From: an uncultured virus (IMG/VR IMGVR_UViG_3300040971_000013)
Taxonomy: Duplodnaviria > Heunggongvirae > Uroviricota > Caudoviricetes
Reading direction: 5' to 3' (one strand)
Length of the DNA stretch: 64,000 bases
Virus record (IMG/VR): IMGVR_UViG_3300040971_000013
Shown: positions 1 to 64,000 of the stretch, one piece after another
How positions within the stretch are numbered: the first letter of the stretch is position 1
How the letters are laid out: every line of letters starts with the position of its first letter
Made by a program: the position numbers and the translations under genes
The notes under the pieces: model-generated
Databases searched by the model: none
What the model was told of the DNA's origin: nothing
The model's input: the letters and a program-made list of their open reading frames with translations, nothing else

Positions 1-696
1 AGAGTCCAGATTACTAAAGAAACGGTGGACGAGGATCTGATCGGTGGGATGAAACTTGAAAACGGTAATACTGTCTGGCAAGACGGCCCTGTAATGATTG
101 CCTACAAATGTGGCGGAGTATTGCTTCTTGATGAATGTGATTTGAATAATGCTCTGATGATTTTGCAGCCGATCCTTGAATGCAAACCGTTCTATATCAA
201 GCAGACCGGTGAACTTGTACACCCCAAAGCAGGATTCACTGTATTTGCTACGGGTAACTCCAAAGGAACTGGAGAGGATTCACGATTCATTGGAACAACT
301 GTTCTGAATAGTGCATTCCGTGAAAGATTTGCGTTGATGCTTGAACAGGATCTTCCGCCGATCAATATTGAAAAACGGATCATCACTAAACTGATGAAAG
401 ACTGGAAGTTCTCGATTGAAAAGAATCTTTTGAATTCTTTCCTTAAATGGATCGATCTTTCAAGGAAGTCTTACGCTGACGGTAACATTGAAGATTATAT
501 TTCAACCCGTAGAGTGCAGCATATACTCCGTGCATATAAAATTACATCTGACTTCCGCAAGGCCTTAGATATGTCCCTGACGCTTTATGATAATGTTTCT
601 AAGGAAGCACTAATGTTGCTCTGGGATTCGGTGTATTCTGCTCAACCGGATACTGACGATCAGCCAGAAAAAGAAGATGATCGCCATCCTTTCTAA
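1..696 (+). CDS. MoxR/CobS-like AAA+ ATPase (5' truncated by window edge)
   Basis: WQDGP, Walker B LLLDE, FTVFATGN and SAFRERF motifs; frame open from base 1. Confidence 0.8.
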   Translation, partial: RVQITKETVDEDLIGGMKLENGNTVWQDGPVMIAYKCGGVLLLDECDLNNALMILQPILECKPFYIKQTGELVHPKAGFTVFATGNSKGTGEDSRFIGTTVLNSAFRERFALMLEQDLPPINIEKRIITKLMKDWKFSIEKNLLNSFLKWIDLSRKSYADGNIEDYISTRRVQHILRAYKITSDFRKALDMSLTLYDNVSKEALMLLWDSVYSAQPDTDDQPEKEDDRHPF

Positions 697-700
697 ATAG

Positions 701-729
701 TTGACAAACCCACAAAGTCTGTATATACT
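701..729 (+). promoter_or_regulatory. sigma70-type early promoter
   Basis: TTGACA(701-706)-N17-TATACT(724-729), followed by AAGGAG RBS. Confidence 0.8.
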
Positions 730-758
730 AATTTTTAACAAACAATAAGGAGTTCTAA

Positions 759-1433
759 ATGAAAATCTGTCCTGAAACACTTACACTTTTGAAACACTTT
801 TCTACTATCAATTCTGGCATCTCGATTGATCCGGGCAATAGGATCTTCTCGAAGTCTGAACTTGGCACCATGATTGCTGTAGCGACTGTAGCTGAAACAT
901 TTGATAAGCAGTTCGTTACAAGCTATCTTGCTAATTTCTTGGCTGCCGCTTCTCTGTATGACAATCCAGAATTCAGTTTCGAGTCGACTCACGTCTGTAT
1001 TGAATCTGATGATGGATCTCAGAAGACTAAGTTCTTTTACGGCAATCCAGATCTTGTCAATCAGAAGAACAAGCTTCCAAAGCCTCAGCCTGAAGTTGCT
1101 TTTAGTTTCACTCTGAACCGAGAAGCATATGCAAAGGTATTGAAAGCAGCAGCAACCCTTTCTGCTCCAGACATTTGTTTTAAAGCATCTGATGGAAAGA
1201 TCATGATTTCTGCATTTGATCGAAAGATTTCTACAAGCTCTTCCTTTGAATTGCATGTAGCTGATTGTGATCCTGAACTCGACTATTCATTTTGTTTCAA
1301 GAAGCAGTATCTCAACCTGATGAATTCTTTTACATATGAATGTTCGATCTCTACTACATGTCTTGCAGAATTCACTGCTGTAGATTCTCCTTTCTCCGAA
1401 CTTCGTTTCTTTACCGTTGCTGAACAAGTCTAA
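759..1433 (+). CDS. gp45: Sliding clamp (T4 gp45-like)
   Basis: N-terminus TLTLLKHFSTINSGI typical of gp45; 224 aa; synteny 45-44-62. Confidence 0.9.
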   Translation: MKICPETLTLLKHFSTINSGISIDPGNRIFSKSELGTMIAVATVAETFDKQFVTSYLANFLAAASLYDNPEFSFESTHVCIESDDGSQKTKFFYGNPDLVNQKNKLPKPQPEVAFSFTLNREAYAKVLKAAATLSAPDICFKASDGKIMISAFDRKISTSSSFELHVADCDPELDYSFCFKKQYLNLMNSFTYECSISTTCLAEFTAVDSPFSELRFFTVAEQV

Positions 1434-1436
1434 TAT

Positions 1437-1453
1437 GGGGCTTCGGCCCCTTT
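1437..1453 (+). terminator. Intrinsic terminator-like hairpin
   Basis: GGGGC-TTCG-GCCCC-TTT (UUCG tetraloop). Confidence 0.7.
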
Positions 1454-1465
1454 CTAGGAGAAACA

Positions 1466-2413
1466 ATGTCTGATATATTGAATTCGACATGGGTGGAGAA
1501 ATACAGACCTCATTCTATTGACGACTGTATCCTTCCATCTAGAATTAAAAATGCTTTTAAGTCATCAGTTGAATCAGGGAAGATTCAGAATCTATTGCTG
1601 ACAGGATGTCAAGGTGCAGGTAAAACCTCTATTGCACTAGCATTAGTTGATGACTTAGAAGCAGACTATCTGTTTATTGATGCAAGTACTGATGGCGGGA
1701 AGCAAATGATACAAGATTCAATTGTTCCATTTGCTTCCACAATATCAATGTCAAATGCAACAGTACCAAAGATTGTCATACTTGATGAAGCAGACGGACT
1801 GACTTCTGCTGCTCAGCTTTCATTGCGTCCGACTATTGAAAGGTATGCTGCTACAACACGATTTATCTTTACTGGTAACTATCCAGCCAAGTTTATCAAA
1901 GCTATCAAATCTCGGTGCGCTCATTTTGATTTCAATATCAGAAAAGAAGACAAGCCTGAGATGTTATCACAGTTTCATAAACGATGCTGTATGATTCTTG
2001 AAGATAATTCTATTCAGTACGACAAAAAAATACTTGCATTCTTTATCAATAAGTTCTTTCCAGACTATAGAAAAGTTATCAATGAACTTCAGTCATATGC
2101 TTCGTCTGTTGGTGTAATTGATGAAGGTATTCTTAGTATTGGGGATGATGAGATTGCTGCAGTATTATACCCACTAATTCTCAACCGAAAGTTTGAAGAT
2201 ACACGGAAATGGATTCAAGAGACCGCTAATTCTCCTGAAGATATATATGCCTCTCTGTTTTCTAATATGAAAGAACACGTTGAACCAAAGTTAATGCCAG
2301 CTTTTATTGTTATCCTTGCAGACTATCAGCATAAATCTGCTATGGTAGCAAATCAGAATCTCAATACCCTTGCTTGTCTGGTTGAAATGATGGGTGCTGT
2401 AAATGGCTCGTAA
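1466..2413 (+). CDS. gp44: Clamp loader large subunit (gp44-like)
   Basis: WVEKYRP, Walker A GCQGAGKT, ILDEAD, SRC motifs. Confidence 0.95.
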   Translation: MSDILNSTWVEKYRPHSIDDCILPSRIKNAFKSSVESGKIQNLLLTGCQGAGKTSIALALVDDLEADYLFIDASTDGGKQMIQDSIVPFASTISMSNATVPKIVILDEADGLTSAAQLSLRPTIERYAATTRFIFTGNYPAKFIKAIKSRCAHFDFNIRKEDKPEMLSQFHKRCCMILEDNSIQYDKKILAFFINKFFPDYRKVINELQSYASSVGVIDEGILSIGDDEIAAVLYPLILNRKFEDTRKWIQETANSPEDIYASLFSNMKEHVEPKLMPAFIVILADYQHKSAMVANQNLNTLACLVEMMGAVNGS

Positions 2414-2933
2414 GAAGAAAGAAGAATATGATGAGTTGGTTCCACATTCTCAGGTAGTAGAAATAGTGCCTGAGAATGAATCTACAGATCGTAAGGCTAT
2501 AGGGCTGTTTGATATTATCAACGACATATCAAGTCATTCTAATGTCATCTCAGAGCTTATAGAAACGGAAGGATTTCCAAAAGAATATTCAGCATTCATG
2601 ATAACTAAAGCATTTGGTAATTTTTATGATACTATACTTCTAGCTAATGAAATGAATTTGCGTCACTGGATTCCTAATGAAGCTCATTATCATTTTCTTT
2701 ATAATTCTGTTTATCCACGGAAGAGATTTTCCAAATGGTATAAACAGACTTCTGATGAAAATTTCTCTCACATCGCAAAGGTATTAAATATTTCAGAACG
2801 TGTACTGCGACTGATTTACAAAAACATTCCCAAGGAGTCTATTGATGCTATACTTGAATACAAAGACGGACAAGTCGAAACCAAAAAATCAGCCTCTACA
2901 AAAACAACCAAAAAGAAAAGCAAACGCTCTTAA
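2403..2933 (+). CDS. gp62: Clamp loader small subunit (gp62-like)
   Basis: LLANEMN...HFLYNSVYPRKRFSKWYK motif; synteny. Confidence 0.85.
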   Translation: MARKKKEEYDELVPHSQVVEIVPENESTDRKAIGLFDIINDISSHSNVISELIETEGFPKEYSAFMITKAFGNFYDTILLANEMNLRHWIPNEAHYHFLYNSVYPRKRFSKWYKQTSDENFSHIAKVLNISERVLRLIYKNIPKESIDAILEYKDGQVETKKSASTKTTKKKSKRS

Positions 2934-3678
2934 TGATTCAAAAAATATCAAGTTTAATGAAAAAGTAGTTGAAAAATCTAATGGTGAACACGTTACATTG
3001 TGGAGTTATTTTGTAACTACCAATATGGTTCAACTGCAGGATGACTATCCTCCGTTCCCTTCTACATGTGTTGATCTGTATTTGTATAATGAAATTCTTG
3101 ATGTAGAATTATACACTGAAGTATTTCATCTATTGCGGAATCTTGAAAAGCCAGATGAACTACATATTTACATTAACTCTCCAGGCGGTTCTGTAAATAC
3201 TACAGCTTCTTTCCTTGCTGTTATCAGTGAACTTCCTTGTATCATTGTGACTCATATTGACGGCGTTGCTGCATCTGCTGCATTCATCCTTGCTCTGACT
3301 GGTGATTATATTGAGATCGGGCCTTACTCTTCTTTAATGGCTCACAATTTCTCTCTTTCTACATTCCATACAGACGGAGCCAATTTGTCTAAATACTTGG
3401 ATTCTATGAAAGCTACTTATCGTGAGATGTTGTTTGAATATGGTACTAAAATTCTATCTGATGAAGAGATCAAAGGAATTCTTGACCATGGCCATGAACT
3501 ACATCTAACAGCAAAAGAAGCAAAGACGAGATTTGAAGCTTATATTGAACGGAAGAAAAAAGAATCTGAAGCAAAGACTAAAGTTAAACGTAAAACTATC
3601 AAAAAGAAACTTTGTTCAACTGATCTTCCACCAGAACAAGAAGATGCTCTCGTCAAGGATCTTGCTGAAGCAGTCTAA
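2842..3678 (+). CDS. ClpP-like serine peptidase (start uncertain)
   Basis: IYINSPGG, AASAA (catalytic Ser), LMAH (catalytic His). Confidence 0.75.
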   Translation: MMLYLNTKTDKSKPKNQPLQKQPKRKANALNDSKNIKFNEKVVEKSNGEHVTLWSYFVTTNMVQLQDDYPPFPSTCVDLYLYNEILDVELYTEVFHLLRNLEKPDELHIYINSPGGSVNTTASFLAVISELPCIIVTHIDGVAASAAFILALTGDYIEIGPYSSLMAHNFSLSTFHTDGANLSKYLDSMKATYREMLFEYGTKILSDEEIKGILDHGHELHLTAKEAKTRFEAYIERKKKESEAKTKVKRKTIKKKLCSTDLPPEQEDALVKDLAEAV

Positions 3679-3735
3679 TTGACAGACTAACGGTTTTGAT
3701 ATAGGATCTATTTTTATGGGTCCTATTTTTATTTT
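3679..3735 (+). promoter_or_regulatory. Promoter overlapping a terminator-like hairpin upstream of gp43
   Basis: TTGACA 3679-N17-TAGGAT 3702; stem ATAGGATCTAT/ATGGGTCCTAT 3701-3726 with T tail. Confidence 0.55.
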
Positions 3736-3750
3736 TAACATGGAGGACGA

Positions 3751-5361
3751 GTGCAGTATCTAAATGTATACCGAGGCAGACGTGGGCTATGTGTACGAGA
3801 ACACGATGGAAAAAAGGAGATTCGTAGAAAGGTATCATTTAAGCCTTCTCTCTATGCTAGATGTTCTGATGGATCAGCAGATTTCATGGATTTCTATGGT
3901 GGTCCAGTTCAGAAGATAACCTTTGAGTCTATGTATGAGATGAAAAACCATGTAAAAAATTATGGAGATATGCCCGGAGAGCTTTGGGGTAATACAAATC
4001 CAATCTATCAGTATATCTATGAGACATATAAAGACGAGCCGAATCCTAATAACGTCAATATTGCTTTCCTTGACATCGAAGTACTATCCAAACAACTGAT
4101 CAATGGTGAATGGGTTGATGGTGGCTTTCCGGTTGCATCTGAAGCAAAGTTCCCGGTCAATGCTATCTGTCAATATAACTCAAGTAAAAAACGATTTACA
4201 GTATACACAACTGCTCTATGGAATATCAATAAGTCTATTCTAAAATATAAGGATCTTGTTGATTATATCTACTGTAAATCAGAAGAAGAACTGATCGAAA
4301 AATGGATTGATGCCTGGGAATCTGATACACCTGCTATTCTAACTGGATGGAATGTTTTAAGTTTTGATGTTACATATATGATCAATAGAATAAAGATTGT
4401 CCTTGGCGAAGACGAAACAAAGCGTTTATCTCCTTGGGGAGTTATTGATTCTAGAGAAACAAAGAACAATTTTGGACAATCAGAAATCTCTTATTCTATC
4501 GCTGGTGTTGCTATCCTAGATTATATTGACCTCTACAAGAAATATCGCTATAAGCCTCGTGAAAAATATACTCTTTCCTTTATTGCTAAATGTGAACTGA
4601 AGGAAGATGAATACAAATTAGAATATGAAGGATCGTTGAATAATCTTTATTATGACAATCCAACATACTTTGTTGACTACAACATCAATGACGTATTCTT
4701 AATTACAAAGTTTGAAGAGACACTACAGTTCGTACAGATTGCGGTATTCCTAGCGTACTTTGCTGGTATTAACATTGAAGATTCATTCAGTCCAATTAGA
4801 ATATGGGATACACTGATCTATCGAGAATGTGAGAACCGTGGTATTGCTATTCCAATGGATAAAATGTCAGAAGCTGTTGAATATGAAGGCGCGTATGTCA
4901 TGGATCCTATTCCAGGATTAAAGAAATGTATTGTCAGCTTTGACCTAACCTCATTATATCCGTCTATTATGAGACAATGGGCTATTGGTAAGGATAAACA
5001 TATATCTGGATCCGCTCATATGGATCTGATGAATGGGTTGATAGAAGTACTGCAAAATGAACAAAATTCAAATGCTTCTCGACAAATTCTTACAGACATT
5101 CAACAAAAAGGTGGTTTTGGAGAATATTATATTGAAAATGACATTCCAGAGTGTATGTCTGAATATCTTAAAAAGAACAATGTGACTATGACTGTGAACA
5201 ATCAATTCTTTTCTATCGAAGGTGAATCTGTTTTTGCTTACTTGATTAACAAACTTTTCAAGGAACGTAAAGAAAACAAAAAAATGTCTCAGGATTATAA
5301 AAAGATGGCAAAAGAAGTAGACGAAGAATTGACACGGCGTGGATATGTTGATAAAAAGTAA
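3751..5361 (+). CDS. gp43: DNA polymerase B, part A (exonuclease + motif A + first finger helix)
   Basis: FLDIEV, TGWNVLSFD, YNINDV exonuclease motifs; SFDLTSLYPSI motif A; ends in the fingers; GTG start with GGAGG. Confidence 0.95.
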   Translation: MQYLNVYRGRRGLCVREHDGKKEIRRKVSFKPSLYARCSDGSADFMDFYGGPVQKITFESMYEMKNHVKNYGDMPGELWGNTNPIYQYIYETYKDEPNPNNVNIAFLDIEVLSKQLINGEWVDGGFPVASEAKFPVNAICQYNSSKKRFTVYTTALWNINKSILKYKDLVDYIYCKSEEELIEKWIDAWESDTPAILTGWNVLSFDVTYMINRIKIVLGEDETKRLSPWGVIDSRETKNNFGQSEISYSIAGVAILDYIDLYKKYRYKPREKYTLSFIAKCELKEDEYKLEYEGSLNNLYYDNPTYFVDYNINDVFLITKFEETLQFVQIAVFLAYFAGINIEDSFSPIRIWDTLIYRECENRGIAIPMDKMSEAVEYEGAYVMDPIPGLKKCIVSFDLTSLYPSIMRQWAIGKDKHISGSAHMDLMNGLIEVLQNEQNSNASRQILTDIQQKGGFGEYYIENDIPECMSEYLKKNNVTMTVNNQFFSIEGESVFAYLINKLFKERKENKKMSQDYKKMAKEVDEELTRRGYVDKK

Positions 5362-5375
5362 TCTGGAGGATACTA

Positions 5376-5482
5376 ATGGACCTAACTAATAAATCTATTG
5401 AAGAATTACTACAACTAAGAAAAGAACTGAAACAAAAATCTGAGATCTTTAACGTATTACAGTTGGTGAAAAAGATCGCCCT
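5376..5482 (+). CDS. gp43: DNA polymerase part B, exon 1 (not in ORF track)
   Basis: GGAGG RBS + ATG 5376; MDLTNKSIEELLQLRKELKQKSEIFNVLQLVKKIA(L), the first half of motif B. Confidence 0.88.
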
Positions 5483-5731
5483 TAACTAATGGGGGCCTGA
5501 TATGGTGACATATCAGTGATAACCGCGTGAAAACGGTGAACATCCAGAAATGGAAAATACCGTGCCAAGCCAGATATCTGGAAGGTGTAACGACTATGGG
5601 AGCGATCCCAGTAGAATCAAGTGATTCGAAGCGCGCGGCATGTCTATGTACATGAAGAGATAGTCTGATCTGGATAGTAATATTCAGCTGCGAAAGCGAG
5701 CGAAACTTAACGAACTTCGCTGAACACAATG
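5483..5731 (+). ncRNA. Group I intron (IA2-like), ORF-less, 249 nt
   Basis: P1 GCCCU|...GGGGC with U-G at the 5' splice site; P2 CTGATATG-GTGA-CATATCAG; P3 CCGCGTG/CGCGCGG; P4 ACGGT/ACCGT; P7 region GACTAT(5592)/ATAGTC(5660); P7.1 and P7.2 hairpins; terminal G5731; splicing restores KIALNSCYG. Confidence 0.92.
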
Positions 5732-6269
5732 CAATTCCTGTTATGGTGCAATCGGATCCAGATTCTTTAGATACTATACTCCTGCAATGGCAGAAGCTAT
5801 TACACTGTCAGGACAGATGATTATTAAGAAGTCTGGTAAAGAAACTAATGATTATGTTAACCGGCTTCTAAAGAATAAAGACTATAAAAACTATCTAGTG
5901 TATACGGATACGGATTCTGTTGTTGGAGATACTGAAATCTATAGCAATGGAGAAAAGAAAACTATTGAAGCTTTCTATGATTCTATTACAACAGATGAGC
6001 GTATCTTGGGAGAAGACAATTTTATCAAGAGCGTACATGGGTATGATACTCTGAGTGTTTTTGATTCAGAAGTAGTTGCAACCCCTATAGTATATGTTAT
6101 GAAACACAAAGTCAAGAAGAAGCTATATAAACTTAGTATTGGTAATAAAAGTGTAGTTATAACTGAAGATCATTCATTGGTGGTGATGAGATCTGGAGAA
6201 CTAATATCAATCAAACCAAAAGATATTGACCCAGCCGATGAATTACTATATCTAACAGGAAGTGTGTAG
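5732..6269 (+). CDS. gp43: DNA polymerase part B, exon 2 (motif B-C) fused to N-intein
   Basis: NSCYGAIGSRFFRYY...AEAITLSGQ...YTDTD, then the intein. Confidence 0.92.
5916..6266 (+). mobile_element. Split intein N-half (117 aa) at the Pol-c site
   Basis: Block A SVVGDTEI directly after YTDTD; block B ITEDHSL; ends at TAG. Confidence 0.9.
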
Positions 6270-7268
6270 ATGCAATTATTAAAAGGCAACAATTGGAGTC
6301 TTGAAGATCTTGGAGTAGTCGAAGAATGGGTTTATGATTTTGAAACAGAAAATCATATGTTTTTTGCTAATGATATTCTTGTACATAATTCTAACTATTT
6401 TGAATTATTCGACATTTTAGAAAAGTACTGTCCAAAAGACTATACTGCTGATCAAAAAACAGATTTCATGGACGCAGTCTGTAAACGAATAGAATCCCAA
6501 TGTCTTGCTCCTCTGTATGAAAAGATGCATAAAGAATTGAATTGTCATCCAGAAAACAAAGCTCTACATATGGACCGAGAAGTCATTGCTGTTGGAGCAG
6601 ACAAAACTGGAACATGTGGATTCTGGACTGGAAAGAAACGATATGCTCTATTAGTAAATGACATGGAAGACTATAGATATCCAGAACCAAAAATGAAGGT
6701 CATGGGACTAGCATCTATTCAGTCATCTACTCCGGAGATTTGTAGAAAAGATCTATCAGCCTCAGAAAAGATGTTGATTACTGAAGGCGTAGAAGCGGTT
6801 AGAACATATATTGAAGAAGTCTACACTCGGTTTATGTCTAAATCCCCTGAAGAAATAGCATTACCGAAATCTGTTTCAGACGTAGCAAAATATGTAGACC
6901 CTCAAACTGGTCTACCGTGGGTTGGTGAATGGTATGATCATAAAAATCAGAAGACACGAAACGGTGGTGTTCCAATTCAGAGTTCTGCTGCAGTCAATTA
7001 CAATTTTCTGATAAATAAATTTGGTCTATCAAAAAAATATCAGAAAATACTTGATGGAGATAAGATCAAATTCATTCACTTATATGACAATCCATATAGA
7101 TTCAAAGTGATTGGATTCAACGATGTTCTTCCAGAGGAATTCGGACTGCACAAATATATCAACTATGAGGCCCACTATGAAAAGGCTTTTCTGTCTCCTC
7201 TACGTGATATTCTAACAGCCTGTAGTCTCCAACTCGAAAAGACTGTCTCCATTGATGATTTCTTCTAG
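6270..7268 (+). CDS. gp43: C-intein (40 aa, 6270-6389) + DNA polymerase part C (palm end, thumb)
   Basis: VYDFETENHMFFANDILVHN|SNYF; MDRE, KKRYAL, KVMGL..QSSTP; C-terminal SIDDFF. Confidence 0.93.
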   Translation: MQLLKGNNWSLEDLGVVEEWVYDFETENHMFFANDILVHNSNYFELFDILEKYCPKDYTADQKTDFMDAVCKRIESQCLAPLYEKMHKELNCHPENKALHMDREVIAVGADKTGTCGFWTGKKRYALLVNDMEDYRYPEPKMKVMGLASIQSSTPEICRKDLSASEKMLITEGVEAVRTYIEEVYTRFMSKSPEEIALPKSVSDVAKYVDPQTGLPWVGEWYDHKNQKTRNGGVPIQSSAAVNYNFLINKFGLSKKYQKILDGDKIKFIHLYDNPYRFKVIGFNDVLPEEFGLHKYINYEAHYEKAFLSPLRDILTACSLQLEKTVSIDDFF

Positions 7269-7276
7269 GAGAATTC

Positions 7277-7468
7277 ATGAACGAGCTTTGTCCGTGCTAT
7301 TTGTGCAGGTATTTAAATCGAGACGTAAAGGGTTTATATGCTTGCACAAAAGATCCGCTAAACATTAGGTATGCAAGAAGAGATTACTATTATGAACTAT
7401 TGTCAGAATGTCCTCTAGGATTTATGTATTTTATTCAACCAGATAACAGAATTGCATTTACTCGTTGA
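7277..7468 (+). CDS. Small Cys-rich hypothetical protein
   Basis: AGGAG RBS; CPCYLC...C...CP. Confidence 0.5.
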   Translation: MNELCPCYLCRYLNRDVKGLYACTKDPLNIRYARRDYYYELLSECPLGFMYFIQPDNRIAFTR

Positions 7469-7516
7469 CATATCTAATTTTACTTGATATTGTCTAATAT
7501 TGATTTGGAGGCAAAT

Positions 7517-8191
7517 ATGATATTAGTTTGTGGAGATCTTCATGGAAGATGGGGAATATTGAATGCTCTAATCAACAAAAAACAACCAGAGATTATTCTG
7601 CAATGTGGGGATTTCGGTTTATATGAGAAATTTGGATGTTTCGTATCTGACATAAAACCTCATGACACAAAGATCTATTTCTGTGATGGAAACCATGAGA
7701 ACTTTGACATTCTAGACGATCTTCGGAACAAACATGGAAATGTTCCGATTGAATATGCTAGGAATATATTCTACTGTCCTCGTGGGTCTGTTCTAGAACT
7801 ACCTGATAAACGTAAAGTATTGTTTATGGGTGGTGCTGATTCTATTGATAAGAATTATAGAACTATTGGAGTAGATTGGTTCAAACAGGAAATCATCTCT
7901 CAATCAGATATAGATGGCCTTCCAGAAACAGATATCGATATTGTTATATCTCATACATGTCCGCTCTCTGTCCTTGGATATCTTAATGAAGCATGGGTCC
8001 GAGACATTAGACAAAGAGATCCGTCTGTAGTTGCTTTGGATATTGTCTATGAGAAATACAGACCGAAAGAATGGTACTTTGGACATTGGCACGTCTACAA
8101 GAAATTTAAACATGAACAAACAGTTTTTACTGCTCTATCTCATAATAGATCAGAACAACAATGGTGGGTAACTTTACAGGAGGATATTTAA
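7517..8191 (+). CDS. Calcineurin-like metallophosphoesterase
   Basis: GDLHG, GDFG, DGNHEN, SHTCP, FGHWH; ATG 7517 follows GGAGG. Confidence 0.9.
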   Translation: MILVCGDLHGRWGILNALINKKQPEIILQCGDFGLYEKFGCFVSDIKPHDTKIYFCDGNHENFDILDDLRNKHGNVPIEYARNIFYCPRGSVLELPDKRKVLFMGGADSIDKNYRTIGVDWFKQEIISQSDIDGLPETDIDIVISHTCPLSVLGYLNEAWVRDIRQRDPSVVALDIVYEKYRPKEWYFGHWHVYKKFKHEQTVFTALSHNRSEQQWWVTLQEDI

Positions 8192-9105
8192 TGTCTAAGT
8201 TAATGGAAAAGATTTTAAAGAACAGTACTACTAAACATGCTGCCATGCTTTATGATTCAGTTATGTTTAAGGATAAAGATATTATCTCAACTGATATTCC
8301 GGTTATAAATATTGCATTTTCCGGTGAATTAGATGGTGGGATCATTTCTGGTTTAACACTTCTTGCTGGTCCGTCTAAAGTTTTCAAATCTATGCTTGCG
8401 CTTGTTTGTGTAAAAGCATTTCTTGATAAGTATAAAGATGCAGTTTGTATTTTTTATGATTCAGAGGGTGGCATTACTCCTGACTATCTTTGTTCGTTAG
8501 GAATCGATCCAACACGAGTAGTACATATTCCGATTGAACATATAGAAATGTTGAAGTTTGATATTGTAAAACAGCTTCAAGAAGTAGATAGAAAGGATAA
8601 AGTTATTATTGTTATAGATTCTATAGGAAATACTGCGAGTCTAAAAGAACTTGAAGATGCTATCAATGAAAAGTCTGTTGCAGAAATGCAAAGAGCAAAG
8701 AGCATTAAAGGGTTGTTTAGAATGGTCACACCTTCTTTAGTAACAAAGGATATTCCCTGCATTGCGATATGCCATACATATCAAGAGATGGGTTTGTATC
8801 CCAAACAAATAATTTCTGGAGGTTGCCTTCTTCCAGGAACCAAAATTATTTTAGCCGACGGATCAACCAAAAATATAGAAGAAGTTGTTGTTGGTGATCA
8901 AGTAAAAACTTCTTCTGGTAGTTCTGACGTTTACGCTGTATGGAATCCAGATACATTGGAAGATGGAATTCCTGAATGTTATGAAATAGAACTAGAAGAC
9001 GGATATATCATTAGATGTTCTGAAAACCACAAGTTCTTAGTCAATGGAGAATGGATTTCAGCGAAAGATTTATCTATTGGAAATGACTTAGATACTGTAG
9101 TATAA
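8191..9105 (+). CDS. uvsX: UvsX recombinase N-part + N-intein (8824-9102, 93 aa)
   Basis: AGPSKVFKS, YDSEGG, IDSIGN; ISGG|CLLPGTKI block A; CSENHKF block B. Confidence 0.95.
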   Translation: MSKLMEKILKNSTTKHAAMLYDSVMFKDKDIISTDIPVINIAFSGELDGGIISGLTLLAGPSKVFKSMLALVCVKAFLDKYKDAVCIFYDSEGGITPDYLCSLGIDPTRVVHIPIEHIEMLKFDIVKQLQEVDRKDKVIIVIDSIGNTASLKELEDAINEKSVAEMQRAKSIKGLFRMVTPSLVTKDIPCIAICHTYQEMGLYPKQIISGGCLLPGTKIILADGSTKNIEEVVVGDQVKTSSGSSDVYAVWNPDTLEDGIPECYEIELEDGYIIRCSENHKFLVNGEWISAKDLSIGNDLDTVV

Positions 9106-9110
9106 TCGTG

Positions 9111-9149
9111 TCGTTCCAATAATTTATAAACATAATATTATTGGAACGA
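9111..9149 (+). promoter_or_regulatory. 13-bp hairpin with a late-promoter-like TATAAACA in the loop
   Basis: TCGTTCCAATAAT / ATTATTGGAACGA perfect inverted repeat. Confidence 0.65.
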
Positions 9150-9187
9150 TAAGAATTTGATTGAATCATTGATATAGGAGATTAAAA

Positions 9188-9715
9188 ATGAAAATAACTA
9201 GTATTAAACCAATCGGCAAACATGAAGTATATGATATTGCTGTCACAGATGATGAACATTATATTCTTGAAAACGGCGTAATATCTCATAACAGTGGCCT
9301 TATTTATTCTGCAAATCAAGCATTTATTATTGGAAAATCACAAGTTAAAGAAGGAACTGATATAGTAGGTTATAACTTTACTATCAATGTTGAGAAATCA
9401 AGATTTGTAAGAGAAAAATCTAAATTACCTTTTACTGTAACATATGAAAACGGTATTATGAAATATTCAGGCTTACTTGATATTGCGTTAGAACTAGGAA
9501 CAATTCAGAAAGTTGGCGTGGGCTGGTATTCCAGAGTTATTGATGGTGTTCTAGAAGATAAAAAGTATAGAGCAAAACAAACCCTTACAAAAGAATTTTG
9601 GGATATCATATTAAATTCTGATGATTTTAAAGATAAGATTAAAAAAAGGTATCAATTAGGGGCAATTTCTCCTGAGAATGATCTAGAAACTGATAATCAG
9701 GAATTGGCTTCATAG
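9188..9715 (+). CDS. uvsX: C-intein (35 aa) + UvsX C-part
   Basis: MKITSIK...VYDIAV...ENGVISHN|SGLIYSA; VEKSRFVREKSK UvsX motif. Confidence 0.95.
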   Translation: MKITSIKPIGKHEVYDIAVTDDEHYILENGVISHNSGLIYSANQAFIIGKSQVKEGTDIVGYNFTINVEKSRFVREKSKLPFTVTYENGIMKYSGLLDIALELGTIQKVGVGWYSRVIDGVLEDKKYRAKQTLTKEFWDIILNSDDFKDKIKKRYQLGAISPENDLETDNQELAS

Positions 9716-10496
9716 AAGCCAAATATATCCAAACACCATTACTAGAATTAACAAGTTCTATTGCCTCTTCTTTTGGTAGACGACGTCGTTGTTTAGTAAT
9801 GGTGTTTGCGATATGTTTTCTATTCATATTTGATTCGCTGTTTTTCTTGTTCCATTCTTCTGTTTTTTGAATTTTTTTACATGATTCTGACATTTTTTGT
9901 TTATATTCTTCTGAATGTTGTTTACCGTACATATGATGTCTTTCACCTTTTAGAATTGAATCATTTTTTAATTTTGTTGCTAACATTTTGTCAATTGTTT
10001 CTTGTGGAATAGTATTTCCTGTTAAAGCCTTTGAAATTTTATTTCGTGTTTCTTCTGAATGATGTTTACCGTACATATGATGGTTTTCTTTACATTTAAA
10101 TCTTTCTTTCATTCTGATCGAATTGAATAGGCTATGTGTAGTTCGTATTTTTTCAAATTCTCTAGATGAAAGCTTATATCTGTTATCATTTACGGACATA
10201 AAAGCCATCATGAAATATGCATAAAACATCTTTTTAGCATATATAGTTGATACACTTGCTTTATAGAGCAATTTATGACATAAGTAATGTTCTCTTGCTG
10301 TTAAAATTGCGATATTAAATTTATCGGATTTCTGTTCTTTTGATTGACATAAGCATTTTGGAAGAATATGATGTTTTTCGGTATATATTTTTGAAGATAA
10401 AGTTCTATGTAGTGATTTTTCGATGATTTGTGTATAATACAAAGTATACTTGTTAATTGGCAAATTTTTCAATAATGATTCTAAATAAATATTCAT
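9639..10496 (-). CDS. Free-standing HNH homing endonuclease with NUMOD3 repeats
   Basis: EKHHILPK...NIAILTAREHYLCH; two HHMYGKxHSEE repeats; late promoter TATAAATA on the minus strand at 10565-10572. Confidence 0.9.
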   Translation of the reverse strand: MNIYLESLLKNLPINKYTLYYTQIIEKSLHRTLSSKIYTEKHHILPKCLCQSKEQKSDKFNIAILTAREHYLCHKLLYKASVSTIYAKKMFYAYFMMAFMSVNDNRYKLSSREFEKIRTTHSLFNSIRMKERFKCKENHHMYGKHHSEETRNKISKALTGNTIPQETIDKMLATKLKNDSILKGERHHMYGKQHSEEYKQKMSESCKKIQKTEEWNKKNSESNMNRKHIANTITKQRRRLPKEEAIELVNSSNGVWIYLASMKPIPDYQFLDHSQEKLPLIDTFF

Positions 10497-10602
10497 ACTG
10501 ATATTTTCTCCATTAAAATATTAGAGCTCTTGGATACTGGTAATATCGCGAAGAGCATTTATATTATTTATAATAAAGTTTAAAGGGGGTTTTGTATGAT
10601 AT

Positions 10603-10878
10603 ATGAAGACGAGAAAGAATATGCTCTCAGCTGATGAATTTATAGTAACAATATTAGATAAAGAATATCTGATAAAGGGTCTTTCCTTGGAGGGAGACCC
10701 TTCCATTGACAAAAAATTGACAATGGAATATTCTGTATCTTCTGATTTACCTCTAACCGACGATGACCACGAGCTCGTCAAAGGTTTTCTATCCGCACTT
10801 GTTAAGGAGAGCATGAATGGAGTTAACGGAAAAGATTGTCTTAAAGAACCTAATCCTCAACCCGAACTATTTTCTTAA
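10603..10878 (+). CDS. Small protein in the gp40 position
   Basis: Synteny between uvsX and gp41 only. Confidence 0.45.
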   Translation: MKTRKNMLSADEFIVTILDKEYLIKGLSLEGDPSIDKKLTMEYSVSSDLPLTDDDHELVKGFLSALVKESMNGVNGKDCLKEPNPQPELFS

Positions 10879-12178
10879 AGTATATCCGTTCATTGAAGAA
10901 TCATTATTTTCAGAAAGAATCACACAAAAATTATTCAAAGCAATATCAGCATATAATAACAAGTATAATAGACAAGCAAATCTTCCAGTAATAAATGTAT
11001 TCATTGAATCTATCAAAGGCGTCTCAGATACAGAATATAAAGCTCTAAAGGAACTTGAACAGTATTTCCATACAAATGAAACTTTTGCAGACGATTGGTT
11101 GTTTGATGAAACAGAATCTTGGATTCAGAAACGGAAGTATTATGAATCCTTGATTGGAGCCGCTGAGAAGTTTGAGAAAGGAGAGCTTGATACCACTCTG
11201 ACCGATAAGATTGATGCTGCTCTTTCTATTACCTTTGATAATAACATTGGTATGGAATTCTCAGAGGCTGAAAACAGATGGGAATCTTATATATCAGAAG
11301 AATCACATATTCCGTTTTTACTTGATGAATTCAATGCTATTACTAATGGTGGTGTTTATCCAAAAACATTGAATTGCTTATTGTCATCTGATTCTGGTGG
11401 ATTCAAATCTGGAACACTTTGTCATCTATCAGCTGACTATATTAGAACTGGTAAGAACGTTCTCTATATTACACTTGAAATGGCTGAGGATAAGATTCTT
11501 GAACGAATTGATGCCAATATGCTTGATGTTGAAATTGATAATCTTGTTGGACTTGGAAAAGAAACTTTTATTCGAAGCATTGATGAATGCAAGAGAAAGA
11601 TCCAGGGAAGGTTGATTGTCAAACAGTTTCCTACCACTGTTTGTCATGTTGGCCATATTCGTTATCTGTTGAAAGAACTGAAACTGAAAAGAAATTTTAT
11701 TCCAGATATTATATGTGTAGACTATTTGAATCTAATGGCATCGCTTCGATTGAAAGCAGCAGACTCTGGTAATTCATATGGTTATATAAAAGCTATCACT
11801 GAAGAGCTTCGAGGACTTGCTATTGAACAGGATCTTGCTATTTGGACTGCAACTCAGTCAAATAGAGGTGGAGTGGAGAATGAAAATCTGTCCGTTACAG
11901 ACATATCAGAATGTATTTTTGTAAAAGAAAAAGTGGTTTTACATAACGGATCCAAAGTTATCATATCTAATCTTCAAGTCGGTGATTTGATTCAATCGCA
12001 TAACGGAAATAGAGAAGTAAAACATGTTTTTGATACACAGAAAAAAGAGTGTATAAAAATAAAACTTAAATCTGGAAAAGAAATTATAGTATCAAAATCA
12101 CATAAATTTCCAACTGTTCTTGGCCGTAGATCATATTATGATGGTTTGTCAGTTGGAGATAAGATGAATTCGGTATAA
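10817..12178 (+). CDS. gp41: Replicative helicase gp41 N-part + N-intein (11912-12175, 88 aa)
   Basis: LYITLEM, VDYLNL, TATQSNR; DISE|CIFVKEKV; VSKSHKF block B. Confidence 0.95.
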   Translation: MELTEKIVLKNLILNPNYFLKVYPFIEESLFSERITQKLFKAISAYNNKYNRQANLPVINVFIESIKGVSDTEYKALKELEQYFHTNETFADDWLFDETESWIQKRKYYESLIGAAEKFEKGELDTTLTDKIDAALSITFDNNIGMEFSEAENRWESYISEESHIPFLLDEFNAITNGGVYPKTLNCLLSSDSGGFKSGTLCHLSADYIRTGKNVLYITLEMAEDKILERIDANMLDVEIDNLVGLGKETFIRSIDECKRKIQGRLIVKQFPTTVCHVGHIRYLLKELKLKRNFIPDIICVDYLNLMASLRLKAADSGNSYGYIKAITEELRGLAIEQDLAIWTATQSNRGGVENENLSVTDISECIFVKEKVVLHNGSKVIISNLQVGDLIQSHNGNREVKHVFDTQKKECIKIKLKSGKEIIVSKSHKFPTVLGRRSYYDGLSVGDKMNSV

Positions 12179-12187
12179 GACCAATAG

Positions 12188-12237
12188 TAAATCCACCGCC
12201 TAAATATAAATAAAATAAAATTTAGGCGGTGGATTTA
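12188..12237 (+). promoter_or_regulatory. Homing-endonuclease control hairpin with T4 late promoter
   Basis: Perfect 18-bp stem TAAATCCACCGCCTAAAT/ATTTAGGCGGTGGATTTA covering the RBS; TATAAATA at 12205-12212. Confidence 0.85.
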
Positions 12238-13326
12238 ATGACTAGACTTGATACTATAAAATCAGAAGACGAGTTTTACAATTGGGTTTCAAATCTCAAC
12301 GATATCAAAAAACATTTCGATTTTTCTATTGCAACCGAAGAACAAATAGAATTTTTTAAAACTGAGGGATATATTGTTTTCTGTAGTGATATTTCTTTAT
12401 CTTCCAAATGTAAGAGATACCAAGTTATTGCAAAACTTCTTGCTACTGGCACTGGAAACTATAAACAGCGGCTTGTTGATTATTATGCTACAACTAATCC
12501 GTATGAAAAGCAAAGAATACTCTATGGAGAAGAAAAGTTAGAAAAATTAAAGAAGATTGCATCTGATATCGCAAAGAAAAATTTTGAACGTCTTGGAGCT
12601 CCCGCTTCAAAGGAACGATTGCTTCGTAGGGGCGGCACTGAAGAAGAATATAATCTTAGAACAGAAAAATCAAGAATCAAAGCAGAAAAAACACGACAGA
12701 AGAATATAGCAGATGGATATATTGCGAAACCCGGCCGGAATTCTTATCAGTACTGGATGGATTTAGGATATTCTCGTGAAGACGCTAGAACTATATTAGA
12801 AGAAGAATATTTTTTCAATAGTTATGTAGCGCCAACATTGGAAGGATATATTAAGAGATATGGCGAAGAAGAAGGAACATTGAAGTTTTCTGAAGTATGT
12901 AAAAAGAGAATTGCAACTAAACGTGAACGATACGGCACGGCCTTTATATATACTAGAGTATCTAAAGAAGCTATAAGAGTTTTTACACCATTACTGGAAT
13001 ATCTATATGAAAAAGGATATGACAAGGCGCGAATATATGGTATTAACTCAAAAGAATATTTTATTCGTACCGATGATGAGATATTCTTTTATGATTGTGT
13101 TATTTTAGACAAAAAGATTATTATAGAATATAACGGCTCACTCTGGCATGTAAATCCAAATGTGGTAACGAGGTTTGCTCCGTTTTTGGATAAAGAGTTA
13201 ACAATTGAAAAAGATCGTCGAAAAAGAGAGATTGCCGAAGCTAATGGATTTACATTCTATGTCATTTGGGATACTGATAATTGTCAAGAAAAAATACAGG
13301 AGATAATTGATGAACATTCTTTGTGA
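12229..13326 (+). CDS. Vsr-like/PD-(D/E)xK homing endonuclease between the split-intein halves (start may be ATG 12238)
   Basis: C-terminal FYDCV...IIIEYNGSLWH...KD..K...A...GF....IWD; YGEEEG-type repeats. Confidence 0.85.
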   Translation: MDLMTRLDTIKSEDEFYNWVSNLNDIKKHFDFSIATEEQIEFFKTEGYIVFCSDISLSSKCKRYQVIAKLLATGTGNYKQRLVDYYATTNPYEKQRILYGEEKLEKLKKIASDIAKKNFERLGAPASKERLLRRGGTEEEYNLRTEKSRIKAEKTRQKNIADGYIAKPGRNSYQYWMDLGYSREDARTILEEEYFFNSYVAPTLEGYIKRYGEEEGTLKFSEVCKKRIATKRERYGTAFIYTRVSKEAIRVFTPLLEYLYEKGYDKARIYGINSKEYFIRTDDEIFFYDCVILDKKIIIEYNGSLWHVNPNVVTRFAPFLDKELTIEKDRRKREIAEANGFTFYVIWDTDNCQEKIQEIIDEHSL

Positions 13327-13879
13327 TGCCAATGATATGCTATTAATAGAGCGAATCCACGCTTTATCTCAGATGCATATAAAACAGTATGATATTAAAG
13401 ATTATACATATGATGAAATTTTTGAAGCTATTTCTATTTTAGAACTTGAACGCATGGAAAAGGAAAAAGAATTTGATTCTTTAATAGACTTTAATGATGA
13501 AATTGTTTCAATTGAAGATGTTGGAGAATTAGATGTAGTTGATATTACTGTAGATGGTGATAGCTTATTTTACTGTAATAATGTACTTACAAAAAATTCA
13601 TATGGCACGCTATTTACTCTTGACGTTCTGATTGGTATCATTACTACAGAAGAATTTGATGCTCAGAATAAGATACTATATAAACAGTTGAAGAATCGTT
13701 ACGCTGATAAAAACAAAATGAATAAGTTTTTTCTTGGTGTAAATAAGGCTAAGATGACTCTATATTCACAGATGCAGCGTGGTATATCACCTGACAATAG
13801 ACAAGAAAAACAAGAAGATGAACAAAACGCTATGATGTTCAAAGGCAAAAAGAACAAGTTTGATAATTTCAACTTTTAG
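13310..13879 (+). CDS. gp41: C-intein (ends 13597) + gp41 C-part
   Basis: DEIVSIE...DITVDGDSLFYCNNVLTKN|SYG; KQLKNRY; AGGAG RBS before ATG 13310. Confidence 0.92.
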   Translation: MNILCDANDMLLIERIHALSQMHIKQYDIKDYTYDEIFEAISILELERMEKEKEFDSLIDFNDEIVSIEDVGELDVVDITVDGDSLFYCNNVLTKNSYGTLFTLDVLIGIITTEEFDAQNKILYKQLKNRYADKNKMNKFFLGVNKAKMTLYSQMQRGISPDNRQEKQEDEQNAMMFKGKKNKFDNFNF

Positions 13880-13888
13880 AGGAGTTCA

Positions 13889-14434
13889 ATGAAAAGTCAT
13901 CCATTAGTAGTAAACCTTTATGGCGGCCCTGGATCTGGTAAATCGACGGCCGCCGCTATGATCTATTCTAAACTAAAAATGCAGCATCTTGAAGTAGAAC
14001 TCGTTACTGAGTTTGCTAAAGATCTGACTTACGAAGAACGCTTCCATGATCTTGGAAATCAGATCTATGTTTTCGGCGAACAATACCGTAGAATGGATCG
14101 TCTATTTGGATCTGTAGATATTATCATTACTGATTCTCCATTGTTGCTTTCTTGTATCTATTCAAAGAATCCTCTATATAAGAACTATCTTGATGTTATG
14201 ATTAGACGTGTTTCAGAATACGTAGACCGATATGCTATTAATGTTCTACTACAAAGAGAATCAATATATAAAGAATCTGGACGCAAAGAAACAATGACCG
14301 AAGCAGAAGAGATTCATATGATCATTGAAAATATGCTGAAAGGAGAAGAAATTGACTATATTACTGTTCCAAGCAATCCCGATCACATTGATAGGTTGTC
14401 TCAATATATTCTCGATAAAATAAATAGATCATGA
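13889..14434 (+). CDS. P-loop kinase (NadR/AAA_28-like)
   Basis: GGPGSGKST, EFAK, ITDSPLL. Confidence 0.75.
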   Translation: MKSHPLVVNLYGGPGSGKSTAAAMIYSKLKMQHLEVELVTEFAKDLTYEERFHDLGNQIYVFGEQYRRMDRLFGSVDIIITDSPLLLSCIYSKNPLYKNYLDVMIRRVSEYVDRYAINVLLQRESIYKESGRKETMTEAEEIHMIIENMLKGEEIDYITVPSNPDHIDRLSQYILDKINRS

Positions 14435-15186
14435 AAACCTTTATAGAATATATTACCGAAGCTAAAAAGTTTGCTAAGGCCAAGGATCAAGATTTCACAA
14501 ACGATCCACATTTGGTTTTATCTTTTGTAGAATCAGATGAAAAGACATATAAACAAACTAGAGAAAAGACGCATGATAGCGCATCACATGGTATTTCTCA
14601 TTTTGGTGAGTTTGATCCCGAAACCATGAGGGCTATTCTAACTCAAGTCAAATCAACAATCCAACAGTTTCTAAAAGACAATCCAGATCACTTCTGTGGG
14701 CTTCTAAAAAAGCTATCTGGTTTTATTACAACTGAACCAAAAGAAGCCTTTAGACGTGCTAATCTACATATTCTAGCCAACACTCTCGATCTAATTAATG
14801 ACAAGTATATTCTTAGAAACAAAATGATTGACATTGAAAAGGATCTAGTTAAGTATATTCGTATGATCGAGAAAAACTATCTGCGGATTATCAATGACAA
14901 ACTGAAATCTTCTGTCTCATTGGATAAAGTTTCTGATGATCAGATGCGAGATGAACTCTTCAAAGCAAAAAGAGTTTCGTTTCAAGCATGGCAAGGAACG
15001 ATTGCTGTTGATATTCTACTAGACTTTACTGATAATAGCATAATCATCTCCACACCAGATTATATAAGAACTATGTATCAGTTCGATAGACCAGCATCTA
15101 CAAAAGAGGGAACGATCAAGAATTTTTTGTCGAAAGGAATTAAGCCTGAGAACAAACAACTAAATGCTATAATGCAAGGGATCTAA
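14431..15186 (+). CDS. Putative internal head protein (capsid-targeting sequence)
   Basis: MKTFIEYITE|A N-terminus; AATAAATA just upstream. Confidence 0.55.
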   Translation: MKTFIEYITEAKKFAKAKDQDFTNDPHLVLSFVESDEKTYKQTREKTHDSASHGISHFGEFDPETMRAILTQVKSTIQQFLKDNPDHFCGLLKKLSGFITTEPKEAFRRANLHILANTLDLINDKYILRNKMIDIEKDLVKYIRMIEKNYLRIINDKLKSSVSLDKVSDDQMRDELFKAKRVSFQAWQGTIAVDILLDFTDNSIIISTPDYIRTMYQFDRPASTKEGTIKNFLSKGIKPENKQLNAIMQGI

Positions 15187-16245
15187 ATGCAAAATATTCA
15201 TTCTTCTCATCTAGAAGATTTGATTATAGATGGTAAAGAAGGATTGGAAGCTATTATTGATGGTTTAGAAAAAGTTCAACGGTTTTGTGAAGGAGATGAG
15301 CGTTATCGTGAAGCTGTTACTTTAAAGTACGATGGATCTGTAGCAATTGTTGCTGGATGGATCAATGACCGATTCTTTGTCGGATCCAAATCAGTATTCA
15401 ATAAGACTCCAAAGATCAACTATTCTAATGAAGATATTCGAGCTAATCATACCGGTGAGCTCGTCAATATCCTAGACTATTGTTTAGATCTATTAGAACG
15501 TGTTATTCCAAAGGGGAAGATCTATCAAGGAGATCTGTTGTTCTATCCAAACAGAATGCCGGAGAATAATAGAGTTCATTGTAATAAGTTAGTTTATGAT
15601 CTATCAACAATCAATCTTCAATCAGCAAAGCTTGGTATAGTATTTCATTCAGAATATAACTCAGATTTATCACTGAAATCCTTTGTAGTATATGATTCAC
15701 ACTTCTTCAGATCAAAAGATGTATGCATAATTCAGACACCATTTATTTCTCCTAAAGAATATATTCCGCATGATTATCAGTATCTCTTATCGTTTATGAA
15801 TCAATTTGAAATAGTTTCAGTTTCTGCTGATCTGAAAAGATTGTTTCTAATGTATCAGAATTCATTTTATAGATATTGTAATGTTCCAATCGAAGATCCA
15901 TTCCGGAAAACAAATGAATTTAATCACTGGCTATTTAATCGGATTCCGCTTGAAAAAAAGAGCATGAATTGGGCAGAGATCTTCAAAGAATTTGATCGAA
16001 TTCCTTTTCCGGCAATGTTTTCTATTATCAATTATGTAACTGAGATCAAATTGAAATTTCTGGAAGCCTTTCAGCCGATCCATTCTATTGATTGTTATGT
16101 AATTAAAAAAGGTTTTCATGGGTTTCATAGAACAGCTCATGAAGGATATATGATTACAGAAGGTAGGGCAAAAGGATCTAAGCTAGTAGATCGGAACGTT
16201 TTTTCCAGAATCAACTTTGATGAAAACTATCTACGGGGGTGGTAA
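15187..16245 (+). CDS. Conserved T4-like protein with ligase-type nucleotidyltransferase motifs
   Basis: HLED, TLKYDGS, YQGDLLF, HEGY, KLVDR..FSR.NF. Confidence 0.65.
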   Translation: MQNIHSSHLEDLIIDGKEGLEAIIDGLEKVQRFCEGDERYREAVTLKYDGSVAIVAGWINDRFFVGSKSVFNKTPKINYSNEDIRANHTGELVNILDYCLDLLERVIPKGKIYQGDLLFYPNRMPENNRVHCNKLVYDLSTINLQSAKLGIVFHSEYNSDLSLKSFVVYDSHFFRSKDVCIIQTPFISPKEYIPHDYQYLLSFMNQFEIVSVSADLKRLFLMYQNSFYRYCNVPIEDPFRKTNEFNHWLFNRIPLEKKSMNWAEIFKEFDRIPFPAMFSIINYVTEIKLKFLEAFQPIHSIDCYVIKKGFHGFHRTAHEGYMITEGRAKGSKLVDRNVFSRINFDENYLRGW

Positions 16246-16246
16246 G

Positions 16247-16738
16247 ATGAGAATAGTTACATTTGCTATGTGTAGAATGCAGCCTCCAACTGTCGGTCAT
16301 ATGAACGTTGTTGATACTTTACAATATTCTCCAGGTGATCAGATCCTTTTTCTATCTCAGAAACAAGACTCTAAAGATAATCCGCTATCGTTTGCAGTCC
16401 GAAAAGAATTTCTTCGGTATAAGTATTTCAATTTGAATATTCTTCCGGCTTCTAATCTGTTTAGTTGTTTGGAATTACTAAAAGGTGATTATGATATTGT
16501 TAATATCGTCTGTGGATCAGATCGGTATGTAGAGTATCATAAATTCAAGAAGTATGAATCAGATCTCGGCTATTTTATAAATATAATACAATGTGAGTCT
16601 GATAGTCGTGATAAAGTTTCTGGAACTATGCTCAGAAATGCAGTGATAAATAATGAAAAGGACCGATTTATTAAATATTGTATGTTTGATAGTTATCGGT
16701 CAGAGCAGTTATATGATTTGATGAAAGGAATAAAATGA
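16247..16738 (+). CDS. Cytidyltransferase-like (HIGH) nucleotidyltransferase
   Basis: RMQPPTVGH, DNPLSF, CGSDR, SGTMLR. Confidence 0.75.
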   Translation: MRIVTFAMCRMQPPTVGHMNVVDTLQYSPGDQILFLSQKQDSKDNPLSFAVRKEFLRYKYFNLNILPASNLFSCLELLKGDYDIVNIVCGSDRYVEYHKFKKYESDLGYFINIIQCESDSRDKVSGTMLRNAVINNEKDRFIKYCMFDSYRSEQLYDLMKGIK

Positions 16739-16959
16739 AATATTCTGAACGTGGTAGACTAAACAACTTTGATTTATATATGGCTGGATTTGCTCCTTGG
16801 ATAACACCACGTCAGATTCTCATATTGGAACAACTATGTGAGAAATTCAAAGATGAAATGGAAGATTCTATTGACAAAGATGCATTTTTAGATTTTAAAG
16901 AACAAATAGACTATGAAGCTGCAATCAAGCGGAATAAATACTCTAAGGACATATCATGA
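16735..16959 (+). CDS. Hypothetical protein
   Basis: ATGA overlaps with both neighbours. Confidence 0.55.
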   Translation: MKYSERGRLNNFDLYMAGFAPWITPRQILILEQLCEKFKDEMEDSIDKDAFLDFKEQIDYEAAIKRNKYSKDIS

Positions 16960-17171
16960 AAACTTATACTGATTTTTTAAACGAGGGTGTAGATCCTGAA
17001 GTAAAGAAATTGAAAAAAGGACAGACTATCAATTTTTATTCCAAGGAAGGCTCTTCTCATATGTTAACCGGGAAGATCATAACAGTTGGATCTAATTTCT
17101 TTATTATCAAATTACATCCAACCGGTGATACTACTCATATTTTGAAATCTGATGTGGAGCTCGACAAATGA
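16956..17171 (+). CDS. Putative internal head protein
   Basis: MKTYTDFLNE|G; AATAAATA upstream. Confidence 0.55.
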   Translation: MKTYTDFLNEGVDPEVKKLKKGQTINFYSKEGSSHMLTGKIITVGSNFFIIKLHPTGDTTHILKSDVELDK

Positions 17172-17554
17172 AATCATTCAAAGAAATTCTAGAGAACGAA
17201 TTCCCAAAAGGATATGGTTCGGAATCTTTACACCAGCTTCCATATGATGTTCAACGAAAGGTTCCTCATGGCCATCATCTGATTGCTGTAATGCAACAGA
17301 AGACTGCTAAAACTTTTCAACTGATTCTTGATCCTGAACCGGATGTCATTTCTGAATTTGGTAAAGGTGTATACCGTTTCTATTCTCCTTCGCTTGATGC
17401 AAAGACGCTGATCAAGATCAACTTATCTAATGGATTCTGTCAGTTCATTGATATGGACCTCTATAAAGATGAACATAAGATCCGCTGGAAGTCAGCATTC
17501 AAACCTCTCTGGCTTGATATCTATAATATGCAACTAATGAAAAAGTATCAGTAA
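17168..17554 (+). CDS. Putative internal head protein
   Basis: MKSFKEILENE N-terminus. Confidence 0.5.
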   Translation: MKSFKEILENEFPKGYGSESLHQLPYDVQRKVPHGHHLIAVMQQKTAKTFQLILDPEPDVISEFGKGVYRFYSPSLDAKTLIKINLSNGFCQFIDMDLYKDEHKIRWKSAFKPLWLDIYNMQLMKKYQ

Positions 17555-17571
17555 AGCATTCTAACATTCTG

Positions 17572-17611
17572 AAAGGATCTGGTTGACATCGATCAGATCC
17601 TTTTGTATTTG
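17572..17611 (+). terminator. Terminator hairpin containing the -35 of the topoisomerase promoter
   Basis: AAAGGATCTGG-TTGACA-TCGATCAGATCCTTTT; TATTTG 17 nt after the -35. Confidence 0.65.
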
Positions 17612-17640
17612 CAATTCTTGAATAACAAATGGAGGCAACC

Positions 17641-19458
17641 TTGAGTTCAGAATTTAAAGTCCTATCCGATCGAGCGCATATCTTACTGAGACCGTCAATG
17701 TATATCGGCTCAGTCTCACCAGAGCTAGTCAATAGATATATAGACGGGAAACCAATTCAAGTTTCAATCGTTCAAGGTCTATCAAAAATCATTAATGAAC
17801 TGATAGATAATTCTATTGATGAATTCCTTAGATCTGACAAGAAATTTGCAAACAAAATTTCTATCGTAGTAAATTCAAAATCATTTAGAATAGAAGATAA
17901 CGGAAGAGGTATTCCAGTAGAGAAATATGAAAACGTCTGGAGACCTGAACTCTGTTGGACAGCATGTAGAGCTGGAACATCTTTCTCTGATGAACGTATT
18001 GGTGCTGGAGCAAACGGTCTTGGATCTGTTGCTGCAAACATTTTCTCAAAGAAATTCCTTGGAGAGACTTCTGATGGTCAGCGAGTCTGTACTGTTCTCT
18101 GTCAAGACAATGCTGAAAAGGTCAATACATCCGTCAGTATAAAGAAAACAAATAAGACTGGGACATCTGTTTATATTGAACCGGACTTCCAGCGGTTCTC
18201 TTGTACGGAATTCTCTGAAGATCAAATTATATTGATCCGAGAAAGACTACTTGGAATTGCGTCTATCTATCCAGAGATCTCCTTTACTTTTAATGGTGAA
18301 TCGATCCGGTGTAGAAAACCAAAAGATTATTTGTCTATCTTCGGTGAAACTTTTATTGCTCATGAAGATCAGAATTTCTTTATAGGAATCTTTCCGACAG
18401 TAACTGACGAATATTGTCAGAAATCAATGATGGATGGTCTAGAATTTTTCAACGGTGGATCTCATGAAGAATATGTTTCAAGATCTCTGTCCAATGAACT
18501 AAAGGTTCTGATCAAGAAAAAACATAAGCTTGAGATGAGTCCTGCTGAGATCAAACGTGGTCTATTCTTAGTTATCAATGGCAAACATTTTCAGAATATG
18601 AAATTTGATTCTCAGACTAAAGAACGTCTGACTAATACTGAATCAGAAGTCAAAAAGTATTTTGGAGAGATTCCGTTTGAAAAACTTGCTAAACAGATTC
18701 TTGCAACTGATGATATTATTCTACCGATTATTGAAACAAAATTAGCAAAGCAAGCTGCTATTGATGCTCGTGCTGTTACAATGGCACAAAAGAAGTTGTC
18801 TGCAAATAAAGTAGATAAACATCTGAAGGCACTATCAAGAAACCCAGATGAACGTATTTTGTTTCTTTGTGAAGGTGATTCTGCTGCTGGCGCTTTGAAA
18901 GTCGTTCGTGATATTCAGAAACATGGTGGATTCCCTTTACGTGGAGTTCCAATGAACTGTTATGGATCAACTCATAAACAAATACTAGAAAACAAAGAAT
19001 TCAAAAACATCATGGCTATTCTAGGATTACAATTCAATAAATCTAAAATAGAAACGCTTGATAATATAGAATATGGAACTGTTGGAATCATGACTGACGC
19101 CGACCCTGATGGCTCTCACATCCTAACTCTCTTAGTAAATTTCTTTTACAATTGGCCGGAGCTCTTTGCAAACGGTATTATTAAGTATGTACGTACACCT
19201 CTATGGATCTGTACAAAAAATAAAGATGTTCAATATTTTTATACAGATGAAGAATTTGAACAGAAGAGAAACTCACTGAAAGGCTATGAAATTCGCTACA
19301 TCAAAGGTCTAGGATCTCTCCGAAACCATGAATACACTTTCGCTATCAATAATCAATCAATGTGGCAAACGATTACTATAGATGATGCCTCGGCAATCAG
19401 AACAATGTTTTCTGGTGAGGCTGTTTCAGAAAGAAAAGAAATTCTAAAAAATGGTTGA
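17641..19458 (+). CDS. gp39: Type II topoisomerase large subunit (gp39+60 fused)
   Basis: RPSMYIGS, ELIDNSIDE, DNGRGIP, EGDSA, PLRG, MTDADPDG, YIKGLG; TTG start after GGAGG. Confidence 0.95.
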   Translation: MSSEFKVLSDRAHILLRPSMYIGSVSPELVNRYIDGKPIQVSIVQGLSKIINELIDNSIDEFLRSDKKFANKISIVVNSKSFRIEDNGRGIPVEKYENVWRPELCWTACRAGTSFSDERIGAGANGLGSVAANIFSKKFLGETSDGQRVCTVLCQDNAEKVNTSVSIKKTNKTGTSVYIEPDFQRFSCTEFSEDQIILIRERLLGIASIYPEISFTFNGESIRCRKPKDYLSIFGETFIAHEDQNFFIGIFPTVTDEYCQKSMMDGLEFFNGGSHEEYVSRSLSNELKVLIKKKHKLEMSPAEIKRGLFLVINGKHFQNMKFDSQTKERLTNTESEVKKYFGEIPFEKLAKQILATDDIILPIIETKLAKQAAIDARAVTMAQKKLSANKVDKHLKALSRNPDERILFLCEGDSAAGALKVVRDIQKHGGFPLRGVPMNCYGSTHKQILENKEFKNIMAILGLQFNKSKIETLDNIEYGTVGIMTDADPDGSHILTLLVNFFYNWPELFANGIIKYVRTPLWICTKNKDVQYFYTDEEFEQKRNSLKGYEIRYIKGLGSLRNHEYTFAINNQSMWQTITIDDASAIRTMFSGEAVSERKEILKNG

Positions 19459-19510
19459 TCTTTCCGGATCTATTCAATATAATAAAAAATCAAGACAAAG
19501 AGGAGTACAA

Positions 19511-20827
19511 ATGTCAGAGTTGAAAGTTTCTGAGATGATGCATACGAAATGGAAAGAACATGCCTTGTATGTAATTGAAAATCGAGCTATCCCATCCTTT
19601 GCTGACGGATTCAAACCAGTCCAACGATTCTTATACTATCAAGGAATGAAACTCTGTAAGAATGAATTTGACAAAGTAGCAGGTGTTGGTAGTTCTGTTG
19701 CACGTATTGGGTATCATCATGGTGAGAATTCTGCTGTCTCTGCTCTGACTGCAATGGGAGCCGATTGGAACAACAACCTTCAGATCTTTCTTGGTGACGG
19801 CAACTTTGGATCGAAACTTGATCATGCTGCTGCAGCTGGTAGATATATCAGAGTCAAGTTGAATCCAGTAATGAATCATATTTTCCTTGATACTGAACTT
19901 GCTCCAGCACACGATGATAAAGAGCATATTCCTCCGAAGTACTATCTTCCGATTATTCCAATGGCTCTAGTCAACGGAGTGAAAGGAATTGCTACAGGAT
20001 ATTCGGTTGATATTCCTCCGATGGATCCCGTTACTATTGTAGACGCAATGATTGATATGTGTAAGGGAAAGAAGCCTCGAGAGATCAAACCGAAGTACTA
20101 TGATTTTACTGGATCAGTTACTCGCGAGTCTGATTCATTTATTATAGAAGGGAAATATGAACAACGATCTTCAACCAAAATCACTATTACTGAACTCCCT
20201 AGAGGATTTGAATCTGATTCTTATGAGACTGTTCTAGATAAACTGCAAGAAAAGAATTTGATTGTTGATTATGTCAATGAGTCTAATAAAGATTTCTTCA
20301 AGTTTGAAGTCACACTGAAACGAACAGTCAAATGGTCCCATGAAGAAATCATCAAGCATTTTAAATTGAGAACATCTCATACATGGAATATCAATACTAT
20401 TTCTCCAGATGGTAAACTTCAAGAATGGGATTCGACAACTGCTTTTACTGATCTGATGGTTGCGTTCTATCAGTTTAGACTACCGTTTGTTGCTACTAGA
20501 ATAAAGAATAAGATCTCTTTTCTGGAGCATGATATTGCTGCCAAGGAAGCTTTCCTAAAGTTTTGTGCTGATGTCATTGCTAATAAATTCTCATTTAAGA
20601 TTTCTGAGGAAGATTTTATTGACATTCTAAAGAATAAGTATAAAATGCCCGATTCACATATCCAACCAACAATGAATCGTCCAATCAGATCATTTACTCA
20701 GAAACATGTTCTAGACATCGAGAATGCCCTGAGAGGACAGAAAGATGAGTTATCGTATTATCTATCGACTACCCCTGAAAAAGAGTACGAGAAGGACCTA
20801 CAGAACCTCAAGAAATATATCAAGTAA
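19511..20827 (+). CDS. gp52: Type II topoisomerase gp52 subunit
   Basis: RAIPSFADGFKPVQR, YHHGE, AAAGRY catalytic Tyr. Confidence 0.95.
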   Translation: MSELKVSEMMHTKWKEHALYVIENRAIPSFADGFKPVQRFLYYQGMKLCKNEFDKVAGVGSSVARIGYHHGENSAVSALTAMGADWNNNLQIFLGDGNFGSKLDHAAAAGRYIRVKLNPVMNHIFLDTELAPAHDDKEHIPPKYYLPIIPMALVNGVKGIATGYSVDIPPMDPVTIVDAMIDMCKGKKPREIKPKYYDFTGSVTRESDSFIIEGKYEQRSSTKITITELPRGFESDSYETVLDKLQEKNLIVDYVNESNKDFFKFEVTLKRTVKWSHEEIIKHFKLRTSHTWNINTISPDGKLQEWDSTTAFTDLMVAFYQFRLPFVATRIKNKISFLEHDIAAKEAFLKFCADVIANKFSFKISEEDFIDILKNKYKMPDSHIQPTMNRPIRSFTQKHVLDIENALRGQKDELSYYLSTTPEKEYEKDLQNLKKYIK

Positions 20828-21003
20828 GGAGAATTCATGAAGATTGCTTATATTTGTCATAAATGTGGAACTGCCCATTATATTGTTACAGATGTTGAAG
20901 CTGAAGGCGAGCTATATATTTGTATTGATAAGTTTACTTGTAAGGGAAAAGAACTAAGAAAATTCGGAAAGAAAAAAACTTTTAAAAAATCTTTCTAAAA
21001 TAG

Positions 21004-21046
21004 TTGACAGTCTAACAAGAATTGAATATTCTAAACTCAATTGAAC
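21004..21046 (+). promoter_or_regulatory. Repeated early promoter cassette (copy 1)
   Basis: TTGACA-N17-TATTCTAAACTCAATTGAAC; identical core at 34810, 37818, 38147, 39757 and 41032. Confidence 0.85.
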
Positions 21047-21070
21047 ATAACAACAACCACGGAGTTGAAA

Positions 21071-21559
21071 ATGAACACGAACGAAATGATCATGAACAAG
21101 CTGGAAGAAATCCTGAAGCCCATCGATGAAAAGATCCTCGAAGATTCAAAGAGATGGATCCTTGAACGTCGAGACGCCGTACGGTCTTTCAAGGCAACTG
21201 AAGAATACAAGACCTTGGCAACCGGATTTCGTTATCAGAAGATGTTCGATCTCGCCGGTGGAAAGACCTGGTTCAATATGATGGACGGTCGCTGTGAAGC
21301 TGATATCCTTGAAATGATGGAAAAGAATTGTGCCAGCACTGCAAAGAATCGGAACGCTGCAATCGCAAAGAAGCTGATCAAGGCAGACGTTACCGAGATC
21401 ATCAATGAAGAATGGACCCAAACTCATGACGGATACAACGGAACCTACATTGTAAACACAAATGCTGGACACAAGATTGTCGACATTCAGACAATCCTCG
21501 CCGGTGGATACAACATCCAGAGACTTCATGTTCGTGTTCTTGTAAACGTTCGCAAGTAA
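21071..21559 (+). CDS. Conserved phage early protein
   Basis: ATG after GGAG; C-terminal TILAGGYNIQRLH motif. Confidence 0.65.
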   Translation: MNTNEMIMNKLEEILKPIDEKILEDSKRWILERRDAVRSFKATEEYKTLATGFRYQKMFDLAGGKTWFNMMDGRCEADILEMMEKNCASTAKNRNAAIAKKLIKADVTEIINEEWTQTHDGYNGTYIVNTNAGHKIVDIQTILAGGYNIQRLHVRVLVNVRK

Positions 21560-21560
21560 C

Positions 21561-21582
21561 TGAGAGGGCGTAAGCCCTCTCA
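21561..21582 (+). terminator. Hairpin/terminator
   Basis: TGAGAGGGC-GTAA-GCCCTCTCA. Confidence 0.6.
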
Positions 21583-21931
21583 TAAAAGGATAAGAAATGA
21601 TTATTAAATGTTGTTGCTGTGCCAGACAGATCACGCATCATAATACAAGCAATGATTATGAGTGTCCTTTGCCAGCTACATATATGGGTCCTACTGTTGG
21701 GTATTGTTGTGCTGAATGTTCGAAGGATTTAGATTCAGAAGGAATGTTTCCAGAAGAGAGAGGACTGTACTAGTGTTAACAGAAGGCTCTACTAGATCTA
21801 ACATAAAATATAATATATTATCTCGAAGACCGACTTCTCCTCCACCAGCACCTAAAGCAAAGAATTCTATTGACATCAAAGATGAATCTGAATATTCTAA
21901 TCTTAACATAAACAAAATCACAGAGATTAAA

Positions 21932-23251
21932 GTGCACAAAGAAATTACACAGAAGATCATAGAAGCAGGGTTTGAATGTTATTATGTCGGTGGATGTGTC
22001 CGTGATGAGATCATGGGCATCATTCCCGATGATTATGACATCACAACCAATGCCAAACCAGAAGAGATTTTTGAAATCTTCAAAGATTCTCATAAGGTTG
22101 TTTATTGTGGTGAAGCTTTCAAGGTTGTCCGTGTTGGAGACATTGAAGTTGCTACCTATAGAAAGGATCATTACTTTGGTAACTCTGATAAGAATTGTGT
22201 AATTGAATATGCTGATTCTATTGAAGAGGATTTGAGTCGCAGAGATTTAACGGTGAATGCAATAGCCAAGTGTGCTAAAACTGGAAAGATTGTTGATCCT
22301 TTTAATGGAAGAAGTGATATCTTTAATAGGCTCATTTCGTTTGTTGGTGATCCATTTGAGCGAATTAAGGAAGACCCTAATAGAATGATTCGTGTTGCCA
22401 GATTTGCCGCAAAGATGAATGCTATCATTGAACAAGACACTCTGGAAGCAATCAGAAATTCTAAACATATGTGTAAGTTCATTGCTAAAGAAAGAATTTC
22501 AACTGAGATTCTGAAAGCAATGAAGATCAAACATGCGTCTTGGTTCTTTACTTCACTTTTAGATTGCGGTCTATTGAAAGAAATATTTCCGACTCTTGAC
22601 CGATGTTTATATCATGACGGCGGACCACATCACAAAGAAGACCTGTTTCAGCACCAGATGATTGCAGGAGACTTCATGTCGACTCGGTGTGCAGTCATGA
22701 AACTTGCAGCATATATCCATGATATTGGAAAGTATCATGCCTATGATAAGAATGAACGAACTTTTATCGGACATGAGTTTATTGGGGAAAAAGTTGCAAG
22801 AAAAGAACTAAAAGAATTGCGATTTTCTAATGAGATCGTAGATCGGATCTGTTCGCTGATCAAGCTTCACATGAGAAACAACTATGGATCTGAGAAAAGT
22901 GTTAGAAAGCTTATCAGAGAGTTCCAAGAACATGGAATTGATTACCGATCACATACTCGGTTGAAGCTCTCAGACCGTGCTGGAAACCTTTCTAAGCCTA
23001 ACTTCAAGTACTCTGAAATTAAAGCTATTCTATTGAAATATGAAGAACTGTTTACAGCCGATCAGAATTCGGTATTCTCTATTCGAGATCTAGCTGTTAA
23101 CGGAAAGGATATCATGGAATGGTTTGCTATGAGTCCAGGGAAGAAGGTTGGTGAATTTCTATCATGTGCTCTTGAAGCTGTATTGGATAAGAAAGTAAAT
23201 AATGAAAAGGAACCTCTATTGAGATATCTCACAGCCAATTTATTTTATTGA
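21932..23251 (+). CDS. tRNA nucleotidyltransferase (CCA-adding) with HD domain
   Basis: VGGCVRD, DYD, DLSRRDLTVNAIA, EDPNRMIR, ERI, HDIGK; promoter at 21870-21898 favours the GTG 21932 start. Confidence 0.9.
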   Translation: MHKEITQKIIEAGFECYYVGGCVRDEIMGIIPDDYDITTNAKPEEIFEIFKDSHKVVYCGEAFKVVRVGDIEVATYRKDHYFGNSDKNCVIEYADSIEEDLSRRDLTVNAIAKCAKTGKIVDPFNGRSDIFNRLISFVGDPFERIKEDPNRMIRVARFAAKMNAIIEQDTLEAIRNSKHMCKFIAKERISTEILKAMKIKHASWFFTSLLDCGLLKEIFPTLDRCLYHDGGPHHKEDLFQHQMIAGDFMSTRCAVMKLAAYIHDIGKYHAYDKNERTFIGHEFIGEKVARKELKELRFSNEIVDRICSLIKLHMRNNYGSEKSVRKLIREFQEHGIDYRSHTRLKLSDRAGNLSKPNFKYSEIKAILLKYEELFTADQNSVFSIRDLAVNGKDIMEWFAMSPGKKVGEFLSCALEAVLDKKVNNEKEPLLRYLTANLFY

Positions 23252-23315
23252 CATCTCTAAAAAAGATGGATATTTCTAATTTTAACAAACACACTCTAGC
23301 AAGGAGAATTTAACA

Positions 23316-23981
23316 ATGATTACAGGTAAGTGTCCCGTCTGTGGAACTGAAGGAAAAACGTACGACGGTCATGGATTTAGTTGTGGAAACAGAGAATGTC
23401 CAACCAGCTTGATTACTCTGTCGTATCAAGATTGGTTGACATATTGTGACAGAGGAAAAGAACTTGTGGATGCAGCATTCGCTCGCATGGACAAAACTGA
23501 ATCAGGTGTAGAAGAAAGTCGAGAAGATCTTGATCCTCGGATGAGTTCGATCCTATATCCTGTTGCTGATTATTTCAAAAATGATCAATATATGTATTCT
23601 AGGAACTACTACTGGAATCGTGAACATGAAGAGATGATGCTCGATCCATTCGGTGGTGCTGTTGTAATGTACAATATTGATCCTGAAACGTTGAAGGTCT
23701 CTTATACATTCTATAAACTTCCAGCAGCTGAACGATTTGTCAAAGAGCCTCTCCGGGACGTTGCACGGGTCCGTCGGAAATCCATGGATATCTATTCTGA
23801 GGTTTCTTTGATTGAAATTGAAAATTTGATGGATGAAGCAGATTATGATTATCTAGCTGAGGCTGCTGAGAACGGCGACAGTTATTTGGAACATCTTGGT
23901 GAGATGTTCTTGATCTTTCGGATTGCGTTTGCTCGGTATATCAAAAAGAAACACAACATTAAGTCTTCTTATCGGGTTTAA
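23316..23981 (+). CDS. Hypothetical protein with N-terminal Zn ribbon
   Basis: CPVC...CGNREC; own promoter at 23248. Confidence 0.6.
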   Translation: MITGKCPVCGTEGKTYDGHGFSCGNRECPTSLITLSYQDWLTYCDRGKELVDAAFARMDKTESGVEESREDLDPRMSSILYPVADYFKNDQYMYSRNYYWNREHEEMMLDPFGGAVVMYNIDPETLKVSYTFYKLPAAERFVKEPLRDVARVRRKSMDIYSEVSLIEIENLMDEADYDYLAEAAENGDSYLEHLGEMFLIFRIAFARYIKKKHNIKSSYRV

Positions 23982-24373
23982 ATTTTAGGAAGTAGATTTT
24001 GTAGGTCTGAGTCTATACGAATTCTTATGAGATCTACTTCCGGAATTTCTGATGGACATCGGTAAATAAACTGTAGATATGTTTTGACTTCTGAATGCAC
24101 ATCTTCAGAACAAATAAAAAACAACAACCTGGCTAATGAATTTCCTTCAAAGACATTAGCCAGTTTTATGATTAGATTTAGAATCGTTTGATGGTAGATC
24201 GGTGGAGTATTTTCAGATGGGTATTTTTGTATTAGAATACATTTGGATACTAAAGAAAACTTTCGCAGATCAGAAAAGAAATCGTTCCAAGTTCCTTTCC
24301 CTTTATTATAATGACGAATTGCATATAGCATATATGTAGATTTATTTAAAGGCTCATTCCAAATCATTTGCAC
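23978..24373 (-). CDS. Conserved T4-like protein next to the primase
   Basis: LYAIRHY...DLRKF...ILNLII.LANVF...LLFF...KTYL pattern. Confidence 0.65.
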   Translation of the reverse strand: MQMIWNEPLNKSTYMLYAIRHYNKGKGTWNDFFSDLRKFSLVSKCILIQKYPSENTPPIYHQTILNLIIKLANVFEGNSLARLLFFICSEDVHSEVKTYLQFIYRCPSEIPEVDLIRIRIDSDLQNLLPKI

Positions 24374-24385
24374 CCCGAGGTTATT

Positions 24386-24649
24386 ATGGATCCTATTGAA
24401 GTTATTTATTCAGCGTATCAGATGAAGATGATGGTGTGTTGGATCTTTCTAGCAGCGTTCCTTACATCAGCTATTATCTGTATTAATATTATACATAAAT
24501 CTGAGCGCTATACGTCTGATGCGGTTGGATTTGCTCTGATCATTGGTGCAATAGGCTGTTTATTAACAGTAGTAGCAATGATGTCTATGAACCCATCTCA
24601 AGATCTTGTTCGAGTCATTGCGGTTATGAACGCCACAAATTGTCAATAA
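24386..24649 (+). CDS. Small two-TM membrane protein
   Basis: Two hydrophobic segments; GAGG RBS. Confidence 0.55.
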   Translation: MDPIEVIYSAYQMKMMVCWIFLAAFLTSAIICINIIHKSERYTSDAVGFALIIGAIGCLLTVVAMMSMNPSQDLVRVIAVMNATNCQ

Positions 24650-24650
24650 G

Positions 24651-25637
24651 ATGGCTGATCTCGTATTACAACAGAAATATATATCGCTGCTTGGTGCTCA
24701 ATTAGACGGTTTTAAGCAACGTAAACCAAACTGTTGGTGGTTCCGTTGTCCAATCTGTGGAGACTCTGAGACTGACAAAAAGAAGCGCCGTGGATATATA
24801 TATCTCAAGAACGGGGAATATTGGTATTATTGTCATAACTGTGGACAAGGTCAAAAGTTCGAACGGCTGCTTTATGCTACAAACGGAGATCTATATTCCG
24901 ATTATAGAAAAGAGAACCTGATTACTCAATTGGTATTCTCAGATAAGAAAGCTCCTGAAGAAATCAAAACAAAGCAATGGATCTTCGAACCAAAGCCGGT
25001 CAAATCTATTGCAGATCTTCCAGAATCTCACCCAGCATATCAGTATCTTGTTTCTCGATGTATACCTAAAGAAAATTTCAGCAAGGTCAAATGGGCTGAT
25101 GATTATCCGACTCTAGTTCGTTCAACCATTCCAGAGAAATATGATGATACTAAGATGCATCAGTCTGGGATCTTGTTTGAACTATTCAATAAGGATTCTG
25201 ATCTCGTAGGATATCAGCTACGGTCTATTGATCCATCGGTAAAGAAACAATACCGATTTTGTAACGCGTCTATTGGAGAAGAACGCGGATTCTTCGGTAG
25301 TCTTGATTTGTCTCAGCCTCATTTTGTTGTTGAAGGGTGTATGGATGCTCTGAGTATTCCAAACACTATGGCTGTAGTTACATCAGACCTTTCTGCTGCT
25401 AACGTTCCAACAGCTATCTATTTCAATGACCAGGAACCACGAAACTCTCAGATCGTCAAACAGATTGAAAAGGAAATCTCTTTGGGTTATTCGGTTGTTC
25501 TATTGCCTGATGAATATATTGGGATGGACGCAAATGATCTTCTCAAAAGATTTGGAGATTCGACTAAAGAATTCTTGTTGAATCATGTCTATTCTGGTCT
25601 AAAAGCAAAAATCAAACTTGCAGGATGGAGAAAATGA
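24651..25637 (+). CDS. gp61: DNA primase (gp61-like)
   Basis: FRCPICGDS...YCHNCG Zn finger; VVEGCMD and DQEPRN TOPRIM motifs. Confidence 0.92.
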   Translation: MADLVLQQKYISLLGAQLDGFKQRKPNCWWFRCPICGDSETDKKKRRGYIYLKNGEYWYYCHNCGQGQKFERLLYATNGDLYSDYRKENLITQLVFSDKKAPEEIKTKQWIFEPKPVKSIADLPESHPAYQYLVSRCIPKENFSKVKWADDYPTLVRSTIPEKYDDTKMHQSGILFELFNKDSDLVGYQLRSIDPSVKKQYRFCNASIGEERGFFGSLDLSQPHFVVEGCMDALSIPNTMAVVTSDLSAANVPTAIYFNDQEPRNSQIVKQIEKEISLGYSVVLLPDEYIGMDANDLLKRFGDSTKEFLLNHVYSGLKAKIKLAGWRK

Positions 25638-25881
25638 AATTGTTGACAGTTCTTCTATTATTGATTAGTATTTTTTTAAGTATGAATTGTTTTGCTTTTC
25701 CGTTTGACTATATCGTAACAGGATCCGGAGACGGTAAAGAAGTCACTGGATATCTTACTGAAAATGAGAATGGAACTATTCGAGGATCAGTTGACAGTTC
25801 ATATGTTAAGTGTTCTTGGGTTGGATACGGTACACTAGAATGTCAATCAGTTCAAAACTTTTATGAAATGGAAGTGACAGA

Positions 25882-26919
25882 ATGAAAGAAAAAATCTTAG
25901 AAACAATACAGAATAATCTACCAGACGGTTATGATCTATTATATGCAACTATTACAGGATCAAGACTTTATGGAACTCATAACGAGAATTCTGATACTGA
26001 TGTAAAGTTTATCTTCAAACCTTCGTTAGATGATTGTATCCTTGGTATTGCTTCTAGAAACCTGAATATGAATACATCTAATGATAAAGAAGCAAATTCT
26101 AAAGATGACATAGATATTCAAGGATGGTCTATTCAGTTCTTTTTAGATCTTCTGCGTAAAGGTGATACTAACGCTATTGATGTTCTGTATTCAATAAGCA
26201 ATACTGATTGTGTTGTATATTATCCAGAGAAAAGAGGTGCTACGTATCAGTATTCTATGATTATGGAAGATCTGTTTAGTAATCCTCTTGCTTATTTTGA
26301 TCTGTCTAATATGAGAGGATTGCTTGGGTATGTCGTGTCAATGTCAGATAAGTACGGTCTTAAGGGAAGTCGATATTCTAAGTTGCTTGAAGTCTCTAAA
26401 GTCACAGATGAAGAAGTCGACAAGGTTCTATTCAAAAATTTGGATCCAATTCGTCTAGATGATATCTACGAAAAGATCCTTGAGAAATGCGGAGACAATA
26501 CTTTCTGCAAATATGAAGTTTGCCAAGATAAAAGAAAAGCAATTCGTCTCGGTGGAAAAGTTCATCTATTAGAGATTTCCATTCACGAATTCATGAGAAG
26601 GCTTGATTCAGAACTCAATAGATATGGTGAACGATCTAAGAAATCCCTTGATGGATCTGATTGGAAGGCTCTTTCCCACGCTTATAGAGGAATCGTCCAG
26701 ATAGCTGAATTGCTTGTTACGTATAATTTAAATTTTCCATTACAGAGCGCAGATGTTCTAAAAGAAATAAAAGAAGGTAAACTTTCTATGGAAAATGTGA
26801 ATGAAATGATAAGTTCTGGTTTACAAATTGTAGAAGATGAATTAAAAACTACTAAACGAACCAAAAAGGTGGACCACAATTTGATTAACAAAACAATTTT
26901 AGATCTTTACAGAGTTTAG
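25882..26919 (+). CDS. Pol-beta-family nucleotidyltransferase (T4 NrdC.11/RlaP-like)
   Basis: GSRLYGT...SDTD; DWKALSHAYR. Confidence 0.8.
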   Translation: MKEKILETIQNNLPDGYDLLYATITGSRLYGTHNENSDTDVKFIFKPSLDDCILGIASRNLNMNTSNDKEANSKDDIDIQGWSIQFFLDLLRKGDTNAIDVLYSISNTDCVVYYPEKRGATYQYSMIMEDLFSNPLAYFDLSNMRGLLGYVVSMSDKYGLKGSRYSKLLEVSKVTDEEVDKVLFKNLDPIRLDDIYEKILEKCGDNTFCKYEVCQDKRKAIRLGGKVHLLEISIHEFMRRLDSELNRYGERSKKSLDGSDWKALSHAYRGIVQIAELLVTYNLNFPLQSADVLKEIKEGKLSMENVNEMISSGLQIVEDELKTTKRTKKVDHNLINKTILDLYRV

Positions 26920-26923
26920 TGGA

Positions 26924-27161
26924 TGTCCGAAAACTATACCGATCTTTACAAAAGTAAGATATCTCATGAACTTGCCTTGGAAATCCTAGAAGAGATTGCC
27001 TTACTCTTAATGTAAATCTTTATAGTCTTCTAATTAATAGAGATAGTCCTTTTGAAGTAAAATTTGTTCTTGGTAATCTTGTTAATGAGATTAAAAGAAT
27101 GAAGGCAGACAATAAAGACTATTACGAACTTAAGAAGATTCTAAAGAAGGTGGTTTCATAA
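26924..27161 (+). pseudogene. Probable frameshifted small gene
   Basis: MSENYTDLY...EEIA stops early; another frame runs from about 27003 to a TAA touching the next ATG. Confidence 0.45.
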
Positions 27162-27421
27162 TGCAAAAAGTATACTGTATCGGGTGTGAGTATTATGACA
27201 TGAACAGTTGCACAACTCTTACTCCATGTGATTATATTAAAAAGAAGTGGGTTGTGGATACACCAATTGCTCAAGAATATAGATTTGAAAGGGTCTGGCC
27301 GTATATTGATAATGCAGACAACAATTGTTTTTATTATACCCCAAGACAACCGAAGAAGAAAGAAACATTTGGAAATCGTATTAGTAAATTCTTCAAAACA
27401 TATTTTGGATAGGAGATCAAA

Positions 27422-27805
27422 ATGAAAATTAGAACCGGTTTTGTTTCCAACAGTTCCTCAAGCAGTTTTATCTGTCAGATCTGTAATGATGAACGAGAAG
27501 GGTGGGACTGGAACAACCACTATGGAGATAAACTGACATGTGTAAATGGCCATTGTTTCTGTCAGAGTCATATAGATAATGATTCACCGACATATGATAC
27601 AGTTGAACGTTATCGGAAAAATGATGAGAAGATTCCAGCTATTCTTTGTCCGATTTGTTCTGTTACTCCGACAGAAGCTCTAAAGTTTAAGAATGTCTTA
27701 TTTTATCTATTGAAGAAATATGATCTAAAATATGTTGACATTGTGGATGAGATGGGGATATTATTCAAAACGAATGACGAACTTAACCGATATCTGAGGG
27801 ATTAA
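27422..27805 (+). CDS. MKIRxGFVSNSSSSSF-family Zn-binding protein
   Basis: N-terminal motif; CxxC, CxxGHxxC, CPIC. Confidence 0.7.
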   Translation: MKIRTGFVSNSSSSSFICQICNDEREGWDWNNHYGDKLTCVNGHCFCQSHIDNDSPTYDTVERYRKNDEKIPAILCPICSVTPTEALKFKNVLFYLLKKYDLKYVDIVDEMGILFKTNDELNRYLRD

Positions 27806-28455
27806 TATGAATGTTTATGAAAAGAAGTTTAAAGAATGCTACAATATTCTTCTTAATACAATAGAATTATGTCACAAGAACTTAAAAGAATGTGAAGATG
27901 AAATGGCAGCTTATGTTGCTCTAGAAAAATCATTCAAAGACCTCAAGGAAAACAAAAACACAAGCAAAGCTATAATTGATGCTCTTCAATCTGTTGTAGA
28001 TGCTAATGCTAAAAGAAAGGGAATTATAAGGGAAGAACTGGTAGGGTGTAGACACGCATACACGAACCATTTAAAAGAAAAGCAATTTATGGACCGGCAT
28101 CTTTGCCCACATGAAGAAACTGAGTTTGATAGTGAAGATTACCATAAGGGCGTAAATATCTTCAGATGCAAACTTTGCGGGAGCTATCTAAGGTGATAAA
28201 AGAGAAGTATACTCAAAGCCCATGGTCTACAGTTCAAGCTGGAGCTGCTACTTTGGTCTATGGACCAGACGGTGAAAGAATCTGTAAGGTTATGGACAAC
28301 AAGCATGACGCTGATCTCATTGAGATTATCCCTCTCGTGATCTGGCTGATTAAACAAATATATAATGATCTTCCTCAGAACAGGGATTGGTTAAATCCTA
28401 ACTATGAAGAATCAATGAAATATATTATTGATACATATTGCAAACAGGAGTAAGA

Positions 28456-28841
28456 ATGAAGATTAGAACAGGGTTTGTAAGCAATTCGAGTAGTTCCAGT
28501 TTTATTTGTGATTATTGTGGAGATGTTGAGTCTGGTTATGATATGTCTATGGAAGACGTAGGGCATGCTCAGTTTTCTTGTGGGCATGAAGTATGCTTGT
28601 CTCATATTCCAGATTCAGTAAAAGAATTAGATGAATGGGAAGAGCATGGGAAGAAGAATCTGGATGGGAGATGCCAGAAAAGTGGTGTCCCATCTGTAAC
28701 TTTGAAGTCATTGATGATGCAACAGTTCTAGCTTTTATCTGTAAAGCTCAGAATATTGATCCTTTAGAAATCAAGAACGAAATCCGTGCAACATATAAGA
28801 ATATGAAAGAACTTCGTGAATATTTGGCAGATGTAGAATGA
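28456..28841 (+). pseudogene. MKIRxGFVSNSSSSSF paralog frameshifted by an 11-nt duplication
   Basis: ATGGGAAGAGC/ATGGGAAGAAG at 28635-28656; removing one copy joins the frame to CPIC as in paralog 27422. Confidence 0.65.
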
Positions 28842-28980
28842 TGTCTTGTACTGGGTGCCAGTTTCTAGTCTGGCACAATAAAATCCCATATTGTCAAAAT
28901 CAACTATCTAACTATTATATGGTCCCGCTATTGAAGTTTGAAGATCTCGTCGGACCTGGATGTCGTTACAAGGAATAAGA

Positions 28981-29679
28981 ATGATTACACCATATGCAGA
29001 TTATAAAGTCATGAGAGATCTACTGAAATATTCTATGGATGATACGTCAGGAAATTGGAATACAACCGCAAATGGTCTATTAGACGTGGTTGCCAATAAT
29101 GATCTGACTACAGGTGGTGCAGATTGGAAAGGACTTATGCAGAACATGATTGATAAAAGTATAACAGATAATCAGTCATCATTCGGACCGATATATCCAC
29201 CTCTCAAAGACTATCCAGCATATACCAATGCAGAATCTTCATACAAAAAAGAGTTTGAGATGAAGTTCTTTGTCAAAAAAGGTGTTCCGATTCGAGTTCT
29301 ATCTCTACAGATGAGTTCTGATCCAAAAGAAGAAATAAAGATTGAAGAAGATTCTATCTTTGATAGCACCACAAACAAAGACAATCTTCTGTTTTTAGTA
29401 GACGCTCTCTATATGACTCCAGATACAAAGTATGGTCATTTTCGAGCAGTTCTAGATAAAGGATATTCAGAATTTGGATCACTGTTTCTCAGTTCTTTGG
29501 CTGATGGTATAGATCACAAACTGAAGAGTATCTGGAAAGTTATATCAGTTCCGTTTATGCTGAATCATATAATCAAGCGTGGCGAGATCGTTTTTGTCAG
29601 AACGAATCTGACAACCAGACACTTTATGTTCGTCAATTGCGCTAATGTAGAAATTGTGTTAGATGTTCCGGCATATTAA
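28981..29679 (+). CDS. Hypothetical protein
   Basis: Long ORF with AAGGA RBS. Confidence 0.55.
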   Translation: MITPYADYKVMRDLLKYSMDDTSGNWNTTANGLLDVVANNDLTTGGADWKGLMQNMIDKSITDNQSSFGPIYPPLKDYPAYTNAESSYKKEFEMKFFVKKGVPIRVLSLQMSSDPKEEIKIEEDSIFDSTTNKDNLLFLVDALYMTPDTKYGHFRAVLDKGYSEFGSLFLSSLADGIDHKLKSIWKVISVPFMLNHIIKRGEIVFVRTNLTTRHFMFVNCANVEIVLDVPAY

Positions 29680-29687
29680 TATTCTTA

Positions 29688-29752
29688 TTGACAGATCTCC
29701 AAGGTTTAGTTATTCTAATCTTAATTGATCGGAAACAACAACCTTGGAGATC
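29688..29752 (+). promoter_or_regulatory. Early promoter whose spacer is complementary to the downstream RBS
   Basis: GATCTCCAAGGTT(29694)/AACCTTGGAGATC(29740). Confidence 0.8.
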
Positions 29753-29755
29753 AAA

Positions 29756-29899
29756 ATGAAAAAGAATTCTTATAAAACCGAAAATGAAATCGGTAAACTC
29801 ATTGCCCAGTCGATAGGAACGGTTCTTGCAGCAGGATCCGTTCTATTTTCAATGTGGTTTATAGTTTGTGTACTAGCATCTTTCAATAACCCGTTTTAA
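29756..29899 (+). CDS. Small single-TM peptide (47 aa)
   Basis: GGAG RBS; hydrophobic C-terminal half. Confidence 0.55.
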   Translation: MKKNSYKTENEIGKLIAQSIGTVLAAGSVLFSMWFIVCVLASFNNPF

Positions 29900-29913
29900 C
29901 AATCGAGGATCTT

Positions 29914-31704
29914 ATGGGAACAAAAATTACTCTTACACCAGAAGCAATTGAACGTTTGCTTGTCGCAGATCCAGAGACTGCATTAGAAATCAAGCAAGGT
30001 ATTGCTATAGAATTTTCAAAGCGGTATCTTAAAGATTTGCTTGACTATGAACTAAAGCAAAAAATCAATGAGATCTGTAACAAGACTGCAGAAGATTTCA
30101 GAGATGAATTTATGATTAAGAACACCAATGGCAGAGGGTATTTTCTTGAAGATTCTTTCCGAAAACAGATGGAAGCTCAGATGAGAGTTCATTTTCAAGA
30201 AGATGTTCAGCGACTCTGTTCTGAGTTCTATAATCAGACCATTGTCAAGCTGAATGAAAAAATCAAAAACGCATTGGTAGATCTTGATACTATAGACAAT
30301 AATATTATAAACAAGATTGCTGATATTGCTGCTGATAAAGCACATCAGAAACTTAAAAACCTTTTAACAGCCAATCTTTAAGGAGATCTCCATGTATTCA
30401 CGCAGACTAACCAACGACATTCGAGACTATACCAGAACCAATTGCTATGCGCATCTGGATTCTGAACGAGCGAAAAATCCTCTACAGATTGAACTCAACG
30501 AAAAAATTGATATTCTTGTAGAACGGTTCTTGAAACTCGTCTATGAGCATTCTATGCCAGAAGAAGATTTCAATGTTATTATGAAATATAAGAACCAGTC
30601 TGAAGCTTTTCGAGTATGGTTACGAAAATGTACAGACGATAATGGCCGTGTTTATTATGAATATTCTACCTGGGGTGAATGTATTAAATTGATTTCTATA
30701 CGTCTTCCTCGGTTCGTGTATTATGATTCTGCTGAAAAAATTATCAATATGACATATAAATCGTTTGACGAAAAGTTTATTGCTGATATCTATGAACTCG
30801 CTTATATCCTGAAATGCGAGGAAGAGAAAGCGAAAGCCTCTATCAAAACTATTCTACAGCGATTTAGTACTACTGGAAAACTTGTAGAAGCATATCCTGA
30901 AATGGAAAAGTTTATTCCAGCACAATTCAAAACAAAAGAAGAGCGCAATGATTCAAAGTCTCCAGCTGAACGTCTAAATCTTGATGTTGATCTTACTACG
31001 CTGTTGAACTGATATGTATAATCTAACCGAGAATTGTGTGGTTTGTGGATCACCTAAAGTAAAGATCTTTCAGACAGAATATGGAATATCTATTCTATGT
31101 GAACGCTGTCATACAATTCTCGGTTATGATTGGATGATTCAGCTGCGAAACAAACTGCAACAGCTGCAAGAATACAAACGACGAGAACAAGAGATGCTGA
31201 AAAGATCTTTTATTGAACATCAAAAGAAACAATCTCTACAGCGTAGAATTCCAGATTCTATTGCACTAGACCGAAGAAAGAATGAACGAAGAGCTCCAGT
31301 CTATGAACTTCCAAAATGAGCGACAGATGAATCACTCTAAAATATATACAAAGCATCTCGACAAATCATATGAAATAACTCGGACTATGAAATACAGTCC
31401 GTGGAGATATCTCCGAGAAAACTTTATTCTAACAGACCATTTTATAGAACGCTGCAATGAACGCACTATATTTCCTGGACAGATAGTTCTTACTATCGAA
31501 ACTGGAAAGAAGTACTGGACATTTAAAGGACCAGAAGAAAATCTTGTAACGAAATACATACCAAAAAATCTAATGATCATTACTAAACATTGTCAAGACA
31601 GATATAATCCACTAGAAGAGATTGTCATATTGATGTCCGCATATAGGTTCAAGAATTCTGCTAAACCATACTACGAATCTGAATCATTTGTTTTTGAAGA
31701 ATGA
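29914..31704 (+). CDS. Run of four hypothetical early genes (29914-30381, 30392-31012, 31014-31319, ~31327-31704)
   Basis: Tightly packed ORFs; no recognisable family. Confidence 0.55.
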
Positions 31705-31770
31705 GTTGACAAACATATCTTGAGTAGTTATTCTATTCATATCAACTGAAACAAACCATGGAGTTTTGGA

Positions 31771-32205
31771 ATGGCTGATATTTTTAGATTCGAAGTTTTT
31801 GATAAGAGTGTTGGTCGTCATCGTGGAATATATAGCTTTGACTATCTTTGGCGATTAGAAGAGCATGAGCATTCAACTGGAAGACCTGGACCAGTTTCTG
31901 ATAAGGGTCTGAATAGAAAATGGAATCCTTTCAAGAGAAAGAATTACGTTGATGATTATGATCTATACTTTGGATTTGATACTATCAATAAAATGACTAG
32001 ATGGTTCTCAAATCAAGATGAACTTGAGATGATCTTTGGTCTTCAAGAAAGAGAAGGATACTTGAGAGGCTGTTTTTGCATCTATGAAGATATTGAGAAA
32101 TTCTTTTCTTCTAGGTATCAAGCAGTATTCATCAAACCAAATTATGAACCGAAAAGAATCTATACTTTTGAAGAATATAATACTTTTATAAAAAACTGGA
32201 GGTAG
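31771..32205 (+). CDS. Conserved phage protein, possibly ADP-ribosyltransferase-like
   Basis: IFRFE...G.Y...RPGP..D...FGF......WF pattern; own promoter at 31706. Confidence 0.35.
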   Translation: MADIFRFEVFDKSVGRHRGIYSFDYLWRLEEHEHSTGRPGPVSDKGLNRKWNPFKRKNYVDDYDLYFGFDTINKMTRWFSNQDELEMIFGLQEREGYLRGCFCIYEDIEKFFSSRYQAVFIKPNYEPKRIYTFEEYNTFIKNWR

Positions 32206-32207
32206 AA

Positions 32208-33365
32208 ATGCCTGTTGTAGAATTCCTTGCTAGATTTTCGGATAAAATGGAAGGCCTTGCAAAACTTGAAGAACTTTATGGAATCAAAGCCCGTGTCTAT
32301 GACAATTTCTTTCTCTTGAACTATTCTCAGATCGATTCTCCAAAAATGGATCCGATTGTTGCTGAATGTCGAGGAATCATTCTTGACTGGGATCTACATG
32401 TTCTACGTAGACCGTTTGATAGATTCTTTAACTACGGAGAAGCAGGAACCGATAAGTCATTTGATTTCAACGGATCTATCTGTTATGAAAAAGTTGATGG
32501 ATCTATTGTTCCTGTTTGGTATAATGGATTTGATGGTGAATGGGCAGCAGGAACTCGTGGAACTGCTTTTGCTGAAACAGAATGTGCGTCTGGCAGAGTG
32601 TTTTCTGATCTCATCACAGATACACTTGGATTCACTCCACATTATTTGTTGGCTAGTGCTGAGAAAATGCTGCAAGTTTCTTTAAACATGTATACGTTCA
32701 TCTTTGAATTGTGTACACCAGAAAACAGAGTAGTTACAAGATATCCAGAGTCTTTTATGGCTCTACTTGCTATTAGAAACAATGTGTCTGGAAGATATAA
32801 GTCTCAAGATTCTATTGCATTCTTTCATAACTTGTTTCGGCATATTCAGATAACTGCTAGCATTCCGGCTTCTATTCGTTTACCAAAGACATATGATATC
32901 TATGATATTGATTCAGCCAGATTTTCATTGAAGGATCTTGATGCTCTTGATGAAGGATATGTATTCTATAATCCGAAGACTCAAGATCGTGTAAAAGTGA
33001 AGAACCCATCTTATGTTGCTATTCATCATATTCGAGATAACGGCAATATGAATCCAAGAAGGATCTGTGATCTTGTCTTTCTGAATGAGACTGATGAATA
33101 TCTTCAGTACTTTCCAGAAGATACAAAATTCTTTTCTCCTTGGATCAATGCTTACAACGAATTCCATCGGACAGCTCTTGAGATCTATGAAAAGAATAAA
33201 CATATAGAATCTCAGAAGGAATTTGCTCTACAAGTAAAAGACCTTCCATATTCTGGTTTATTGTTTCAAATGAGACAAGGAAAAAGTTTTTCAGAGAGCA
33301 TAAATCGGTTGCATTCCGATAAAAAAGTAGATATACTAAATTCATTCAAAGGAAATGGAGAATAA
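32208..33365 (+). CDS. rnlA: RNA ligase 1 (T4 RnlA-like)
   Basis: ECRGII, FDRFFNYGE, EKVDGS, FELCTPENRVV, DEGYV, KVKNPSY. Confidence 0.9.
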   Translation: MPVVEFLARFSDKMEGLAKLEELYGIKARVYDNFFLLNYSQIDSPKMDPIVAECRGIILDWDLHVLRRPFDRFFNYGEAGTDKSFDFNGSICYEKVDGSIVPVWYNGFDGEWAAGTRGTAFAETECASGRVFSDLITDTLGFTPHYLLASAEKMLQVSLNMYTFIFELCTPENRVVTRYPESFMALLAIRNNVSGRYKSQDSIAFFHNLFRHIQITASIPASIRLPKTYDIYDIDSARFSLKDLDALDEGYVFYNPKTQDRVKVKNPSYVAIHHIRDNGNMNPRRICDLVFLNETDEYLQYFPEDTKFFSPWINAYNEFHRTALEIYEKNKHIESQKEFALQVKDLPYSGLLFQMRQGKSFSESINRLHSDKKVDILNSFKGNGE

Positions 33366-33798
33366 ATGAATAAAGAAATTTTAGAACTTGTAGAAGAATT
33401 GAAAAAGGTATTCAATGAGCAGAACAAAAGAATTCAGGATCTCGAGCAGATAGTGGTTCATCAGCAAGGGCAGTTGGATTTCTTGGAACGTAAAACCCAC
33501 AAGGATTCGGTACATTAGAATGAAAATCCAGATCTCTCCGTCTGGAGAACTTGAGATCTTTCGGTCTCACGGTTATAAAACTCAGAAATGCATCTATACT
33601 GAAGCAAAATCTTGTGGAGACAGATGCCCTCATTTTGGAGAACCGAGATATTTATATGATCATGGAGACAAACTGTGTTTTATAGAATTATGTCAAGGCC
33701 GGCTACTAAAAATAGAATTAAGTGATTTCCAAGATCTTAGAACTAAACCAGAATCAGAATATGATTATAACATTGTACTCCCAATAGAGGAATAGAAC

Positions 33799-34800
33799 AT
33801 GCAAGTAAACAAGATCCCCACCGGCTATCTCTGTGTCAACGAATATTCTAAAGGACCGTTGGAATTTCTTTCAATCGGAGACTATGGAAAGTCAAAGAAT
33901 ATTAAAGCAGACTTCCTTGGTTATTCTCGAGATCTCAATGGAGTTCCAAACGGTATCATTGCTCCTCTCCAAGAGAAATGGGTGATCACTCTGTCTACTC
34001 AGTACGGATGTTCTATGAAATGCAAATTCTGCGACTGTCCGTCTATTCAATTCAAGGGAAATGCTACTGTTGATGATCTGAAGAATCAACTTATAGATGC
34101 TATCAATTTGTTTCCTGAAGTAAAGTATACAGACCGGCTAAATATCCACTTTGCAAGATGTGGGGAACCGGTTCCTAACTTTCTCAACGTTTTCAATTTT
34201 TGCAACTGGCTTGCTGATAAGAGAGCGTTTCAGTCTCGGACTAATCTAAGAGTTGAAACGATTCATCCAGTATTTACTACAATGATTCCAAAGCATAGTT
34301 TTTGTTCTGATGTTATTCGAGACTGGGTTCATGTATATAAGAACGGAAAGTTTAATGGTCAAGCCGGCTTGCAACTGTCTATCAATAGTACAAGCAATGC
34401 ACAGCGAGATGAAATGTTTTCTGGGATGTCAAAGTCCCTTGAAGAGATCTCAAAAATCTGTGATGAACTAGAAGATCCACTCGGTCGTAAGTATTGCTTG
34501 AACTTTGCATATTCTGATCAGTTTGAAATTGATGCTCGAAAGTTGAGAAATTTGTTTGATCCTCAAAAGTTCATGTGTAAGATTACTCCAATTCATAACA
34601 ACACTGCATGTCAGGAGAATTCATATCAGACTACTACTGGGTATGAATCTTATAAGCCGTATAGTAAAGTAGAAACTGAACTGAAGGCAGAAGGATTTGA
34701 TGTCCTTGTATTTGTTCCGTCTATGGATGAAGAAGATGGTCTTGTAACATGCGGTAATCTAATTCTTTCTGGAAGGGAATTAAAAATTGGAAAACTTTAG
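33799..34800 (+). CDS. RlmN/Cfr-like radical SAM protein
   Basis: STQYGCSMKCKFC, GEP, LQLSINS, C-terminal CGNL. Confidence 0.8.
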   Translation: MQVNKIPTGYLCVNEYSKGPLEFLSIGDYGKSKNIKADFLGYSRDLNGVPNGIIAPLQEKWVITLSTQYGCSMKCKFCDCPSIQFKGNATVDDLKNQLIDAINLFPEVKYTDRLNIHFARCGEPVPNFLNVFNFCNWLADKRAFQSRTNLRVETIHPVFTTMIPKHSFCSDVIRDWVHVYKNGKFNGQAGLQLSINSTSNAQRDEMFSGMSKSLEEISKICDELEDPLGRKYCLNFAYSDQFEIDARKLRNLFDPQKFMCKITPIHNNTACQENSYQTTTGYESYKPYSKVETELKAEGFDVLVFVPSMDEEDGLVTCGNLILSGRELKIGKL

Positions 34801-34876
34801 TATTTCTTGTTGACAGCCCAATAAGTATAGGTTATTCTAAACTCAATTGAACGGAACAACAACCACGGAGTTTAAA

Positions 34877-35825
34877 ATGAAAAAGTATTCGTTGCTCAAC
34901 AAAAAGACTCAGAAGCTCGTTGAATATACTACCTCTCCAAACACGGGGGAATTCTGTGTAGATGTAGAATTCACTCTATGTGAAAACGGAGAGCAGGTTT
35001 GGTTAGTTGATTCATATGAAATGGCAAAGAACGCTCACCGGGCTCCAACACCATGGTATAATGCAAGATATGAAACTCCGAACTATGATCTTGATATGAA
35101 TGACTATGATGTGGTAGCGGTCCATATGTTTGTTGAAAAAGTTTGACCGGAGAATACCAAAGTGAAATCTTGGTACTATAAAGGCAATAAAGATCTGGCT
35201 AAGGAAGCAATCGATCTTGCTATCGTTCGTGCATCTATTGGTGCAACTATACAGAACGGCACTGTCGTGAATGGAGAATATGCCGTCATTGATGAATGTA
35301 CTGTTCGATTTGCTCCTTATCATGATGAAACATGCACCTATTATGGAGATTATTAGAAATGAAGTACATTGTATATAAGAAATATGAAGATACGACAATA
35401 GAAACACTTTTCATTTTTCCAGAAACCGAAAATCATTCTGATGTTTTTGCACAAGTAAAAACATATGCTGGGACAATCATTTCAGCTGGGTTTGTGTACA
35501 AAGATGGTAATGGTGAATTGTACTGTACTGGTAAATCTTATACATGTGATGTCAGTTCTCGTGGTGAGGTGGATACTAAACTTTTAAATTCTATGTTGGA
35601 GAGAATGTAGTGAAAATCAAATCAATCGTTTCCCAATCCCGTAGAGATTTCACAGCCATTTATGAATGTGAACATTGTGGAGCAACTGATAAGTCTTATG
35701 GATATGACGATTCATATTTCCATGAGAACGTCATCCCGAAAATGGAATGCAAACAGTGTCACAAGAAAGCATCTGACAGTTATAGACCGTTAGCAACAAA
35801 ATATCCAGATGGAATTACCGTCTAA
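34877..35825 (+). CDS. Four small early hypothetical genes (last has CxxC pairs)
   Basis: Downstream of repeat promoter 34810; packed ORFs. Confidence 0.5.
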
Positions 35826-35866
35826 CTTTTCAATGAAATCTAATAGCAAAAGGAGTTCTATGGAAC

Positions 35867-36911
35867 TTGGCATTTCTATCAAAGACTGATTTACTAAAAC
35901 GGAATAATATAGAATTGTTCTGTGACAGATGTATCAGCGGAGAATTTCAACTCGGTTTTTTTGGTACGGACGGATCTATAAAGGTAGATAACTGTACGAT
36001 ACAAGAAAAGGAAAGAGTTGAAATTCTCCGCATTAATTTAGACAACAAATTTGAATGTGGATCTCTACTGAGAGAAGCATGTTTATGTTCAGGATATTAC
36101 CCTCGTATTTTTCTAAAAGATTCGTTTCATAAAGTCTATTTACTTACTGACATATATAAAGATCATGAATTTGCTGGAAAGAATTCTCCTCCGGTTTCTG
36201 ATTCTTTTAAACTAGACGCAGAACGACAAGAAAGAGCTCTTGTCGATGCTATTAACTTTTACTGTAAGGAGGCGCCTATAGCAATTCATGGATTGTCATA
36301 TCACACATGCTGAAAAGGTTGAAGGATTTTCATCGTTAGGGAATGAACCGTACATTGACATATTATTACACACAACAGACAATCGAAAGATCGGAGTGTC
36401 TTGTAAAGGGACTTGTTGTCCGTCATTAGCAGGAGGCGGACTGAAAGGATTAAAGTCAATTGATCCAAATCTTGTAGATCGTCTATTTGGATCTATAGAG
36501 GATGTCTATAGTGGTCTAGGTTTCAAACAAAACTATGAGTTCTTCCATATAGATATTCCAGACTTGTTTTTTCAAATTCCAAAGGATTCAGTCAAACAGA
36601 TCCTCTCTGGAACAAAAGAGATGGGTGGACCGATCGACTACATGTATATTGGACCGATGGATATAGAACATTCTTTTATAGATAACGTGCTCTATCTAAA
36701 TGGGAAATTTAAAAGTATTGATGAATACGCTGAAAAGGAGATGTTCTTTCGAATTCGTCAGCGTGACTCTAAAGACAAAATTCTGACAATGGACTACCAG
36801 ACATACGATCGAGAAGGCTATCCGTTTATCCACAGACATGGAAAAAAGAAAACATCCCGAATAGTTATCACCGATTTTGCAACTGGAAATTTATTTTACA
36901 AAATTTTATAA
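35867..36911 (+). pseudogene. PD-(D/E)xK-like nuclease apparently split by a frameshift near 36290
   Basis: ERQE helix in ORF1; EPYIDI...IGVSCK in ORF2; 26-nt overlap without a clear RBS. Confidence 0.45.
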
Positions 36912-36928
36912 AAATATGAAAAAAGTAG

Positions 36929-37013
36929 TTGACAGCCTTTCTTATCGGTTATATCTATTAATTGAAATTGCTTATAAACTATAAACAATCAATCTATAAC
37001 CGATAAGGAGGCT
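36929..37013 (+). promoter_or_regulatory. Early promoter with anti-RBS spacer
   Basis: AGCCTTTCTTATCGGTTATA / TATAACCGATAAGGAGGCT. Confidence 0.75.
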
Positions 37014-37276
37014 CTCAAATGAAACAGGAATTTATCGTTGAAAAGGATCCCAAGCCGATGCTCGCTTCCAAACCTTGGAGGGTTCGTTGTACTGCTGGAG
37101 ATGGACCGTTCAAGCCGCATATTGCTGATGTCTTTTCCAAGAGAAAGAATGCAGTCAAATATGCAAAAGTTTATAATGATTTTATCCAACAAAATTACGG
37201 ACTACCTATTGACAAATAGAAATTTCATTGTTATCTGTTAATTGAATCACCAACAATCAACCAAGGAGTTTTTAAA

Positions 37277-37744
37277 ATGAAGATCGACTTTACAATCCTA
37301 TTGGAAGAACTGGTTAAGACTCGTGGATCCGCAAAGACTAAGAACACTGAATTCGTTGACGCAGTACTCGCTCAGCATTATATCAAAAAGGAACGAGAAG
37401 AACGAAAAGTTGAACGCGAAAACCGTTCTGATCTGAAGTCTGATCGGGACAAGCGTAATGAAGAAATCCTGAAGCAGAAACTTGAAGCGAAAATCAATGG
37501 AAAACCTGAGAAGATCATTGATCGGATCTACAATCTTGCAAAGGATTACAAAACCTTTAACATTGGTGAAGCAGCAGAAGCAGTCGGAGCTTCCTGGGGA
37601 ACTTCCTACCATGCAATTAAACAGCTTGCAAAGGAAGGGAAATTGAAGGAAGCTGCTAAACAGGAGACTGGAAAGCGTGGAAAGAAGTCTGTCATCTGGT
37701 CGATTGCAAATGGTGAAAAAGAAAAAGGAAAAACCTCTAACTAA
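37277..37744 (+). CDS. Winged-helix DNA-binding protein (paralog 1)
   Basis: FNIGEAAEAVGASWGTSYHAIKQL...GKRGKKSVIW. Confidence 0.65.
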   Translation: MKIDFTILLEELVKTRGSAKTKNTEFVDAVLAQHYIKKEREERKVERENRSDLKSDRDKRNEEILKQKLEAKINGKPEKIIDRIYNLAKDYKTFNIGEAAEAVGASWGTSYHAIKQLAKEGKLKEAAKQETGKRGKKSVIWSIANGEKEKGKTSN

Positions 37745-38218
37745 GTCGGTAATAAAATGACCCTAGCAAGGATCTGAAGAGAGACGTAAAACATCTCTCT
37801 TTTTTTACGTCTAGTGGTTGACATTCTATAAGCTATTAGTTATTCTAAACTCAATTGAACAACAAACCACGGAGTTTAAAATGAACACGACAATTTCTAT
37901 CAACTCAATCGAGATTGCAAACAGAGCACGAAACCTCTACAAACACAACGGACTATACTTCAGGCTGTTTGCTAAAGGGGTTACTCCGAATGGATGTTGG
38001 TTGATCGGTCCTTATATGCAGCAGTTGATTGATATTGACGCAGCAACTGGCAAAGATGTATATGGTCCAAGCAGATTAGATTTTGTTGGAATGGTTGAGT
38101 CCAATAGAGAATATGAAAAATATTTTGACTGAGAGTGTAAAATTAGTTGACATATACTGATCGGATAGTTATTCTAAACTCAATTGAACGGAACAATAAC
38201 AAAACCAAGGAGTTTCAA

Positions 38219-38566
38219 ATGAAGACCGAACTTACCACCATGATCGCAGAATTTGCTAAGGCTAACAAAGTTTCCAAAATCAAGACCACCGAATTCATCG
38301 AGACAGTTCTTGCTCAACATACAGTAAAGAAGGAAAAAGTTGTTCGAGAAAAGGTCAAGAAGGAACGTGTGATCGATCGGATCTACAATCTTGCTGCTAA
38401 TTTTCAAACCTTTAACGTTGGACAGGCTGCTGAGCTGACGAACTCTTCTTGGATCGCTTCTTATCATGCAATTAAACATCTCGCCAAGGAAGGCAAGATC
38501 AAGGAAGCTTCCAAGCAGGAGACTGGAAAGCGTGGAAAGAAGTCGGTCATCTGGTCGATTGCATAA
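38219..38566 (+). CDS. Winged-helix DNA-binding protein (paralog 2)
   Basis: C-terminal domain nearly identical to that of 37277. Confidence 0.65.
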   Translation: MKTELTTMIAEFAKANKVSKIKTTEFIETVLAQHTVKKEKVVREKVKKERVIDRIYNLAANFQTFNVGQAAELTNSSWIASYHAIKHLAKEGKIKEASKQETGKRGKKSVIWSIA

Positions 38567-38735
38567 TTTTAACTAATCTAAAGGAGATATCAAATGACTT
38601 CTTATGAACTTGCTGAGTCCATCATGTGCGAACCAGTCCGTTTTGAAGATGCTGATGAACTGACTATATCAGCAGAGGATCGAGCTGCATTACGTATTGC
38701 AAAGATTCTTGGTATCTCTGTGGAGGAGGAATAAG

Positions 38736-40025
38736 ATGAATCTCAGTGAAAGGGTTAAAGTCTTTAAGGATGAGAAGAATAGTCTTCTCAAAGATCTTAT
38801 TGATTATTTTAAGAACAATAATGAAACTCTAGAAGATCGTTGGAAACTGTTTGAGGAATCACGCGAATTGTTTCCCAGATATTCATGGGTAATGGATATT
38901 CGTGAAATCGAAGTAAATGATGGCAATTATTATGATGATTTTGGATACGATCGTCACCAAACTGTAGATCTGGTTGATTTGGTATATAGAATTGAAGACT
39001 ATCCAGCGAAATATTCAAAATTTAATGTGGAACAAGTGAAGAAAGAGATTTTAGCATCCGGTTATGGATCATTTATCTTTGATTGGTAAGGAGATATCAT
39101 GGGAATCTGTCCGTATTGTGAAAAAGTAATTCCAAGACAGGAATCTGTTACTAACCATGTTCTTGATTGCGCTAGAGAGTTGATCGAGAAATATGAAAAA
39201 GCTCTTCATAACATTGTCAAATATTGTCCATATGAAAATACTGATCCAAAGCTTCTATCTGAACAAAAGCGTATACTGAATGAAATCTTAGTATGTCCAA
39301 GGTGTGCTAAGAAAGCTGCAAATCCATACGCATTTTCTAATAGATGTGATAAACATTATTCAGAAGAACGAAAAATAGATCTCCGGATTAAATCTCATAG
39401 AGAATATCTTGCTGAGTATGGACCGAAAGAAATTGCTAAAGAGGCACTAAAGAAATGAACGTTATTTGGAGGATACTTGCAAGAAAGAATTATAGCATCT
39501 GCGCTTCGGCATAAGGAAACAGGACAAATATGGACTCTACCAGCTCCAGCTCGTCATCACAATATTTTTAGAATACTCCCAGAATCAATGTCTTCTTTAG
39601 AAATTACTTCAAAAACTGAACAAGGATTTGAGACTAATCTTAGACCGTTTGTTGATCGAAAAGAAGCAAAAATAATTGCTCGGAATGCTGATCAGCTTTT
39701 AGATCGAGCATCTAAATTAAATATTCTTTTTTCTGAAGATGTTTGGTGAAATTCTATTGACAGTATTAGTCTGATTGATTATTCTAAACTCAATTGAACA
39801 ACAATAAATCCCTGGAGGATCAAGATGGAAACCAACAGAATTGAAATTGATACTTGCTTTTCCTATGAAATTGATTATCAGAATTTACATAGAACCGGAA
39901 CATGGACTCTGATTACGATTTTCAAGAATGAGCAACTTTATGGCGGTACCTCTCATAAGGGTCGTCTGTCTGAGGAACAATGTTTGAAGAATGTTAAGAA
40001 GTTTATTGCTATCTACAACTCTTAA
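38736..40025 (+). CDS. Four small early hypothetical genes
   Basis: RBS-preceded ORFs; 39477 has an RHH...QGF...FVDRKEA...LFSED phage motif. Confidence 0.5.
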
Positions 40026-40034
40026 GGAATTACA

Positions 40035-40439
40035 ATGAATAAAACTCTCTATATTGTTCGTGGCCTACCTGGATCTGGTAAGTCGACTCTTGCAAAAAAT
40101 CTTGTCAGTGAACCACTATTGCATCATCATGAAGCTGATCAGTATTATGTTGGTTCTGATGGAGTGTATCGTTTTGATCCAGATAAGATCGGAGCAGCTC
40201 ATTCATACTGTCGGAGATGTGTTGAAAACGATATGGAAAACTATATCCCAAGAATCGCTGTTTCCAATACGTTTACTACTCTGAAAGAGATTCAGCCGTA
40301 TTTGGAACTATGCAAGCTTCATGGATATACTCCAATGGTTATCCATTGTGAAAATACTTTTGGAAATATTCATGATGTTCCAGAAGAAACTCTTGCTAAG
40401 ATGAAGAATCGTTGGCAGAAATATGATATCGCAGCATAA
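40035..40439 (+). CDS. Polynucleotide-kinase-like P-loop protein (AAA_33)
   Basis: RGLPGSGKST, EADQY, VSNTFT, HDVP. Confidence 0.8.
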   Translation: MNKTLYIVRGLPGSGKSTLAKNLVSEPLLHHHEADQYYVGSDGVYRFDPDKIGAAHSYCRRCVENDMENYIPRIAVSNTFTTLKEIQPYLELCKLHGYTPMVIHCENTFGNIHDVPEETLAKMKNRWQKYDIAA

Positions 40440-41096
40440 AGTCATGTCTGCTGAAGAATTCCTCGATGATATTCTTGATGATCTCAAAATGTTATCAAAA
40501 CATGATCCAGACAGAGACGGGTGTATGGTTCCCGAATATCATGGAAGTTGGATACGTGCATCGTATATAGACGATATCATAGAAAAGATAGAAAAATTTC
40601 AAAAACGGAGAAACAAATGACTGTTGTAAAAATTGACGACTGTATTGAAGATGAAGTAATAGATCTTATGGACTGTGTTACAGGATGGGTCTATAAGTTT
40701 GTCTTTGAGGGTGGAAATAGTTCTATATGGTTGTGTCTGGATGTTGAAGGTAAAACCCATTTTGTTGATTGCATCTATCTTTCTGTTGAAACATCAGAAT
40801 CTATACTAGCAGCATACGATCCAATCATTAAGATCATTCCAGTTGAAAATATTACTATCACTGTAGAGTAAACAATGAATTCCAATCCCATAAGATGCAC
40901 ATACTGTGGAAGATTTATCGCATATAAAGATCTTGAAGAAGAAACTGCGTCTTTCACAATGACTCTTCCTGAATCTGCTTATTCAGTTGAGACATGGATT
41001 GGAACATGTAAATCTTGCAACCAAAAATTGATTGACAATCCATCCTGCTTTAGTTATTCTAAACTCAATTGAACAACAAATCCCTGGAGGATCAAG

Positions 41097-41338
41097 ATGG
41101 AACTTATTAAAACAAATTGCTTCGACAAAGAAACCGCTGACTTCAAAGTAGTTGTCTATGGGAAGCTGAAAAATCTTTTTGTTGTTGGTGTGTATATACG
41201 TTTGATATTGATTGCTTCTATTGGCATAAGCTGTTTGTCTATGAAAATGGTAAAAAGCGTAGACCAAACCGAGTAGAAGTTTGTCAAATTGAAGCAGAAA
41301 TCCTTTCATACTATTCCGAGGTAGACTACGATGTATAA
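41097..41338 (+). pseudogene. Probable frameshifted early gene
   Basis: Extra dinucleotide in GTGTGTATATAC (41188-41199); the corrected frame ends at TAA 41338, overlapping the next ATG. Confidence 0.5.
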
Positions 41339-41566
41339 TATGAGAAGCAAAAATGGATTCTTGATTGCAAAATTTTCAGACTATATTGGTAAAGTCATCA
41401 TCATGAAGTCTGCTGGTCATTTCGAGCAAAAGACATTTGTGTCTGGGAACTCTCACAAGTGTTATGTTCTTGATGTTGATGGAACCTTTTTCCTTGGAAC
41501 AGAAGGGAGAGAAGACTATATGAAAATATACCTTTGGAAAGGCTGTTATCTATATGAGGCTGATTG

Positions 41567-42163
41567 ATGGCAACTAAATTTACATCTGATTTACACATTG
41601 GACATTATAACTGCGCTGTTAAATATAGACCGTTCTCTTCATTAGATGATATGCATACTGATATTGTAGAACGATGGAATCAAAATATCACAATAGACGA
41701 TGATGTATTTGTTCTTGGTGATATTTTCATGAACGAATATAAGACGTTAGAAAAGGCAAATGATTTTCTCAATCAGTTGAACTTCAAATCTTTTAATGTT
41801 GTTCCAGGCAACCATGATAAGACAAACTTCTTGAGAGAGATTTCCATCTATAGAGAAAAGAATTCTCTAAGTCCTTTTGTAATTCAACCGTATCTATTAG
41901 AAAAAAGATTTCCAGTTGAAGAAAAGAATGCTAAGTTCTATCCTCTTGTATGTTCACATTATCCTCTAGCTTCATGGTCAACTGTTAGTAAGGGTATTGG
42001 GCATGTTCATGGACACTGTCATATGAAATACTCACCAGCTGGAAGAATCCTTGATGTTGGTTGGGATGGATTCTATACAGAACGAGAAAAAGGAATTTGG
42101 TCTGTAGATGAGATCAAAGCATATATGAAAGAACAAGAAATTTATAGCGTAGATTACCATTAG
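41567..42163 (+). CDS. Metallophosphoesterase
   Basis: SDLHIGH, LGD, GNHD, SHYP, HGHCH. Confidence 0.88.
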   Translation: MATKFTSDLHIGHYNCAVKYRPFSSLDDMHTDIVERWNQNITIDDDVFVLGDIFMNEYKTLEKANDFLNQLNFKSFNVVPGNHDKTNFLREISIYREKNSLSPFVIQPYLLEKRFPVEEKNAKFYPLVCSHYPLASWSTVSKGIGHVHGHCHMKYSPAGRILDVGWDGFYTEREKGIWSVDEIKAYMKEQEIYSVDYH

Positions 42164-42200
42164 GAATTACCATTAGGAATTACCATTAGGAATTACTATT
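42153..42200. repeat. 13-bp tandem repeat x3 plus a degenerate copy
   Basis: (ATTACCATTAGGA)3 followed by ATTACTATT. Confidence 0.9.
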
Positions 42201-42622
42201 AAAGGAGATTATATGAATATCGGAACCTGTTCTATTTGTGGTGGAGCTGTTACTACACCAGATATCTGGCATGGAGTTATTCCACCGACACCACGATGTT
42301 CTGGATGTGGTGCAGTTCCAGCAAATACATACGGACCAGTCATTCAAATGAGACCACAGATGATCACTGAGATCGTTAATACTGGACCTCTAACAATCAA
42401 TCTATGAACCTTATAACTTTTCTAACTATCTGGTCATGGATTTTTATTATCTTCGGTGGATTTATTTCTATTATCAACGTACTAATGTTTTGGTACTATG
42501 AATTTACGAACGATGGGCGGTACTATGTTCTTGTCTACGGTCCTAGACATTACTGGACTGTTAAATGGGGTATTCTTTTTCTTGTAGTTGGTCTAACAGT
42601 ATTATTTTCATTGGAGTAAGTA

Positions 42623-42895
42623 ATGAAAATTCGAGCAGGTTTTGTATCTAATTCGAGCAGCAGTTCTTTTGTGGTTCATAAGTCTGAACTTGGTGAGCAT
42701 TATAACGATATTGTAAATGATCTTGAATTGCTCTGTGATGAAGTGAGTGGTGAGTGGGGAGATTCTGGAGAAACTTATACTGAACAGCGTGGATATCTAT
42801 TTGTAGAAACTCATCGTGTCTATAATGAAGTAAAAGAAATCTTTGCTAAACATGGATTTGATTGTAACAATATTGGACTGCGGATGGTTGGCTAA
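42623..42895 (+). CDS. MKIRxGFVSNSSSSSF-family protein (paralog 3)
   Basis: N-terminal motif. Confidence 0.7.
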   Translation: MKIRAGFVSNSSSSSFVVHKSELGEHYNDIVNDLELLCDEVSGEWGDSGETYTEQRGYLFVETHRVYNEVKEIFAKHGFDCNNIGLRMVG

Positions 42896-43812
42896 TGAAC
42901 TTTATTAAGTATACTGATATAGAAAATCATTATCAGAGCAAGTATATTAACTATATGTTAGATAGATATCCTGAACTACGGACATGTAATTATATTGCTC
43001 AGGAGAAAATTGACGGATCTAACTTTCAGATTGCAGCTGATGGTGATACATTTCGGTTTGGATCTCGGAATCATCTACTAGATTCATCTGGCCATTTTCA
43101 GGGTATGAGTTTAGAAGAATTTGCTGATGAACATTTTAGATTCATATATGATCTACAGAAGTTTGCTATTGAACAGAAACAACCTGTCAGAGTCTTTGGT
43201 GAGTTATTCGGTAAAGGTATTCAGAACCGAGTATACTATGGAGAACATAAGTATTTTAGAATCTTTGATATGATGATCGGAGACGAATATCTTACACAAA
43301 AAGAATTCTACAATTCAGAGCTATTCTATGGGCACGATCTAATTGCAGCTGGTCATCCAAAATTACTTACTCTTGAAGAAGCTCTTTCACTTGATCCAAC
43401 AATCAATTCTCTCTATACTGGTCTTTTTTACGATAATCCAAATCCTATGGAAGGATATGTTATTAAACCATGGGAGATCAAGTCTTCTTTTAGAATCAAA
43501 TTGAAGAATCCTTCTTTTGCTGAAAAGTCTGTTGCTAGAGAAATCAAGAATAAAGAATATTCTGATAGAGTAAATGGTCTAAAAGCAAACTTTGAATCTT
43601 ATATCAATGATTCTCGGATCTTGTCGTGTTTCTCTAAGGTTGGACCAATTGAACAGATGTCTCAATTGGGTCATTTTATTTCTTTAATTCTTGAAGATGC
43701 TAAGGTAGACTTTTTCAAGGAGAACGAGACAAATGAATTGACAAAAGAAGAGGTCAAATATATATTCAATTCTGGAAAACAAATTGCACGAATGCTGCAA
43801 AATTATCTTTAA
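42895..43812 (+). CDS. RNA ligase 2 (Rnl2-like)
   Basis: YTDIEN, EKIDGSNF, FGELFG..IQ..VYY, FDM, EGYVIKP, KLKN..F.E. Confidence 0.88.
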   Translation: MNFIKYTDIENHYQSKYINYMLDRYPELRTCNYIAQEKIDGSNFQIAADGDTFRFGSRNHLLDSSGHFQGMSLEEFADEHFRFIYDLQKFAIEQKQPVRVFGELFGKGIQNRVYYGEHKYFRIFDMMIGDEYLTQKEFYNSELFYGHDLIAAGHPKLLTLEEALSLDPTINSLYTGLFYDNPNPMEGYVIKPWEIKSSFRIKLKNPSFAEKSVAREIKNKEYSDRVNGLKANFESYINDSRILSCFSKVGPIEQMSQLGHFISLILEDAKVDFFKENETNELTKEEVKYIFNSGKQIARMLQNYL

Positions 43813-43836
43813 CCTTTAACCCGTTTGGAGTATCTA

Positions 43837-44541
43837 ATGGCAACTATTATTGCAATTTCTGGATTTAAGCGTTCTGGCAAGGATACATTCGCAGAAGAAG
43901 TACGTGATGCACTGTATGGTTATTCTGATATTGGAAGTGTCAATATTGAACCGATGGCTGCAGCTATCAAAAATATTGTTGGACAGATCTATAATGTCAA
44001 TGAAAATTCTTATCTTGATGCTGGTCTGACAAAGGAAACTCCTCTTCCAGAATTGACCAAATACTATTTACCAAAAGTAAAGTCTGCTGTTCCATTTGGT
44101 AGTTACCGTTATGTGTTGGATCTCGTTGGTGAGACAATGAAAACTCTTTTTGGACCAGACGTCTGGGTTGATGCTATCAAAAGATATGTAAATGATACAG
44201 ATTTCTTTTCTACCGATGACGTACTGATCATTCCTGATATTCGATTTGCACAGGAACAAAAGATGTTAGCAGATCTGGAAAAGGAAGGTCATCGTGTGAT
44301 CCGAGTGCTGGTGCTCCGGAAAGAAGCTATTCCTGAATGGGCGAAGCATGGATTGGTTCCTTCTAATCCCGAAGAACTAAAGATTATCAAGAAAGACTTC
44401 CGTGCATCTAATCCTGAAATTGATTGGTGTATTTCAAATCCGAAATTTAATTTTATAGTAAAAAATGATGGACCGATTGAAGACATTGAAGACATTGCTA
44501 AAGAATTCGTGACAAAGTTTTTTAAATCTAATTCCAAGTAA
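43837..44541 (+). CDS. Deoxynucleoside monophosphate kinase (gp1-like)
   Basis: GFKRSGKDT, IPDIRFAQE. Confidence 0.8.
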   Translation: MATIIAISGFKRSGKDTFAEEVRDALYGYSDIGSVNIEPMAAAIKNIVGQIYNVNENSYLDAGLTKETPLPELTKYYLPKVKSAVPFGSYRYVLDLVGETMKTLFGPDVWVDAIKRYVNDTDFFSTDDVLIIPDIRFAQEQKMLADLEKEGHRVIRVLVLRKEAIPEWAKHGLVPSNPEELKIIKKDFRASNPEIDWCISNPKFNFIVKNDGPIEDIEDIAKEFVTKFFKSNSK

Positions 44542-44560
44542 TCTAAAAGAAAATTGATAA

Positions 44561-44605
44561 AAGAGGGTCTTTCCTATTGACAGTGGAGACCCTTTTGAAT
44601 ATTCT
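44561..44605 (+). terminator. Terminator hairpin enclosing the -35 of an early promoter
   Basis: AGGGTCT...TTGACA...AGACCCTTTT; TATTCT at 44600. Confidence 0.65.
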
Positions 44606-44627
44606 GAATCCAACAAGGAGCAATTAT

Positions 44628-45200
44628 ATGAGATACTGCTACATTCATGGATTCAACTCTGGACCGAAAACATCTACATTAGATGCCTTAAGGTCTGCTC
44701 TTGGTGTAGAGGTCTTTGGATTGTCTTACAAATCTCATTTCACGTATTATCAGAACATTGAAAAGCTCTCCAGACAAATCAATGATCTTGGAGAACCATG
44801 TATCTTGATCGGAACGTCTCTCGGTGGGTTTTATGCCAGTCGACTTCTGATCAACTATACTGTTGCTGGTGCAGTCATGTTCAATCCTTGCAACTGTCCA
44901 GCTGAGGAACTTCAACAATTCATCGGACTAAATACCAACTTCTCAACTGGAGAACAGTACGAGCTGACTGATTATATTGTAGATACATATTCTATGGCTA
45001 CAGAATTAGATCTTCGTAATGTCATGAAACCGAAGATGGTTTATCTCGCCAACAATGATGAGCTGATAAATAATTCTGAATCAGAATCGTACTGGAATGG
45101 ATATGCTCAGATAGAATGGTTTGAAGGAAATCATCGAGTCACAGATTTCAGTCCGTTCAAAGATGAAATTCTTTCAATGGAGCATCTTATATATCTATGA
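44628..45200 (+). CDS. YqiA/UPF0227-like alpha/beta esterase
   Basis: YIHGFNS, GTSLGG, NP, DE, EGNH. Confidence 0.85.
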   Translation: MRYCYIHGFNSGPKTSTLDALRSALGVEVFGLSYKSHFTYYQNIEKLSRQINDLGEPCILIGTSLGGFYASRLLINYTVAGAVMFNPCNCPAEELQQFIGLNTNFSTGEQYELTDYIVDTYSMATELDLRNVMKPKMVYLANNDELINNSESESYWNGYAQIEWFEGNHRVTDFSPFKDEILSMEHLIYL

Positions 45201-45736
45201 TAACTTTTTCAGAATTTTTAAATGAGTCTTATGTAAATTTGTTCAAGCCAGATGAGAAGAAAGTATATGCTGATGAAGTGTTTGCTCTACTACAAAATTC
45301 ATATAAGAAAGTTGGTGGTCTGAAAGGATCTGGTTTCAATTCTCCAGATGATATGGTTGCGCGTATTCCGTTCTGGAAGCTTGTACGCAAAAATGATAAG
45401 ATAGTAGCGGCGGTATTCTATAAGGATTCTGGTGGTAGAAAGTTGGTCGCCCTTGGAACTGATGGGTCTCCAGAAGGTAAAGCTGCTATAGTTGATTTGA
45501 TGAAAGCTGAAATTACTAGACAGAGATCTTATTCTGAAGTCTCGGAACCAGTTGTTTCGTTCATCAAGAAATATGTATTGTCTAATCTAGAACAATATAT
45601 GATCCCAGCTGATCAAGTTTCAGAGATTCTTGGGAAGGAGATTCGTATTACTGGAAAGTATACTTATACCCGTGAGATCGGTGGGAATCATCATGAAAAG
45701 CTAATGTTTGGAAAGCCCGGCGTTAAATTCTATTGA
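45197..45736 (+). CDS. Putative internal head protein
   Basis: MITFSEFLNE|S N-terminus. Confidence 0.5.
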   Translation: MITFSEFLNESYVNLFKPDEKKVYADEVFALLQNSYKKVGGLKGSGFNSPDDMVARIPFWKLVRKNDKIVAAVFYKDSGGRKLVALGTDGSPEGKAAIVDLMKAEITRQRSYSEVSEPVVSFIKKYVLSNLEQYMIPADQVSEILGKEIRITGKYTYTREIGGNHHEKLMFGKPGVKFY

Positions 45737-45798
45737 CAGTTTAGATTCTCCTTGTTATTTGTTATTCTCAATGGCAACAATAACAAGGAGATTCTAAA
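45733..45798 (+). promoter_or_regulatory. Ligase promoter with anti-RBS spacer
   Basis: TTTAGATTCTCCTTGTTATT / AATAACAAGGAGATTCTAAA, 19/20 paired. Confidence 0.75.
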
Positions 45799-47135
45799 TG
45801 AAATCCGTCTCTCAAATCCTCGAACAACTCTCTTCTACCAATTCTTCTAACGACAAGTTGAATATTCTCTCAGCAAATTTTCAAAATGAAAAACTGCAAC
45901 GATTCTTTTTCTATGCTTTGAATCCTCATTATGTTTATGGACTCAAAAAGATTCCTGGATATGTAAAGCGATCTGAAACAGTAACAGAAGCAATGGTATT
46001 TCACTTTCTCGATGCTCTCAGAGGACGTGAAATTACTGGTAATAAGGCAATAGAAGAATTGAAAGGGATCCTTGAGAATACATCTAATGACTTAGAATGC
46101 CAGATTCTCAAAATTATCAAGAAGGATCCTGATGTTGGTGTTTCTTCCGGGCTGATTGAAAGGGTTTGGCCGTTACTTTTACCTATCGGAGTAAAACTCT
46201 GCAAGGCACAACCGTATTCTCCTAAAGCAATTTCCAAAATCTCTTTTCCTGCTATCTCTGACCTGAAAGCTGATGGAGCAAGGGTCAATGCTTTTATCTA
46301 TAAAGATCGTGTTGAACTGTTCTCCTCTGGTAGTCTGAAACTTCATGGAGTCAAAATCCTCGAAGATGATATTCTATTGAGTGGAGCAACTGAACACGTT
46401 CTTGACGGCGAGTGTGTTGTTCTTGAAGAAGATATGAAAACCGTTATGCCTCGGAAGAAAGGAAACGGAATCATCACCAAAGCAATCAAGGGAACTATCT
46501 CTCCCGAAGAAGCAAACCGAATTCGTTTTCATGTTTGGGATCTCATTGGATTCAGATCTTATAATGACTCAACCAAATATCCTACTGCTGGATATAGAGC
46601 TCGTCGAGAATCTCTCATTCACAGGATCACTCCATGTTCTCGAGTTGAAATGATTGAGTCCAAGATTGTCAACAATATTACAGAAGCAATTGCTCATTTT
46701 AAAGAGATGCTTGCGCTTGGACAAGAAGGAACCATCCTGAAGAATCTTGATTTCATCTGGGATGGTAAGAGAGTTCAAGATTGTGTCAAGTTCAAACTGA
46801 TCATTGAGAATACTCTGAAATGTATTGATGTCAAGATCTCTATTGAGACCAAATACGAAGGGCAAATTGGAGCTCTGATATGTGAATCTGCTGATAAGAA
46901 GGTTGTTGTTTCTGTTGGATCTGGATTGTCTGATGATGATCGTATTAAATATAGCATGGAATCGCCGATCGGAAAGTTCTTCGAAGTACGTTCTAATGGT
47001 TTGATCTCAGATGAATCTGGCTGGTCATTGTATTTGCCGCGCTTGGTAGAAGAACGCTTTGACAAGTCAGAAGCAGATGATTTTGAGACCATTGAAGCTT
47101 TGTCCAATGGATCACAAATGCTGCTGAATGAATAG
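45798..47135 (+). CDS. gp30: ATP-dependent DNA ligase (gp30-like)
   Basis: KADGAR, LDGE, VWD, EGTILK, VKFK, GSGL, LYLPR...RFDK. Confidence 0.93.
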   Translation: MKSVSQILEQLSSTNSSNDKLNILSANFQNEKLQRFFFYALNPHYVYGLKKIPGYVKRSETVTEAMVFHFLDALRGREITGNKAIEELKGILENTSNDLECQILKIIKKDPDVGVSSGLIERVWPLLLPIGVKLCKAQPYSPKAISKISFPAISDLKADGARVNAFIYKDRVELFSSGSLKLHGVKILEDDILLSGATEHVLDGECVVLEEDMKTVMPRKKGNGIITKAIKGTISPEEANRIRFHVWDLIGFRSYNDSTKYPTAGYRARRESLIHRITPCSRVEMIESKIVNNITEAIAHFKEMLALGQEGTILKNLDFIWDGKRVQDCVKFKLIIENTLKCIDVKISIETKYEGQIGALICESADKKVVVSVGSGLSDDDRIKYSMESPIGKFFEVRSNGLISDESGWSLYLPRLVEERFDKSEADDFETIEALSNGSQMLLNE

Positions 47136-47156
47136 TAAATTACCAAATTCTCTTTG

Positions 47157-47164
47157 TATAAATA
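47157..47164 (+). promoter_or_regulatory. T4-type late promoter
   Basis: Intergenic TATAAATA upstream of thyX. Confidence 0.6.
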
Positions 47165-47191
47165 AATCCCCGCTTAAAAATATGGAGGCAT

Positions 47192-47962
47192 ATGAAAGTT
47201 ACTTTAATAGGTATTTCCATCCCAAACATTCAACAGACTTATCAGGAGGATTGTGATCCAGACAAAGTTGTTTATACAGCATTAGCACAATGCTACAAAG
47301 ATTCTTTCAATCCGTTATCAGACAAATATCCTTCTGTAGAAGAGATGAAAAAGGTCATTAATCATGTAATAAAATCCGGTCACCATTCAGTAGCAGAACA
47401 TGTCTATTTTAGTTTTCTAATTGAAGATGTTAGTAGAGCATTGACGCATCAGTTGGTACGTCATAGAATTGCGAGTTATTCACAGAAATCTCAACGATAT
47501 ACTGATGGATCATTCTTTTCTTATGTAGTTCCACCAACAATTGCAAAGAATGATGAAGCTCGAAAAGAGTATGTAGATCATATGGAATCTACTCAGAAGC
47601 TCTATGCTAAACTTGTAGATTCTGGTGTTCCTCATGAAGATGCTCGGTTTATTCTACCAAACGCTTGTGCGTCTAATATAGTAATGACAATGAATATTCG
47701 TTCATTGGGTGAGTTCTTTGCTAAGAGACTTTGTAAGAGGGCTCAATGGGAAATTCGTGATCTGGCGTCTGTAATGGCTGTTAAACTACAAGATGTTGCT
47801 CCAACGTTTTTCAAAGATAATAAACTTGGATATGCTGCATGTATTCAGAACGGTTTTTGTAAAGAAGGAAAGTCTTGTGGTATGATGCCGAAACTAGACG
47901 ATCTAAAGAATGCTTATAAAATTCTACAGGTACAAAAAGATGAAGTATATAACAGGCGATGA
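47192..47962 (+). CDS. thyX: Flavin-dependent thymidylate synthase
   Basis: GHHSVAEH, SRALTHQLVRHRIASYSQKSQRY, AQWEIR. Confidence 0.95.
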   Translation: MKVTLIGISIPNIQQTYQEDCDPDKVVYTALAQCYKDSFNPLSDKYPSVEEMKKVINHVIKSGHHSVAEHVYFSFLIEDVSRALTHQLVRHRIASYSQKSQRYTDGSFFSYVVPPTIAKNDEARKEYVDHMESTQKLYAKLVDSGVPHEDARFILPNACASNIVMTMNIRSLGEFFAKRLCKRAQWEIRDLASVMAVKLQDVAPTFFKDNKLGYAACIQNGFCKEGKSCGMMPKLDDLKNAYKILQVQKDEVYNRR

Positions 47963-48184
47963 AGCAACAGACTATGTTTCTAAGTTTGAAGTTGAACTGA
48001 AAGCTCTATTAGAAAAGTATAAAGCTGAAGCCAATATAGAAGATTATTGGACTGGATATTCTGAATGTGGCAGAGATCTTCATATTGTATTTGAACTAAA
48101 AGATTGTGGAAAAGGATTAGAATTCGGTTCTTGGATAGATAAAGATACCAAAGGTAAAATTGAATAAGGAGATATATCGAAAGA

Positions 48185-49990
48185 ATGGCTAAAAAGTTAA
48201 AACCAATGGTCCGGTTGAATAAGGATCAGATCGAGCAGAAACAATTATTTATTGATAGCTACAAAGGAGCAAAGAACGCTGCTATTGGATCTTCAGTAGA
48301 TGCTAACTCAAATGTGGTATCTAAAACAGTTGCAACTCTTGGTGCTGAATTATTTAAGGATTTTCATATTCAGATTAATAGAAAAACGGTCTATGATAAA
48401 ATTGCTGAGATGTTCGATCAAGAAACAGCTGACAAATACGTAGAATGGTTAGAAGATCATCGGATCTACAGACACGATGAGACTGCTCAGACTCCTGGGA
48501 CTCCCTATTGTGTTGCTATCAATATGTATCCCTTTCTTGAACATGGTATGACTAGACTTGGCGGAGAATCGAAAGCACCTAAACATTTGGAATCATATTG
48601 TGGATCCTTTATCAATTTGGTCTTTGCTATCAGCTCTCAGTTTGCTGGTGCTGTTGCTACTGTAGAATTCCTATTGTACTTTCATTATTTTGCTAAGAAG
48701 GATTATGGTGCTGATTATCTCCATACAGAAACCGAGAGAGTCAAATCAAAACTTCAACATGTAGTATATTCTTTGAACCAACCTGCTGCAGCAAGGGGCT
48801 GGCAATCTGTATTTTGGAATGTTTCTGTATTTGATAGATACTTCTATGAATCTATGTTTGGTAACTTTATGTTCCCAGACTTCACAAAAGTAGATTATGA
48901 TGAATTTAATGAACTGCAGAAGTTCTTTCTTGAATGGTTGTTGGATGAAAGAACCAAGTCTTTACTGACCTTTCCAGTATTAACAGAAGCTTCTTTGAAT
49001 ACAGAAGATGATGCAAAGGATTTAGAATGGGCTGATTTTATTGCAGAAATACGCGCAAAGGGCTTATCAATGTTTTCTTTTAATGATAAAACCGCATCAA
49101 GTTTGTCCAGTTGCTGCAGGTTGGCCTCAAAGCTAGATGATACTATAAACGATTTCTCGTTCTCACTTGGAGCAGGTGGTGTTAGTACAGGAAGTACTAG
49201 TGTAATTACAATCAATATAAACAATGTACTACAGAAAGGATATGATCTAGAAGAAACAATCAAAGAAGTACAGAAGTTCCAGGTTGCAAATAGAAAACTC
49301 GTAGAAGAATATGTTGCTGACGGACTACTCCCTGCTTATACTACTGGATTCATTAGTCTAGATAAACAGTTTGTTACTCTGGGTGTTCTTGGACTGAATG
49401 AAGCTGCTGAATATCTGGGTTATACTGTTGGCAATAATGACACATATAAGGATTGGGCAGCTGGGATTTTCAAATTGTTTTCTGACATGAACAAGATTGC
49501 AAAAGATAAGTACGGTATCAAATTCAATACTGAATGTGTTCCTGGAGAATCTCTCGGAGTTAAGTTTGCAAACTGGGATAAAGAATCCGGTCTAAAAGTA
49601 AATCGTGACTGTTATAATTCATATATGTATCTACCAGAATCAACTGATACCTCTATTCCAGACAAGTTTCAGTTGCACGGCGGCCAGATTGCAGAAATGC
49701 AAGATGGTGGTTCTGCTCTACATTGTAATCTATCTCAGCTACCAGACAAAGAAGTCTTTAGATGGCTTCGTAAACTTGCTGCTGTCTATGGAACAAAATA
49801 TTGGACAACCAACGTTTTGACATCAGTCTGTGAAGAATGCGGCCATATTGATATGAGAACAGTTGATCTTTGTCAAGCATGCGGATCAACTAATATCAAC
49901 TGGGCTACACGGGTTATTGGATATCTCCGCAAAATTGCCAACTATTCTGAAGGTAGACAGAAAGAAGCTGCTATCAGATATTACCACTAA
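48185..49990 (+). CDS. nrdD: Anaerobic (class III) ribonucleotide reductase
   Basis: PYCV, SSCCRL, PGESLG, CEEC/CQAC Zn site, TRVIGYL glycyl-radical motif. Confidence 0.95.
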   Translation: MAKKLKPMVRLNKDQIEQKQLFIDSYKGAKNAAIGSSVDANSNVVSKTVATLGAELFKDFHIQINRKTVYDKIAEMFDQETADKYVEWLEDHRIYRHDETAQTPGTPYCVAINMYPFLEHGMTRLGGESKAPKHLESYCGSFINLVFAISSQFAGAVATVEFLLYFHYFAKKDYGADYLHTETERVKSKLQHVVYSLNQPAAARGWQSVFWNVSVFDRYFYESMFGNFMFPDFTKVDYDEFNELQKFFLEWLLDERTKSLLTFPVLTEASLNTEDDAKDLEWADFIAEIRAKGLSMFSFNDKTASSLSSCCRLASKLDDTINDFSFSLGAGGVSTGSTSVITININNVLQKGYDLEETIKEVQKFQVANRKLVEEYVADGLLPAYTTGFISLDKQFVTLGVLGLNEAAEYLGYTVGNNDTYKDWAAGIFKLFSDMNKIAKDKYGIKFNTECVPGESLGVKFANWDKESGLKVNRDCYNSYMYLPESTDTSIPDKFQLHGGQIAEMQDGGSALHCNLSQLPDKEVFRWLRKLAAVYGTKYWTTNVLTSVCEECGHIDMRTVDLCQACGSTNINWATRVIGYLRKIANYSEGRQKEAAIRYYH

Positions 49991-50016
49991 AAATAAAAGT
50001 TATTCATCTAAAGCTA

Positions 50017-50082
50017 TTGACAAACAGACTCCGAATGGTTATTCTAATCTTAATTGAACGGAAACATATAACCATTCGGAGT
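50017..50082 (+). promoter_or_regulatory. Early promoter with anti-RBS spacer
   Basis: ACTCCGAATGGTTAT(50028)/ATAACCATTCGGAGT(50068), perfect 15 bp. Confidence 0.8.
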
Positions 50083-50086
50083 TATC

Positions 50087-50347
50087 ATGCTTTACCACCC
50101 CACTTACACCGCTGCAATTTCTACCGCTCTTGATTCCGCTGAAGAACTTGGTTATTCCTATGATGAAAATGAATATTTTGATACAGTAGCTGTCGGAACT
50201 TCTCGTCCAAAGGTTGGAGAGACTTCGAGATTCTCCCTTAGACTTCGCCATAATAGCATGAAGGCATCTGATGCTGATGTATATCTTCATGTGCAGGTCT
50301 ATGGAATGGAATCTGGAGTATATGAACTTAATTTTTATATTCTGTAG
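50087..50347 (+). CDS. Hypothetical early protein
   Basis: GGAG RBS; C-terminal YELNFYI. Confidence 0.6.
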   Translation: MLYHPTYTAAISTALDSAEELGYSYDENEYFDTVAVGTSRPKVGETSRFSLRLRHNSMKASDADVYLHVQVYGMESGVYELNFYIL

Positions 50348-50358
50348 GGGATCACAAA

Positions 50359-50739
50359 ATGAAACTCGCAATCGTTGGATCCAGAACGTTTACTGATTAT
50401 CTGTTTTTAGAATCTACTATAATGACAAGGATAAATAAAAATGTAACGGAGATCGTTTCTGGTGGAGCTCCCGGTGCTGATAGTCTTGCTGAAGATTTCG
50501 CAAAGAAGTTCCACCTGAAAATGAAAGTATTTCCTGCAGATTGGAAAGGGCTTGGAAAGAAGGCTGGATATCTTCGGAATATTTCGATTATAGAATATTC
50601 TGATATCGTAATTGCTTTCTGGGATTTTGTTTCTCCTGGAACAAAATCATCTATTAACATTGCTTATAAGATGCACAAGGAATTACATATCATCGACGTA
50701 CGAACCAATAAAAATGGAGTTTATAATGAAAACATTTAA
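50359..50739 (+). CDS. SLOG/YspA-like (DUF2493-type) protein
   Basis: IVGSRTF, VSGGAPGAD, ADW...AG..RN, AFWD..SPGT. Confidence 0.85.
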   Translation: MKLAIVGSRTFTDYLFLESTIMTRINKNVTEIVSGGAPGADSLAEDFAKKFHLKMKVFPADWKGLGKKAGYLRNISIIEYSDIVIAFWDFVSPGTKSSINIAYKMHKELHIIDVRTNKNGVYNENI

Positions 50740-52567
50740 AGAGTATTTAAACGAATCCAGAGACGAGGAAAAACCTGGAACATCAGACAAAAAGAAAATC
50801 GAAGATCTTACACCTGGCGATAAATGTGTCTTTATGTACAAGAACAATGGTGTAAAATATATTGAATGTACTTTTCTCGGATTCACTGATGACACACAAC
50901 AGTATGGGAAAGGCTCCAAAATAAGTTTCAAGACACAAAAAGAGCTTCTTACTCATTATAAAGTAAAGACGCTTGCTCAACTTGAAGCTCTTCAAGACAA
51001 AAATGAATACGGATATCATTCATATATGATTTTGAAAATGGTTAGTGGACAGGTTTTCAATTCATACGTGTTCAAAGGCAAATGGACCATTGGATCCGGC
51101 GCTGATAAAATTACTCTAGTATAAGGAATAAATTATGAAAACATTTAAGGAATATTTAAACGAAGCAACTCAAGAGAAAGATCTTGATCCTAAAAAGAAG
51201 ATTGTTGTCAAAGGTGTCAAAGGTATGAAGTCCAAACCTTTCGTAAAGAAATTTCGGAATTTAGACGCATACGAAAAGTGGACTGATTCTGATGAGTTTG
51301 GTGATTTTGAAGTTCATCAGATCATGAATGAGTCTGAAGAGTTGGATGAACTAAACGAAGCTGAGGATGTTCATAACTTTATCAGTGATATGATCATGGA
51401 CTTTGAAAAGAAACTTGAGAGTGCAATTTCAAAGGGCGCTAAGTCGATTGATCCAATTGTTCTCAAAGACCTTAAAAAGCTTGAAGCTGAATGCACTAGA
51501 GTTCGTAAAGGCAAACTCCACGACGTTAGACCTGGACGTTAATATGAAAACCTTTGCAGAATATATCAATGAGAGCTTTACAGTTAAAGCTGGCCTTCAG
51601 GGAGCTCTCATTGTCAATGGTAAAGACATTGCTAAAGTTGTAAAGCATGGAAACAATGTCTTTATTATGATTGACAAAAAAGACGGTGACAAAAATCGTC
51701 TTCTGGTTCCAGGTGGAAAAGATATGCTATCATCTGAGATAGTTGATTGGTTTACATCTTATCTCAAAAAGAATCCAAAGGTTCTGTCTGAAGATTTAGA
51801 AGAAGCGTATACTCTTTCTGGAACTCCCGAAGAAGCAAAGAAAGCTATAGATCAATATATGAAAGCCATTCAAGGTCTCGGAATTTCAAAAGAAATTGTG
51901 AAGGCTGGTGTAGATGCTATCATGGCAAACTATAAAAAGGATTGTAAGAAAAATTGAAGGAAGGATTAAAGAAATGAAAACATTTAGTGAATATTTGAAT
52001 GAATCAGATGATTCAAAGAAGATTGCATCTCTAGAAAAGAAATTAGCATCTCTAGAAAAGAAAGAAGAATCTAAAAAAGACGCACTTAGTATGGCAACCG
52101 AAAAAAGAAAGATGAAAAGAGAGCGGCAACAAAGTACTAGAGAAATGAAGATTTCGTCTGAACTTAGAGATATCAGATCTCAGATTCTTACTATTAATCT
52201 TGAATTGAAAAAACTCAAAGATACAGAAAATTAAATGAAAACATTCAGCGAATATTTGACAGAAGCGAAGAAATGGCCGGAGCATGTTGTTCCAGGTGTA
52301 AACAAAACATATTTTGTAAAAGGCGAAACTGAAAGTAGACTTTTGACTTTTAAGGATATGGGATCAGATAGTTCTGGACGAGTTTGGCTTGGCAGAATAA
52401 GACAAAAAAATGAAAAATGGGCAATTGCTTTTTATTCCACCGATCTTGGAGCTGACGCCAGATTAAAGTCATTTGACACCAAGGAAGCTGCGAAAGCTGA
52501 ATATGATAAACTAAAAGACGGTATCAAATATAACGACATTTTTAAAATATTCAAAGGTGGTTATTAA
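50726..52567 (+). CDS. Tandem array of five putative internal head proteins (50726-51124, 51135-51542, 51544-51957, 51974-52234, 52235-52567)
   Basis: All start MKTF(K/A/S)EY(L/I)(N/T)E|(S/A). Confidence 0.7.
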
Positions 52568-53089
52568 TTGATTAACTATTCACTCTTTGTAGAACTTTGT
52601 AATATTGTAGAAAAATATAAAGACCGTTATGAGGAATCTAAACGGTCTCATATTGAAAAGGTCATAACAAACGGAAAGAAATTATTCTATTCTGGAATGT
52701 TTCCGACTCTACCAGATCTGTTTTTGTCTGAGTTAGAATCTCATGACAATACAAAGTTCTATTCTGATGAGTATTTCGGAGCAGTCCTTCGACATGCTGT
52801 GAATTTCTGTGGTGCCAAATATCCCTCTAAAGAAATAGAAGACTTTGCTAATAATTCAATTGATACCCATAAGAAATTGAATTCTCATCATCCAGAGAGC
52901 TTTCTAAACCCAAATGATATGACTCTAATGCATCTTGCTTTAATGATATCTGACTGGGAAGCAGTAGCGTCAGAGGAAAAGAATTCCACCAGAGAATGGT
53001 GGAACAAGGTCAAGGGCAACTATAACTTTGATGAAGAACATGTAGATATGATCGAACGTCTGATATGGTTTTTTGAGAACTACAAATGA
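52568..53089 (+). CDS. HD-like hydrolase
   Basis: HI..V, HD..K, H...N.HHPE, M..DW. Confidence 0.6.
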   Translation: MINYSLFVELCNIVEKYKDRYEESKRSHIEKVITNGKKLFYSGMFPTLPDLFLSELESHDNTKFYSDEYFGAVLRHAVNFCGAKYPSKEIEDFANNSIDTHKKLNSHHPESFLNPNDMTLMHLALMISDWEAVASEEKNSTREWWNKVKGNYNFDEEHVDMIERLIWFFENYK

Positions 53090-53508
53090 TATCATTTACT
53101 ACCTTTCTAAACGAGTCTGTTCTAAAAGTAAAGAACAAGTCTCTATCAGTTGTCTCTGCTGACAGGAACAAACTTGTAAGTATCAATATTAAAAAATTTG
53201 ATGAAGCTTTCAAGAAATCTGATATGTTTATTGGTCTCGGTGGATCTGGATCTATTCATGGCAGATATAAACGGTTTGGAATATTTGTCTTTGGTGGAGT
53301 AGAAGATATTGGTGGTGGGATTAAGATTCCTTCCAAAGGCGTTGATTCCATTGAAGCTCCTCAGGTTTCAGTCAACAACAGCGGAGAGATTAGCTTTACC
53401 AACGGCCGTCATAGATATGCCTGGCTTCGAGACAACAAAGCTGATAAGATATTTGTTTCAATGGATCCAATATCGATCAAGAACGCCAAGGAATTTGGAT
53501 ACATCTAA
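53086..53508 (+). CDS. ParB/Srx-like protein with a capsid-targeting-like N-terminus
   Basis: MISFTTFLNE|S; FTNGRHR. Confidence 0.55.
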   Translation: MISFTTFLNESVLKVKNKSLSVVSADRNKLVSINIKKFDEAFKKSDMFIGLGGSGSIHGRYKRFGIFVFGGVEDIGGGIKIPSKGVDSIEAPQVSVNNSGEISFTNGRHRYAWLRDNKADKIFVSMDPISIKNAKEFGYI

Positions 53509-53546
53509 AGACTTTCAAGCGCCGGAGCGGAACAGTCAATAATATC

Positions 53547-53568
53547 GGGACCTTACGGTCCCTTTTTT
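53547..53568 (+). terminator. Intrinsic terminator
   Basis: GGGACC-TTAC-GGTCCC-TTTTTT. Confidence 0.85.
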
Positions 53569-54242
53569 GTTTTTCGTCAATTTTGTTGGTAAATATACAG
53601 CAATTTTCGTCAATTTACGGAATAGTCAATTAATTCAACAGGTTACATCAAATAAGTCACTAGTCTAAGTAGTTGATTTAATTCAATAATTTTAGATACC
53701 ACTATTTTCCTCAACATTTTTCATTAATCACACTGAGTGAACGCTTTAAAGTAGACGGCTGAAGGATTTCTACATGGATTCTACTGAATATTCTACTAGA
53801 GAAAAAGCGAAGCTAATTCTTTCTGCTGAGGGTCTACCGAAGCAGATGTCCGCAAGGACAAAACTCTGATGAGATTTTATTAGATCACCGGAGTGAATAC
53901 CTAAAGTAGACAGCTGAAAGTATTTTTAGACTAAAACTTTAGAGTCTCTAAGGTAGTCCGTTAAAAGTATATCTAAATCGTTCTATGAAATTCTATTTCA
54001 ACTAATATCTTCTATTGCCTCTAATTGTTCCCTAGCGGGAAATGACCTCGGTTCCCGTCGGTCAAAGTTTTAATGGCTTCTATAAATATTTCTATGGAAA
54101 CCTTCTATCAAATTTTCAACTAATTTATTTTGGTTATTTCTATGTTATATTCATGTTTTATAGCTCCAAACTATATTTATTTTGGACTAAGTATTTAAAA
54201 TTATTGAAAACGATGATTTCATCAACAATTTCAGCTATTCTA
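53569..54242. other. Long non-coding region with direct repeats and hairpins (candidate origin or ncRNA)
   Basis: Only long gene-free stretch in the window; imperfect ~39-bp direct repeats at 53728 and 53884. Confidence 0.5.
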
Positions 54243-54293
54243 TTGACAACCAAAGAAATTTGGAGTATACTAATCTTTTAACGGAGGATTTCT

Positions 54294-54785
54294 ATGACAG
54301 AACAACTATCTCTTTTGGCTTATCATAAACATCAATTTGTTCCGGTTGATAGAACACTTGAAATTTATTTTTCGGGATGTTCTCATCAATGTCCAGGGTG
54401 TCATAACTCAGAACTATGGGAACGGACATCTGACAATACTATATGGATCTCTGGTGTTGAACTTGTAGCTGATCTAATGGACTATAAGGATATTGCTACA
54501 TCAGTTCATATCCTTGGTGGAGAGCCTTTAGATCAAGATCATCAAGCCCTTTATATGTTTTTATATTTCCTTGACAATGTCGGTTTCAAAAATATTATTT
54601 TCTTTACTGCTAATGATATATCTCAGAGTGATATATCTAAAAGTATTATGTTTGACTATTGTTCTTACGTCAAGGTTGGAGCATATGATGAATCCTTGAC
54701 AGACGGTGCTTACGTTGATATTGAAACTGGAATCAAATTAGCGTCATCTAACCAGAAAATCTATAAGGGTCGAAAACATGAGTAA
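54294..54785 (+). CDS. nrdG: Anaerobic RNR activase
   Basis: YFSGCSHQCPGCHN, LGGEP, SSNQ. Confidence 0.9.
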   Translation: MTEQLSLLAYHKHQFVPVDRTLEIYFSGCSHQCPGCHNSELWERTSDNTIWISGVELVADLMDYKDIATSVHILGGEPLDQDHQALYMFLYFLDNVGFKNIIFFTANDISQSDISKSIMFDYCSYVKVGAYDESLTDGAYVDIETGIKLASSNQKIYKGRKHE

Positions 54786-55248
54786 AGAATACAAGAAACA
54801 CATGACCTTTCTGAGAATTGCTAAAGAATTTGCAAATCTATCTCATTGTGTTTCTCATAAGGTTGCTGCTATTGCTGTAAAGGACGGAAGAATCATTTGT
54901 TCGGGTATTAATGGGACTCCTCCTGGAGATGCTAACTGTGATGATATTTTTGATGCTGATAATTTTGACAGAGAAGAACATAAGATCTTTTCAGACAAGA
55001 AAGAACTGCATGCTGAAATGAATTTGATTCTCTCAGCAGCTCGTGAAGGGATTTCATTGAAAGGATCTACTCTATATTGTACTCTGTTTCCTTGTGGACA
55101 GTGTATCAAGAATCTTATGCTGTCTGGTATCAGTACTATCTATTATGCAAAGGTCTATGACAGATATTCAGAAAAGGAATATAATGATACTCTGTGGTGG
55201 TGTCGAGACCGTGGGATTACCATAGAACACATTGAAGCGTATAAATAA
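54778..55248 (+). CDS. dCMP deaminase
   Basis: HAEMN, PCGQC. Confidence 0.92.
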   Translation: MSKEYKKHMTFLRIAKEFANLSHCVSHKVAAIAVKDGRIICSGINGTPPGDANCDDIFDADNFDREEHKIFSDKKELHAEMNLILSAAREGISLKGSTLYCTLFPCGQCIKNLMLSGISTIYYAKVYDRYSEKEYNDTLWWCRDRGITIEHIEAYK

Positions 55249-55274
55249 TTCAAAATAGACCCAAGGAGATTTAT

Positions 55275-55991
55275 ATGGCACGGAAAAAGAAAGCTGTAGA
55301 AGTAGTCGAAGTAGTCGAAGTAGTTAAAGAAACCTTTGATACTCCAGTAGAAGAACCAGTTGTAGAAAAGTTTGCTGATATTACTGTAGATGAACTACTT
55401 GAAGTATTAGACGAGATTGAAACAAAGGAAGAAGTTAAAGAAGAAGTTAAACCAGTAGTTAAAGAAGTAAAAGATTCTGTTGTTGGCGAAGTATTATTCC
55501 CTTTAGTAGTCGGGATGGTCGCAGATGGATACCAGGCTGGGGACATCAAGGCGCGTGTGAAAGCAGTTGCAACTAATCGTGGTCTCAAAGTTGATCTAAC
55601 CAAATTCTATGAGCAGCGTTTTACAAAAGAAATGATTTTGGTTCTATCGGAGCTTAAGTAAAAAATGGTACTAACATTCAGAGAGTTTCATAATACTGTC
55701 AAGAAGGTTGAAGAAGCCTTTAACGAGAATACCGATGAGACTATTGAAGGCTTCTTTGAGAAACTAGAAGAAAAGCAAGTCTGTCTTGAGACCGTTATGA
55801 CCGGTGATATTGCTCAGATGACTCTTCCTCTTGGTCTCATGCGTAGACGCAAACCGATTCCAGAGACTGATCCTGACAACTCAGAAATGGAAAATTGGAT
55901 TGCAGAAAATAAAGCAGCTTTCAAGAAACGATATGGCAACGATTGGGAGAAGGTTCTCTATTCTACAGCGGAAGCCCTCTACAAGAAATGA
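55275..55991 (+). CDS. Two late hypothetical genes (55275-55661 acidic; 55665-55991 with FKKRYG..VLYSTA)
   Basis: Late promoter TATAAATA at 55240-55247. Confidence 0.55.
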
Positions 55992-56560
55992 TAGTTGCTG
56001 GTGTAGACTATAGTATGTCGTCACCAAGCATTTGTGTGTACGATACTGAGTCTGGTGATTTGTCTCATCAGAACTGTTTCTATTTCTATAAACAAGCTGT
56101 TCCATCTATAAAGGAAATGAATAGGATCTGTCAGTTAGATCTTGTCAATATCTTTCCTGGATATCAGAGCAAGTTTAAAGATGAATTCACTAAAGTATTC
56201 TGTCTTGCTGATTGGGGGTATTCTATCATACGAGAAATGAAAGTAGAACTTGTAGCTCTTGAAAGTTATGCTTTTGGTGCGTCTGGTAGAGTATTCAATA
56301 TTGCTGAAGCTACTGGATTGCTTAAGATGTTTCTTCAGTTGAACAAAATTCCAATATTGACTTTTGCTCCGACACAAATTAAAAAAGTTTTTTCAGGAAA
56401 GGGAAATAGTAACAAGAACGCAATGATCAAATTCTACAACGATAAATATAGCGTTAATATGTGGGATATATTTGGAGTAGAAGAAAAGGTTGAAACTCCG
56501 ATTGCTGATCTTATTGATTCTCATGCTATTCTTTATACATATCTAGAACTAAAATCTTAG
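55988..56560 (+). CDS. RuvC-like (RNase H fold) nuclease
   Basis: AGVDYS, ALESYAF, IAE..G, PT.IKK...GKGN..K, D.IDS. Confidence 0.75.
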   Translation: MIVAGVDYSMSSPSICVYDTESGDLSHQNCFYFYKQAVPSIKEMNRICQLDLVNIFPGYQSKFKDEFTKVFCLADWGYSIIREMKVELVALESYAFGASGRVFNIAEATGLLKMFLQLNKIPILTFAPTQIKKVFSGKGNSNKNAMIKFYNDKYSVNMWDIFGVEEKVETPIADLIDSHAILYTYLELKS

Positions 56561-56568
56561 GAGGCTTA

Positions 56569-57006
56569 ATGATTTTTACCAAAGTTAGGGATGTAAAGTC
56601 CCCATGTCGCGCAAATGATACCGACGCGGGTATCGACTTTTACGTTCCAAATGACTTCTGGCCAATTACACTTGATCCACAAAAAGACGTTCTCATTCCT
56701 TCCGGTGTTAAAGTGCATGTTCCAAATGGATATGCTTTAATTGCATTCAATAAATCTGGTGTAGCTACAAAAAAGAAGTTGGCCGTAGGAGCAGAAGTTA
56801 TTGATGTAGGATATGAGGGTGAAATGGGTCTTCACTTATTTAATGCTGGAACAGAACCACAATATATTGAACCAGGCATGAAGATTATTCAGTTTGTTCT
56901 TCTTCCTATTAGTTCAGCACATCCTAAAGAGGTATCTAACGATGAATACACAGCATGTTGCGGATCCAACCGTGGAGCAGGTGGCTTCGGATCAACTGGT
57001 ATCTAA
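56569..57006 (+). CDS. dut: dUTPase
   Basis: AGIDF, KSG, IDVGYEGE, RGAGGFGSTG. Confidence 0.95.
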   Translation: MIFTKVRDVKSPCRANDTDAGIDFYVPNDFWPITLDPQKDVLIPSGVKVHVPNGYALIAFNKSGVATKKKLAVGAEVIDVGYEGEMGLHLFNAGTEPQYIEPGMKIIQFVLLPISSAHPKEVSNDEYTACCGSNRGAGGFGSTGI

Positions 57007-57272
57007 CTATACTGTCAATCTATATGTAATGGATCCTTCTGGGATCCGTGAAGTAACTATTGAGACTCAGTTAGATTTGATCTCTGCTTATTATCTACAA
57101 AAGAATCTAAATGCTTCTATTGAACTATTGAGAAAAACAAAAGATGCAGTTGCAGTTTCCTTTACTTATATCAAAGATGAAAAACTGTGTTCTTGTGGGT
57201 TTATCAATATAGTTGGAATTGTTCATGACATTCCAGCACTGAAAGCACAAGAAATTCCAGATGAGGTGGTCG

Positions 57273-57647
57273 ATGACTAAACATAAAGGATATTCTCGTA
57301 TTCTAATGGACATTGACAACACAATCTCATTTACTACTGATAGGGATTATGCTAATGCTGTTCCTAATATGCCAGTAATAGAGAAGATGCGGGAACTTGC
57401 TGATCAAGGTGTGAACTTTGTTTTGTTTACTGCTCGTGGGATGGTCACCTTTGACGACAACCCAGATGCAGCAGAGAAATGTCATAGACCGCAACTGGAA
57501 GAATGGATGAAAAAGTATGATGTTCCATATTCTGATATTGTATTTGGGAAGCCATTTGCTTTAGCTATTGTAGATGATACTGCTATTAGACCAAACGAAT
57601 TCTTGGGGCTAACACTTGATAAAACAACAAACTCCAATTGTAATTGA
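57273..57647 (+). CDS. Small HAD-family phosphatase
   Basis: DIDNTI, FTARG, GKP, DD. Confidence 0.85.
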   Translation: MTKHKGYSRILMDIDNTISFTTDRDYANAVPNMPVIEKMRELADQGVNFVLFTARGMVTFDDNPDAAEKCHRPQLEEWMKKYDVPYSDIVFGKPFALAIVDDTAIRPNEFLGLTLDKTTNSNCN

Positions 57648-59040
57648 TAGCAACAAAAAGGAATCAGTGGTTTTCATGGTTCCTTTTTGTCCGTCTAAGA
57701 CTATCAAATATTCGCCTATTTTTGGATTCAAGTATACAATTTTAAAGGAATTGCAAAAACGATTCAATGTGATCATCATCGGTGGAGATACTGAACTGTC
57801 TACAGAATTCAACTATTTCCGTCCAGACCAGAAAAGATTTGATGAAATAAAAGAATCAGAATTCAAGAAAAAGGTTGAAACTGATAACCATTTTCTATAT
57901 AACTATAATATCATCAAAGGACATCTACGAGACGTTCTAAAAGTTATTTCTGGATTGAACATCAAGTATATTGTAAACAATGATGAAGGTATGTGGCTTC
58001 CGTTGATGAAGTATAAGCTCAAAGAATTTAAACATGAGTTCAATGAGTTCTTTGACTATACTGGAGACGATCTTAGTATAATTCAAAAGAAAAATGAATA
58101 TAGTGAAGAAGTTTCAAAGGTTATTCATCGGCATGTCAATATCCTTGCATATTCTCAAGTCCGCCAGGCGTTTCAGTACTGTCTGATTGATGTTCTTGTT
58201 GAGATGTTCCAGAATACGCTAAAAACTTTTGACAATTTTGTTATAGATCCAGTAAACTTTGCTGCATACTACAACAATCTTCCGGTACCAAATAGAAATC
58301 TTTATTTTGTTGATGACAATAGAGGAACACGCAACTTTCAGAAATTTCCAATTGGACAGTTGCAACACGCCTATCATGATGAAGTTATTAAGACTATAAA
58401 TCCATTAGATGATGAAGAACCGATCGTAAAAGATAAGATCTTTATTCATTATAGTTCATTGTTTCATGAGAAAGGATCTAGGTTGGACTTGTGGAATTTA
58501 TATTTCAAAGATCTGAGAATCGAAAATTCTTCTCTGTTTATTCCGATGAAGTCTAATGGATTCTTTTTCAAATCAGAAAAAGAATTAAACGGATCCCAGC
58601 GTTTGGTTTCTGCTATGGATAAGCTGTATAAAACATTTGGAAAGGAACTTGTGGATGAAGTCAATTCCCATCCAATGTATTGTAAATGGTTTAAGCCAGA
58701 ACAATGCAATGATATTCTAAAGCAATATAGATATTCTACAATCATTAGGTGTATGTCTCATTATGATTCGTTGAATTATCGTCCGGTTCTATATACTTAC
58801 CATAAAGTATTGCCGCTGTTGGACCCGATGTACGATCCGGCTTATTTACAGATTCCGAAAGAGATTCAAGATTTACTTTTAGTACGAGATCACAAAGACA
58901 TTGAAGATAAAGTAAAATATTATGAACAACATCCAGATGAACGTGAAGATATATTGGAATTTCTGTGGAACCATTTCGAGATTGACAAATGGAAGAATCC
59001 AGAATATGTTGACTCATTAATCAAATCATATTGGAGTTAA
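57616..59040 (+). CDS. Putative glycosyltransferase-like (GT-B) protein
   Basis: C-terminal pattern LNYRPV...PLLDP.YD...L.V....DIEDK..YYE..P.ERE; context. Weak call. Confidence 0.45.
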   Translation: MIKQQTPIVIDSNKKESVVFMVPFCPSKTIKYSPIFGFKYTILKELQKRFNVIIIGGDTELSTEFNYFRPDQKRFDEIKESEFKKKVETDNHFLYNYNIIKGHLRDVLKVISGLNIKYIVNNDEGMWLPLMKYKLKEFKHEFNEFFDYTGDDLSIIQKKNEYSEEVSKVIHRHVNILAYSQVRQAFQYCLIDVLVEMFQNTLKTFDNFVIDPVNFAAYYNNLPVPNRNLYFVDDNRGTRNFQKFPIGQLQHAYHDEVIKTINPLDDEEPIVKDKIFIHYSSLFHEKGSRLDLWNLYFKDLRIENSSLFIPMKSNGFFFKSEKELNGSQRLVSAMDKLYKTFGKELVDEVNSHPMYCKWFKPEQCNDILKQYRYSTIIRCMSHYDSLNYRPVLYTYHKVLPLLDPMYDPAYLQIPKEIQDLLLVRDHKDIEDKVKYYEQHPDEREDILEFLWNHFEIDKWKNPEYVDSLIKSYWS

Positions 59041-59046
59041 AATTTT

Positions 59047-60447
59047 ATGGCTAATGTAATCTATGCCAAATTCGGTAAGAGCATTTTATTTGATGAATCT
59101 AAATGGTCACCAGCAGGAGGAGATAATGAAGCATCTTATCTCCTGTTTGCAATGGCTCGGTTCTATCCCGAACATACCTTTTGGATCGTTGGTAAATCTG
59201 ATTGGGATCGTGTCTTTCCAGAAGGTCATGAGAAATTTCCAAATATCAAGTATATCTGGTCTAAGGAATATTGGGAAGATACGACGAATCCAAACAAATA
59301 TTCTGATGATGAATCTAAAGATGTCGTTATAGAAAAGTATTGTAACTATACTTATAAGACATTTCAGCGTCTAGGAATTACTATTGATTACGGTATCCTT
59401 TTGATGGGAATTATGTACAATGCTCATATTCCAAACTGTGTTCCAAAGACTCGTGGAGTAAAGGATACTGATCCGATTGAATTTTGTACGCCGTTGGAAT
59501 GTCCGCTAAAGTATTCTTCTCATATCAATGTTCTATTGAATGAGACAGATGTTCCATGGATGATCATCTGTACTGATCCACGTCAGACAAGAAACAAACC
59601 AAAGGATCTAATCAACCAGGCATATATTGTAGCGTCTCAAATTGATGATGTCTATTCTAAAGCAGGATCAAAACATTGGTATAACGGTAAGCATGTTCCT
59701 ACTCTGAACGATAGACATCATGAAAGTTCATATGCTGAATTCATCAATCTTCTATCTAGAGACCCTTATATGGAACTAAAGAATCTTGACCGTTCTTGGT
59801 TTGCTAAAAAGTATGGGTTCAATATGATAGTAAACGAGGGTATACCTTCAACAGATCCCAACAAGAAACCGCCACGCTGGTATCCATTGAATGAATATAT
59901 TCTATCAGATCCGCTGTTTGAATGTTCTATCTATGGCAAATGGACAGATGAAGTACTTGATTCTGATAGAAGATTCAAAGGACCGATTCATCCCAATAGT
60001 CTAGGAGAAGTTCTAGAGACTACCAAATATACATTCTGTATTCCTATTGATGCTGGATGGATGACTTCTAAATTTGTCGAGATGGCTCATTTCGGAGTAA
60101 TTCCGTTTCTACATAAAGACTATGCGTCTAAATCGTTGTCAAAGAATTTCATTGATGACTATTTCTTCGTCTGTTCTAAAGAAGATCTATTCAATAAAAT
60201 AACAGACCTAGAATCATCCTTTGATAAATACATGGCAGTCATTGAAAAGTTGAAAAAAATAATCTTTATCAGTAACAGTATGGCTATGTATACTGGAGCC
60301 TTTGTTTCTGCTTCTATGGTCAATTTGATACACAAACATCAGAAGCATACTGATATCTGGCCGCTGAAAACAAAAGAATCATTAAAAGAAACGACTACAC
60401 TGAAAGATTATATGAAAGTATCAAATCCTATGGATGCTTTTTTCTAA
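59047..60447 (+). CDS. Putative DNA glycosyltransferase (T4 BGT-like GT-B fold)
   Basis: GGDNE, TDPR, IYGKW, KYTFCIP...W.TSKF.EM...GVIPF.H..Y. Confidence 0.6.
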   Translation: MANVIYAKFGKSILFDESKWSPAGGDNEASYLLFAMARFYPEHTFWIVGKSDWDRVFPEGHEKFPNIKYIWSKEYWEDTTNPNKYSDDESKDVVIEKYCNYTYKTFQRLGITIDYGILLMGIMYNAHIPNCVPKTRGVKDTDPIEFCTPLECPLKYSSHINVLLNETDVPWMIICTDPRQTRNKPKDLINQAYIVASQIDDVYSKAGSKHWYNGKHVPTLNDRHHESSYAEFINLLSRDPYMELKNLDRSWFAKKYGFNMIVNEGIPSTDPNKKPPRWYPLNEYILSDPLFECSIYGKWTDEVLDSDRRFKGPIHPNSLGEVLETTKYTFCIPIDAGWMTSKFVEMAHFGVIPFLHKDYASKSLSKNFIDDYFFVCSKEDLFNKITDLESSFDKYMAVIEKLKKIIFISNSMAMYTGAFVSASMVNLIHKHQKHTDIWPLKTKESLKETTTLKDYMKVSNPMDAFF

Positions 60448-60450
60448 GGA

Positions 60451-61256
60451 GTGCAAATGAATTTTACTTGGTCAGTTATTGTCCCTCTCATCGGTGGTCT
60501 TCCACTTGCTATGAAAAATGTTTTTGAGAAAGATCCTGAATACATAATGAGTTATTCACCATTTCAGAACAACGATAAACATTTTGTTTCTTATCTTCGT
60601 CAACATGGATGGAACGGAAAATATCATGTTCTTGATTCAGTAGAAGATTCTTGTATTGCTGATATCTGTACTGATGAACCTGAAACCGATGTAGATGTGG
60701 TTGGAGCTGTTTGTCCATGTGCTGGTTTATCTTCTCTATCTGTTACAAGTAATGCTGATTCTGCAGTCAATCAATGGCTCTATACTTCAGCAGAATATGT
60801 ATTGAAGAATCGAAAACCAAAGATCTTTTGGGGTGAGAACGCTCCAAGGCTTGCTACTGCGTCTGGAAAGAAAGTTGCTGATGAACTCTATGAGATCGGT
60901 AAAAAATATGGATATCATTTTCTAATCTACTCAACCGAATCACGACTACACGGTAATCCTCAGATCCGCCCAAGGACTTTCTATTTCTTTTTCAATAAAG
61001 AACATTTTGCTTCTATGCCAGTTTTGTTTGATATTCCTAAAGAAACACTTTCATATGAAGTAATTCTCAATAAACCTCTAATAGAAAATGATCCGATGAA
61101 CATTCTAATGAATCCNNNNNNNNNNNNNNNNNNNNNNNNNNNNNNNNNNNNNNNNNNNNNNNNNNNNNNNNNNNNNNNNNNNNNNNNNNNNNNNNNNNNN
61201 NNNNNNNNNNNNNNNCTGATGATTTATCTATCTCTTCTTTAGATGATTTTTGTTGA
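60451..61256 (+). CDS. C5-cytosine methyltransferase-like protein, interrupted by the assembly gap
   Basis: PCAGLS (motif IV), GENAP (VI), HG.PQ.R.R (VIII); a post-gap frame ends SSLDDFC*, though assignment of that end is uncertain. Confidence 0.7.
61116..61215. other. Assembly gap (100 N)
   Basis: Run of N. Confidence 1.
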
Positions 61257-61472
61257 CAGTAACTTAAAGAATGTTTATTGTTCATCTATCAAATCAACCT
61301 AAACCTGGAGTTTTGAGATGAAGATTTCAAAGGAAGAAATCAACAAGATGAATAGGGCTGATGAGTTTTACCATATGTCAGTTGGTGAAAACAAACGTCG
61401 GTGTAAAACTCATGACTCCCAGAAACAGTATAAGAGAAAAGGTAAGTATAAAAAAGATTTTTCGGAGGCTGA

Positions 61473-62360
61473 ATGATTCTTTATGATTTTTCTGGTACTT
61501 TGTTTGCTGCTATCCATGTTTCCCTTGCTCAGAATGGATCTATTGTTACAGAAGAAAAGTTTCTAAGACATCTGGTGATCAACTCTCTACGTCATTGTAA
61601 TAACAAGTATAAAGACAAATATGGAGAGATGGTTGTCTGTCTAGATTCTCGTGATGGATACTGGAGAAAGAAGGAAATATTTCCGTACTACAAATATGGA
61701 AGAAAAGAAGGACGTGAGGCTTCTGCTATTGATTGGAGCGCTATCTTTGTATCAATCAATAAGATTGTTGAAGAAGTAAAGACGTATTTTCCATATAAGG
61801 TTCTACAAGTTCCACTCTGTGAAGCTGATGATCTGATTGCTGTTCTAGCTAAGAATGCTGAAGAACTAACAGAAAAGAATATCCTTGATGAAATGACTCA
61901 TCCTGTTTTGATTGTTTCTAACGATAAAGACATGAAACAATTGCACAAATATAAATGGGTTAGACAGTACTTTCCACAGAAGGATGCTATTCTAAGAGAA
62001 GCTGATCCAAAAATGTTTTTGATTGAACAGATTCTGAAAGGCGATAAAGGCGACGGTATTCCAAATGTTAGATCTGCTGCTGATTCGTTTGTTGTTGGAA
62101 AAAGACAGCTTCCAGTAACAGCAAAGTTCATTCGAGAATTCCTAGAGATGGGAACTGCTGCTTTTACTACTGCAGAATATGATCGTTACCGCGACAATAA
62201 GAAGCTGATTGATCTTTCAGAGATCCCTGATAAATATGAACAGCAGATAATTGAAGCATACAAGTCAGCAAAACCAAATACCAACAAGATGGATCTCATG
62301 AAGTATTTTTGTGCAACAGATTTGAAACAGTGCTTAGAGAAGATATCTGAATTTTACTAA
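61473..62360 (+). CDS. rnh: T4 RNase H-like 5'-3' exonuclease
   Basis: YWR..FPYYK..R, EADD, SNDKD..QL, GDKGDGIPN. Confidence 0.93.
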   Translation: MILYDFSGTLFAAIHVSLAQNGSIVTEEKFLRHLVINSLRHCNNKYKDKYGEMVVCLDSRDGYWRKKEIFPYYKYGRKEGREASAIDWSAIFVSINKIVEEVKTYFPYKVLQVPLCEADDLIAVLAKNAEELTEKNILDEMTHPVLIVSNDKDMKQLHKYKWVRQYFPQKDAILREADPKMFLIEQILKGDKGDGIPNVRSAADSFVVGKRQLPVTAKFIREFLEMGTAAFTTAEYDRYRDNKKLIDLSEIPDKYEQQIIEAYKSAKPNTNKMDLMKYFCATDLKQCLEKISEFY

Positions 62361-62372
62361 AAGGAACAAACC

Positions 62373-63449
62373 ATGGCCTACACATTACTGGAAGTGATTG
62401 AAAATCCAAGACGGATCAACAATATCGGCAGAGATACACTCTTCGACTATTTAGAAGAAGCGTCTAAAGATCAGGAACGATTTACAGCATTCATGAAGAT
62501 GCTAGATGAATTTGTTCCATGGGCTTATTCTGGTATCATGTTGGCTGCTTCTGATATCTATAGTCTAAAAGCTTTGTTTGTTGATGAAATTAAAAACGCT
62601 GGAAAAGTCAAATATGATCATGGGTCTGTCGGATTACTTCCAGCAATCAAAATGATCTATACATATTATGAGACTGGGTCTATTGTAAATGAAGTGCGTC
62701 GAGCACAGATCATGACATATGCTGAATCGACTCTAGCTTCAGATGATCATAGATTCTTTATCCGGATGATCAAACAAGATGTTTCTAAAAAGGTTATGAA
62801 AGCTCTGAAACAATTTAAAGAAGATGGTTTGATGCAGCCGAGATATGCTGAATATTTCAAGTTCTCTTATGAGAAGCCAGTTCTGTGTGATCCTGCTTCA
62901 GATTTTTCATATTTCATTCCAGTGTCCAATCTATCAGCAAAAGTAAAGTGTGAGAATGTACTATATGAGATGGATGGAACTGTCTCTTCATATAATCTGA
63001 ATACTATCTATTCTGAACTGCGTAAAAACGGAATCAACACTTTTGCTTTGCCGATTCGGTGTTTTATCTATTTTGATGGTGATGAGGCGGTTGCGTTTCA
63101 GACTCCACAAAAAATGTACTATCTCAAAAAATGTATCTCGTCTGCTGCTATCTCATTAGCAGATGTTATTGCAAAGAATCCTACTCATATTCTTGACTGT
63201 GATATTGTTACTGGAGAAATCAAAGGGTGTGCTTCAAAGGAAAATAAAGAACTTGTAGAACGTACTTTAGAAGTGAAGTCTTCATCCGTGTTAGCAATAC
63301 CAGTTCAGAATAACATCTACAGGATGCTACAGTGCGTTCTAAAGGATGATAGCTTGATTACTATATCAACATACACCGGATTCGAGAAAGCTCCTGGAAA
63401 GAAAATTAAAGTCATTGAACATAATCAGGTATTCTATCTGTTAGAATAG
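62373..63449 (+). CDS. Hypothetical protein (358 aa)
   Basis: Long ORF with AAGGA RBS. Confidence 0.6.
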   Translation: MAYTLLEVIENPRRINNIGRDTLFDYLEEASKDQERFTAFMKMLDEFVPWAYSGIMLAASDIYSLKALFVDEIKNAGKVKYDHGSVGLLPAIKMIYTYYETGSIVNEVRRAQIMTYAESTLASDDHRFFIRMIKQDVSKKVMKALKQFKEDGLMQPRYAEYFKFSYEKPVLCDPASDFSYFIPVSNLSAKVKCENVLYEMDGTVSSYNLNTIYSELRKNGINTFALPIRCFIYFDGDEAVAFQTPQKMYYLKKCISSAAISLADVIAKNPTHILDCDIVTGEIKGCASKENKELVERTLEVKSSSVLAIPVQNNIYRMLQCVLKDDSLITISTYTGFEKAPGKKIKVIEHNQVFYLLE

Positions 63450-63473
63450 AATCTTCAAAAACTTTTTCTTCTG

Positions 63474-63518
63474 AAAAGCGTTTTTCTGATTGACAGATTA
63501 ACGCTTTTTTTATATTCT
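63474..63518 (+). terminator. Terminator hairpin enclosing the -35 of an early promoter
   Basis: AAAAGCGTT...TTGACA(63490)...AACGCTTTTTT; TATTCT at 63513. Confidence 0.6.
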
Positions 63519-63767
63519 GTTTCTACCAATTGAAACGGGGGATAAATGATCTGGATAAAATCTTTTTGGATGGTTCTCATCGGATATGACTATTTTATTG
63601 TTGACGGAGAGGTCTTTGGATATTATCATAAGGCTAAACCATACTACGATAGTCTAAACGAATCACATGTTGTTATGCTCGGCTACAATATTATTATTGG
63701 CAGGACTTCAAAGGTTCATGAAAAATATAACCGGAACGGCACGTCTGTTCAATTCTAGGAGATTCAC

Positions 63768-64000
63768 ATGTTGGCTTACACAAAAGATCTAAAAGTTTTT
63801 CGGTCTAAGGATTTCAACTATAACTTCGATATGAAGACAGGATTCACTCAACTCTGGGGAAGAACTGTTGATGAAGATCCGGAAGTTGCTCCGTTTCCTG
63901 TCATAGCCGACATAGAGATTACAGAGGTTTGTACTGGACCTGGAGTTGGATCACCTCAAGGCGGCGCTTGCAAATTTTGTTATAAATCAAATGTTCCTCA
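63768..64000 (+). CDS. Radical SAM protein (3' truncated by window edge)
   Basis: AGGAG RBS; ADIEITEVC-x12-CKFCY. Confidence 0.7.
   Translation, partial: MLAYTKDLKVFRSKDFNYNFDMKTGFTQLWGRTVDEDPEVAPFPVIADIEITEVCTGPGVGSPQGGACKFCYKSNVP

Follow-up and report, generated by a model that had tools for sequence, protein, structure and literature searches.

The DNA polymerase gene, gp43, of an uncultured T4-like phage is a split gene that also contains a group I intron, predicted to splice itself, and a split intein. The window, by which we mean the whole 64,000-nt stretch of phage DNA that was analysed, carries this gene in three pieces: A at 3751-5361, B at 5376-5482 plus 5732-6269, and C at 6270-7268. 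The original prediction, that gp43 is divided among three polypeptides, is thus borne out, and the same breaks are found in a second assembly, L003. The features of the locus are collected in Table 1.

Table 1. Features of the interrupted gp43 locus, in window positions
Feature	Position	Strand	Description
gp43A	3751..5361	+	N-terminal domain, 3'-5' exonuclease, palm start, first finger helix
Finger-tip break module	5281..5447	+	Diverged A tail, TAA, 14-nt spacer with GGAGG (5365-5369), ATG 5376, diverged B head
gp43B exon 1	5376..5482	+	Second finger helix to the Leu codon preceding Asn-Ser of motif B
Group I intron	5483..5731	+	249 nt, without endonuclease ORF; last base G at 5731
gp43B exon 2 (N-extein)	5732..5915	+	NSCYG of motif B to YTDTD of motif C
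Diverged tract 5' of intein site	5817..5915	+	63-73% nt identity to L002, versus about 90-98% in the flanks
N-intein	5916..6269	+	117 aa (5916-6266), cysteine-less, Ser1 after YTDTD; TAG 6267-6269
C-intein	6270..6389	+	40 aa, ends ...NDILVHN; ATG abuts the TAG of B
gp43C extein	6390..7268	+	Ser+1, remaining palm, thumb; 292 aa

Much of what follows depends on a sister contig, L002, in which gp43 is a single uninterrupted ORF of 903 aa through all three break points, with 94.8% amino acid identity to the window. The 536-aa gp43A has a GTG start, GGAGGA at 3742-3747, and a C-terminus reading ...EELTRRGYVDKK before its TAA. It matches Pfam DNA_pol_B_exo1 (E 2e-19) and DNA_pol_B (E 1e-10), aligns with residues 1-535 of L002 gp43, and matches residues 24-433 of RB69 gp43 (E 3e-69). 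Mapped through L002, the motifs of gp43B are RB69 K560-G568 and D621-D623. The gp43C extein, in frame identical with the L002 C-terminus, matches RB69 residues 646-901 (E 4e-24) and T4 residues 651-897 (E 4e-25).

The predicted split in the fingers is real: between the A stop at 5359-5361 and the B start at 5376, the break maps between the finger helices by way of L002 and RB69. Two cistrons with their own translation signals meet here at the finger tip, in the same place as in Aeromonas phage Aes516. Nucleotide identity to L002 is 7-45% in the break module and about 90-98% elsewhere, and in the protein alignment the module amounts to 22 extra residues relative to the uninterrupted sister (925 versus 903 aa). 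The motif E-x-x-(R/K)-R-G-(L/I/Y) in the A tail is common to Aes516/Aes508 and to the environmental loci L015, L017/L043, L018, L035 and L041.

Left unspliced, the reading frame of gp43B exon 1 ends at a TAA at 5487-5489. The group I intron that had been predicted in motif B is supported by a match of 5473-5687 to Rfam RF00028 (64 bits versus a gathering score of 50, E 5e-16, model positions 1-253), which arises when 5350-5850 is searched alone; a whole-window scan with default filters misses it. No RF00028 match occurs anywhere in the 141-kb L002 record. The intron copy in L003 is identical and likewise scores 64 bits, a value among the lower Rfam scores of the gp43 introns found (range 53-119 bits). 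P1 pairs GCCCUU (5478-5483) with GGGGGC (5491-5496), and among the U...G junction pairs close to the Rfam match, 5482/5732 alone restores motif B in frame, giving KKIALNSCYG. The intron's folding energy is low (MFE z-score -3.8), it is homologous to the gp43 intron of Aes516 (74% column identity), and when nine gp43 introns are aligned, compensatory changes occur at 35 of the 42 pairs predicted. No convincing P10 pairing was identified by eye in the window intron. By blastn, its 3' half is linked to introns or endonuclease regions in phages of Klebsiella, Acinetobacter, Xanthomonas and Enterobacter. An intron-encoded endonuclease was considered and rejected, because the two internal ORFs, 5457-5729 on the minus strand and 5527-5655 on the plus strand, lack a PHROG match. 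The spliced joint 5482/5732 is absent from four sequencing runs, which is uninformative on splicing, as only contigs are involved and the 'RNA' libraries may hold DNA. Run X7 shows two low-support joints, 5834/6396 and 5835/6391 (side 27-28), which were left out of the analysis.

The split intein at DTD/S likewise has the predicted form, a 117-aa N-intein after YTDTD and a 40-aa C-intein ending in VHN, with Ser+1 at 6390. Its halves lie on separate polypeptides, the TAG at 6267-6269 being followed by the ATG at 6270, and L003 has the same arrangement; C is preceded by a weak Shine-Dalgarno sequence (GGAAG, 7 nt 5' of the ATG). S1, T-E-D-H (block B / N3), VHN and S+1 place it among class 1 split inteins. 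Pasch et al. 2023 (PMC10189870) define the NX motif by a histidine preceded by Lys or Arg, and the window N-intein has such a K-H in MKHKVKK, at a position assigned from the sequence pattern rather than from structure. The N-intein matches PDB 9hth_A (E 1e-21), with a weak match to Pfam Intein_splicing; the C-intein matches 9hth_A (E 3.5e-5) and the PolB16 intein 8cpo/8cpn, and aligns with the C-intein of Aes516. Columns S44, H107, T126, D128 and H129 are invariant in 58 homologues (alignment A2). The diverged tract just 5' of the intein site looks, from its identity profile and from the higher dN/dS of the B exons (0.11, versus 0.03-0.04 for A and C), like a co-conversion tract. Two further replication genes of the window, uvsX and gene 41, also bear split inteins.

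What did the site look like before the insertions? L002 reads ...KKIALNSCYGAIGSRFF... at the intron site, which is the spliced reading of the window, and ...DTDSSYFELFDILEKY... at the intein site. Because L002 reads exactly across both predicted junctions, the junctions of intron and intein match a natural empty site.

The original prediction knew of no described case that combined all three interruptions. This claim fails, as a triply interrupted gp43 is already annotated in Aeromonas phages and is recurrent in environmental phages: the GenBank records of Aes516 (JN377905) and Aes508 (JN377894) show gp43A, a gp43B-1 with group I intron and N-intein, and a gp43B-2 with C-intein, and 10 of 80 IMG/VR loci have the triple layout too. 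Among the literature matches listed no paper mentions Aes508, and the triple layout was found as GenBank annotation. Aes508, Aes516 and AS-gz (Aeromonas salmonicida phages, Tulanevirus; JN377894, JN377905, MF479730) have the same three interruptions in the same order, namely the finger-tip split, the motif-B intron in the B cistron, and the Ser1 split intein at DTD/S with an HN/S C-terminus. A similar R-G motif closes their A tail, their N-inteins show 42% identity to that of the window (tblastn), and in Aes516, as in the window, both breaks lack an endonuclease gene. Aes508 keeps both genes: the finger break holds a Seg-like GIY-YIG gene, and a Vsr-like ORF lies between the two parts of the intein. 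The two systems differ in several respects. The host polymerase of the window is only 33.9% identical to the Aeromonas one. The window intron sits 20 nt upstream, at the Leu codon before Asn-Ser and with its own guide sequence, whereas the Aeromonas intron follows Tyr-Gly-Ala. The intein halves abut as TAG/ATG in the window but overlap by 17 nt in Aeromonas, and the N-intein is 117 aa long, as against 141 aa in Aes516 and 120 aa in the Aes508 annotation and in a passage of PMC11923092. What is new is minor, namely that the phage lineage is a distant one, that the intron site lies 20 nt from that in Aeromonas phages, that the intein halves abut as TAG/ATG, and that empty and intermediate alleles form a natural series.

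In the Aeromonas lineage the separate elements have each been investigated before. Passages of PMC2988022 and PMC2993671 describe the split gp43A/B complex and intron of Aeromonas phages, citing Petrov et al. 2010; they report that in phage 25 polymerase activity co-purifies with gp43A and gp43B, and that the 25.g43B intron is predicted to make use of a free-standing endonuclease gene for its mobility, collaborative homing being cited to Petrov et al. 2010. Like the window gene, gene 43 of phages 25 and 44RR consists of 43A and 43B cistrons with an untranslated spacer, as given in passages of PMC2988022, PMC2993671 and PMC2677866; those passages mention no intein in these phages, whereas the window has one. 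Phage 25, as described there, has in 43B a group I intron that lacks an endonuclease of its own, and also possesses a seg-like endonuclease gene that is free-standing; in the window the endonuclease gene is missing. The small group I introns of T4 td, nrdB and nrdD and of T7-like DNA polymerase genes also occupy conserved sites in nucleotide-metabolism and replication genes, but the window intron lies at another host gene site and has no intron-encoded endonuclease.

The closest parallel for the intein is the naturally split PolB1 intein of Aes123 (PDB 9hth), with which it shares the T4-type PolB site, Ser1/Ser+1 and the lack of cysteine, according to a passage of PMC11923092. In both, the break lies at the endonuclease position and leaves pieces of about 117-120 aa and 39-40 aa, and the two inteins are about 42% identical. 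The purified Aes123 intein trans-splices in vitro with an efficiency given in that passage as about 30%, so efficient B-C ligation cannot be assumed. A passage of Dassa et al. 2009 (PMC2677866) describes as 'fractured genes' those phage replication genes in which a free-standing Vsr-like endonuclease gene breaks the coding sequence at an intein. Gene 41 of the window (10817-13879) fits this pattern fully, as do relatives of the window gp43. In the window gp43 there are 0 nt between the B stop and the C start, hence no free-standing endonuclease gene; the defining middle gene of a fractured gene is missing, and this gp43 is not itself one. It corresponds to a later stage, after endonuclease loss, which the model of Dassa et al. 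foresees in the same passage.

A census of 80 IMG/VR loci, in which the intein was found with an HMM built from alignment A2, places the window among its relatives. The intein is split in 71 loci, contiguous in eight and unclassified in one. A gap of at least 700 nt, the fractured-gene feature, separates the intein halves in 43 of 61 measurable relatives. All nine ORFs tested from between intein halves match phrog_22677 (Vsr-like), and of four tested from finger breaks, three have matches to PHROGs whose names are HNH or homing endonuclease; Pfam gives these inserted ORFs only sub-threshold Vsr/MTES_1575/DUF559 matches. Intron and finger split co-occur (loci [[10,1],[12,49]], Fisher p 1e-5; 90% clusters [[6,1],[9,39]], p 0.001), in tests that leave out eight loci of unclear class and handle shared ancestry by the 90% clustering alone. 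With 182 protein clusters and at least 467 IMG/VR stretches, the searches suggest that metagenomes hold hundreds more such split inteins.

What route might have led to this gene, and how would its product be made? It is very probable, in our judgement, that the window gp43 works as a T4-type replicative polymerase gene and carries what is left of two homing cassettes, both now without their endonucleases. The first would comprise the finger-tip break and, about 100 nt downstream of it, the group I intron of motif B; in relatives, a free-standing homing-endonuclease gene lies inside the finger break. The second would be a Ser1 mini-intein at DTD/S, severed where relatives carry the Vsr-like endonuclease gene (phrog_22677). 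Loss of both endonuclease genes would have left TAA-spacer-ATG at the finger tip and TAG/ATG within the intein. For the window itself, the anatomy, the empty-site match, the conserved catalytic residues, the intron covariation, the purifying selection described below and the recurrence of the layout are established. Judging from homologues, the best-supported reading of maturation is RNA splicing, then protein trans-splicing, then assembly of A with BC. The intron would splice itself from the mRNA (5482/5732), making the B cistron translatable past motif B. B's N-intein and C's C-intein would then associate and trans-splice, yielding a B-C chain with ...YTDTD-SNYF..., and gp43A and gp43BC would assemble non-covalently through the two finger helices and the palm.

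One might think instead that the elements are kept as regulators, timing or limiting polymerase production through slow RNA or protein splicing, rather than being mere selfish relics. The layout does persist without an endonuclease gene in the window, L003, Aes516, L015 and L040/L041, and uvsX and gene 41 of the window are likewise fitted with split inteins. We nevertheless find regulation improbable: a sister as close as L002 lacks all three elements, and a relative in run X12 has the finger split and intron without the intein. Precise loss of such elements is hard, according to a passage of PMC2988022, and this suffices to explain their persistence; redox control in particular is unlikely because the intein is cysteine-less.

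That one essential gene should be interrupted three times might also suggest a decaying pseudogene, inactivated by stops and insertions in a phage that uses another polymerase, which could be encoded elsewhere as the visible genome is 64 kb. Against this, the polymerase motifs are all intact and in frame after the predicted processing, the catalytic residues of intron and intein are all retained, and none of the 47 window ORFs scanned is a second polymerase. The gp43 pieces are under purifying selection: dN/dS versus L002 is 0.037 for A, 0.11 for the B exons and 0.034 for C, a comparison that cannot date selection before or after the insertions. L003, 98.5% identical in nucleotide sequence, has the same stops, intron and intein, and its 16 differences from the window gp43 coding sequence are all synonymous, though they are clustered and so may stem from a small number of recombination patches and not from 16 separate events. 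Such dN/dS values (0.03-0.11), together with the cultured, viable Aeromonas phages that share the layout, make a pseudogene very unlikely.

Least credible of all is that one or both stops (5359-5361, 6267-6269) are mistakes of sequencing or assembly, or that translation reads through them, leaving fewer products and a cis-splicing intein: a single base change at the TAG would give a contiguous 157-aa mini-intein, the ATG following directly, and eight of the 80 related loci have a contiguous intein, but both stops recur in the independent L003 assembly with its 77 mismatches in 5.5 kb, contigs from two other studies (runs X5 and X7, about 97% alike) span the A/B break and the entire intron, a stop directly follows the N-intein in 71 of 80 related loci, TAG ends 12 of the 67 plus-strand ORFs of at least 120 aa (TAA 39, TGA 16), the window has no tRNA genes and hence no suppressor, and the downstream cistrons each possess a start and a Shine-Dalgarno sequence of their own.

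The wider pattern admits a bolder proposal. By lineage, predicted intron junctions lie 7, 9, 11, 18-20, 22 or 31 nt from the Lys codon, and the finger-tip module has a signature, an A tail ...E-x-x-R-R-G-L plus stop and a B head M...S-x-E-E-L. In T4-type gp43, motif B may act as a hot spot for introns, with homologous endonuclease-less introns hopping between neighbouring positions alongside a transferable finger-tip module; the window, L002 and the X12 relative might then record stepwise gain or loss of two collaborative-homing cassettes in one near-species-level population. We offer this tentatively, as a possibility that we are inclined to doubt.

The practical value of these findings is modest but real. 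Naturally split cysteine-less inteins are called very rare in the protein-engineering literature (PMC10189870), and the window intein is a new, fully cysteine-less, naturally split one. The window, L002 and L003 are natural near-isogenic interrupted and uninterrupted alleles for gauging the fitness cost of the elements. An essential replicase can tolerate three layers of interruption by selfish elements, and the triple interruption is a recurrent state of environmental T4-like phages, not a curiosity.

In this uncultured T4-like phage, the window covers the replication module (gp45, gp44/62, gp43, UvsX, gp41, topoisomerase II, RNase H, NrdD and ThyX by Pfam). The closest cultured relative of gp43A is 34.6% identical, and none of the 2,629 matching phage records exceeds 60% identity. 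The original prediction that gp43 is encoded in three parts is confirmed by the reading frames, by a match to the Rfam group I intron model RF00028, by intein motifs, by the empty site of a sister contig (L002), and by a second assembly (L003). Part A matches residues 24-433 of RB69 gp43 (E 3e-69) and part C residues 646-901, the first 44 residues of C matching solved PolB inteins; the second half of B matches PDB 9hth_A starting at residue 2 (E 1e-21). Standard decoding is supported by the stop usage (TAA 39, TGA 16, TAG 12; 67 ORFs) and by a search that found no tRNA genes in the window. Between clamp loader and gp43 lies a ClpP/head-maturation-protease-like ORF, an odd position for a gene of this kind within a T4-type module; the ORF is present in L002 as well.

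Features of the window
Feature	Coordinates	Strand	Basis
ClpP/head-maturation-protease-like ORF	2842-3678	+	phrog_1827, E 5e-34
gp43 A	3751-5361	+	ORF
gp43 B	5376-5482 joined to 5732-6269	+	ORF
gp43 C	6270-7268	+	ORF
uvsX/recA-like gene, N and C parts	8161-9105, 9188-9715	+	
Free-standing homing-endonuclease gene	9639-10496	-	NUMOD3 x3; phrog_655, E 3e-38
Gene 41 helicase, three ORFs	10817-12178, 12229-13326, 13307-13879	+	
RNA-repair-type genes	21716-23248, 25882-26916, 32208-33362, 42895-43809		

An Rfam scan of the whole window had no hits at all. When 5350-5850 was searched alone, the RF00028 model matched at 5473-5687 over its full length, scoring 64 bits where the gathering score is 50 (E 5e-16). 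The intron is above the gathering score, yet it was missed by cmscan of the 64-kb window with default filters and found only in the short stretch; introns in other windows may be hidden likewise. P1 pairs GCCCUU (5478-5483, 5' exon side) with GGGGGC (5491-5496), and 5482|5732 is the only U...G junction pair near the match that restores motif B in frame. The predicted intron is 249 nt long, ending at G5731, and the joined exons would read KKIAL-NSCYG. It folds more stably than shuffled sequences (z -3.8), contains no recognisable endonuclease ORF, and is homologous to the gp43 intron of Aeromonas phage Aes516 (74% column identity). Among nine aligned gp43 introns, 35 of 42 consensus pairs show compensatory changes. 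The predicted junction lies 11 nt from the motif-B Lys codon in the window; for other lineages, where no constraint beyond the U...G pair and the reading frame was applied, predicted offsets are 7, 9, 18-20 and 22 nt. The homologous introns of L015, L029, L034, L035, L041, L046, L077 and L001 are spread over several predicted positions around motif B (within ~25 nt; 7 to 31 nt when counted from the Lys codon), and in each the guide sequence matches its own 5' exon.

The N-intein of B consists of the 117 residues after YTDTD, beginning S-V-V-G-D-T and closed by TAG 6267-6269; the C-intein, 40 residues from the ATG abutting that stop, ends in NDILVHN, followed by Ser. Ser1, the K-H in MKHKVKK, T-E-D-H, His-Asn and Ser+1 are present in columns invariant across 58 homologues, and cysteine is absent from both halves. 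The K-H fits the NX motif described for Ser1 inteins by Pasch et al. (PMC10189870).

The closest relatives provide natural controls. L002, a 141-kb IMG/VR contig, encodes gp43 as a single 903-aa product, 94.8% identical to the joined 925-aa product of the window and uninterrupted at the finger tip and across both ...KKIALNSCYGAIG... and ...DTDSSYFELF...; RF00028 has no match in the record. L003, from another IMG/VR sample, is 98.5% identical to the window in nucleotides over 5.5 kb (77 mismatches) and has all three interruptions, and its 16 differences within the gp43 coding sequence are all synonymous. Against L002, parts A, B and C have dN/dS values of 0.037, 0.11 and 0.034. Nucleotide identity to L002 along gp43 is ~90-98% outside two tracts: the finger tip (5281-5447), which is replaced or inserted, and 100 nt directly 5' of the intein site (5817-5915; 63-73%), which looks like a co-conversion tract. 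In sequencing runs of other studies, contigs of X5 and X7 (~97% alike) span the A/B break and the entire intron, and one of X12 (~94% alike) spans the break and the intron 5' junction. A second X12 contig holds the intron 3' end and then passes from the DTD codons to the C-extein, with 5 other letters replacing the intein. Because L002, L003 and these contigs differ in the interruptions carried, close relatives hold at least three gp43 allelic states: none, split plus intron, and all three. An X5 contig of 798 nt tracks the N-intein (window 5913-6253) and continues into sequence unlike the window; it may derive from a relative whose intein halves are still separated by an insert.

How widespread is this layout? 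At E <= 1e-3, proteins of 88-280 aa include 182 relatives of the 160-aa ORF made up of exon 2 and N-intein. In every one of the best 120, a stop comes 103-171 residues after DTD|S; 84 of these 120 have motif B after a short head (the B-1 type, finger-split and intron-less), while the other 36 begin within motif B or beyond it. In IMG/VR the related stretches number at least 467, of which the best 80 loci were examined. Of these 80, 11 have an RF00028 match above the cut-off immediately 5' of exon 2; one further match lies outside the locus, and a weak one is at the right place. The ten triple loci (L015, L033/34, L035/37, L040/41, L046, L076/77) form six 90% clusters, and their finger breaks are confirmed by exon-1 ORFs of 39-74 aa. 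The gap between N-intein stop and C-extein could be measured in 61 loci: it is <250 nt in 9, 250-700 nt in another 9 and >=700 nt in the remaining 43. In the window it is 120 nt.

Interruptions of gp43 in 80 related loci (fingers and intein by HMM/ORF classification, intron by Rfam)
Fingers / motif B	Intron	Intein	Loci
Unsplit	no	split	43
Unsplit	no	contiguous	6
Finger-split	no	split	11
Finger-split	no	unknown (contig edge)	1
Finger-split, break at motif B	yes	split	10
Unsplit, break at motif B (L029)	yes	contiguous	1
Break at motif B	none over cut-off	split 3, contiguous 1	4
Unclear (contig edge 2, other 2)	no	split	4

A blastn match led to GenBank JN377905 (Aes516), which is annotated with Gp43A 'split DNA polymerase', Gp43B1 'contains putative intron and N-intein' and Gp43B2 'contains putative C-intein'. 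Aes508 has the same layout; its finger break holds a Seg-like GIY-YIG gene, and a Vsr-like ORF separates its intein halves. Since both phages are already annotated with the same three interruptions, the layout of the window is not new, and the novelty claimed in the original interpretation falls. The Aeromonas cases differ in that the host polymerase is only 33.9% identical to that of the window, the window intron lies 20 nt further upstream (offset 11 versus 31 nt), and the two intein halves of the window adjoin directly at TAG|ATG. Among 50,697 phage records, 16 contain the N-intein family (Aeromonas 10, Campylobacter 5, Vibrio 1). The individual elements have been described. PMC2988022 and PMC2993671 treat split 43A/43B and its co-purification with activity, as well as the 25.g43B intron and the seg43(25) endonuclease; PMC11923092 treats the Aes123 PolB1 intein, naturally split into 120 + 39 aa, which trans-splices in vitro; and PMC2677866 treats 'fractured genes' and Vsr-like endonucleases. 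No description of the triple combination as such was found in the literature, in a search that did not extend to the full texts of Petrov 2010 and Bhagawati 2019.

This replication module has three split inteins inside 10 kb, in gp43, uvsX and gene 41. At the end of the uvsX N part is a Cys1 N-intein (GG|CLLPGTK...), and the C part opens with a C-intein whose end reads ...GVISHN|SGLIYS, ahead of T4_UVSX_C; only 82 nt separate the parts, where L002 has two extra ORFs, one in phrog_22677. Gene 41 is a classic 'fractured gene', in the order N-extein with Cys1 N-intein, a 365-aa Vsr-like ORF (phrog_22677, E 4e-12), and C-intein (...VLTKN|S) with C-extein. A ~1-kb segment (9572-10603) with the free-standing homing-endonuclease gene is missing from L003 and is therefore a presence/absence polymorphism. 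The RNA-repair-type set comprises a CCA-adding/poly(A) polymerase-family enzyme with an HD domain, an RlaP-like nucleotidyltransferase, and T4 Rnl1-like and Rnl2-like RNA ligases.

What might account for such a gene? Relatives have endonuclease genes in the breaks: three of four finger-break ORFs tested match PHROGs named HNH or homing endonuclease, and all nine tested ORFs between gp43 intein halves match phrog_22677, which also includes the ORF inside the fractured gene 41 of the window. The intron is associated with the finger split (10 split and 1 unsplit loci with it, 12 and 49 without; p 1e-5; by 90% clusters 6 and 1, 9 and 39; p 0.001), with 8 unclear loci dropped and kinship only partly controlled. 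This agrees with the idea of collaborative homing, by which a free-standing endonuclease gene mobilises a neighbouring endonuclease-less intron (PMC2988022, with reference to Bonocora & Shub 2009 and to Petrov 2010). The tail of A, E-x-x-(R/K)-R-G-(L/I/Y)-stop, is common to the window, Aes516/Aes508 and five IMG/VR lineages and is absent from L002, a pattern suggesting that the module at the finger tip can itself be transferred. The tail motif stands just before the gp43A stop in the window (5320-5361) and in L001, L006, L015, L017, L018, L035, L041 and L043; the B heads of finger-split polymerases have a common (S/T)-x-E-E-L motif, and L002 lacks both. The conserved motifs may mark a transferable break module, or may act as a helix cap or docking device. 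From the endonuclease genes in relatives, the association of intron with finger split, and the common A tail, the window gp43 therefore looks like an endonuclease-less relic of two homing cassettes. The anatomy and mechanism originally proposed stand, the latter as three inferred steps: RNA self-splicing would remove the intron, protein trans-splicing would join B and C, and assembly of A with BC would restore the enzyme.

Follow-up and report, generated by a model that had tools for sequence, protein, structure and literature searches.

The analyzed window (64,000 nt of a 120,793-bp contig) carries three IntN/IntC pairs at 5916-13597 on the + strand, in co-oriented replisome genes encoding Pol, UvsX and gp41. 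A first-pass annotation had proposed three natural split inteins here, and our analysis bears out both the presence of the pairs and their identity. The Pol pair has Ser1 and fragments of 117+40 aa, the UvsX pair Cys1 and 93+35 aa, and the gp41 pair Cys1 and 88+96 aa, so that a class 1 nucleophile is found at position 1 of each. All three further contain a block B of the form (T/S)xxH (TEDH, SENH and SKSH, respectively) and a terminal Asn followed by a +1 Ser (N|S); the penultimate His is present in Pol (VHN) and UvsX (SHN), but not in gp41 (TKN). The Pfam intein matches of all three fell under the curated cut-off. The assignment is nevertheless far better than chance: inteins in the PDB are matched, and in L001, a ~95% identical relative whose Pol and gp41 are uninterrupted, the exteins of both proteins abut exactly. 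Because of this exact abutment, we consider the inteins to be precise mobile insertions. The positions at which fragments end or start are constant within each family (26 Pol IntN, 24 UvsX IntN and 32 gp41 IntC fragments). As the window covers 64 kb of the contig, within which the trio was counted, more inteins may exist. The polymerase part of the locus is laid out as follows:

3751..5361, + strand: DNA polymerase (gp43-like) fragment A, a separate ORF with the exonuclease domain and the start of the polymerase domain
5376..5482, + strand: Pol fragment B exon 1, with its own start and GGAGG upstream
5483..5731, + strand: group I intron (Rfam RF00028) within the Pol motif KxxxNSxYG
5732..5915, + strand: second exon of Pol fragment B; the N-extein ends in YTDTD
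5916-6266 (5916..6269 with the TAG stop), + strand: Pol IntN, 117 aa, Ser1, no Cys
6270-6389, + strand: Pol IntC, 40 aa, no Cys, ending in VHN, +1 Ser
6390..7268, + strand: Pol C-extein

Pol is thus split twice, once without an intein at 5361/5376 and once by the intein. Over residues 1-535 of L001 Pol, an uninterrupted protein of 903 aa, fragment A (Pfam DNA_pol_B_exo1, 1.9e-19; DNA_pol_B, 1.1e-10) shows 93.6% identity. Joining 5482 to 5732 yields ...KKIAL-NSCYGAIG..., identical to L001. The intron in between, whose ends were placed by the reading frame together with the 5' splice-site U and the 3'-terminal G, scored 64 bits against RF00028 in a local scan (gathering score 50; E 5.1e-16 at 5473-5687) and was not detected by a whole-window Rfam scan; a second relative, L002, has it, and L001 is without it. 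The in-frame translation of exon 2 (5733-5915, 61 residues) aligns with L001 Pol residues 551-611, and the C-extein, 98.6% identical to residues 612-903, adjoins residue 611 directly, which places the extein junction in L001 at 611|612. The IntN matches PDB 9HTH, an Aes123 PolB1-derived intein, at E 9e-20, and the IntC matches 9HTH (E 8.1e-6) and PolB16 (8CPN/8CPO; E 1.1e-4). With 0 Cys in 157 residues, Ser1, Ser+1, K-H (for the NX-motif, a His preceded by Lys or Arg, see PMC10189870) and the DTD|S junction, the intein shows the features of cysteine-less PolB inteins. An alignment of 26 proteins shows no variation at Ser1, TEDH or the K-H within MKHKV, and the IntN fragment ends at the same place in all 26. 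At this intein locus no endonuclease gene is left, and no fractured-gene hairpin or overlap was found. The closest described systems are Aes123 PolB1/CLm, CP21 PolB1 and LCGC14 PolB2 (PMC11923092, PMC12707363; 9HTH), which likewise lie in T4-like PolB after DTD and share Ser1, Ser+1, the typical split with an IntN of ~115-120 aa, K-H and TEDH. The identity of the window intein to these lies between 42% for Aeromonas phages and 46% for the Campylobacter CP21 group; the window intein differs from the Aes123 type as a new allele with zero cysteine, in a host Pol that is further split and carries a group I intron. Natural Pol-family pairs may splice inefficiently, with ~30% splicing efficiency described for the Aes split intein (PMC11923092).

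The UvsX gene follows downstream:

8161..8823, + strand: UvsX N-extein ending in QIISGG (Pfam RecA, 2.4e-5)
8824-9102 (8824..9105 with the stop), + strand: UvsX IntN, 93 aa, Cys1, block B SENH
9106..9187, + strand: spacer with a hairpin (stem ~9111-9149) and AGGAG ahead of the IntC start
9188-9292, + strand: UvsX IntC, 35 aa, ending in SHN, +1 Ser; N-terminal K2, K7, K11 and H12
9293..9715, + strand: UvsX C-extein (Pfam T4_UVSX_C, 1.2e-13)
9639..10496, - strand: free-standing NUMOD3-repeat homing endonuclease; its ORF overlaps the 3' end of UvsX

The N-extein is 99.5% identical to that of L001, and dN/dS values against L001 are 0.115 for the IntN and 0.10 for the IntC; the UvsX intein is under purifying selection. 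This IntN occurs in 25 other proteins, and the IntC matches Npu DnaE IntC chains (4LX3_B, E 1.1e-4; 4QFQ_B, E 1.2e-4). For this gene, the evidence for the insertion site is a contiguous intein rather than an intein-free allele: P0025, a 484-aa UvsX, carries one at the identical GG|C...N|(S/T)G site. The spacer hairpin folds at -20.6 kcal/mol (z -3.8). The spacer itself (9106..9187) contains no endonuclease gene; the corresponding site in L001 holds a hairpin plus ~1.3 kb of endonuclease ORFs. Retention of the hairpin alone resembles the gp41-7 locus of Dassa et al. 2009. The minus-strand ORF at 9639..10496 (Pfam NUMOD3, 1.6e-16; phrog_655 "homing endonuclease", 2e-38) is absent from L001 and L002. 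Compared with Npu/Ssp DnaE, the intein has the same polarity (acidic IntN, basic IntC start) and the same fragment sizes, with similarity detectable in the IntC (E 1.1e-4) and the block B region, but it differs in its host protein, its +1 Ser, and the arrangement of its halves as adjacent genes 82 nt apart, with an endonuclease gene between them in relatives. The split UvsX genes of cultured T4-like phages carry inteins of this family (46-54% identity; for example Escherichia phage HY03, 50%, and Salmonella phage SEA1, 53%) in the order UvsX-N, a 240-258-aa ORF, UvsX-C, of which the middle ORF is lost in the window; in these records the pieces are annotated as recombination or hypothetical proteins and the intein is not noted. 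We assign the UvsX intein to a DnaE-like family that is common in T4-like isolates, a description of which was not found in the literature searched.

The third pair interrupts the gp41 helicase gene:

10817..11911, + strand: gp41 N-extein ending in TDISE (Pfam DnaB_C, 5.2e-10)
11912-12175 (11912..12178 with the stop), + strand: gp41 IntN, 88 aa, Cys1, block B SKSH
12188..12237, + strand: 18-bp hairpin spanning the beginning of the endonuclease ORF, with TATAAATA in its loop (12205-12212)
12229..13326, + strand: endonuclease-like ORF, free-standing, separating the two intein halves (365 aa counted from GTG 12229)
13310..13495, + strand: N-terminal two-helix extension of the IntC fragment, 62 aa
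13496..13597, + strand: gp41 IntC core, 34 aa, ending in TKN, +1 Ser
13598..13879, + strand: gp41 C-extein

The N- and C-exteins align with residues 1-365 and 366-458 of the uninterrupted 458-aa gp41 of L001 (junction 365|366), and the best Foldseek match of the C-extein is T4 gp41 (8DTP; E 9e-3, 44% identity over 52 columns). The IntN matches gp41-1 (PDB 6QAZ) at E 6.4e-14, with its block B aligned to SEEH of gp41-1, and the IntC core does so at E 1.3e-3. Rather than being ~35-40 aa long, the IntC fragment, whose core is confirmed, runs for 96 aa from ATG 13310, which has AGGAG 7 nt upstream. The IntC of gp41-1 has 37 aa. The extension is kept in 30 of 32 homologs and is predicted by AlphaFold2 to form helices at 7-27 and 34-58 (mean pLDDT of 87-91 for 10-residue blocks 11-50). 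A structure model of the IntN with IntC residues 1-100 scored 0.86, a mark reached by 116/157 solved complexes and 2/215 mismatched pairs, while the best of 3 controls scored 0.00; since the structure of gp41-1 had already been solved, this shows likeness, not binding. Runs agreed in at least 93% of contacts, with a partner pLDDT of at least 67. In the model, the IntC core is predicted to pair with IntN residues 45-52, and no confident IntN contact is made before IntC residue 52. The intein is without both histidines that usually aid Asn cyclization (block F His to Ser, penultimate His to Lys). The penultimate His is common in inteins, yet not obligatory, and we therefore keep gp41 as a putative variant class 1 member. 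All 32 sequences compared have K95, N96 and S97, an invariance that argues for a working variant, short of proof. No contiguous form of the gp41 intein was found among 74 representative clusters.

The hairpin between the gp41 halves folds at -26.8 kcal/mol (z -8.0), as well as which none of 200 shuffles folded; its loop motif is not enriched across the window (8 found, 5.95 expected). The ORF that it precedes has an additional in-frame ATG at 12238, matches phrog_22677 (3.8e-12), and yielded no match in a PDB sequence search. In L001, the ORF lying between the halves of UvsX is of the same family (2.6e-22); the cores of the two are 23% identical around E..G..WH.NP, and the L001 ORF alone matches PF18741 and DUF559, under their cut-offs. 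Fractured-gene endonucleases in the sense of Dassa et al. 2009 are Vsr-like or GIY-YIG, and any placement of the window ORF in either family would be tentative. With the order IntN ORF, hairpin, and endonuclease ORF overlapping the IntC ORF, the locus agrees with the "fractured gene" of gp41-1 in the same host protein, a T4-type gp41 helicase (Dassa et al. 2009, PMC2677866; 6QAZ); in the window the ORF has 365 aa and the overlap is 17 nt. The intein shares with gp41-1 an 88-aa IntN, Cys1, Ser+1, a basic IntN strand and an acidic IntC strand, and differs from it in the penultimate Lys, the block F Ser, and the flanking residues (E at -1, S-Y-G at +1 to +3); its 96-aa IntC with two-helix extension compares with 33-54 aa at typically split loci (PMC2677866). 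Alleles resembling gp41-1 and ending in THN occur separately, for example in L012. By these comparisons, the window gp41 intein represents a sister subfamily of gp41-1 and not the same allele.

The charge patterns on which the annotation had built its case are real. Its counts for the UvsX IntN (18 D/E vs 6 K/R) and the gp41 IntN (16 K/R vs 8 D/E) were reproduced exactly, and we also recovered the basic start of the UvsX IntC (3 K and 1 H, but no D/E, in residues 1-12), the acidic gp41 IntC core (10 D/E vs 1 K in the last 38 residues, 9 vs 1 in the last 34) and, for the Pol pair, Ser1 with an acidic IntC (8 D/E vs 1 K/R). UvsX and gp41 were said to be opposite in polarity, and alignment supports this: the two inteins are 34-35% identical and charge-swapped at three matched positions per half, with E-x-E-x-E in UvsX against K-x-K-x-K in gp41 on the IntN strand, and K..K...K against E..E...E on the IntC strand. 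They differ in the manner described for gp41-1 and Npu DnaE by Beyer et al. (three Lys on the IntN strand, three Glu on the IntC; bioRxiv 10.1101/546465), although here the swap is natural and within one genome. Pol and gp41, in contrast, have a common polarity (basic IntN, acidic IntC) and share an S-[IL]-E-D-[LV]-G strand in their IntC halves; the Pol IntN is net -5 overall, yet contains the strongly basic patch MKHKVKKKLYK (+6 in 11 residues). Net charge is negative in all 24 UvsX-type IntN fragments and lies between -5 and -10 in all 31 gp41-type IntC cores that were cut correctly; the IntC parts are acidic at all 8 IMG/VR gp41 loci, and the L001 UvsX intein has zipper residues identical to those of the window. 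Charge polarity is thus a lineage-wide trait, not a local adaptation.

We propose that Pol, UvsX and gp41 would each be translated as two polypeptides, with each IntC fragment having its own AGGAG-type ribosome site 7 nt ahead of the ATG, and that the three pairs are presumably co-expressed. In each pair, the charged C-terminal beta-strand of the IntN would zip antiparallel onto the first IntC strand ("capture and collapse") and the zipped pair would fold into a HINT domain. Class 1 splicing would then proceed by an acyl shift at Cys1/Ser1, transfer to Ser+1 and cyclization of the terminal Asn, giving intact UvsX, intact gp41, and a Pol "B" subunit that partners the separately encoded "A" fragment; judged from their sequences, all three pairs may be expected to trans-splice, for which purifying selection on the UvsX intein, the invariant catalytic residues and the presumably essential host genes speak indirectly. 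The window very probably represents a divergent T4-like phage's replication module, in which mobile elements have broken three essential genes that split inteins mend after translation. The inteins belong to three separate lineages and were most likely acquired independently; each keeps the polarity of its lineage. Intein gain and loss is seen between phages ~95% identical, and such rapid turnover is probably driven by free-standing endonucleases: one such gene persists within the split gp41 of the window and one within the split UvsX of L001, and none is left for Pol.

Other readings of parts of the locus were weighed against this one. The Pol stop is followed immediately by an ATG (6267-6272) and 9HTH, the closest relative of known structure, consists of one chain, as might be expected of a contiguous mini-intein whose split is an artefact of a sequencing error or a read-through of a recoded TAG. 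We regard this as extremely improbable: the same TAG-ATG occurs independently in L002, P0060 (89% identical) and 24 more relatives end at the same place, and AGGAAG lies 7 nt upstream of the IntC ATG. TAG moreover is an ordinary stop that ends 9 of the 40 ORFs in the window, including Pol, UvsX and gp41 at ends matching L001, and Aes123 PolB1 and CP21 PolB1 have been described as naturally split. It is also quite unlikely that one or more of the inteins, gp41 being the foremost candidate, is splicing-dead and that the host protein works as fragments held non-covalently by the intein halves. The absence of the block F and penultimate histidines in gp41 speaks for it, as do the intein-free split that Pol already tolerates and the intein-free split genes that Dassa et al. 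2009 (PMC2677866) discuss for T4-like phages. Against it, gp41 retains Cys1, the block B His, the terminal Asn and Ser+1, with the invariance of K95, N96 and S97 resembling an active site. Splicing is also known for inteins that have no penultimate His.

The annotation's central proposal, that selection within this genome made the three pairs mutually orthogonal, with reversed electrostatics as a main evolved determinant, seems unlikely to us. The homology of the UvsX and gp41 inteins, with matched E-to-K and K-to-E changes on both interface strands, fits it, and chimeras of replisome proteins would plausibly be harmful. However, the polarities are family-wide and present in genomes without other inteins; the UvsX pair is the only split intein pair found in the 141-kb record of L001, yet has the same zipper residues; turnover between ~95% identical phages leaves scant time for co-adaptation; and Pol and gp41 are alike in polarity, so that electrostatics cannot separate all three pairs. 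In the experiments of Beyer et al., Npu DnaE remained cross-active after a 3K/3E swap, which alone need not confer orthogonality (bioRxiv 10.1101/546465), and divergent inteins are described as mostly orthogonal regardless: a 24 x 24 matrix gave 15 mutually orthogonal split inteins (PMC7090010). The gp41-1 and gp41-8 inteins, scored as having the same polarity, have been combined in one pot as orthogonal inteins.

Returning to independent acquisition, pair specificity would most likely derive from deep divergence (at most 35% identity; 27-35% between intein halves across pairs), and on this basis the trio is likely to be mutually orthogonal. Of the reversed electrostatics, the part that sets UvsX apart from the other two stands, and the part concerning Pol and gp41 does not; opposite charges would add specificity only for UvsX versus Pol/gp41. 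Given their common polarity and shared IntC strand, Pol and gp41 may, judged by sequence, cross-associate. Use of the natural trio in protein engineering, as had been suggested, is plausible; since the three lineages are already known or widespread, it would be a useful set rather than a new kind of system or concept.

The first-pass annotation placed three split inteins close together in the window, in the family-B DNA polymerase (Pol), the recombinase UvsX and the helicase gp41, and proposed that they form a candidate orthogonal set, partly through reversed electrostatics. All three pairs of N- and C-terminal intein halves (IntN and IntC) were confirmed at window positions 5916-13597 (Pol, 117+40 aa; UvsX, 93+35 aa; gp41, 88+96 aa); the inteins are of known kinds, and the interpretation is partly supported. 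Each of the three starts with a nucleophile at position 1, has a His in block B and ends in Asn ahead of Ser+1. They lie in a T4-type replication module on the plus strand, identified by ORF listing and Pfam scans:

Plus strand: sliding clamp, clamp loader, family-B polymerase, UvsX, gp41 and topoisomerase II
Plus strand: RNA and DNA ligases, ThyX, anaerobic NrdD/NrdG and RNase H

The window represents 64 kb of a 120,793-bp contig, and the intein count covers the window. A megablast search of positions 3700-14000 against phages gave no match, and the nearest cultured Pol by tblastn, from a Desulfovibrio-group phage, is 34.6% identical. The only type of ribonucleotide reductase in the window is anaerobic (NrdD and its radical-SAM activase; 48185-49990 and 54294-54785), which together with this nearest polymerase hints at an anaerobic host. 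IMG/VR yielded two relatives, L001 (~95% identical, 141-kb record) and L002 (~98% identical, 6.6 kb). In L001, both Pol (903 aa) and gp41 (458 aa) are uninterrupted. The exteins (host-protein parts) of the window map to residues 551-611 and 612-903 of L001 Pol and to residues 1-365 and 366-458 of its gp41, and since they abut exactly in both cases, the intein boundaries are correct and the elements are precise insertions. L001 does carry the UvsX split intein, its halves separated by ~1.3 kb of endonuclease-like ORFs, as its sole split-intein pair (family scan, full 141-kb record), while L002 equals the window in the TAG-ATG split of Pol, the Pol intron and the UvsX arrangement.

The charge patterns described earlier were reproduced. 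The UvsX IntN is acidic (18 D/E, 6 K/R) and its IntC starts basic, with K2, K7, K11 and H12 preceding the first acid; the gp41 IntN is basic (16 K/R, 8 D/E) and its IntC core, counted on the translation, is acidic (10 D/E and 1 K in the last 38 residues); the Pol intein begins with Ser1 and has an acidic IntC (8 D/E, 1 K/R). The UvsX and gp41 inteins, which share 34% identity in IntN and 35% in IntC, show matched swaps in both halves (IntN, ECYEIELED vs ECIKIKLKS; IntC, KITSIKPIGK vs EIVSIEDVGE), mirroring in nature the 3K/3E difference that separates gp41-1 from Npu DnaE (bioRxiv 10.1101/546465). Reversed electrostatics hold for this couple and fail for Pol and gp41, as Pol is locally gp41-like (a +6 patch in IntN, an acidic IntC) and the motif S-[IL]-E-D-[LV]-G is present in the IntC of both, leaving two polarities among three pairs. 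Two polarities of natural split inteins have been known since 2009 (Dassa et al. 2009, PMC2677866).

The polarity also extends beyond this locus: UvsX-type IntN fragments carry a net charge of -3 to -19 in 24/24 cases, gp41 IntC cores carry -5 to -10 in all 31 that were correctly cut (one sequence, P0033, was left out because the pattern mis-cut it), and the IntC parts are acidic at 8/8 IMG/VR gp41 loci. The proposal of selection for orthogonality at this locus is not supported, because the polarity is family-wide and L001, with one split intein, keeps the same UvsX zipper residues. Charge polarity is a lineage trait, and we consider in-situ selection for orthogonality very improbable. That the three pairs are mutually orthogonal is what we would expect, with some confidence; this would be attributable to divergence, with electrostatics adding only for UvsX versus the other two. 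In published work, Npu DnaE stayed cross-active when only the strand charges were swapped, while charge engineering rendered split NpuDnaB orthogonal (bioRxiv 10.1101/546465); a 24 x 24 matrix yielded 15 mutually orthogonal split inteins (PMC7090010); and LCGC14 is strictly orthogonal to CLm, a derivative of the Aes123 PolB1 intein, with 35% identity between LCGC14 and Aes (PMC12707363). gp41-1 and gp41-8, which have the same polarity, have been combined in one pot. No UvsX-type or Pol-type IntC was found in 8 IMG/VR gp41-type loci, where cross-hits overlapped gp41 halves, and as gene order may differ in those loci, this is weak evidence on the rarity of the trio. On co-resident split inteins, nothing was found in the literature on same-genome cross-splicing. 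Split inteins serve as working tools for protein ligation, and the trio, which must share one cytoplasm, is an obvious place to begin testing orthogonality in a 3 x 3 matrix.

The comparison with gp41-1 that had been suggested showed the gp41 intein to be homologous, with both halves matching 6QAZ (IntN, E 6.4e-14; IntC, 1.3e-3), and to differ from it in the length of IntC (96 aa) and in ending TKN, with Ser in place of the block F His. K95, N96 and S97 are invariant in the 32/32 gp41-type sequences for which IntC fragments were found, and THN alleles resembling gp41-1 form a separate group; the window would make available a gp41 variant without either helper histidine. Gp41-type matches comprise 74 clusters among 1.84 billion representatives, with a contiguous form in 0/74. 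One cultured-phage match, in Shigella phage ESh36, lies inside a gp41-type helicase gene, and the remaining six cultured-phage records matched the gp41 query at UvsX inteins.

The IntC parts in Dassa et al. 2009 (PMC2677866) span 33-54 residues; the 96-aa fragment here has a good ribosome site ahead of its ATG at 13310, and an N-terminal extension of 49-74 residues is present in 30/32 homologues and in ~57/74 representative clusters. AlphaFold2 models the extension (window 13310-13495) as two helices, 7-27 and 34-58, with mean pLDDT of 87-91 in 10-residue blocks over residues 11-50; in this model the IntC core stays below 50, as expected of an unpaired half. PHROGs returned nothing for the extension, the protein atlas gave no match at >=0.9 (just generic helical ones), Foldseek with the model recovered only the gp41 C-extein, and no description of a comparable IntC extension was found in the literature on split inteins and gp41. 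That it might be a piece of the endonuclease is ruled out by the IMG/VR locus L008, which has the extension, lacks the endonuclease gene and has 243 nt between the intein halves.

Structure prediction of the cognate gp41 pair yielded a predicted interface: the model combining IntN with residues 1-100 of the IntC fragment scored 0.86 (best of three controls, 0.00), a mark reached by 116/157 solved complexes and 2/215 mismatched pairs. Contact agreement between runs was at least 93% and partner pLDDT at least 67. In the model, IntN 45-52 (KECIKIKL) is predicted to pair with IntC 64-76 (EIVSIEDVGELDV), and there are no confident IntN contacts before IntC residue 52. As gp41-1 is already solved, the model would speak for likeness rather than prove binding. 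The combined reading, in which the trio is a co-adapted natural orthogonal set and the two-helix extension a new split-intein accessory module, is unlikely. If it were true, the extension might keep the highly acidic gp41 IntC soluble, or might hide it from the Pol IntN, which is similarly basic, before its true partner comes; a role after excision, such as one with the neighbouring endonuclease, would be an alternative. The gp41 subfamily with penultimate Lys and helical IntC extension would be among the most original points of the locus.

Dassa et al. 2009 (PMC2677866) list a hairpin, a free-standing endonuclease ORF and its overlap with the IntC ORF as features of 'fractured genes'. At gp41, a free-standing endonuclease ORF has its start region covered by a stable hairpin of -26.8 kcal/mol (z -8.0) and runs into the IntC ORF with a 17-nt overlap, and the locus can be classed, from its layout, as a putative 'fractured gene' of that kind. 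This ORF has one PHROG in common with an ORF in the L001 UvsX locus, and a tie of these ORFs to the Vsr/DUF559 fold is weakly seen; the gp41 ORF matches no family in Pfam at a cut-off as loose as E 10, and it has no PDB relative by sequence. A T4 late-promoter-like octamer, TATAAATA, lies in the hairpin loop (12205-12212), as reported for fractured genes in the same paper (PMC2677866). Since TATAAATA shows no enrichment, with 8 copies in the window against 5.95 expected, we do not claim a late promoter here; consensus promoter and terminator scans gave counts at or below shuffle expectation and are uninformative on co-expression.

The Pol intein matches 9HTH in both halves (IntN, E 9e-20; IntC, 8.1e-6), its IntC also resembling PolB16 (E 1.1e-4); 9HTH is the structure from the Aes123 PolB1/CLm study (PMC11923092). 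TAG recoding as an explanation of the split was ruled out: TAG ends 9/40 window ORFs and is an ordinary stop, so the intein is genuinely split. The same IntN type terminates 26 proteins, the window protein counted, all of which keep Ser1, TEDH and the K-H of MKHKV; this K-H agrees with the NX motif described as specific to Ser1 inteins (PMC10189870). Cultured relatives include the Campylobacter CP21 group (~46%) and Aeromonas phages Aes123, Aes508 and AS-gz (42%), some with records annotated 'intein-containing split DNA polymerase precursor'. A recent paper (PMC12707363) presents CP21 PolB1, LCGC14 PolB2 and GOM-OPS-1 PolB2 as split inteins of T4-like phages that lack cysteine, and efficient cysteine-less split inteins are described as rare and in demand (PMC10189870, PMC12707363). 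With 0 Cys in 157 residues, the window makes available a Pol split intein entirely without cysteine, and this natively cysteine-free, typically split intein would likewise count among the most original points.

The UvsX IntC matches that of Npu DnaE (E 1.1e-4), and its IntN weakly matches the DnaE and gp41-1 inteins. The top PDB match of the IntN, the designed TIM barrel 7MCD (E 8.8e-6), has no single significant stretch and was rejected as spurious matching of acidic repeats. The insertion site is confirmed by P0025, a 484-aa UvsX whose intein is contiguous and sits at GG|C...N|TG. Between the window and L001, dN/dS of the two halves is 0.115 and 0.10, which indicates functional constraint. 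The UvsX-type IntN is carried by 25 further proteins, and tblastn found the intein in 64 phage records; at least 25 of them, counted among the 40 matches listed, belong to T4-like isolates (46-54% identity). HY03 and SEA1 both encode UvsX-N, an ORF of 240-258 aa and UvsX-C in that order, and neither of these two records annotates an intein. No description of an intein in UvsX was found in the literature on UvsX and inteins, seen partly as titles in a listing; the family is widespread in cultured T4-like phages and apparently undescribed, and the window makes available a UvsX intein with DnaE-like polarity and Ser+1. On another contig, a 298-aa RecA-like fragment (P0004) has a contiguous mini-intein and, 15 residues on, a second IntN at GG|C: two inteins inside one short recombinase stretch.

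In total, three split inteins, a group I intron, an additional gene split and two free-standing endonuclease genes lie in the window locus, and most of these are missing from the ~95% identical L001, illustrating rapid turnover of selfish elements in a phage replisome. The intron (5483-5731) interrupts the Pol motif KxxxNSxYG; a local scan identified it (Rfam RF00028, 64 bits), while an Rfam scan of the whole window at the gathering threshold returned nothing and missed it. It is in L002 and not in L001. Pol is split a second time, without an intein, at 5361/5376, where a 536-aa fragment ends and the next starts 14 nt on, with GGAGG ahead. Each side has ~15-25 extra residues that cannot be aligned to the uninterrupted L001 Pol and could be tails joining both parts. 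Overlapping the UvsX 3' end is a gene for a homing endonuclease that carries NUMOD3 repeats (9639-10496, minus strand), found in neither L001 nor L002; the UvsX C-extein, in which the first 60 codons match L001 exactly although overall identity is only 77.7%, looks like a co-conversion tract beside it. In L001, the UvsX-intein endonuclease (7974-9283) is read as a pair of overlapping ORFs of 248 and 254 aa, both with YW..GY..EEA-like repeats, and may be a frameshifted, decaying gene; the hairpin ahead of it has -33 kcal/mol (z -8.2).

Follow-up and report, generated by a model that had tools for sequence, protein, structure and literature searches.

A promoter spacer complementary to the downstream ribosome-binding site at four loci of an uncultured T4-like phage, and its possible role in translational insulation

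At four gene starts in the phage DNA analysed here, an upstream segment in the -35/-10 region of a sigma70-like promoter or promoter-like site is complementary to the gene's own Shine-Dalgarno (SD) sequence. We explain the four predicted hairpins, with moderate confidence, as translational insulation of these genes from read-through RNA. The -35/-10 spacer, free of sequence constraint, may have acquired an arm that pairs with the ribosome site. RNA polymerase coming from upstream genes would copy both arms, and the resulting 13-20 bp RNA hairpin would bury the GGAG up to the AUG. With the GGAG buried, 30S subunits would be unable to load and the cistron would be silent on read-through RNA. Transcripts from the gene's own promoter would begin about 9-17 nt past the 5' arm, have an open, A-rich leader and be translated, so that the gene product would be tied to the activity window of its early promoter. 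According to the available part of one account of T4 (PMC2988021), part of the middle RNA comes from early transcripts that are extended, and Rho polarity acts on RNA that is not translated; such polarity may follow on an untranslated cistron here as well.

Predicted hairpins at four gene starts

The window, that is, the whole stretch of DNA analysed (64,000 nt), comes from a distant, uncultured T4-like phage. All of the inverted repeats described in the earlier note were found in their places, and the geometry it had claimed, with the 5' arm before the predicted +1 and the 3' arm over the SD, holds at all four loci. Their parts are as follows.

Locus 1 promoter, + strand: TTGACA at 29688-29693, a 17-nt spacer and TATTCT at 29711-29716; 10/12 consensus matches.
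Locus 1 5' arm, 29694-29706, + strand: GATCTCCAAGGTT, wholly inside the spacer, ~17 nt before the predicted +1.
Locus 1 3' arm, 29740-29752, + strand: AACCTTGGAGATC, over the SD; pairs 13/13 with the 5' arm.
Locus 1 gene, 29756-29899, + strand: AUG at 29756; a 47-aa hydrophobic ORFan.
Locus 2 promoter-like site, 36929-36957, + strand: TTGACA-N17-TATCTA, with no T at -7 and an A/T-rich tract upstream.
Locus 2 5' arm, 36929-36953, + strand: perfect core at 36941-36953; the arm reaches the TTGA of the -35.
Locus 2 3' arm, 36995-37018, + strand: core at 36995-37007; covers AAGGAGG up to the base before the AUG at 37019.
Locus 2 gene, 37019-37219, + strand: a 66-aa ORFan.
Locus 3 promoter region, option a, + strand: TTGACA at 45733-45738, N17 and TATTTG at 45756-45761.
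Locus 3 promoter region, option b, + strand: GTTTAGA at 45739-45745, N17 and TATTCT at 45763-45768 (TTTAGA-N17-TATTCT).
Locus 3 5' arm, 45740-45759, + strand: 19/20 paired.
Locus 3 3' arm, 45779-45798, + strand: covers AAGGAG and the A of the AUG.
Locus 3 gene, 45798-47135, + strand: ATP-dependent DNA ligase (phrog_114, E 7.6e-102), only ~35% identical to any deposited phage.
Locus 4 promoter, 50017-50045, + strand: TTGACA, a 17-nt spacer and TATTCT; 10/12 consensus matches.
Locus 4 5' arm, 50028-50042, + strand: ACTCCGAATGGTTAT, in the spacer and the first 3 nt of the -10.
Locus 4 3' arm, 50068-50082, + strand: ATAACCATTCGGAGT, over the SD; 15/15 with the 5' arm.
Locus 4 gene, 50087-50347, + strand: an 86-aa ORFan downstream of nrdD.

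The core at locus 2 is extended by six pairs across a 1-nt bulge (to 36934) and by four more (to 36929). The arms are 13-20 nt long, contain CTCC and are 40-60 nt away from the SD, on its upstream side. In every case the 3' end of the 5' arm falls about 9-17 nt before the position that the -10 box predicts for the +1, and the 3' arm covers the GGAG and ends 0-4 nt short of the AUG. The upstream ORFs end between 4 nt inside the -35 hexamer and 26 nt before it; at locus 3 the upstream stop TGA (45734-45736) falls within TTGACA. Sigma70 promoters had been claimed at all four loci. Judged by consensus, an internal promoter whose transcripts would lack the 5' strand is present at loci 1 and 4, but loci 2 and 3 have no consensus -10 and neither was listed by the promoter scanner. 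If the promoters at these two loci are dead, the hairpin would simply silence the gene. It also speaks against insulation that there is no obvious rationale for confining a DNA ligase to its own early promoter.

The complementarity exceeds chance. For the 74 SD+ATG starts called on the + strand of the window, the TIR (-25 to +3) was scanned against the 150 nt upstream of the start. The longest perfect complement was 15, 13, 13 and 13 nt at the four loci and at most 8 nt at the other 70 starts; among permuted TIR/upstream pairs (n = 2185) the longest was 11 nt, with 0.27 cases of 10 nt or more expected. These four starts stand out in the comparison with shuffled controls that the earlier note had proposed. 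At the four loci RNAduplex energies ranged from -22.7 to -27.6 kcal/mol, against -18.5 kcal/mol at the next best start and a permuted-pair minimum of -22.2 kcal/mol (n = 1076; 73 starts, one having been dropped for N).

The predicted hairpins have loops of 19-41 nt and minimum free energies of -26.9 to -30.5 kcal/mol (z -5.8 to -7.0), with locus 2 at -30.5 kcal/mol and locus 3 at -27.9 kcal/mol (z -6.98). On transcripts from upstream, fold prediction places the SD or AUG in a stable helix. Opening the TIR is predicted to cost 4.3-5.5 kcal/mol when the RNA starts at the gene's own promoter and 18.9-22.4 kcal/mol when it is read-through RNA, whereas at 14 other cassettes of the same kind the two RNAs differ by only -1.0 to +4.9 kcal/mol.

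Co-variation and turnover within a cassette family

The sigma70-like motif TTGACA-N15-19-TATTCT is present at 14 sites in the window, 13 of which are on the + strand; 0.27 would be expected. Twenty TTGACA-N17 cassettes with SD-ATG are present, of which only four carry spacer arms; in a related 141-kb contig used for comparison (G001) the arms are found in 3-4 of 27 cassettes. The genes flanking cassettes mostly lack PHROG matches. An arm complements whichever RBS variant, CCTTGGAG or CCAAGGAG, its cassette has; some cassettes share an RBS variant with armed ones and carry no arm. In three homologous, same-register cassettes 36 of 39 cells are paired, as against 26-51% in slid-register controls, and 3 of 13 pairs have changed on both sides; with only three sequences this test of co-variation is weak, 23 of 500 shuffles reaching the observed value. 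The suggestion that the differing arms reflect co-variation rather than copying is nevertheless supported, both by these paired changes in paralogous cassettes and by the way in which arms track their own RBS variant.

Comparison with G001 gives a mixed picture of the compensatory changes that the earlier note had suggested checking in relatives. The locus 1 orthologue has one T-A to A-T compensatory pair and a predicted fold that is still -23.3 kcal/mol, but its stem also contains an A.C mismatch; the 4 substitutions in 26 arm positions are about the divergence of the surrounding 84%-identical block. G001 has a 14-bp stem at locus 3, where the window has 19/20 pairs. Neither the 3' arm of locus 2 nor its genes are present in G001 or in the contigs of runs from three other studies, where an orphan 5' arm remains. 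A fifth instance, with a different arm of 11 bp, is found in G001 at 100826-100898. In evolutionary terms, the stems are labile in this close relative. The idea that translation depends on the promoter of origin draws support from the predicted energetics, and it loses some from the lability of the stems, the two poor -10 boxes and the presence of arms in a minority of cassettes. Taken as a whole, the interpretation in the earlier note is partly supported.

Quasipalindrome (template-switch) mutation is well known in T4, and it is conceivable, though unlikely, that the arms are a tolerated by-product of it, a chance RBS-spacer complementarity having been perfected in the one part of the cassette that is free of constraint, the spacer. 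The arms are as long and perfect as would be expected of templated conversion, they are confined to a minority of cassettes, they diverge at the rate of their flanks, and they are gained or lost between close relatives. The leader and hexamers of the cassettes are conserved, and the spacer is therefore where change would be tolerated. However, a predicted stem of -23 to -30 kcal/mol over the SD must affect read-through RNA, and so the arms cannot be neutral. In all five instances (the four loci and that in G001) the 3' arm lies on the SD and no 5' arm lies downstream of the predicted +1, where own-promoter RNA would be silenced too. The changes on both sides of the stem preserve pairing, and the layout recurs in T4 itself, at denV, regB and nrdC.8.

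Other possible roles and wider implications

The cassettes resemble published promoter-early stem-loop (PeSL) elements, and the hairpins might act as attenuators or terminators of transcription arriving from upstream, or as a structure at which modules recombine and shuffle, with masking of the SD incidental. In the available PeSL text, Arbiol et al. report that a PeSL stem-loop lowers lacZ expression like rrnB T1 (PMC2839356). The window has repeated early promoter/leader units between ORFans, and its alignment blocks with G001 end inside cassettes (+-10 nt) in 6 of 44 cases against 1.19 expected (binomial p 0.0012); one joint, 36979 to 37858, was seen in three runs. We still regard this role as quite unlikely. 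No terminator-like site was called at the four loci or immediately before them and no U-tract follows any 3' arm, and the loops of 19-41 nt differ from those of the compact G-run/C-run PeSL stems. Shuffling junctions occur at armless cassettes too, and arms are therefore not needed for recombination; arm sequences differ between loci, so that they are not a common protein site.

Stems of 19-20 bp, as at loci 2 and 3, approach the length of an RNase III substrate. The hairpins could then be RNA processing or stability elements, whether as a site cut by an RNase III-type enzyme, as a hairpin protecting the 3' end of the upstream message or as a shield of the GGAG from a RegB-like nuclease; protection of GGAG from RegB by RNA structure is described in the text available to us (PMC3014915). 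This seems very unlikely, given that the stems at loci 1 and 4 and in G001 are only 11-16 bp and that a stabiliser need not put its 3' arm exactly on the SD every time. Cleavage of the stem would silence read-through RNA too, and this proposal therefore overlaps with insulation.

Translational coupling, in which only ribosomes completing the gene upstream could open the hairpin and read-through expression would be kept in step with the neighbour, is highly improbable. The reach of a terminating ribosome is set by its footprint, and the upstream stop at locus 3, which precedes the 5' arm by 4 nt, is within that reach, but the 5' arm starts ~15 nt (locus 1), 18 nt (locus 2; 30 nt to the perfect core) and 38 nt (locus 4) past the upstream stop, distances that put these arms beyond it. 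A DNA cruciform, the alternative raised in the earlier note, is unlikely because loops of 19-41 nt disfavour cruciform extrusion.

If translational insulation operates as predicted, post-transcriptional information is encoded in the -35/-10 spacer, which is usually regarded as sequence-free, and one ORF is translatable or silent according to the promoter that made its RNA. This would matter for annotation and for the reading of phage transcriptomes, since protein could not be predicted from RNA coverage. It would also give a simple account of strictly immediate-early genes in the dense, terminator-poor early regions of T4-like phages, a way to insulate newly shuffled gene modules from upstream transcription, and a compact design rule for synthetic operons. 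We further suggest, tentatively, that anti-SD spacer arms might serve T4-like phages in general as a fast-evolving "transcript-of-origin filter". Any cassette might gain an arm, perhaps via templated quasipalindrome mutation, and its gene would be restricted to its own early-promoter window; the untranslated cistron would invite Rho polarity, making the hairpin a conditional terminator that insulates shuffled modules from new neighbours. Such a filter would tie PeSL-type module shuffling to expression insulation.

Comparison with T4 and other known systems

In T4 an inhibitory structure at gene e cuts lysozyme synthesis 100-fold, soc, 49 and I-TevI are further cases, and promoter-inside-hairpin control is also listed for I-TevII/III, segB and Aeh1 mobE (PMC3014915). 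As in e, soc, 49 and I-TevI, the setting is T4-like, the SD and/or AUG lies, here by prediction, in a helix on long upstream transcripts, and the internal promoter's own transcripts would lack the 5' strand and so be translated. Unlike the T4 late cases, the window promoters are of the sigma70-like form TTGACA-N17-TATTCT and the 5' arm occupies the -35/-10 spacer. The timing would also be reversed, with expression tied to an early promoter and silencing of later read-through RNA. The control is predicted here, whereas T4 gene e provides an experimental precedent. The late promoter TATAAATA (gp55) is absent from all four hairpins; the window has 8 matches to it, where 5.95 would be expected, and none is at the loci. 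Of the proposal that the hairpin logic of late endonuclease genes is here applied to sigma70 promoters, the SD helix stands by prediction; the promoters are of the TTGACA-N17 type, not late ones, and the -10 boxes of loci 2 and 3 are non-consensus. At denV, regB and nrdC.8 the stems are shorter, with at most 10 perfect pairs, and the window stems (13-20 bp) are the longest and cleanest among those compared.

The PeSL passages available (PMC2839356, PMC4122927) name RB49/phi1, PST/T4 and nt-1/KVP40, and not RB43, to which the earlier note had looked. The stems described there are compact G-run/C-run hairpins inside the spacer, on a hexamer, upstream of the -35 or immediately ahead of the +1, and the role given to them is that of terminators or attenuators. 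The 2010 PeSL text never uses the words 'translation', 'ribosome' or 'spacer'. The link holds for the cassettes and their shuffling: sigma70-like early promoter and SD units, with the SD and start at the 3' end, are repeated between small genes of unknown function, the stem-loop overlaps the promoter, and indel or replacement junctions between close relatives sit in cassettes. It does not hold for the type of stem, the window hairpin spanning the -10, the +1 and the whole leader, with the SD as its 3' arm.

CT-rich anti-SD insulators have been described inside bacterial sigma54 promoters (Levy et al., bioRxiv 10.1101/086108). As far as the available text goes, these too are promoter-internal sequences that pair with a downstream SD and silence read-through RNA, as predicted here, but they are motifs of 3-5 nt that lie no more than 25 bp from the SD. 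The window arms are gene-specific, 13-20 nt long and 40-60 nt from the SD, and their phage promoters are of the -35/-10, sigma70 type. Our literature searches found no published account of a hairpin between a sigma70 promoter spacer and the SD. The design is a sigma70 variant of the T4 promoter-in-hairpin logic within PeSL-like shuffling cassettes, and the window extends it to a lineage whose ligase is ~35% identical to that of any deposited phage.

Inverted repeats between promoter spacers and ribosome-binding sites

The four inverted repeats that an earlier note had reported at early promoters of the window are all present at the positions it gave. In each, an upstream strand in the -35/-10 spacer (the 5' arm) is complementary to a downstream strand that covers the Shine-Dalgarno sequence, SD (the 3' arm).

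Predicted early promoters with a spacer complementary to their own ribosome-binding site (RBS); approximate positions of the 5'/3' arms, + strand
Locus 1, 29694/29740: 5' arm immediately 3' of the -35
Locus 2, 36941/36995: 5' arm from the -35 into the -10, 25 nt with extensions
Locus 3, 45740/45779, DNA ligase: 5' arm at 45740-45759
Locus 4, 50028/50068: 5' arm in the spacer and 3 nt of the -10

For each of the 74 + strand starts with an SD and an ATG, we took the longest perfect complement of the region from -25 to +3 around the start codon (TIR) in the 150 nt upstream. It is 15, 13, 13 and 13 nt at the four loci and at most 8 nt at the other 70 starts. The window-wide comparison with permuted controls that the note had called for sets these 13-15 nt against a maximum of 11 nt in permuted TIR/upstream pairs (n=2185). 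RNAduplex energies are -22.7 to -27.6 kcal/mol at the four loci, the next best among 73 starts (one removed for N) being -18.5 kcal/mol; the permuted-pair minimum of -22.2 kcal/mol (n=1076) comes from a null that is inflated because the cassettes, units of a TTGACA-type promoter, leader and SD-ATG, have RBS sequence in common. The weaker RNAduplex candidates, 26330 (-18.5) and 21597 (-17.9), have perfect runs of only 8 nt. The predicted RNA folds of the four regions are -26.9, -30.5, -27.9 and -27.3 kcal/mol (z -5.8 to -7.0), and no Rfam family reached its gathering score. The inverted repeats are real and far above chance, and TIR complementarity is bimodal, a discrete feature of four genes rather than the tail of a continuum.

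The sequence TTGACA-N15-19-TATTCT occurs at 14 sites where 0.27 would be expected. Thirteen of the sites lie on the coding strand, and many copies are followed by a conserved leader (TATTCTAAnCTnAATTGAAC...GGAG). With a looser pattern (TTGACA-N17-TAnnn[T/A/G], then SD-ATG and an ORF of at least 35 aa) 20 cassettes are found in the window, and the spacer/TIR complement is at least 13 nt in four of them and at most 6 nt in the other 16. The promoters of loci 1 and 4 score 10/12 in an independent promoter scanner. Those of locus 2 (TATCTA) and locus 3 (candidates TTGACA-N17-TATTTG, TTGACA-N24-TATTCT and GTTTAGA-N17-TATTCT) are absent from the scanner list, and the strength of these two of the four promoters is uncertain. 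Whichever -10 is chosen, the predicted +1 lies 9-17 nt 3' of the 5' arm end. A tandem TATAAAC TATAAAC (36976-36989) also falls within the hairpin loop at locus 2.

The source phage, its relative and co-variation of the arms

The window has a G+C content of 35.7%, a single 100-N gap (61116-61215) and nearly every gene on the + strand. PHROG matches to the sliding clamp, clamp loader, DNA polymerase pieces, UvsX, a gp41-like helicase, topoisomerase II subunits, RNA ligases, an ATP-dependent DNA ligase, thymidylate synthase, NrdD/NrdG and dUTPase identify it as a T4-type replication and nucleotide-metabolism region. Since megablast with 8 kb of the window gave no nucleotide-level match to deposited phages, and ligase identity to them does not exceed 35.8%, the source is a distant, uncultured T4-like phage. 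The metagenome runs containing it are labelled hydrocarbon, wastewater and landfill. Products of 47, 66 and 86 aa match no family in PHROGs or Pfam. The DNA polymerase matches are split over two adjacent ORFs (150 and 332 aa; 5817-7265), upstream of which no SD+ATG start was called in 3678-5800, and the polymerase gene may be split or interrupted near 5817-7265.

Cassette-pattern scans of viral and metagenome contigs recovered a sole related contig, the 141-kb viral contig G001, so that two genomes underlie the co-variation data. G001 runs collinear with the window, with 78-95% sequence identity and numerous indels. Other indels or replacements of module size against G001 and metagenome-run contigs, at 29899-30391, 31304-31699, 35148-35611 and 38738-39089, are typical of a hyperplastic region. 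The uvsX gene of the window consists of two ORFs (8191-9102 and 9188-9712), whose junction ends have weak matches to N- and C-terminal intein splicing domains, all below gathering score (Pfam Intein_splicing, E 8.7e-6 and 4.5e-4; Hom_end_hint, 3.8e-5). Between the uvsX halves G001 has a 248-aa ORF with no Pfam match (40354-41708; L015 about 354-1708), the SD of which lies within a 16-bp hairpin (-35.6 kcal/mol) whose loop includes GATAAATA, which differs from the T4 late promoter at a single base. The arrangement resembles a fractured gene that has a split intein and a free-standing insert of endonuclease type, the insert being controlled by a classic late hairpin.

Locus 4 is identical in G001 from 5 nt past the -35 through the AUG. 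Locus 3 retains a 14-bp core, the outer 6 pairs being replaced because the upstream sequence differs from TTGACA outward. At locus 1 one T-A pair has become A-T by a compensatory exchange; with two mismatches, an A.C and a terminal one, the predicted fold is still -23.3 kcal/mol. At locus 2 the 5' arm is retained and window 36993-37857 is missing, a segment that includes the 3' arm, a terminator-like hairpin and two genes (66 and 155 aa). The breakpoint falls between the leaders of two cassettes. The joint 36979->37858, with 'ATC' between, is found in G001 and in contigs from runs of three further studies, and these genomes are left with an orphan 5' arm in the promoter spacer. Because a complement of 13-19 nt cannot arise by chance, we infer that the two-arm arrangement is ancestral and the orphan arm a deletion product. 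The intrinsic-terminator-like site, AGAGAGA-N9-TCTCTCT followed by a T run (37778-37806), lies between the 155-aa gene and the 37818 promoter and was missed by the terminator scanner because its loop exceeds 8 nt. Beyond the window's span G001 has a fifth instance of the promoter/SD hairpin, TTGACA-GTACTCCTTGGTTGAGT-TATTCT...AACCAAGGAGT (11 bp, -23.1 kcal/mol). The complement is at least 11 nt in 3 of the 27 G001 cassettes, and the locus 1 orthologue has an interrupted one (7+4). At L002 and L003, remote loci that carry a ligase gene, none of 10 gene starts has a TIR complement of at least 8 nt.

The fifth instance is a cassette homologous to locus 1 and its G001 orthologue, and all three have their stems in a common register. 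In their 13-pair stem 36 of 39 cells pair, seven pairs are invariant and three have changed on both sides (T-A/A-T at position 3; AA/TT to TT/AA at positions 8-9). Slid-partner controls give 26-51% pairing and 0-1 pairs changed on both sides; shuffles reached the observed values in 23/500, with three sequences only. The AA/TT exchange follows two RBS variants, CCTTGGAG and CCAAGGAG, both of which are found in arm-less cassettes too, and locus 4 is a paralogue of the same cassette type with its stem 3 nt out of register. Because the exchange tracks the RBS variant and the locus 4 stem is out of register, the arms appear, in qualitative terms, to follow their own RBS rather than to be copies of each other. 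This agrees with the co-variation that the earlier note had proposed, with changes on both sides in 3/13 pairs. Of the compensatory changes in relatives that it had listed as a check, G001 locus 1 shows one exchange; against this stand the A.C mismatch at that locus and the 3' arm lost at locus 2.

Read-through RNA and rival readings

The ensemble energy required to unpair -18..+4 (opening energy) was computed for 18 cassettes in two RNAs, one starting at the predicted +1 and the other 150 nt upstream. At the four loci the predicted values are 4.3-5.5 kcal/mol for the own RNA vs 18.9-22.4 kcal/mol for the read-through RNA, a difference of 14.6-17.8, while in the 14 remaining cassettes the difference is -1.0 to +4.9 kcal/mol. 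One arm-less cassette (41032-41097), with a partial spacer/SD complement (ATCC-A-TCC vs GGAGGAT) and the joint-largest difference of its class (+4.9 kcal/mol, tied with 5329), may contain an incipient or decayed arm. Read-through into the four loci is plausible because upstream ORFs end close by (between 4 nt within the -35 hexamer and 26 nt ahead of it), a window scan found no terminator-like site at the loci, and such sites are not enriched in the whole window (11 vs 9.2 in shuffles).

The best-supported reading is translational insulation, in which the hairpin would silence the gene on read-through RNA and the RNA from its own promoter, without the 5' arm, would stay translatable. It is physically sound in these predictions, is modestly supported by the co-variation and applies to a fifth of the cassettes. 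This would be the hairpin logic of T4 gene e applied to a sigma70-type early promoter. The gene e hairpin has been shown experimentally to lower lysozyme synthesis 100-fold, and the same review lists soc, 49 and I-TevI for this type of control (PMC3014915). Since much of the middle RNA of T4 arises when early transcripts are extended and untranslated RNA is exposed to Rho polarity, as another review describes (PMC2988021), a masked cistron could also attenuate transcription farther downstream. At locus 3 the upstream stop codon lies 4 nt 5' of the 5' arm. Ribosomes that terminate there might therefore unfold the outer part of the stem, which may let the ligase carry a hairpin.

Among rival readings, the stems may be a neutral by-product of quasipalindrome mutation; qualitatively, the co-variation is compatible with selection and with templated conversion alike. 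Judged by its predicted stability, a stem this strong over the SD must have an effect on read-through RNA, however it arose. Other rivals would make the stems elements of RNA processing or stability, a means of translational coupling or, in the manner of a PeSL (promoter/stem-loop), an attenuator or a structure for recombination. Intrinsic terminators are unlikely, given the counts of terminator-like sites and their lack at the loci; a U-tract after the 3' arm is absent at all four loci, as is a late-promoter motif from the four hairpin loops. A common repressor operator is ruled out, the arm sequences differing at every locus, and a cruciform is unlikely given loops of 19-41 nt.

Comparison with known systems

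The relation to PeSLs that the earlier note had suggested stands for the cassette and fails for the stem. The window cassette is likewise a repeated early promoter and SD unit between ORFans, at which mosaic junctions are concentrated (6/44 block ends vs 1.19 expected, p 0.0012). Its stem geometry is unlike that of published PeSLs. In the portions of the two papers available, these are compact G-run/C-run hairpins that lie within or next to the promoter and have been read, and in part tested, as terminators (PMC2839356, PMC4122927); the words 'translation', 'ribosome' and 'spacer' are absent from the 2010 paper (PMC2839356). A conceptual parallel, from the accessible part of its description, is the CT-rich anti-SD insulator located within sigma54 promoters (bioRxiv 10.1101/086108). 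The full-text literature searched, including the T4 review PMC3014915 and the available parts of PMC2988021 and PMC1524935, yielded no account of a hairpin that masks the SD and encloses a sigma70 early promoter; older T4 papers in subscription journals may hold one. The design appears to be general yet undescribed. Among 141 annotated minus-strand starts in bases 1-77337 of T4 (NC_000866), three early promoters with a GTTTAC-type -35 have a spacer complementary to their own SD, with shorter stems.

T4 early promoters with a spacer complementary to their own SD
denV, start 65355, minus strand: 10 bp; GTTTACA then directly TCTCCTGTAG, pairing with CTACAGGAGA
regB, start 62740, minus strand: 7 perfect pairs, or 13 with two G.U (by eye from the sequence)
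nrdC.8, start 53885, minus strand: 7 pairs

At T4 mobD.2 a spacer/leader repeat of 10 bp leaves the SD uncovered. The longest perfect run in the T4 starts scanned is 10, and the stems of the window are therefore the longest among those compared.
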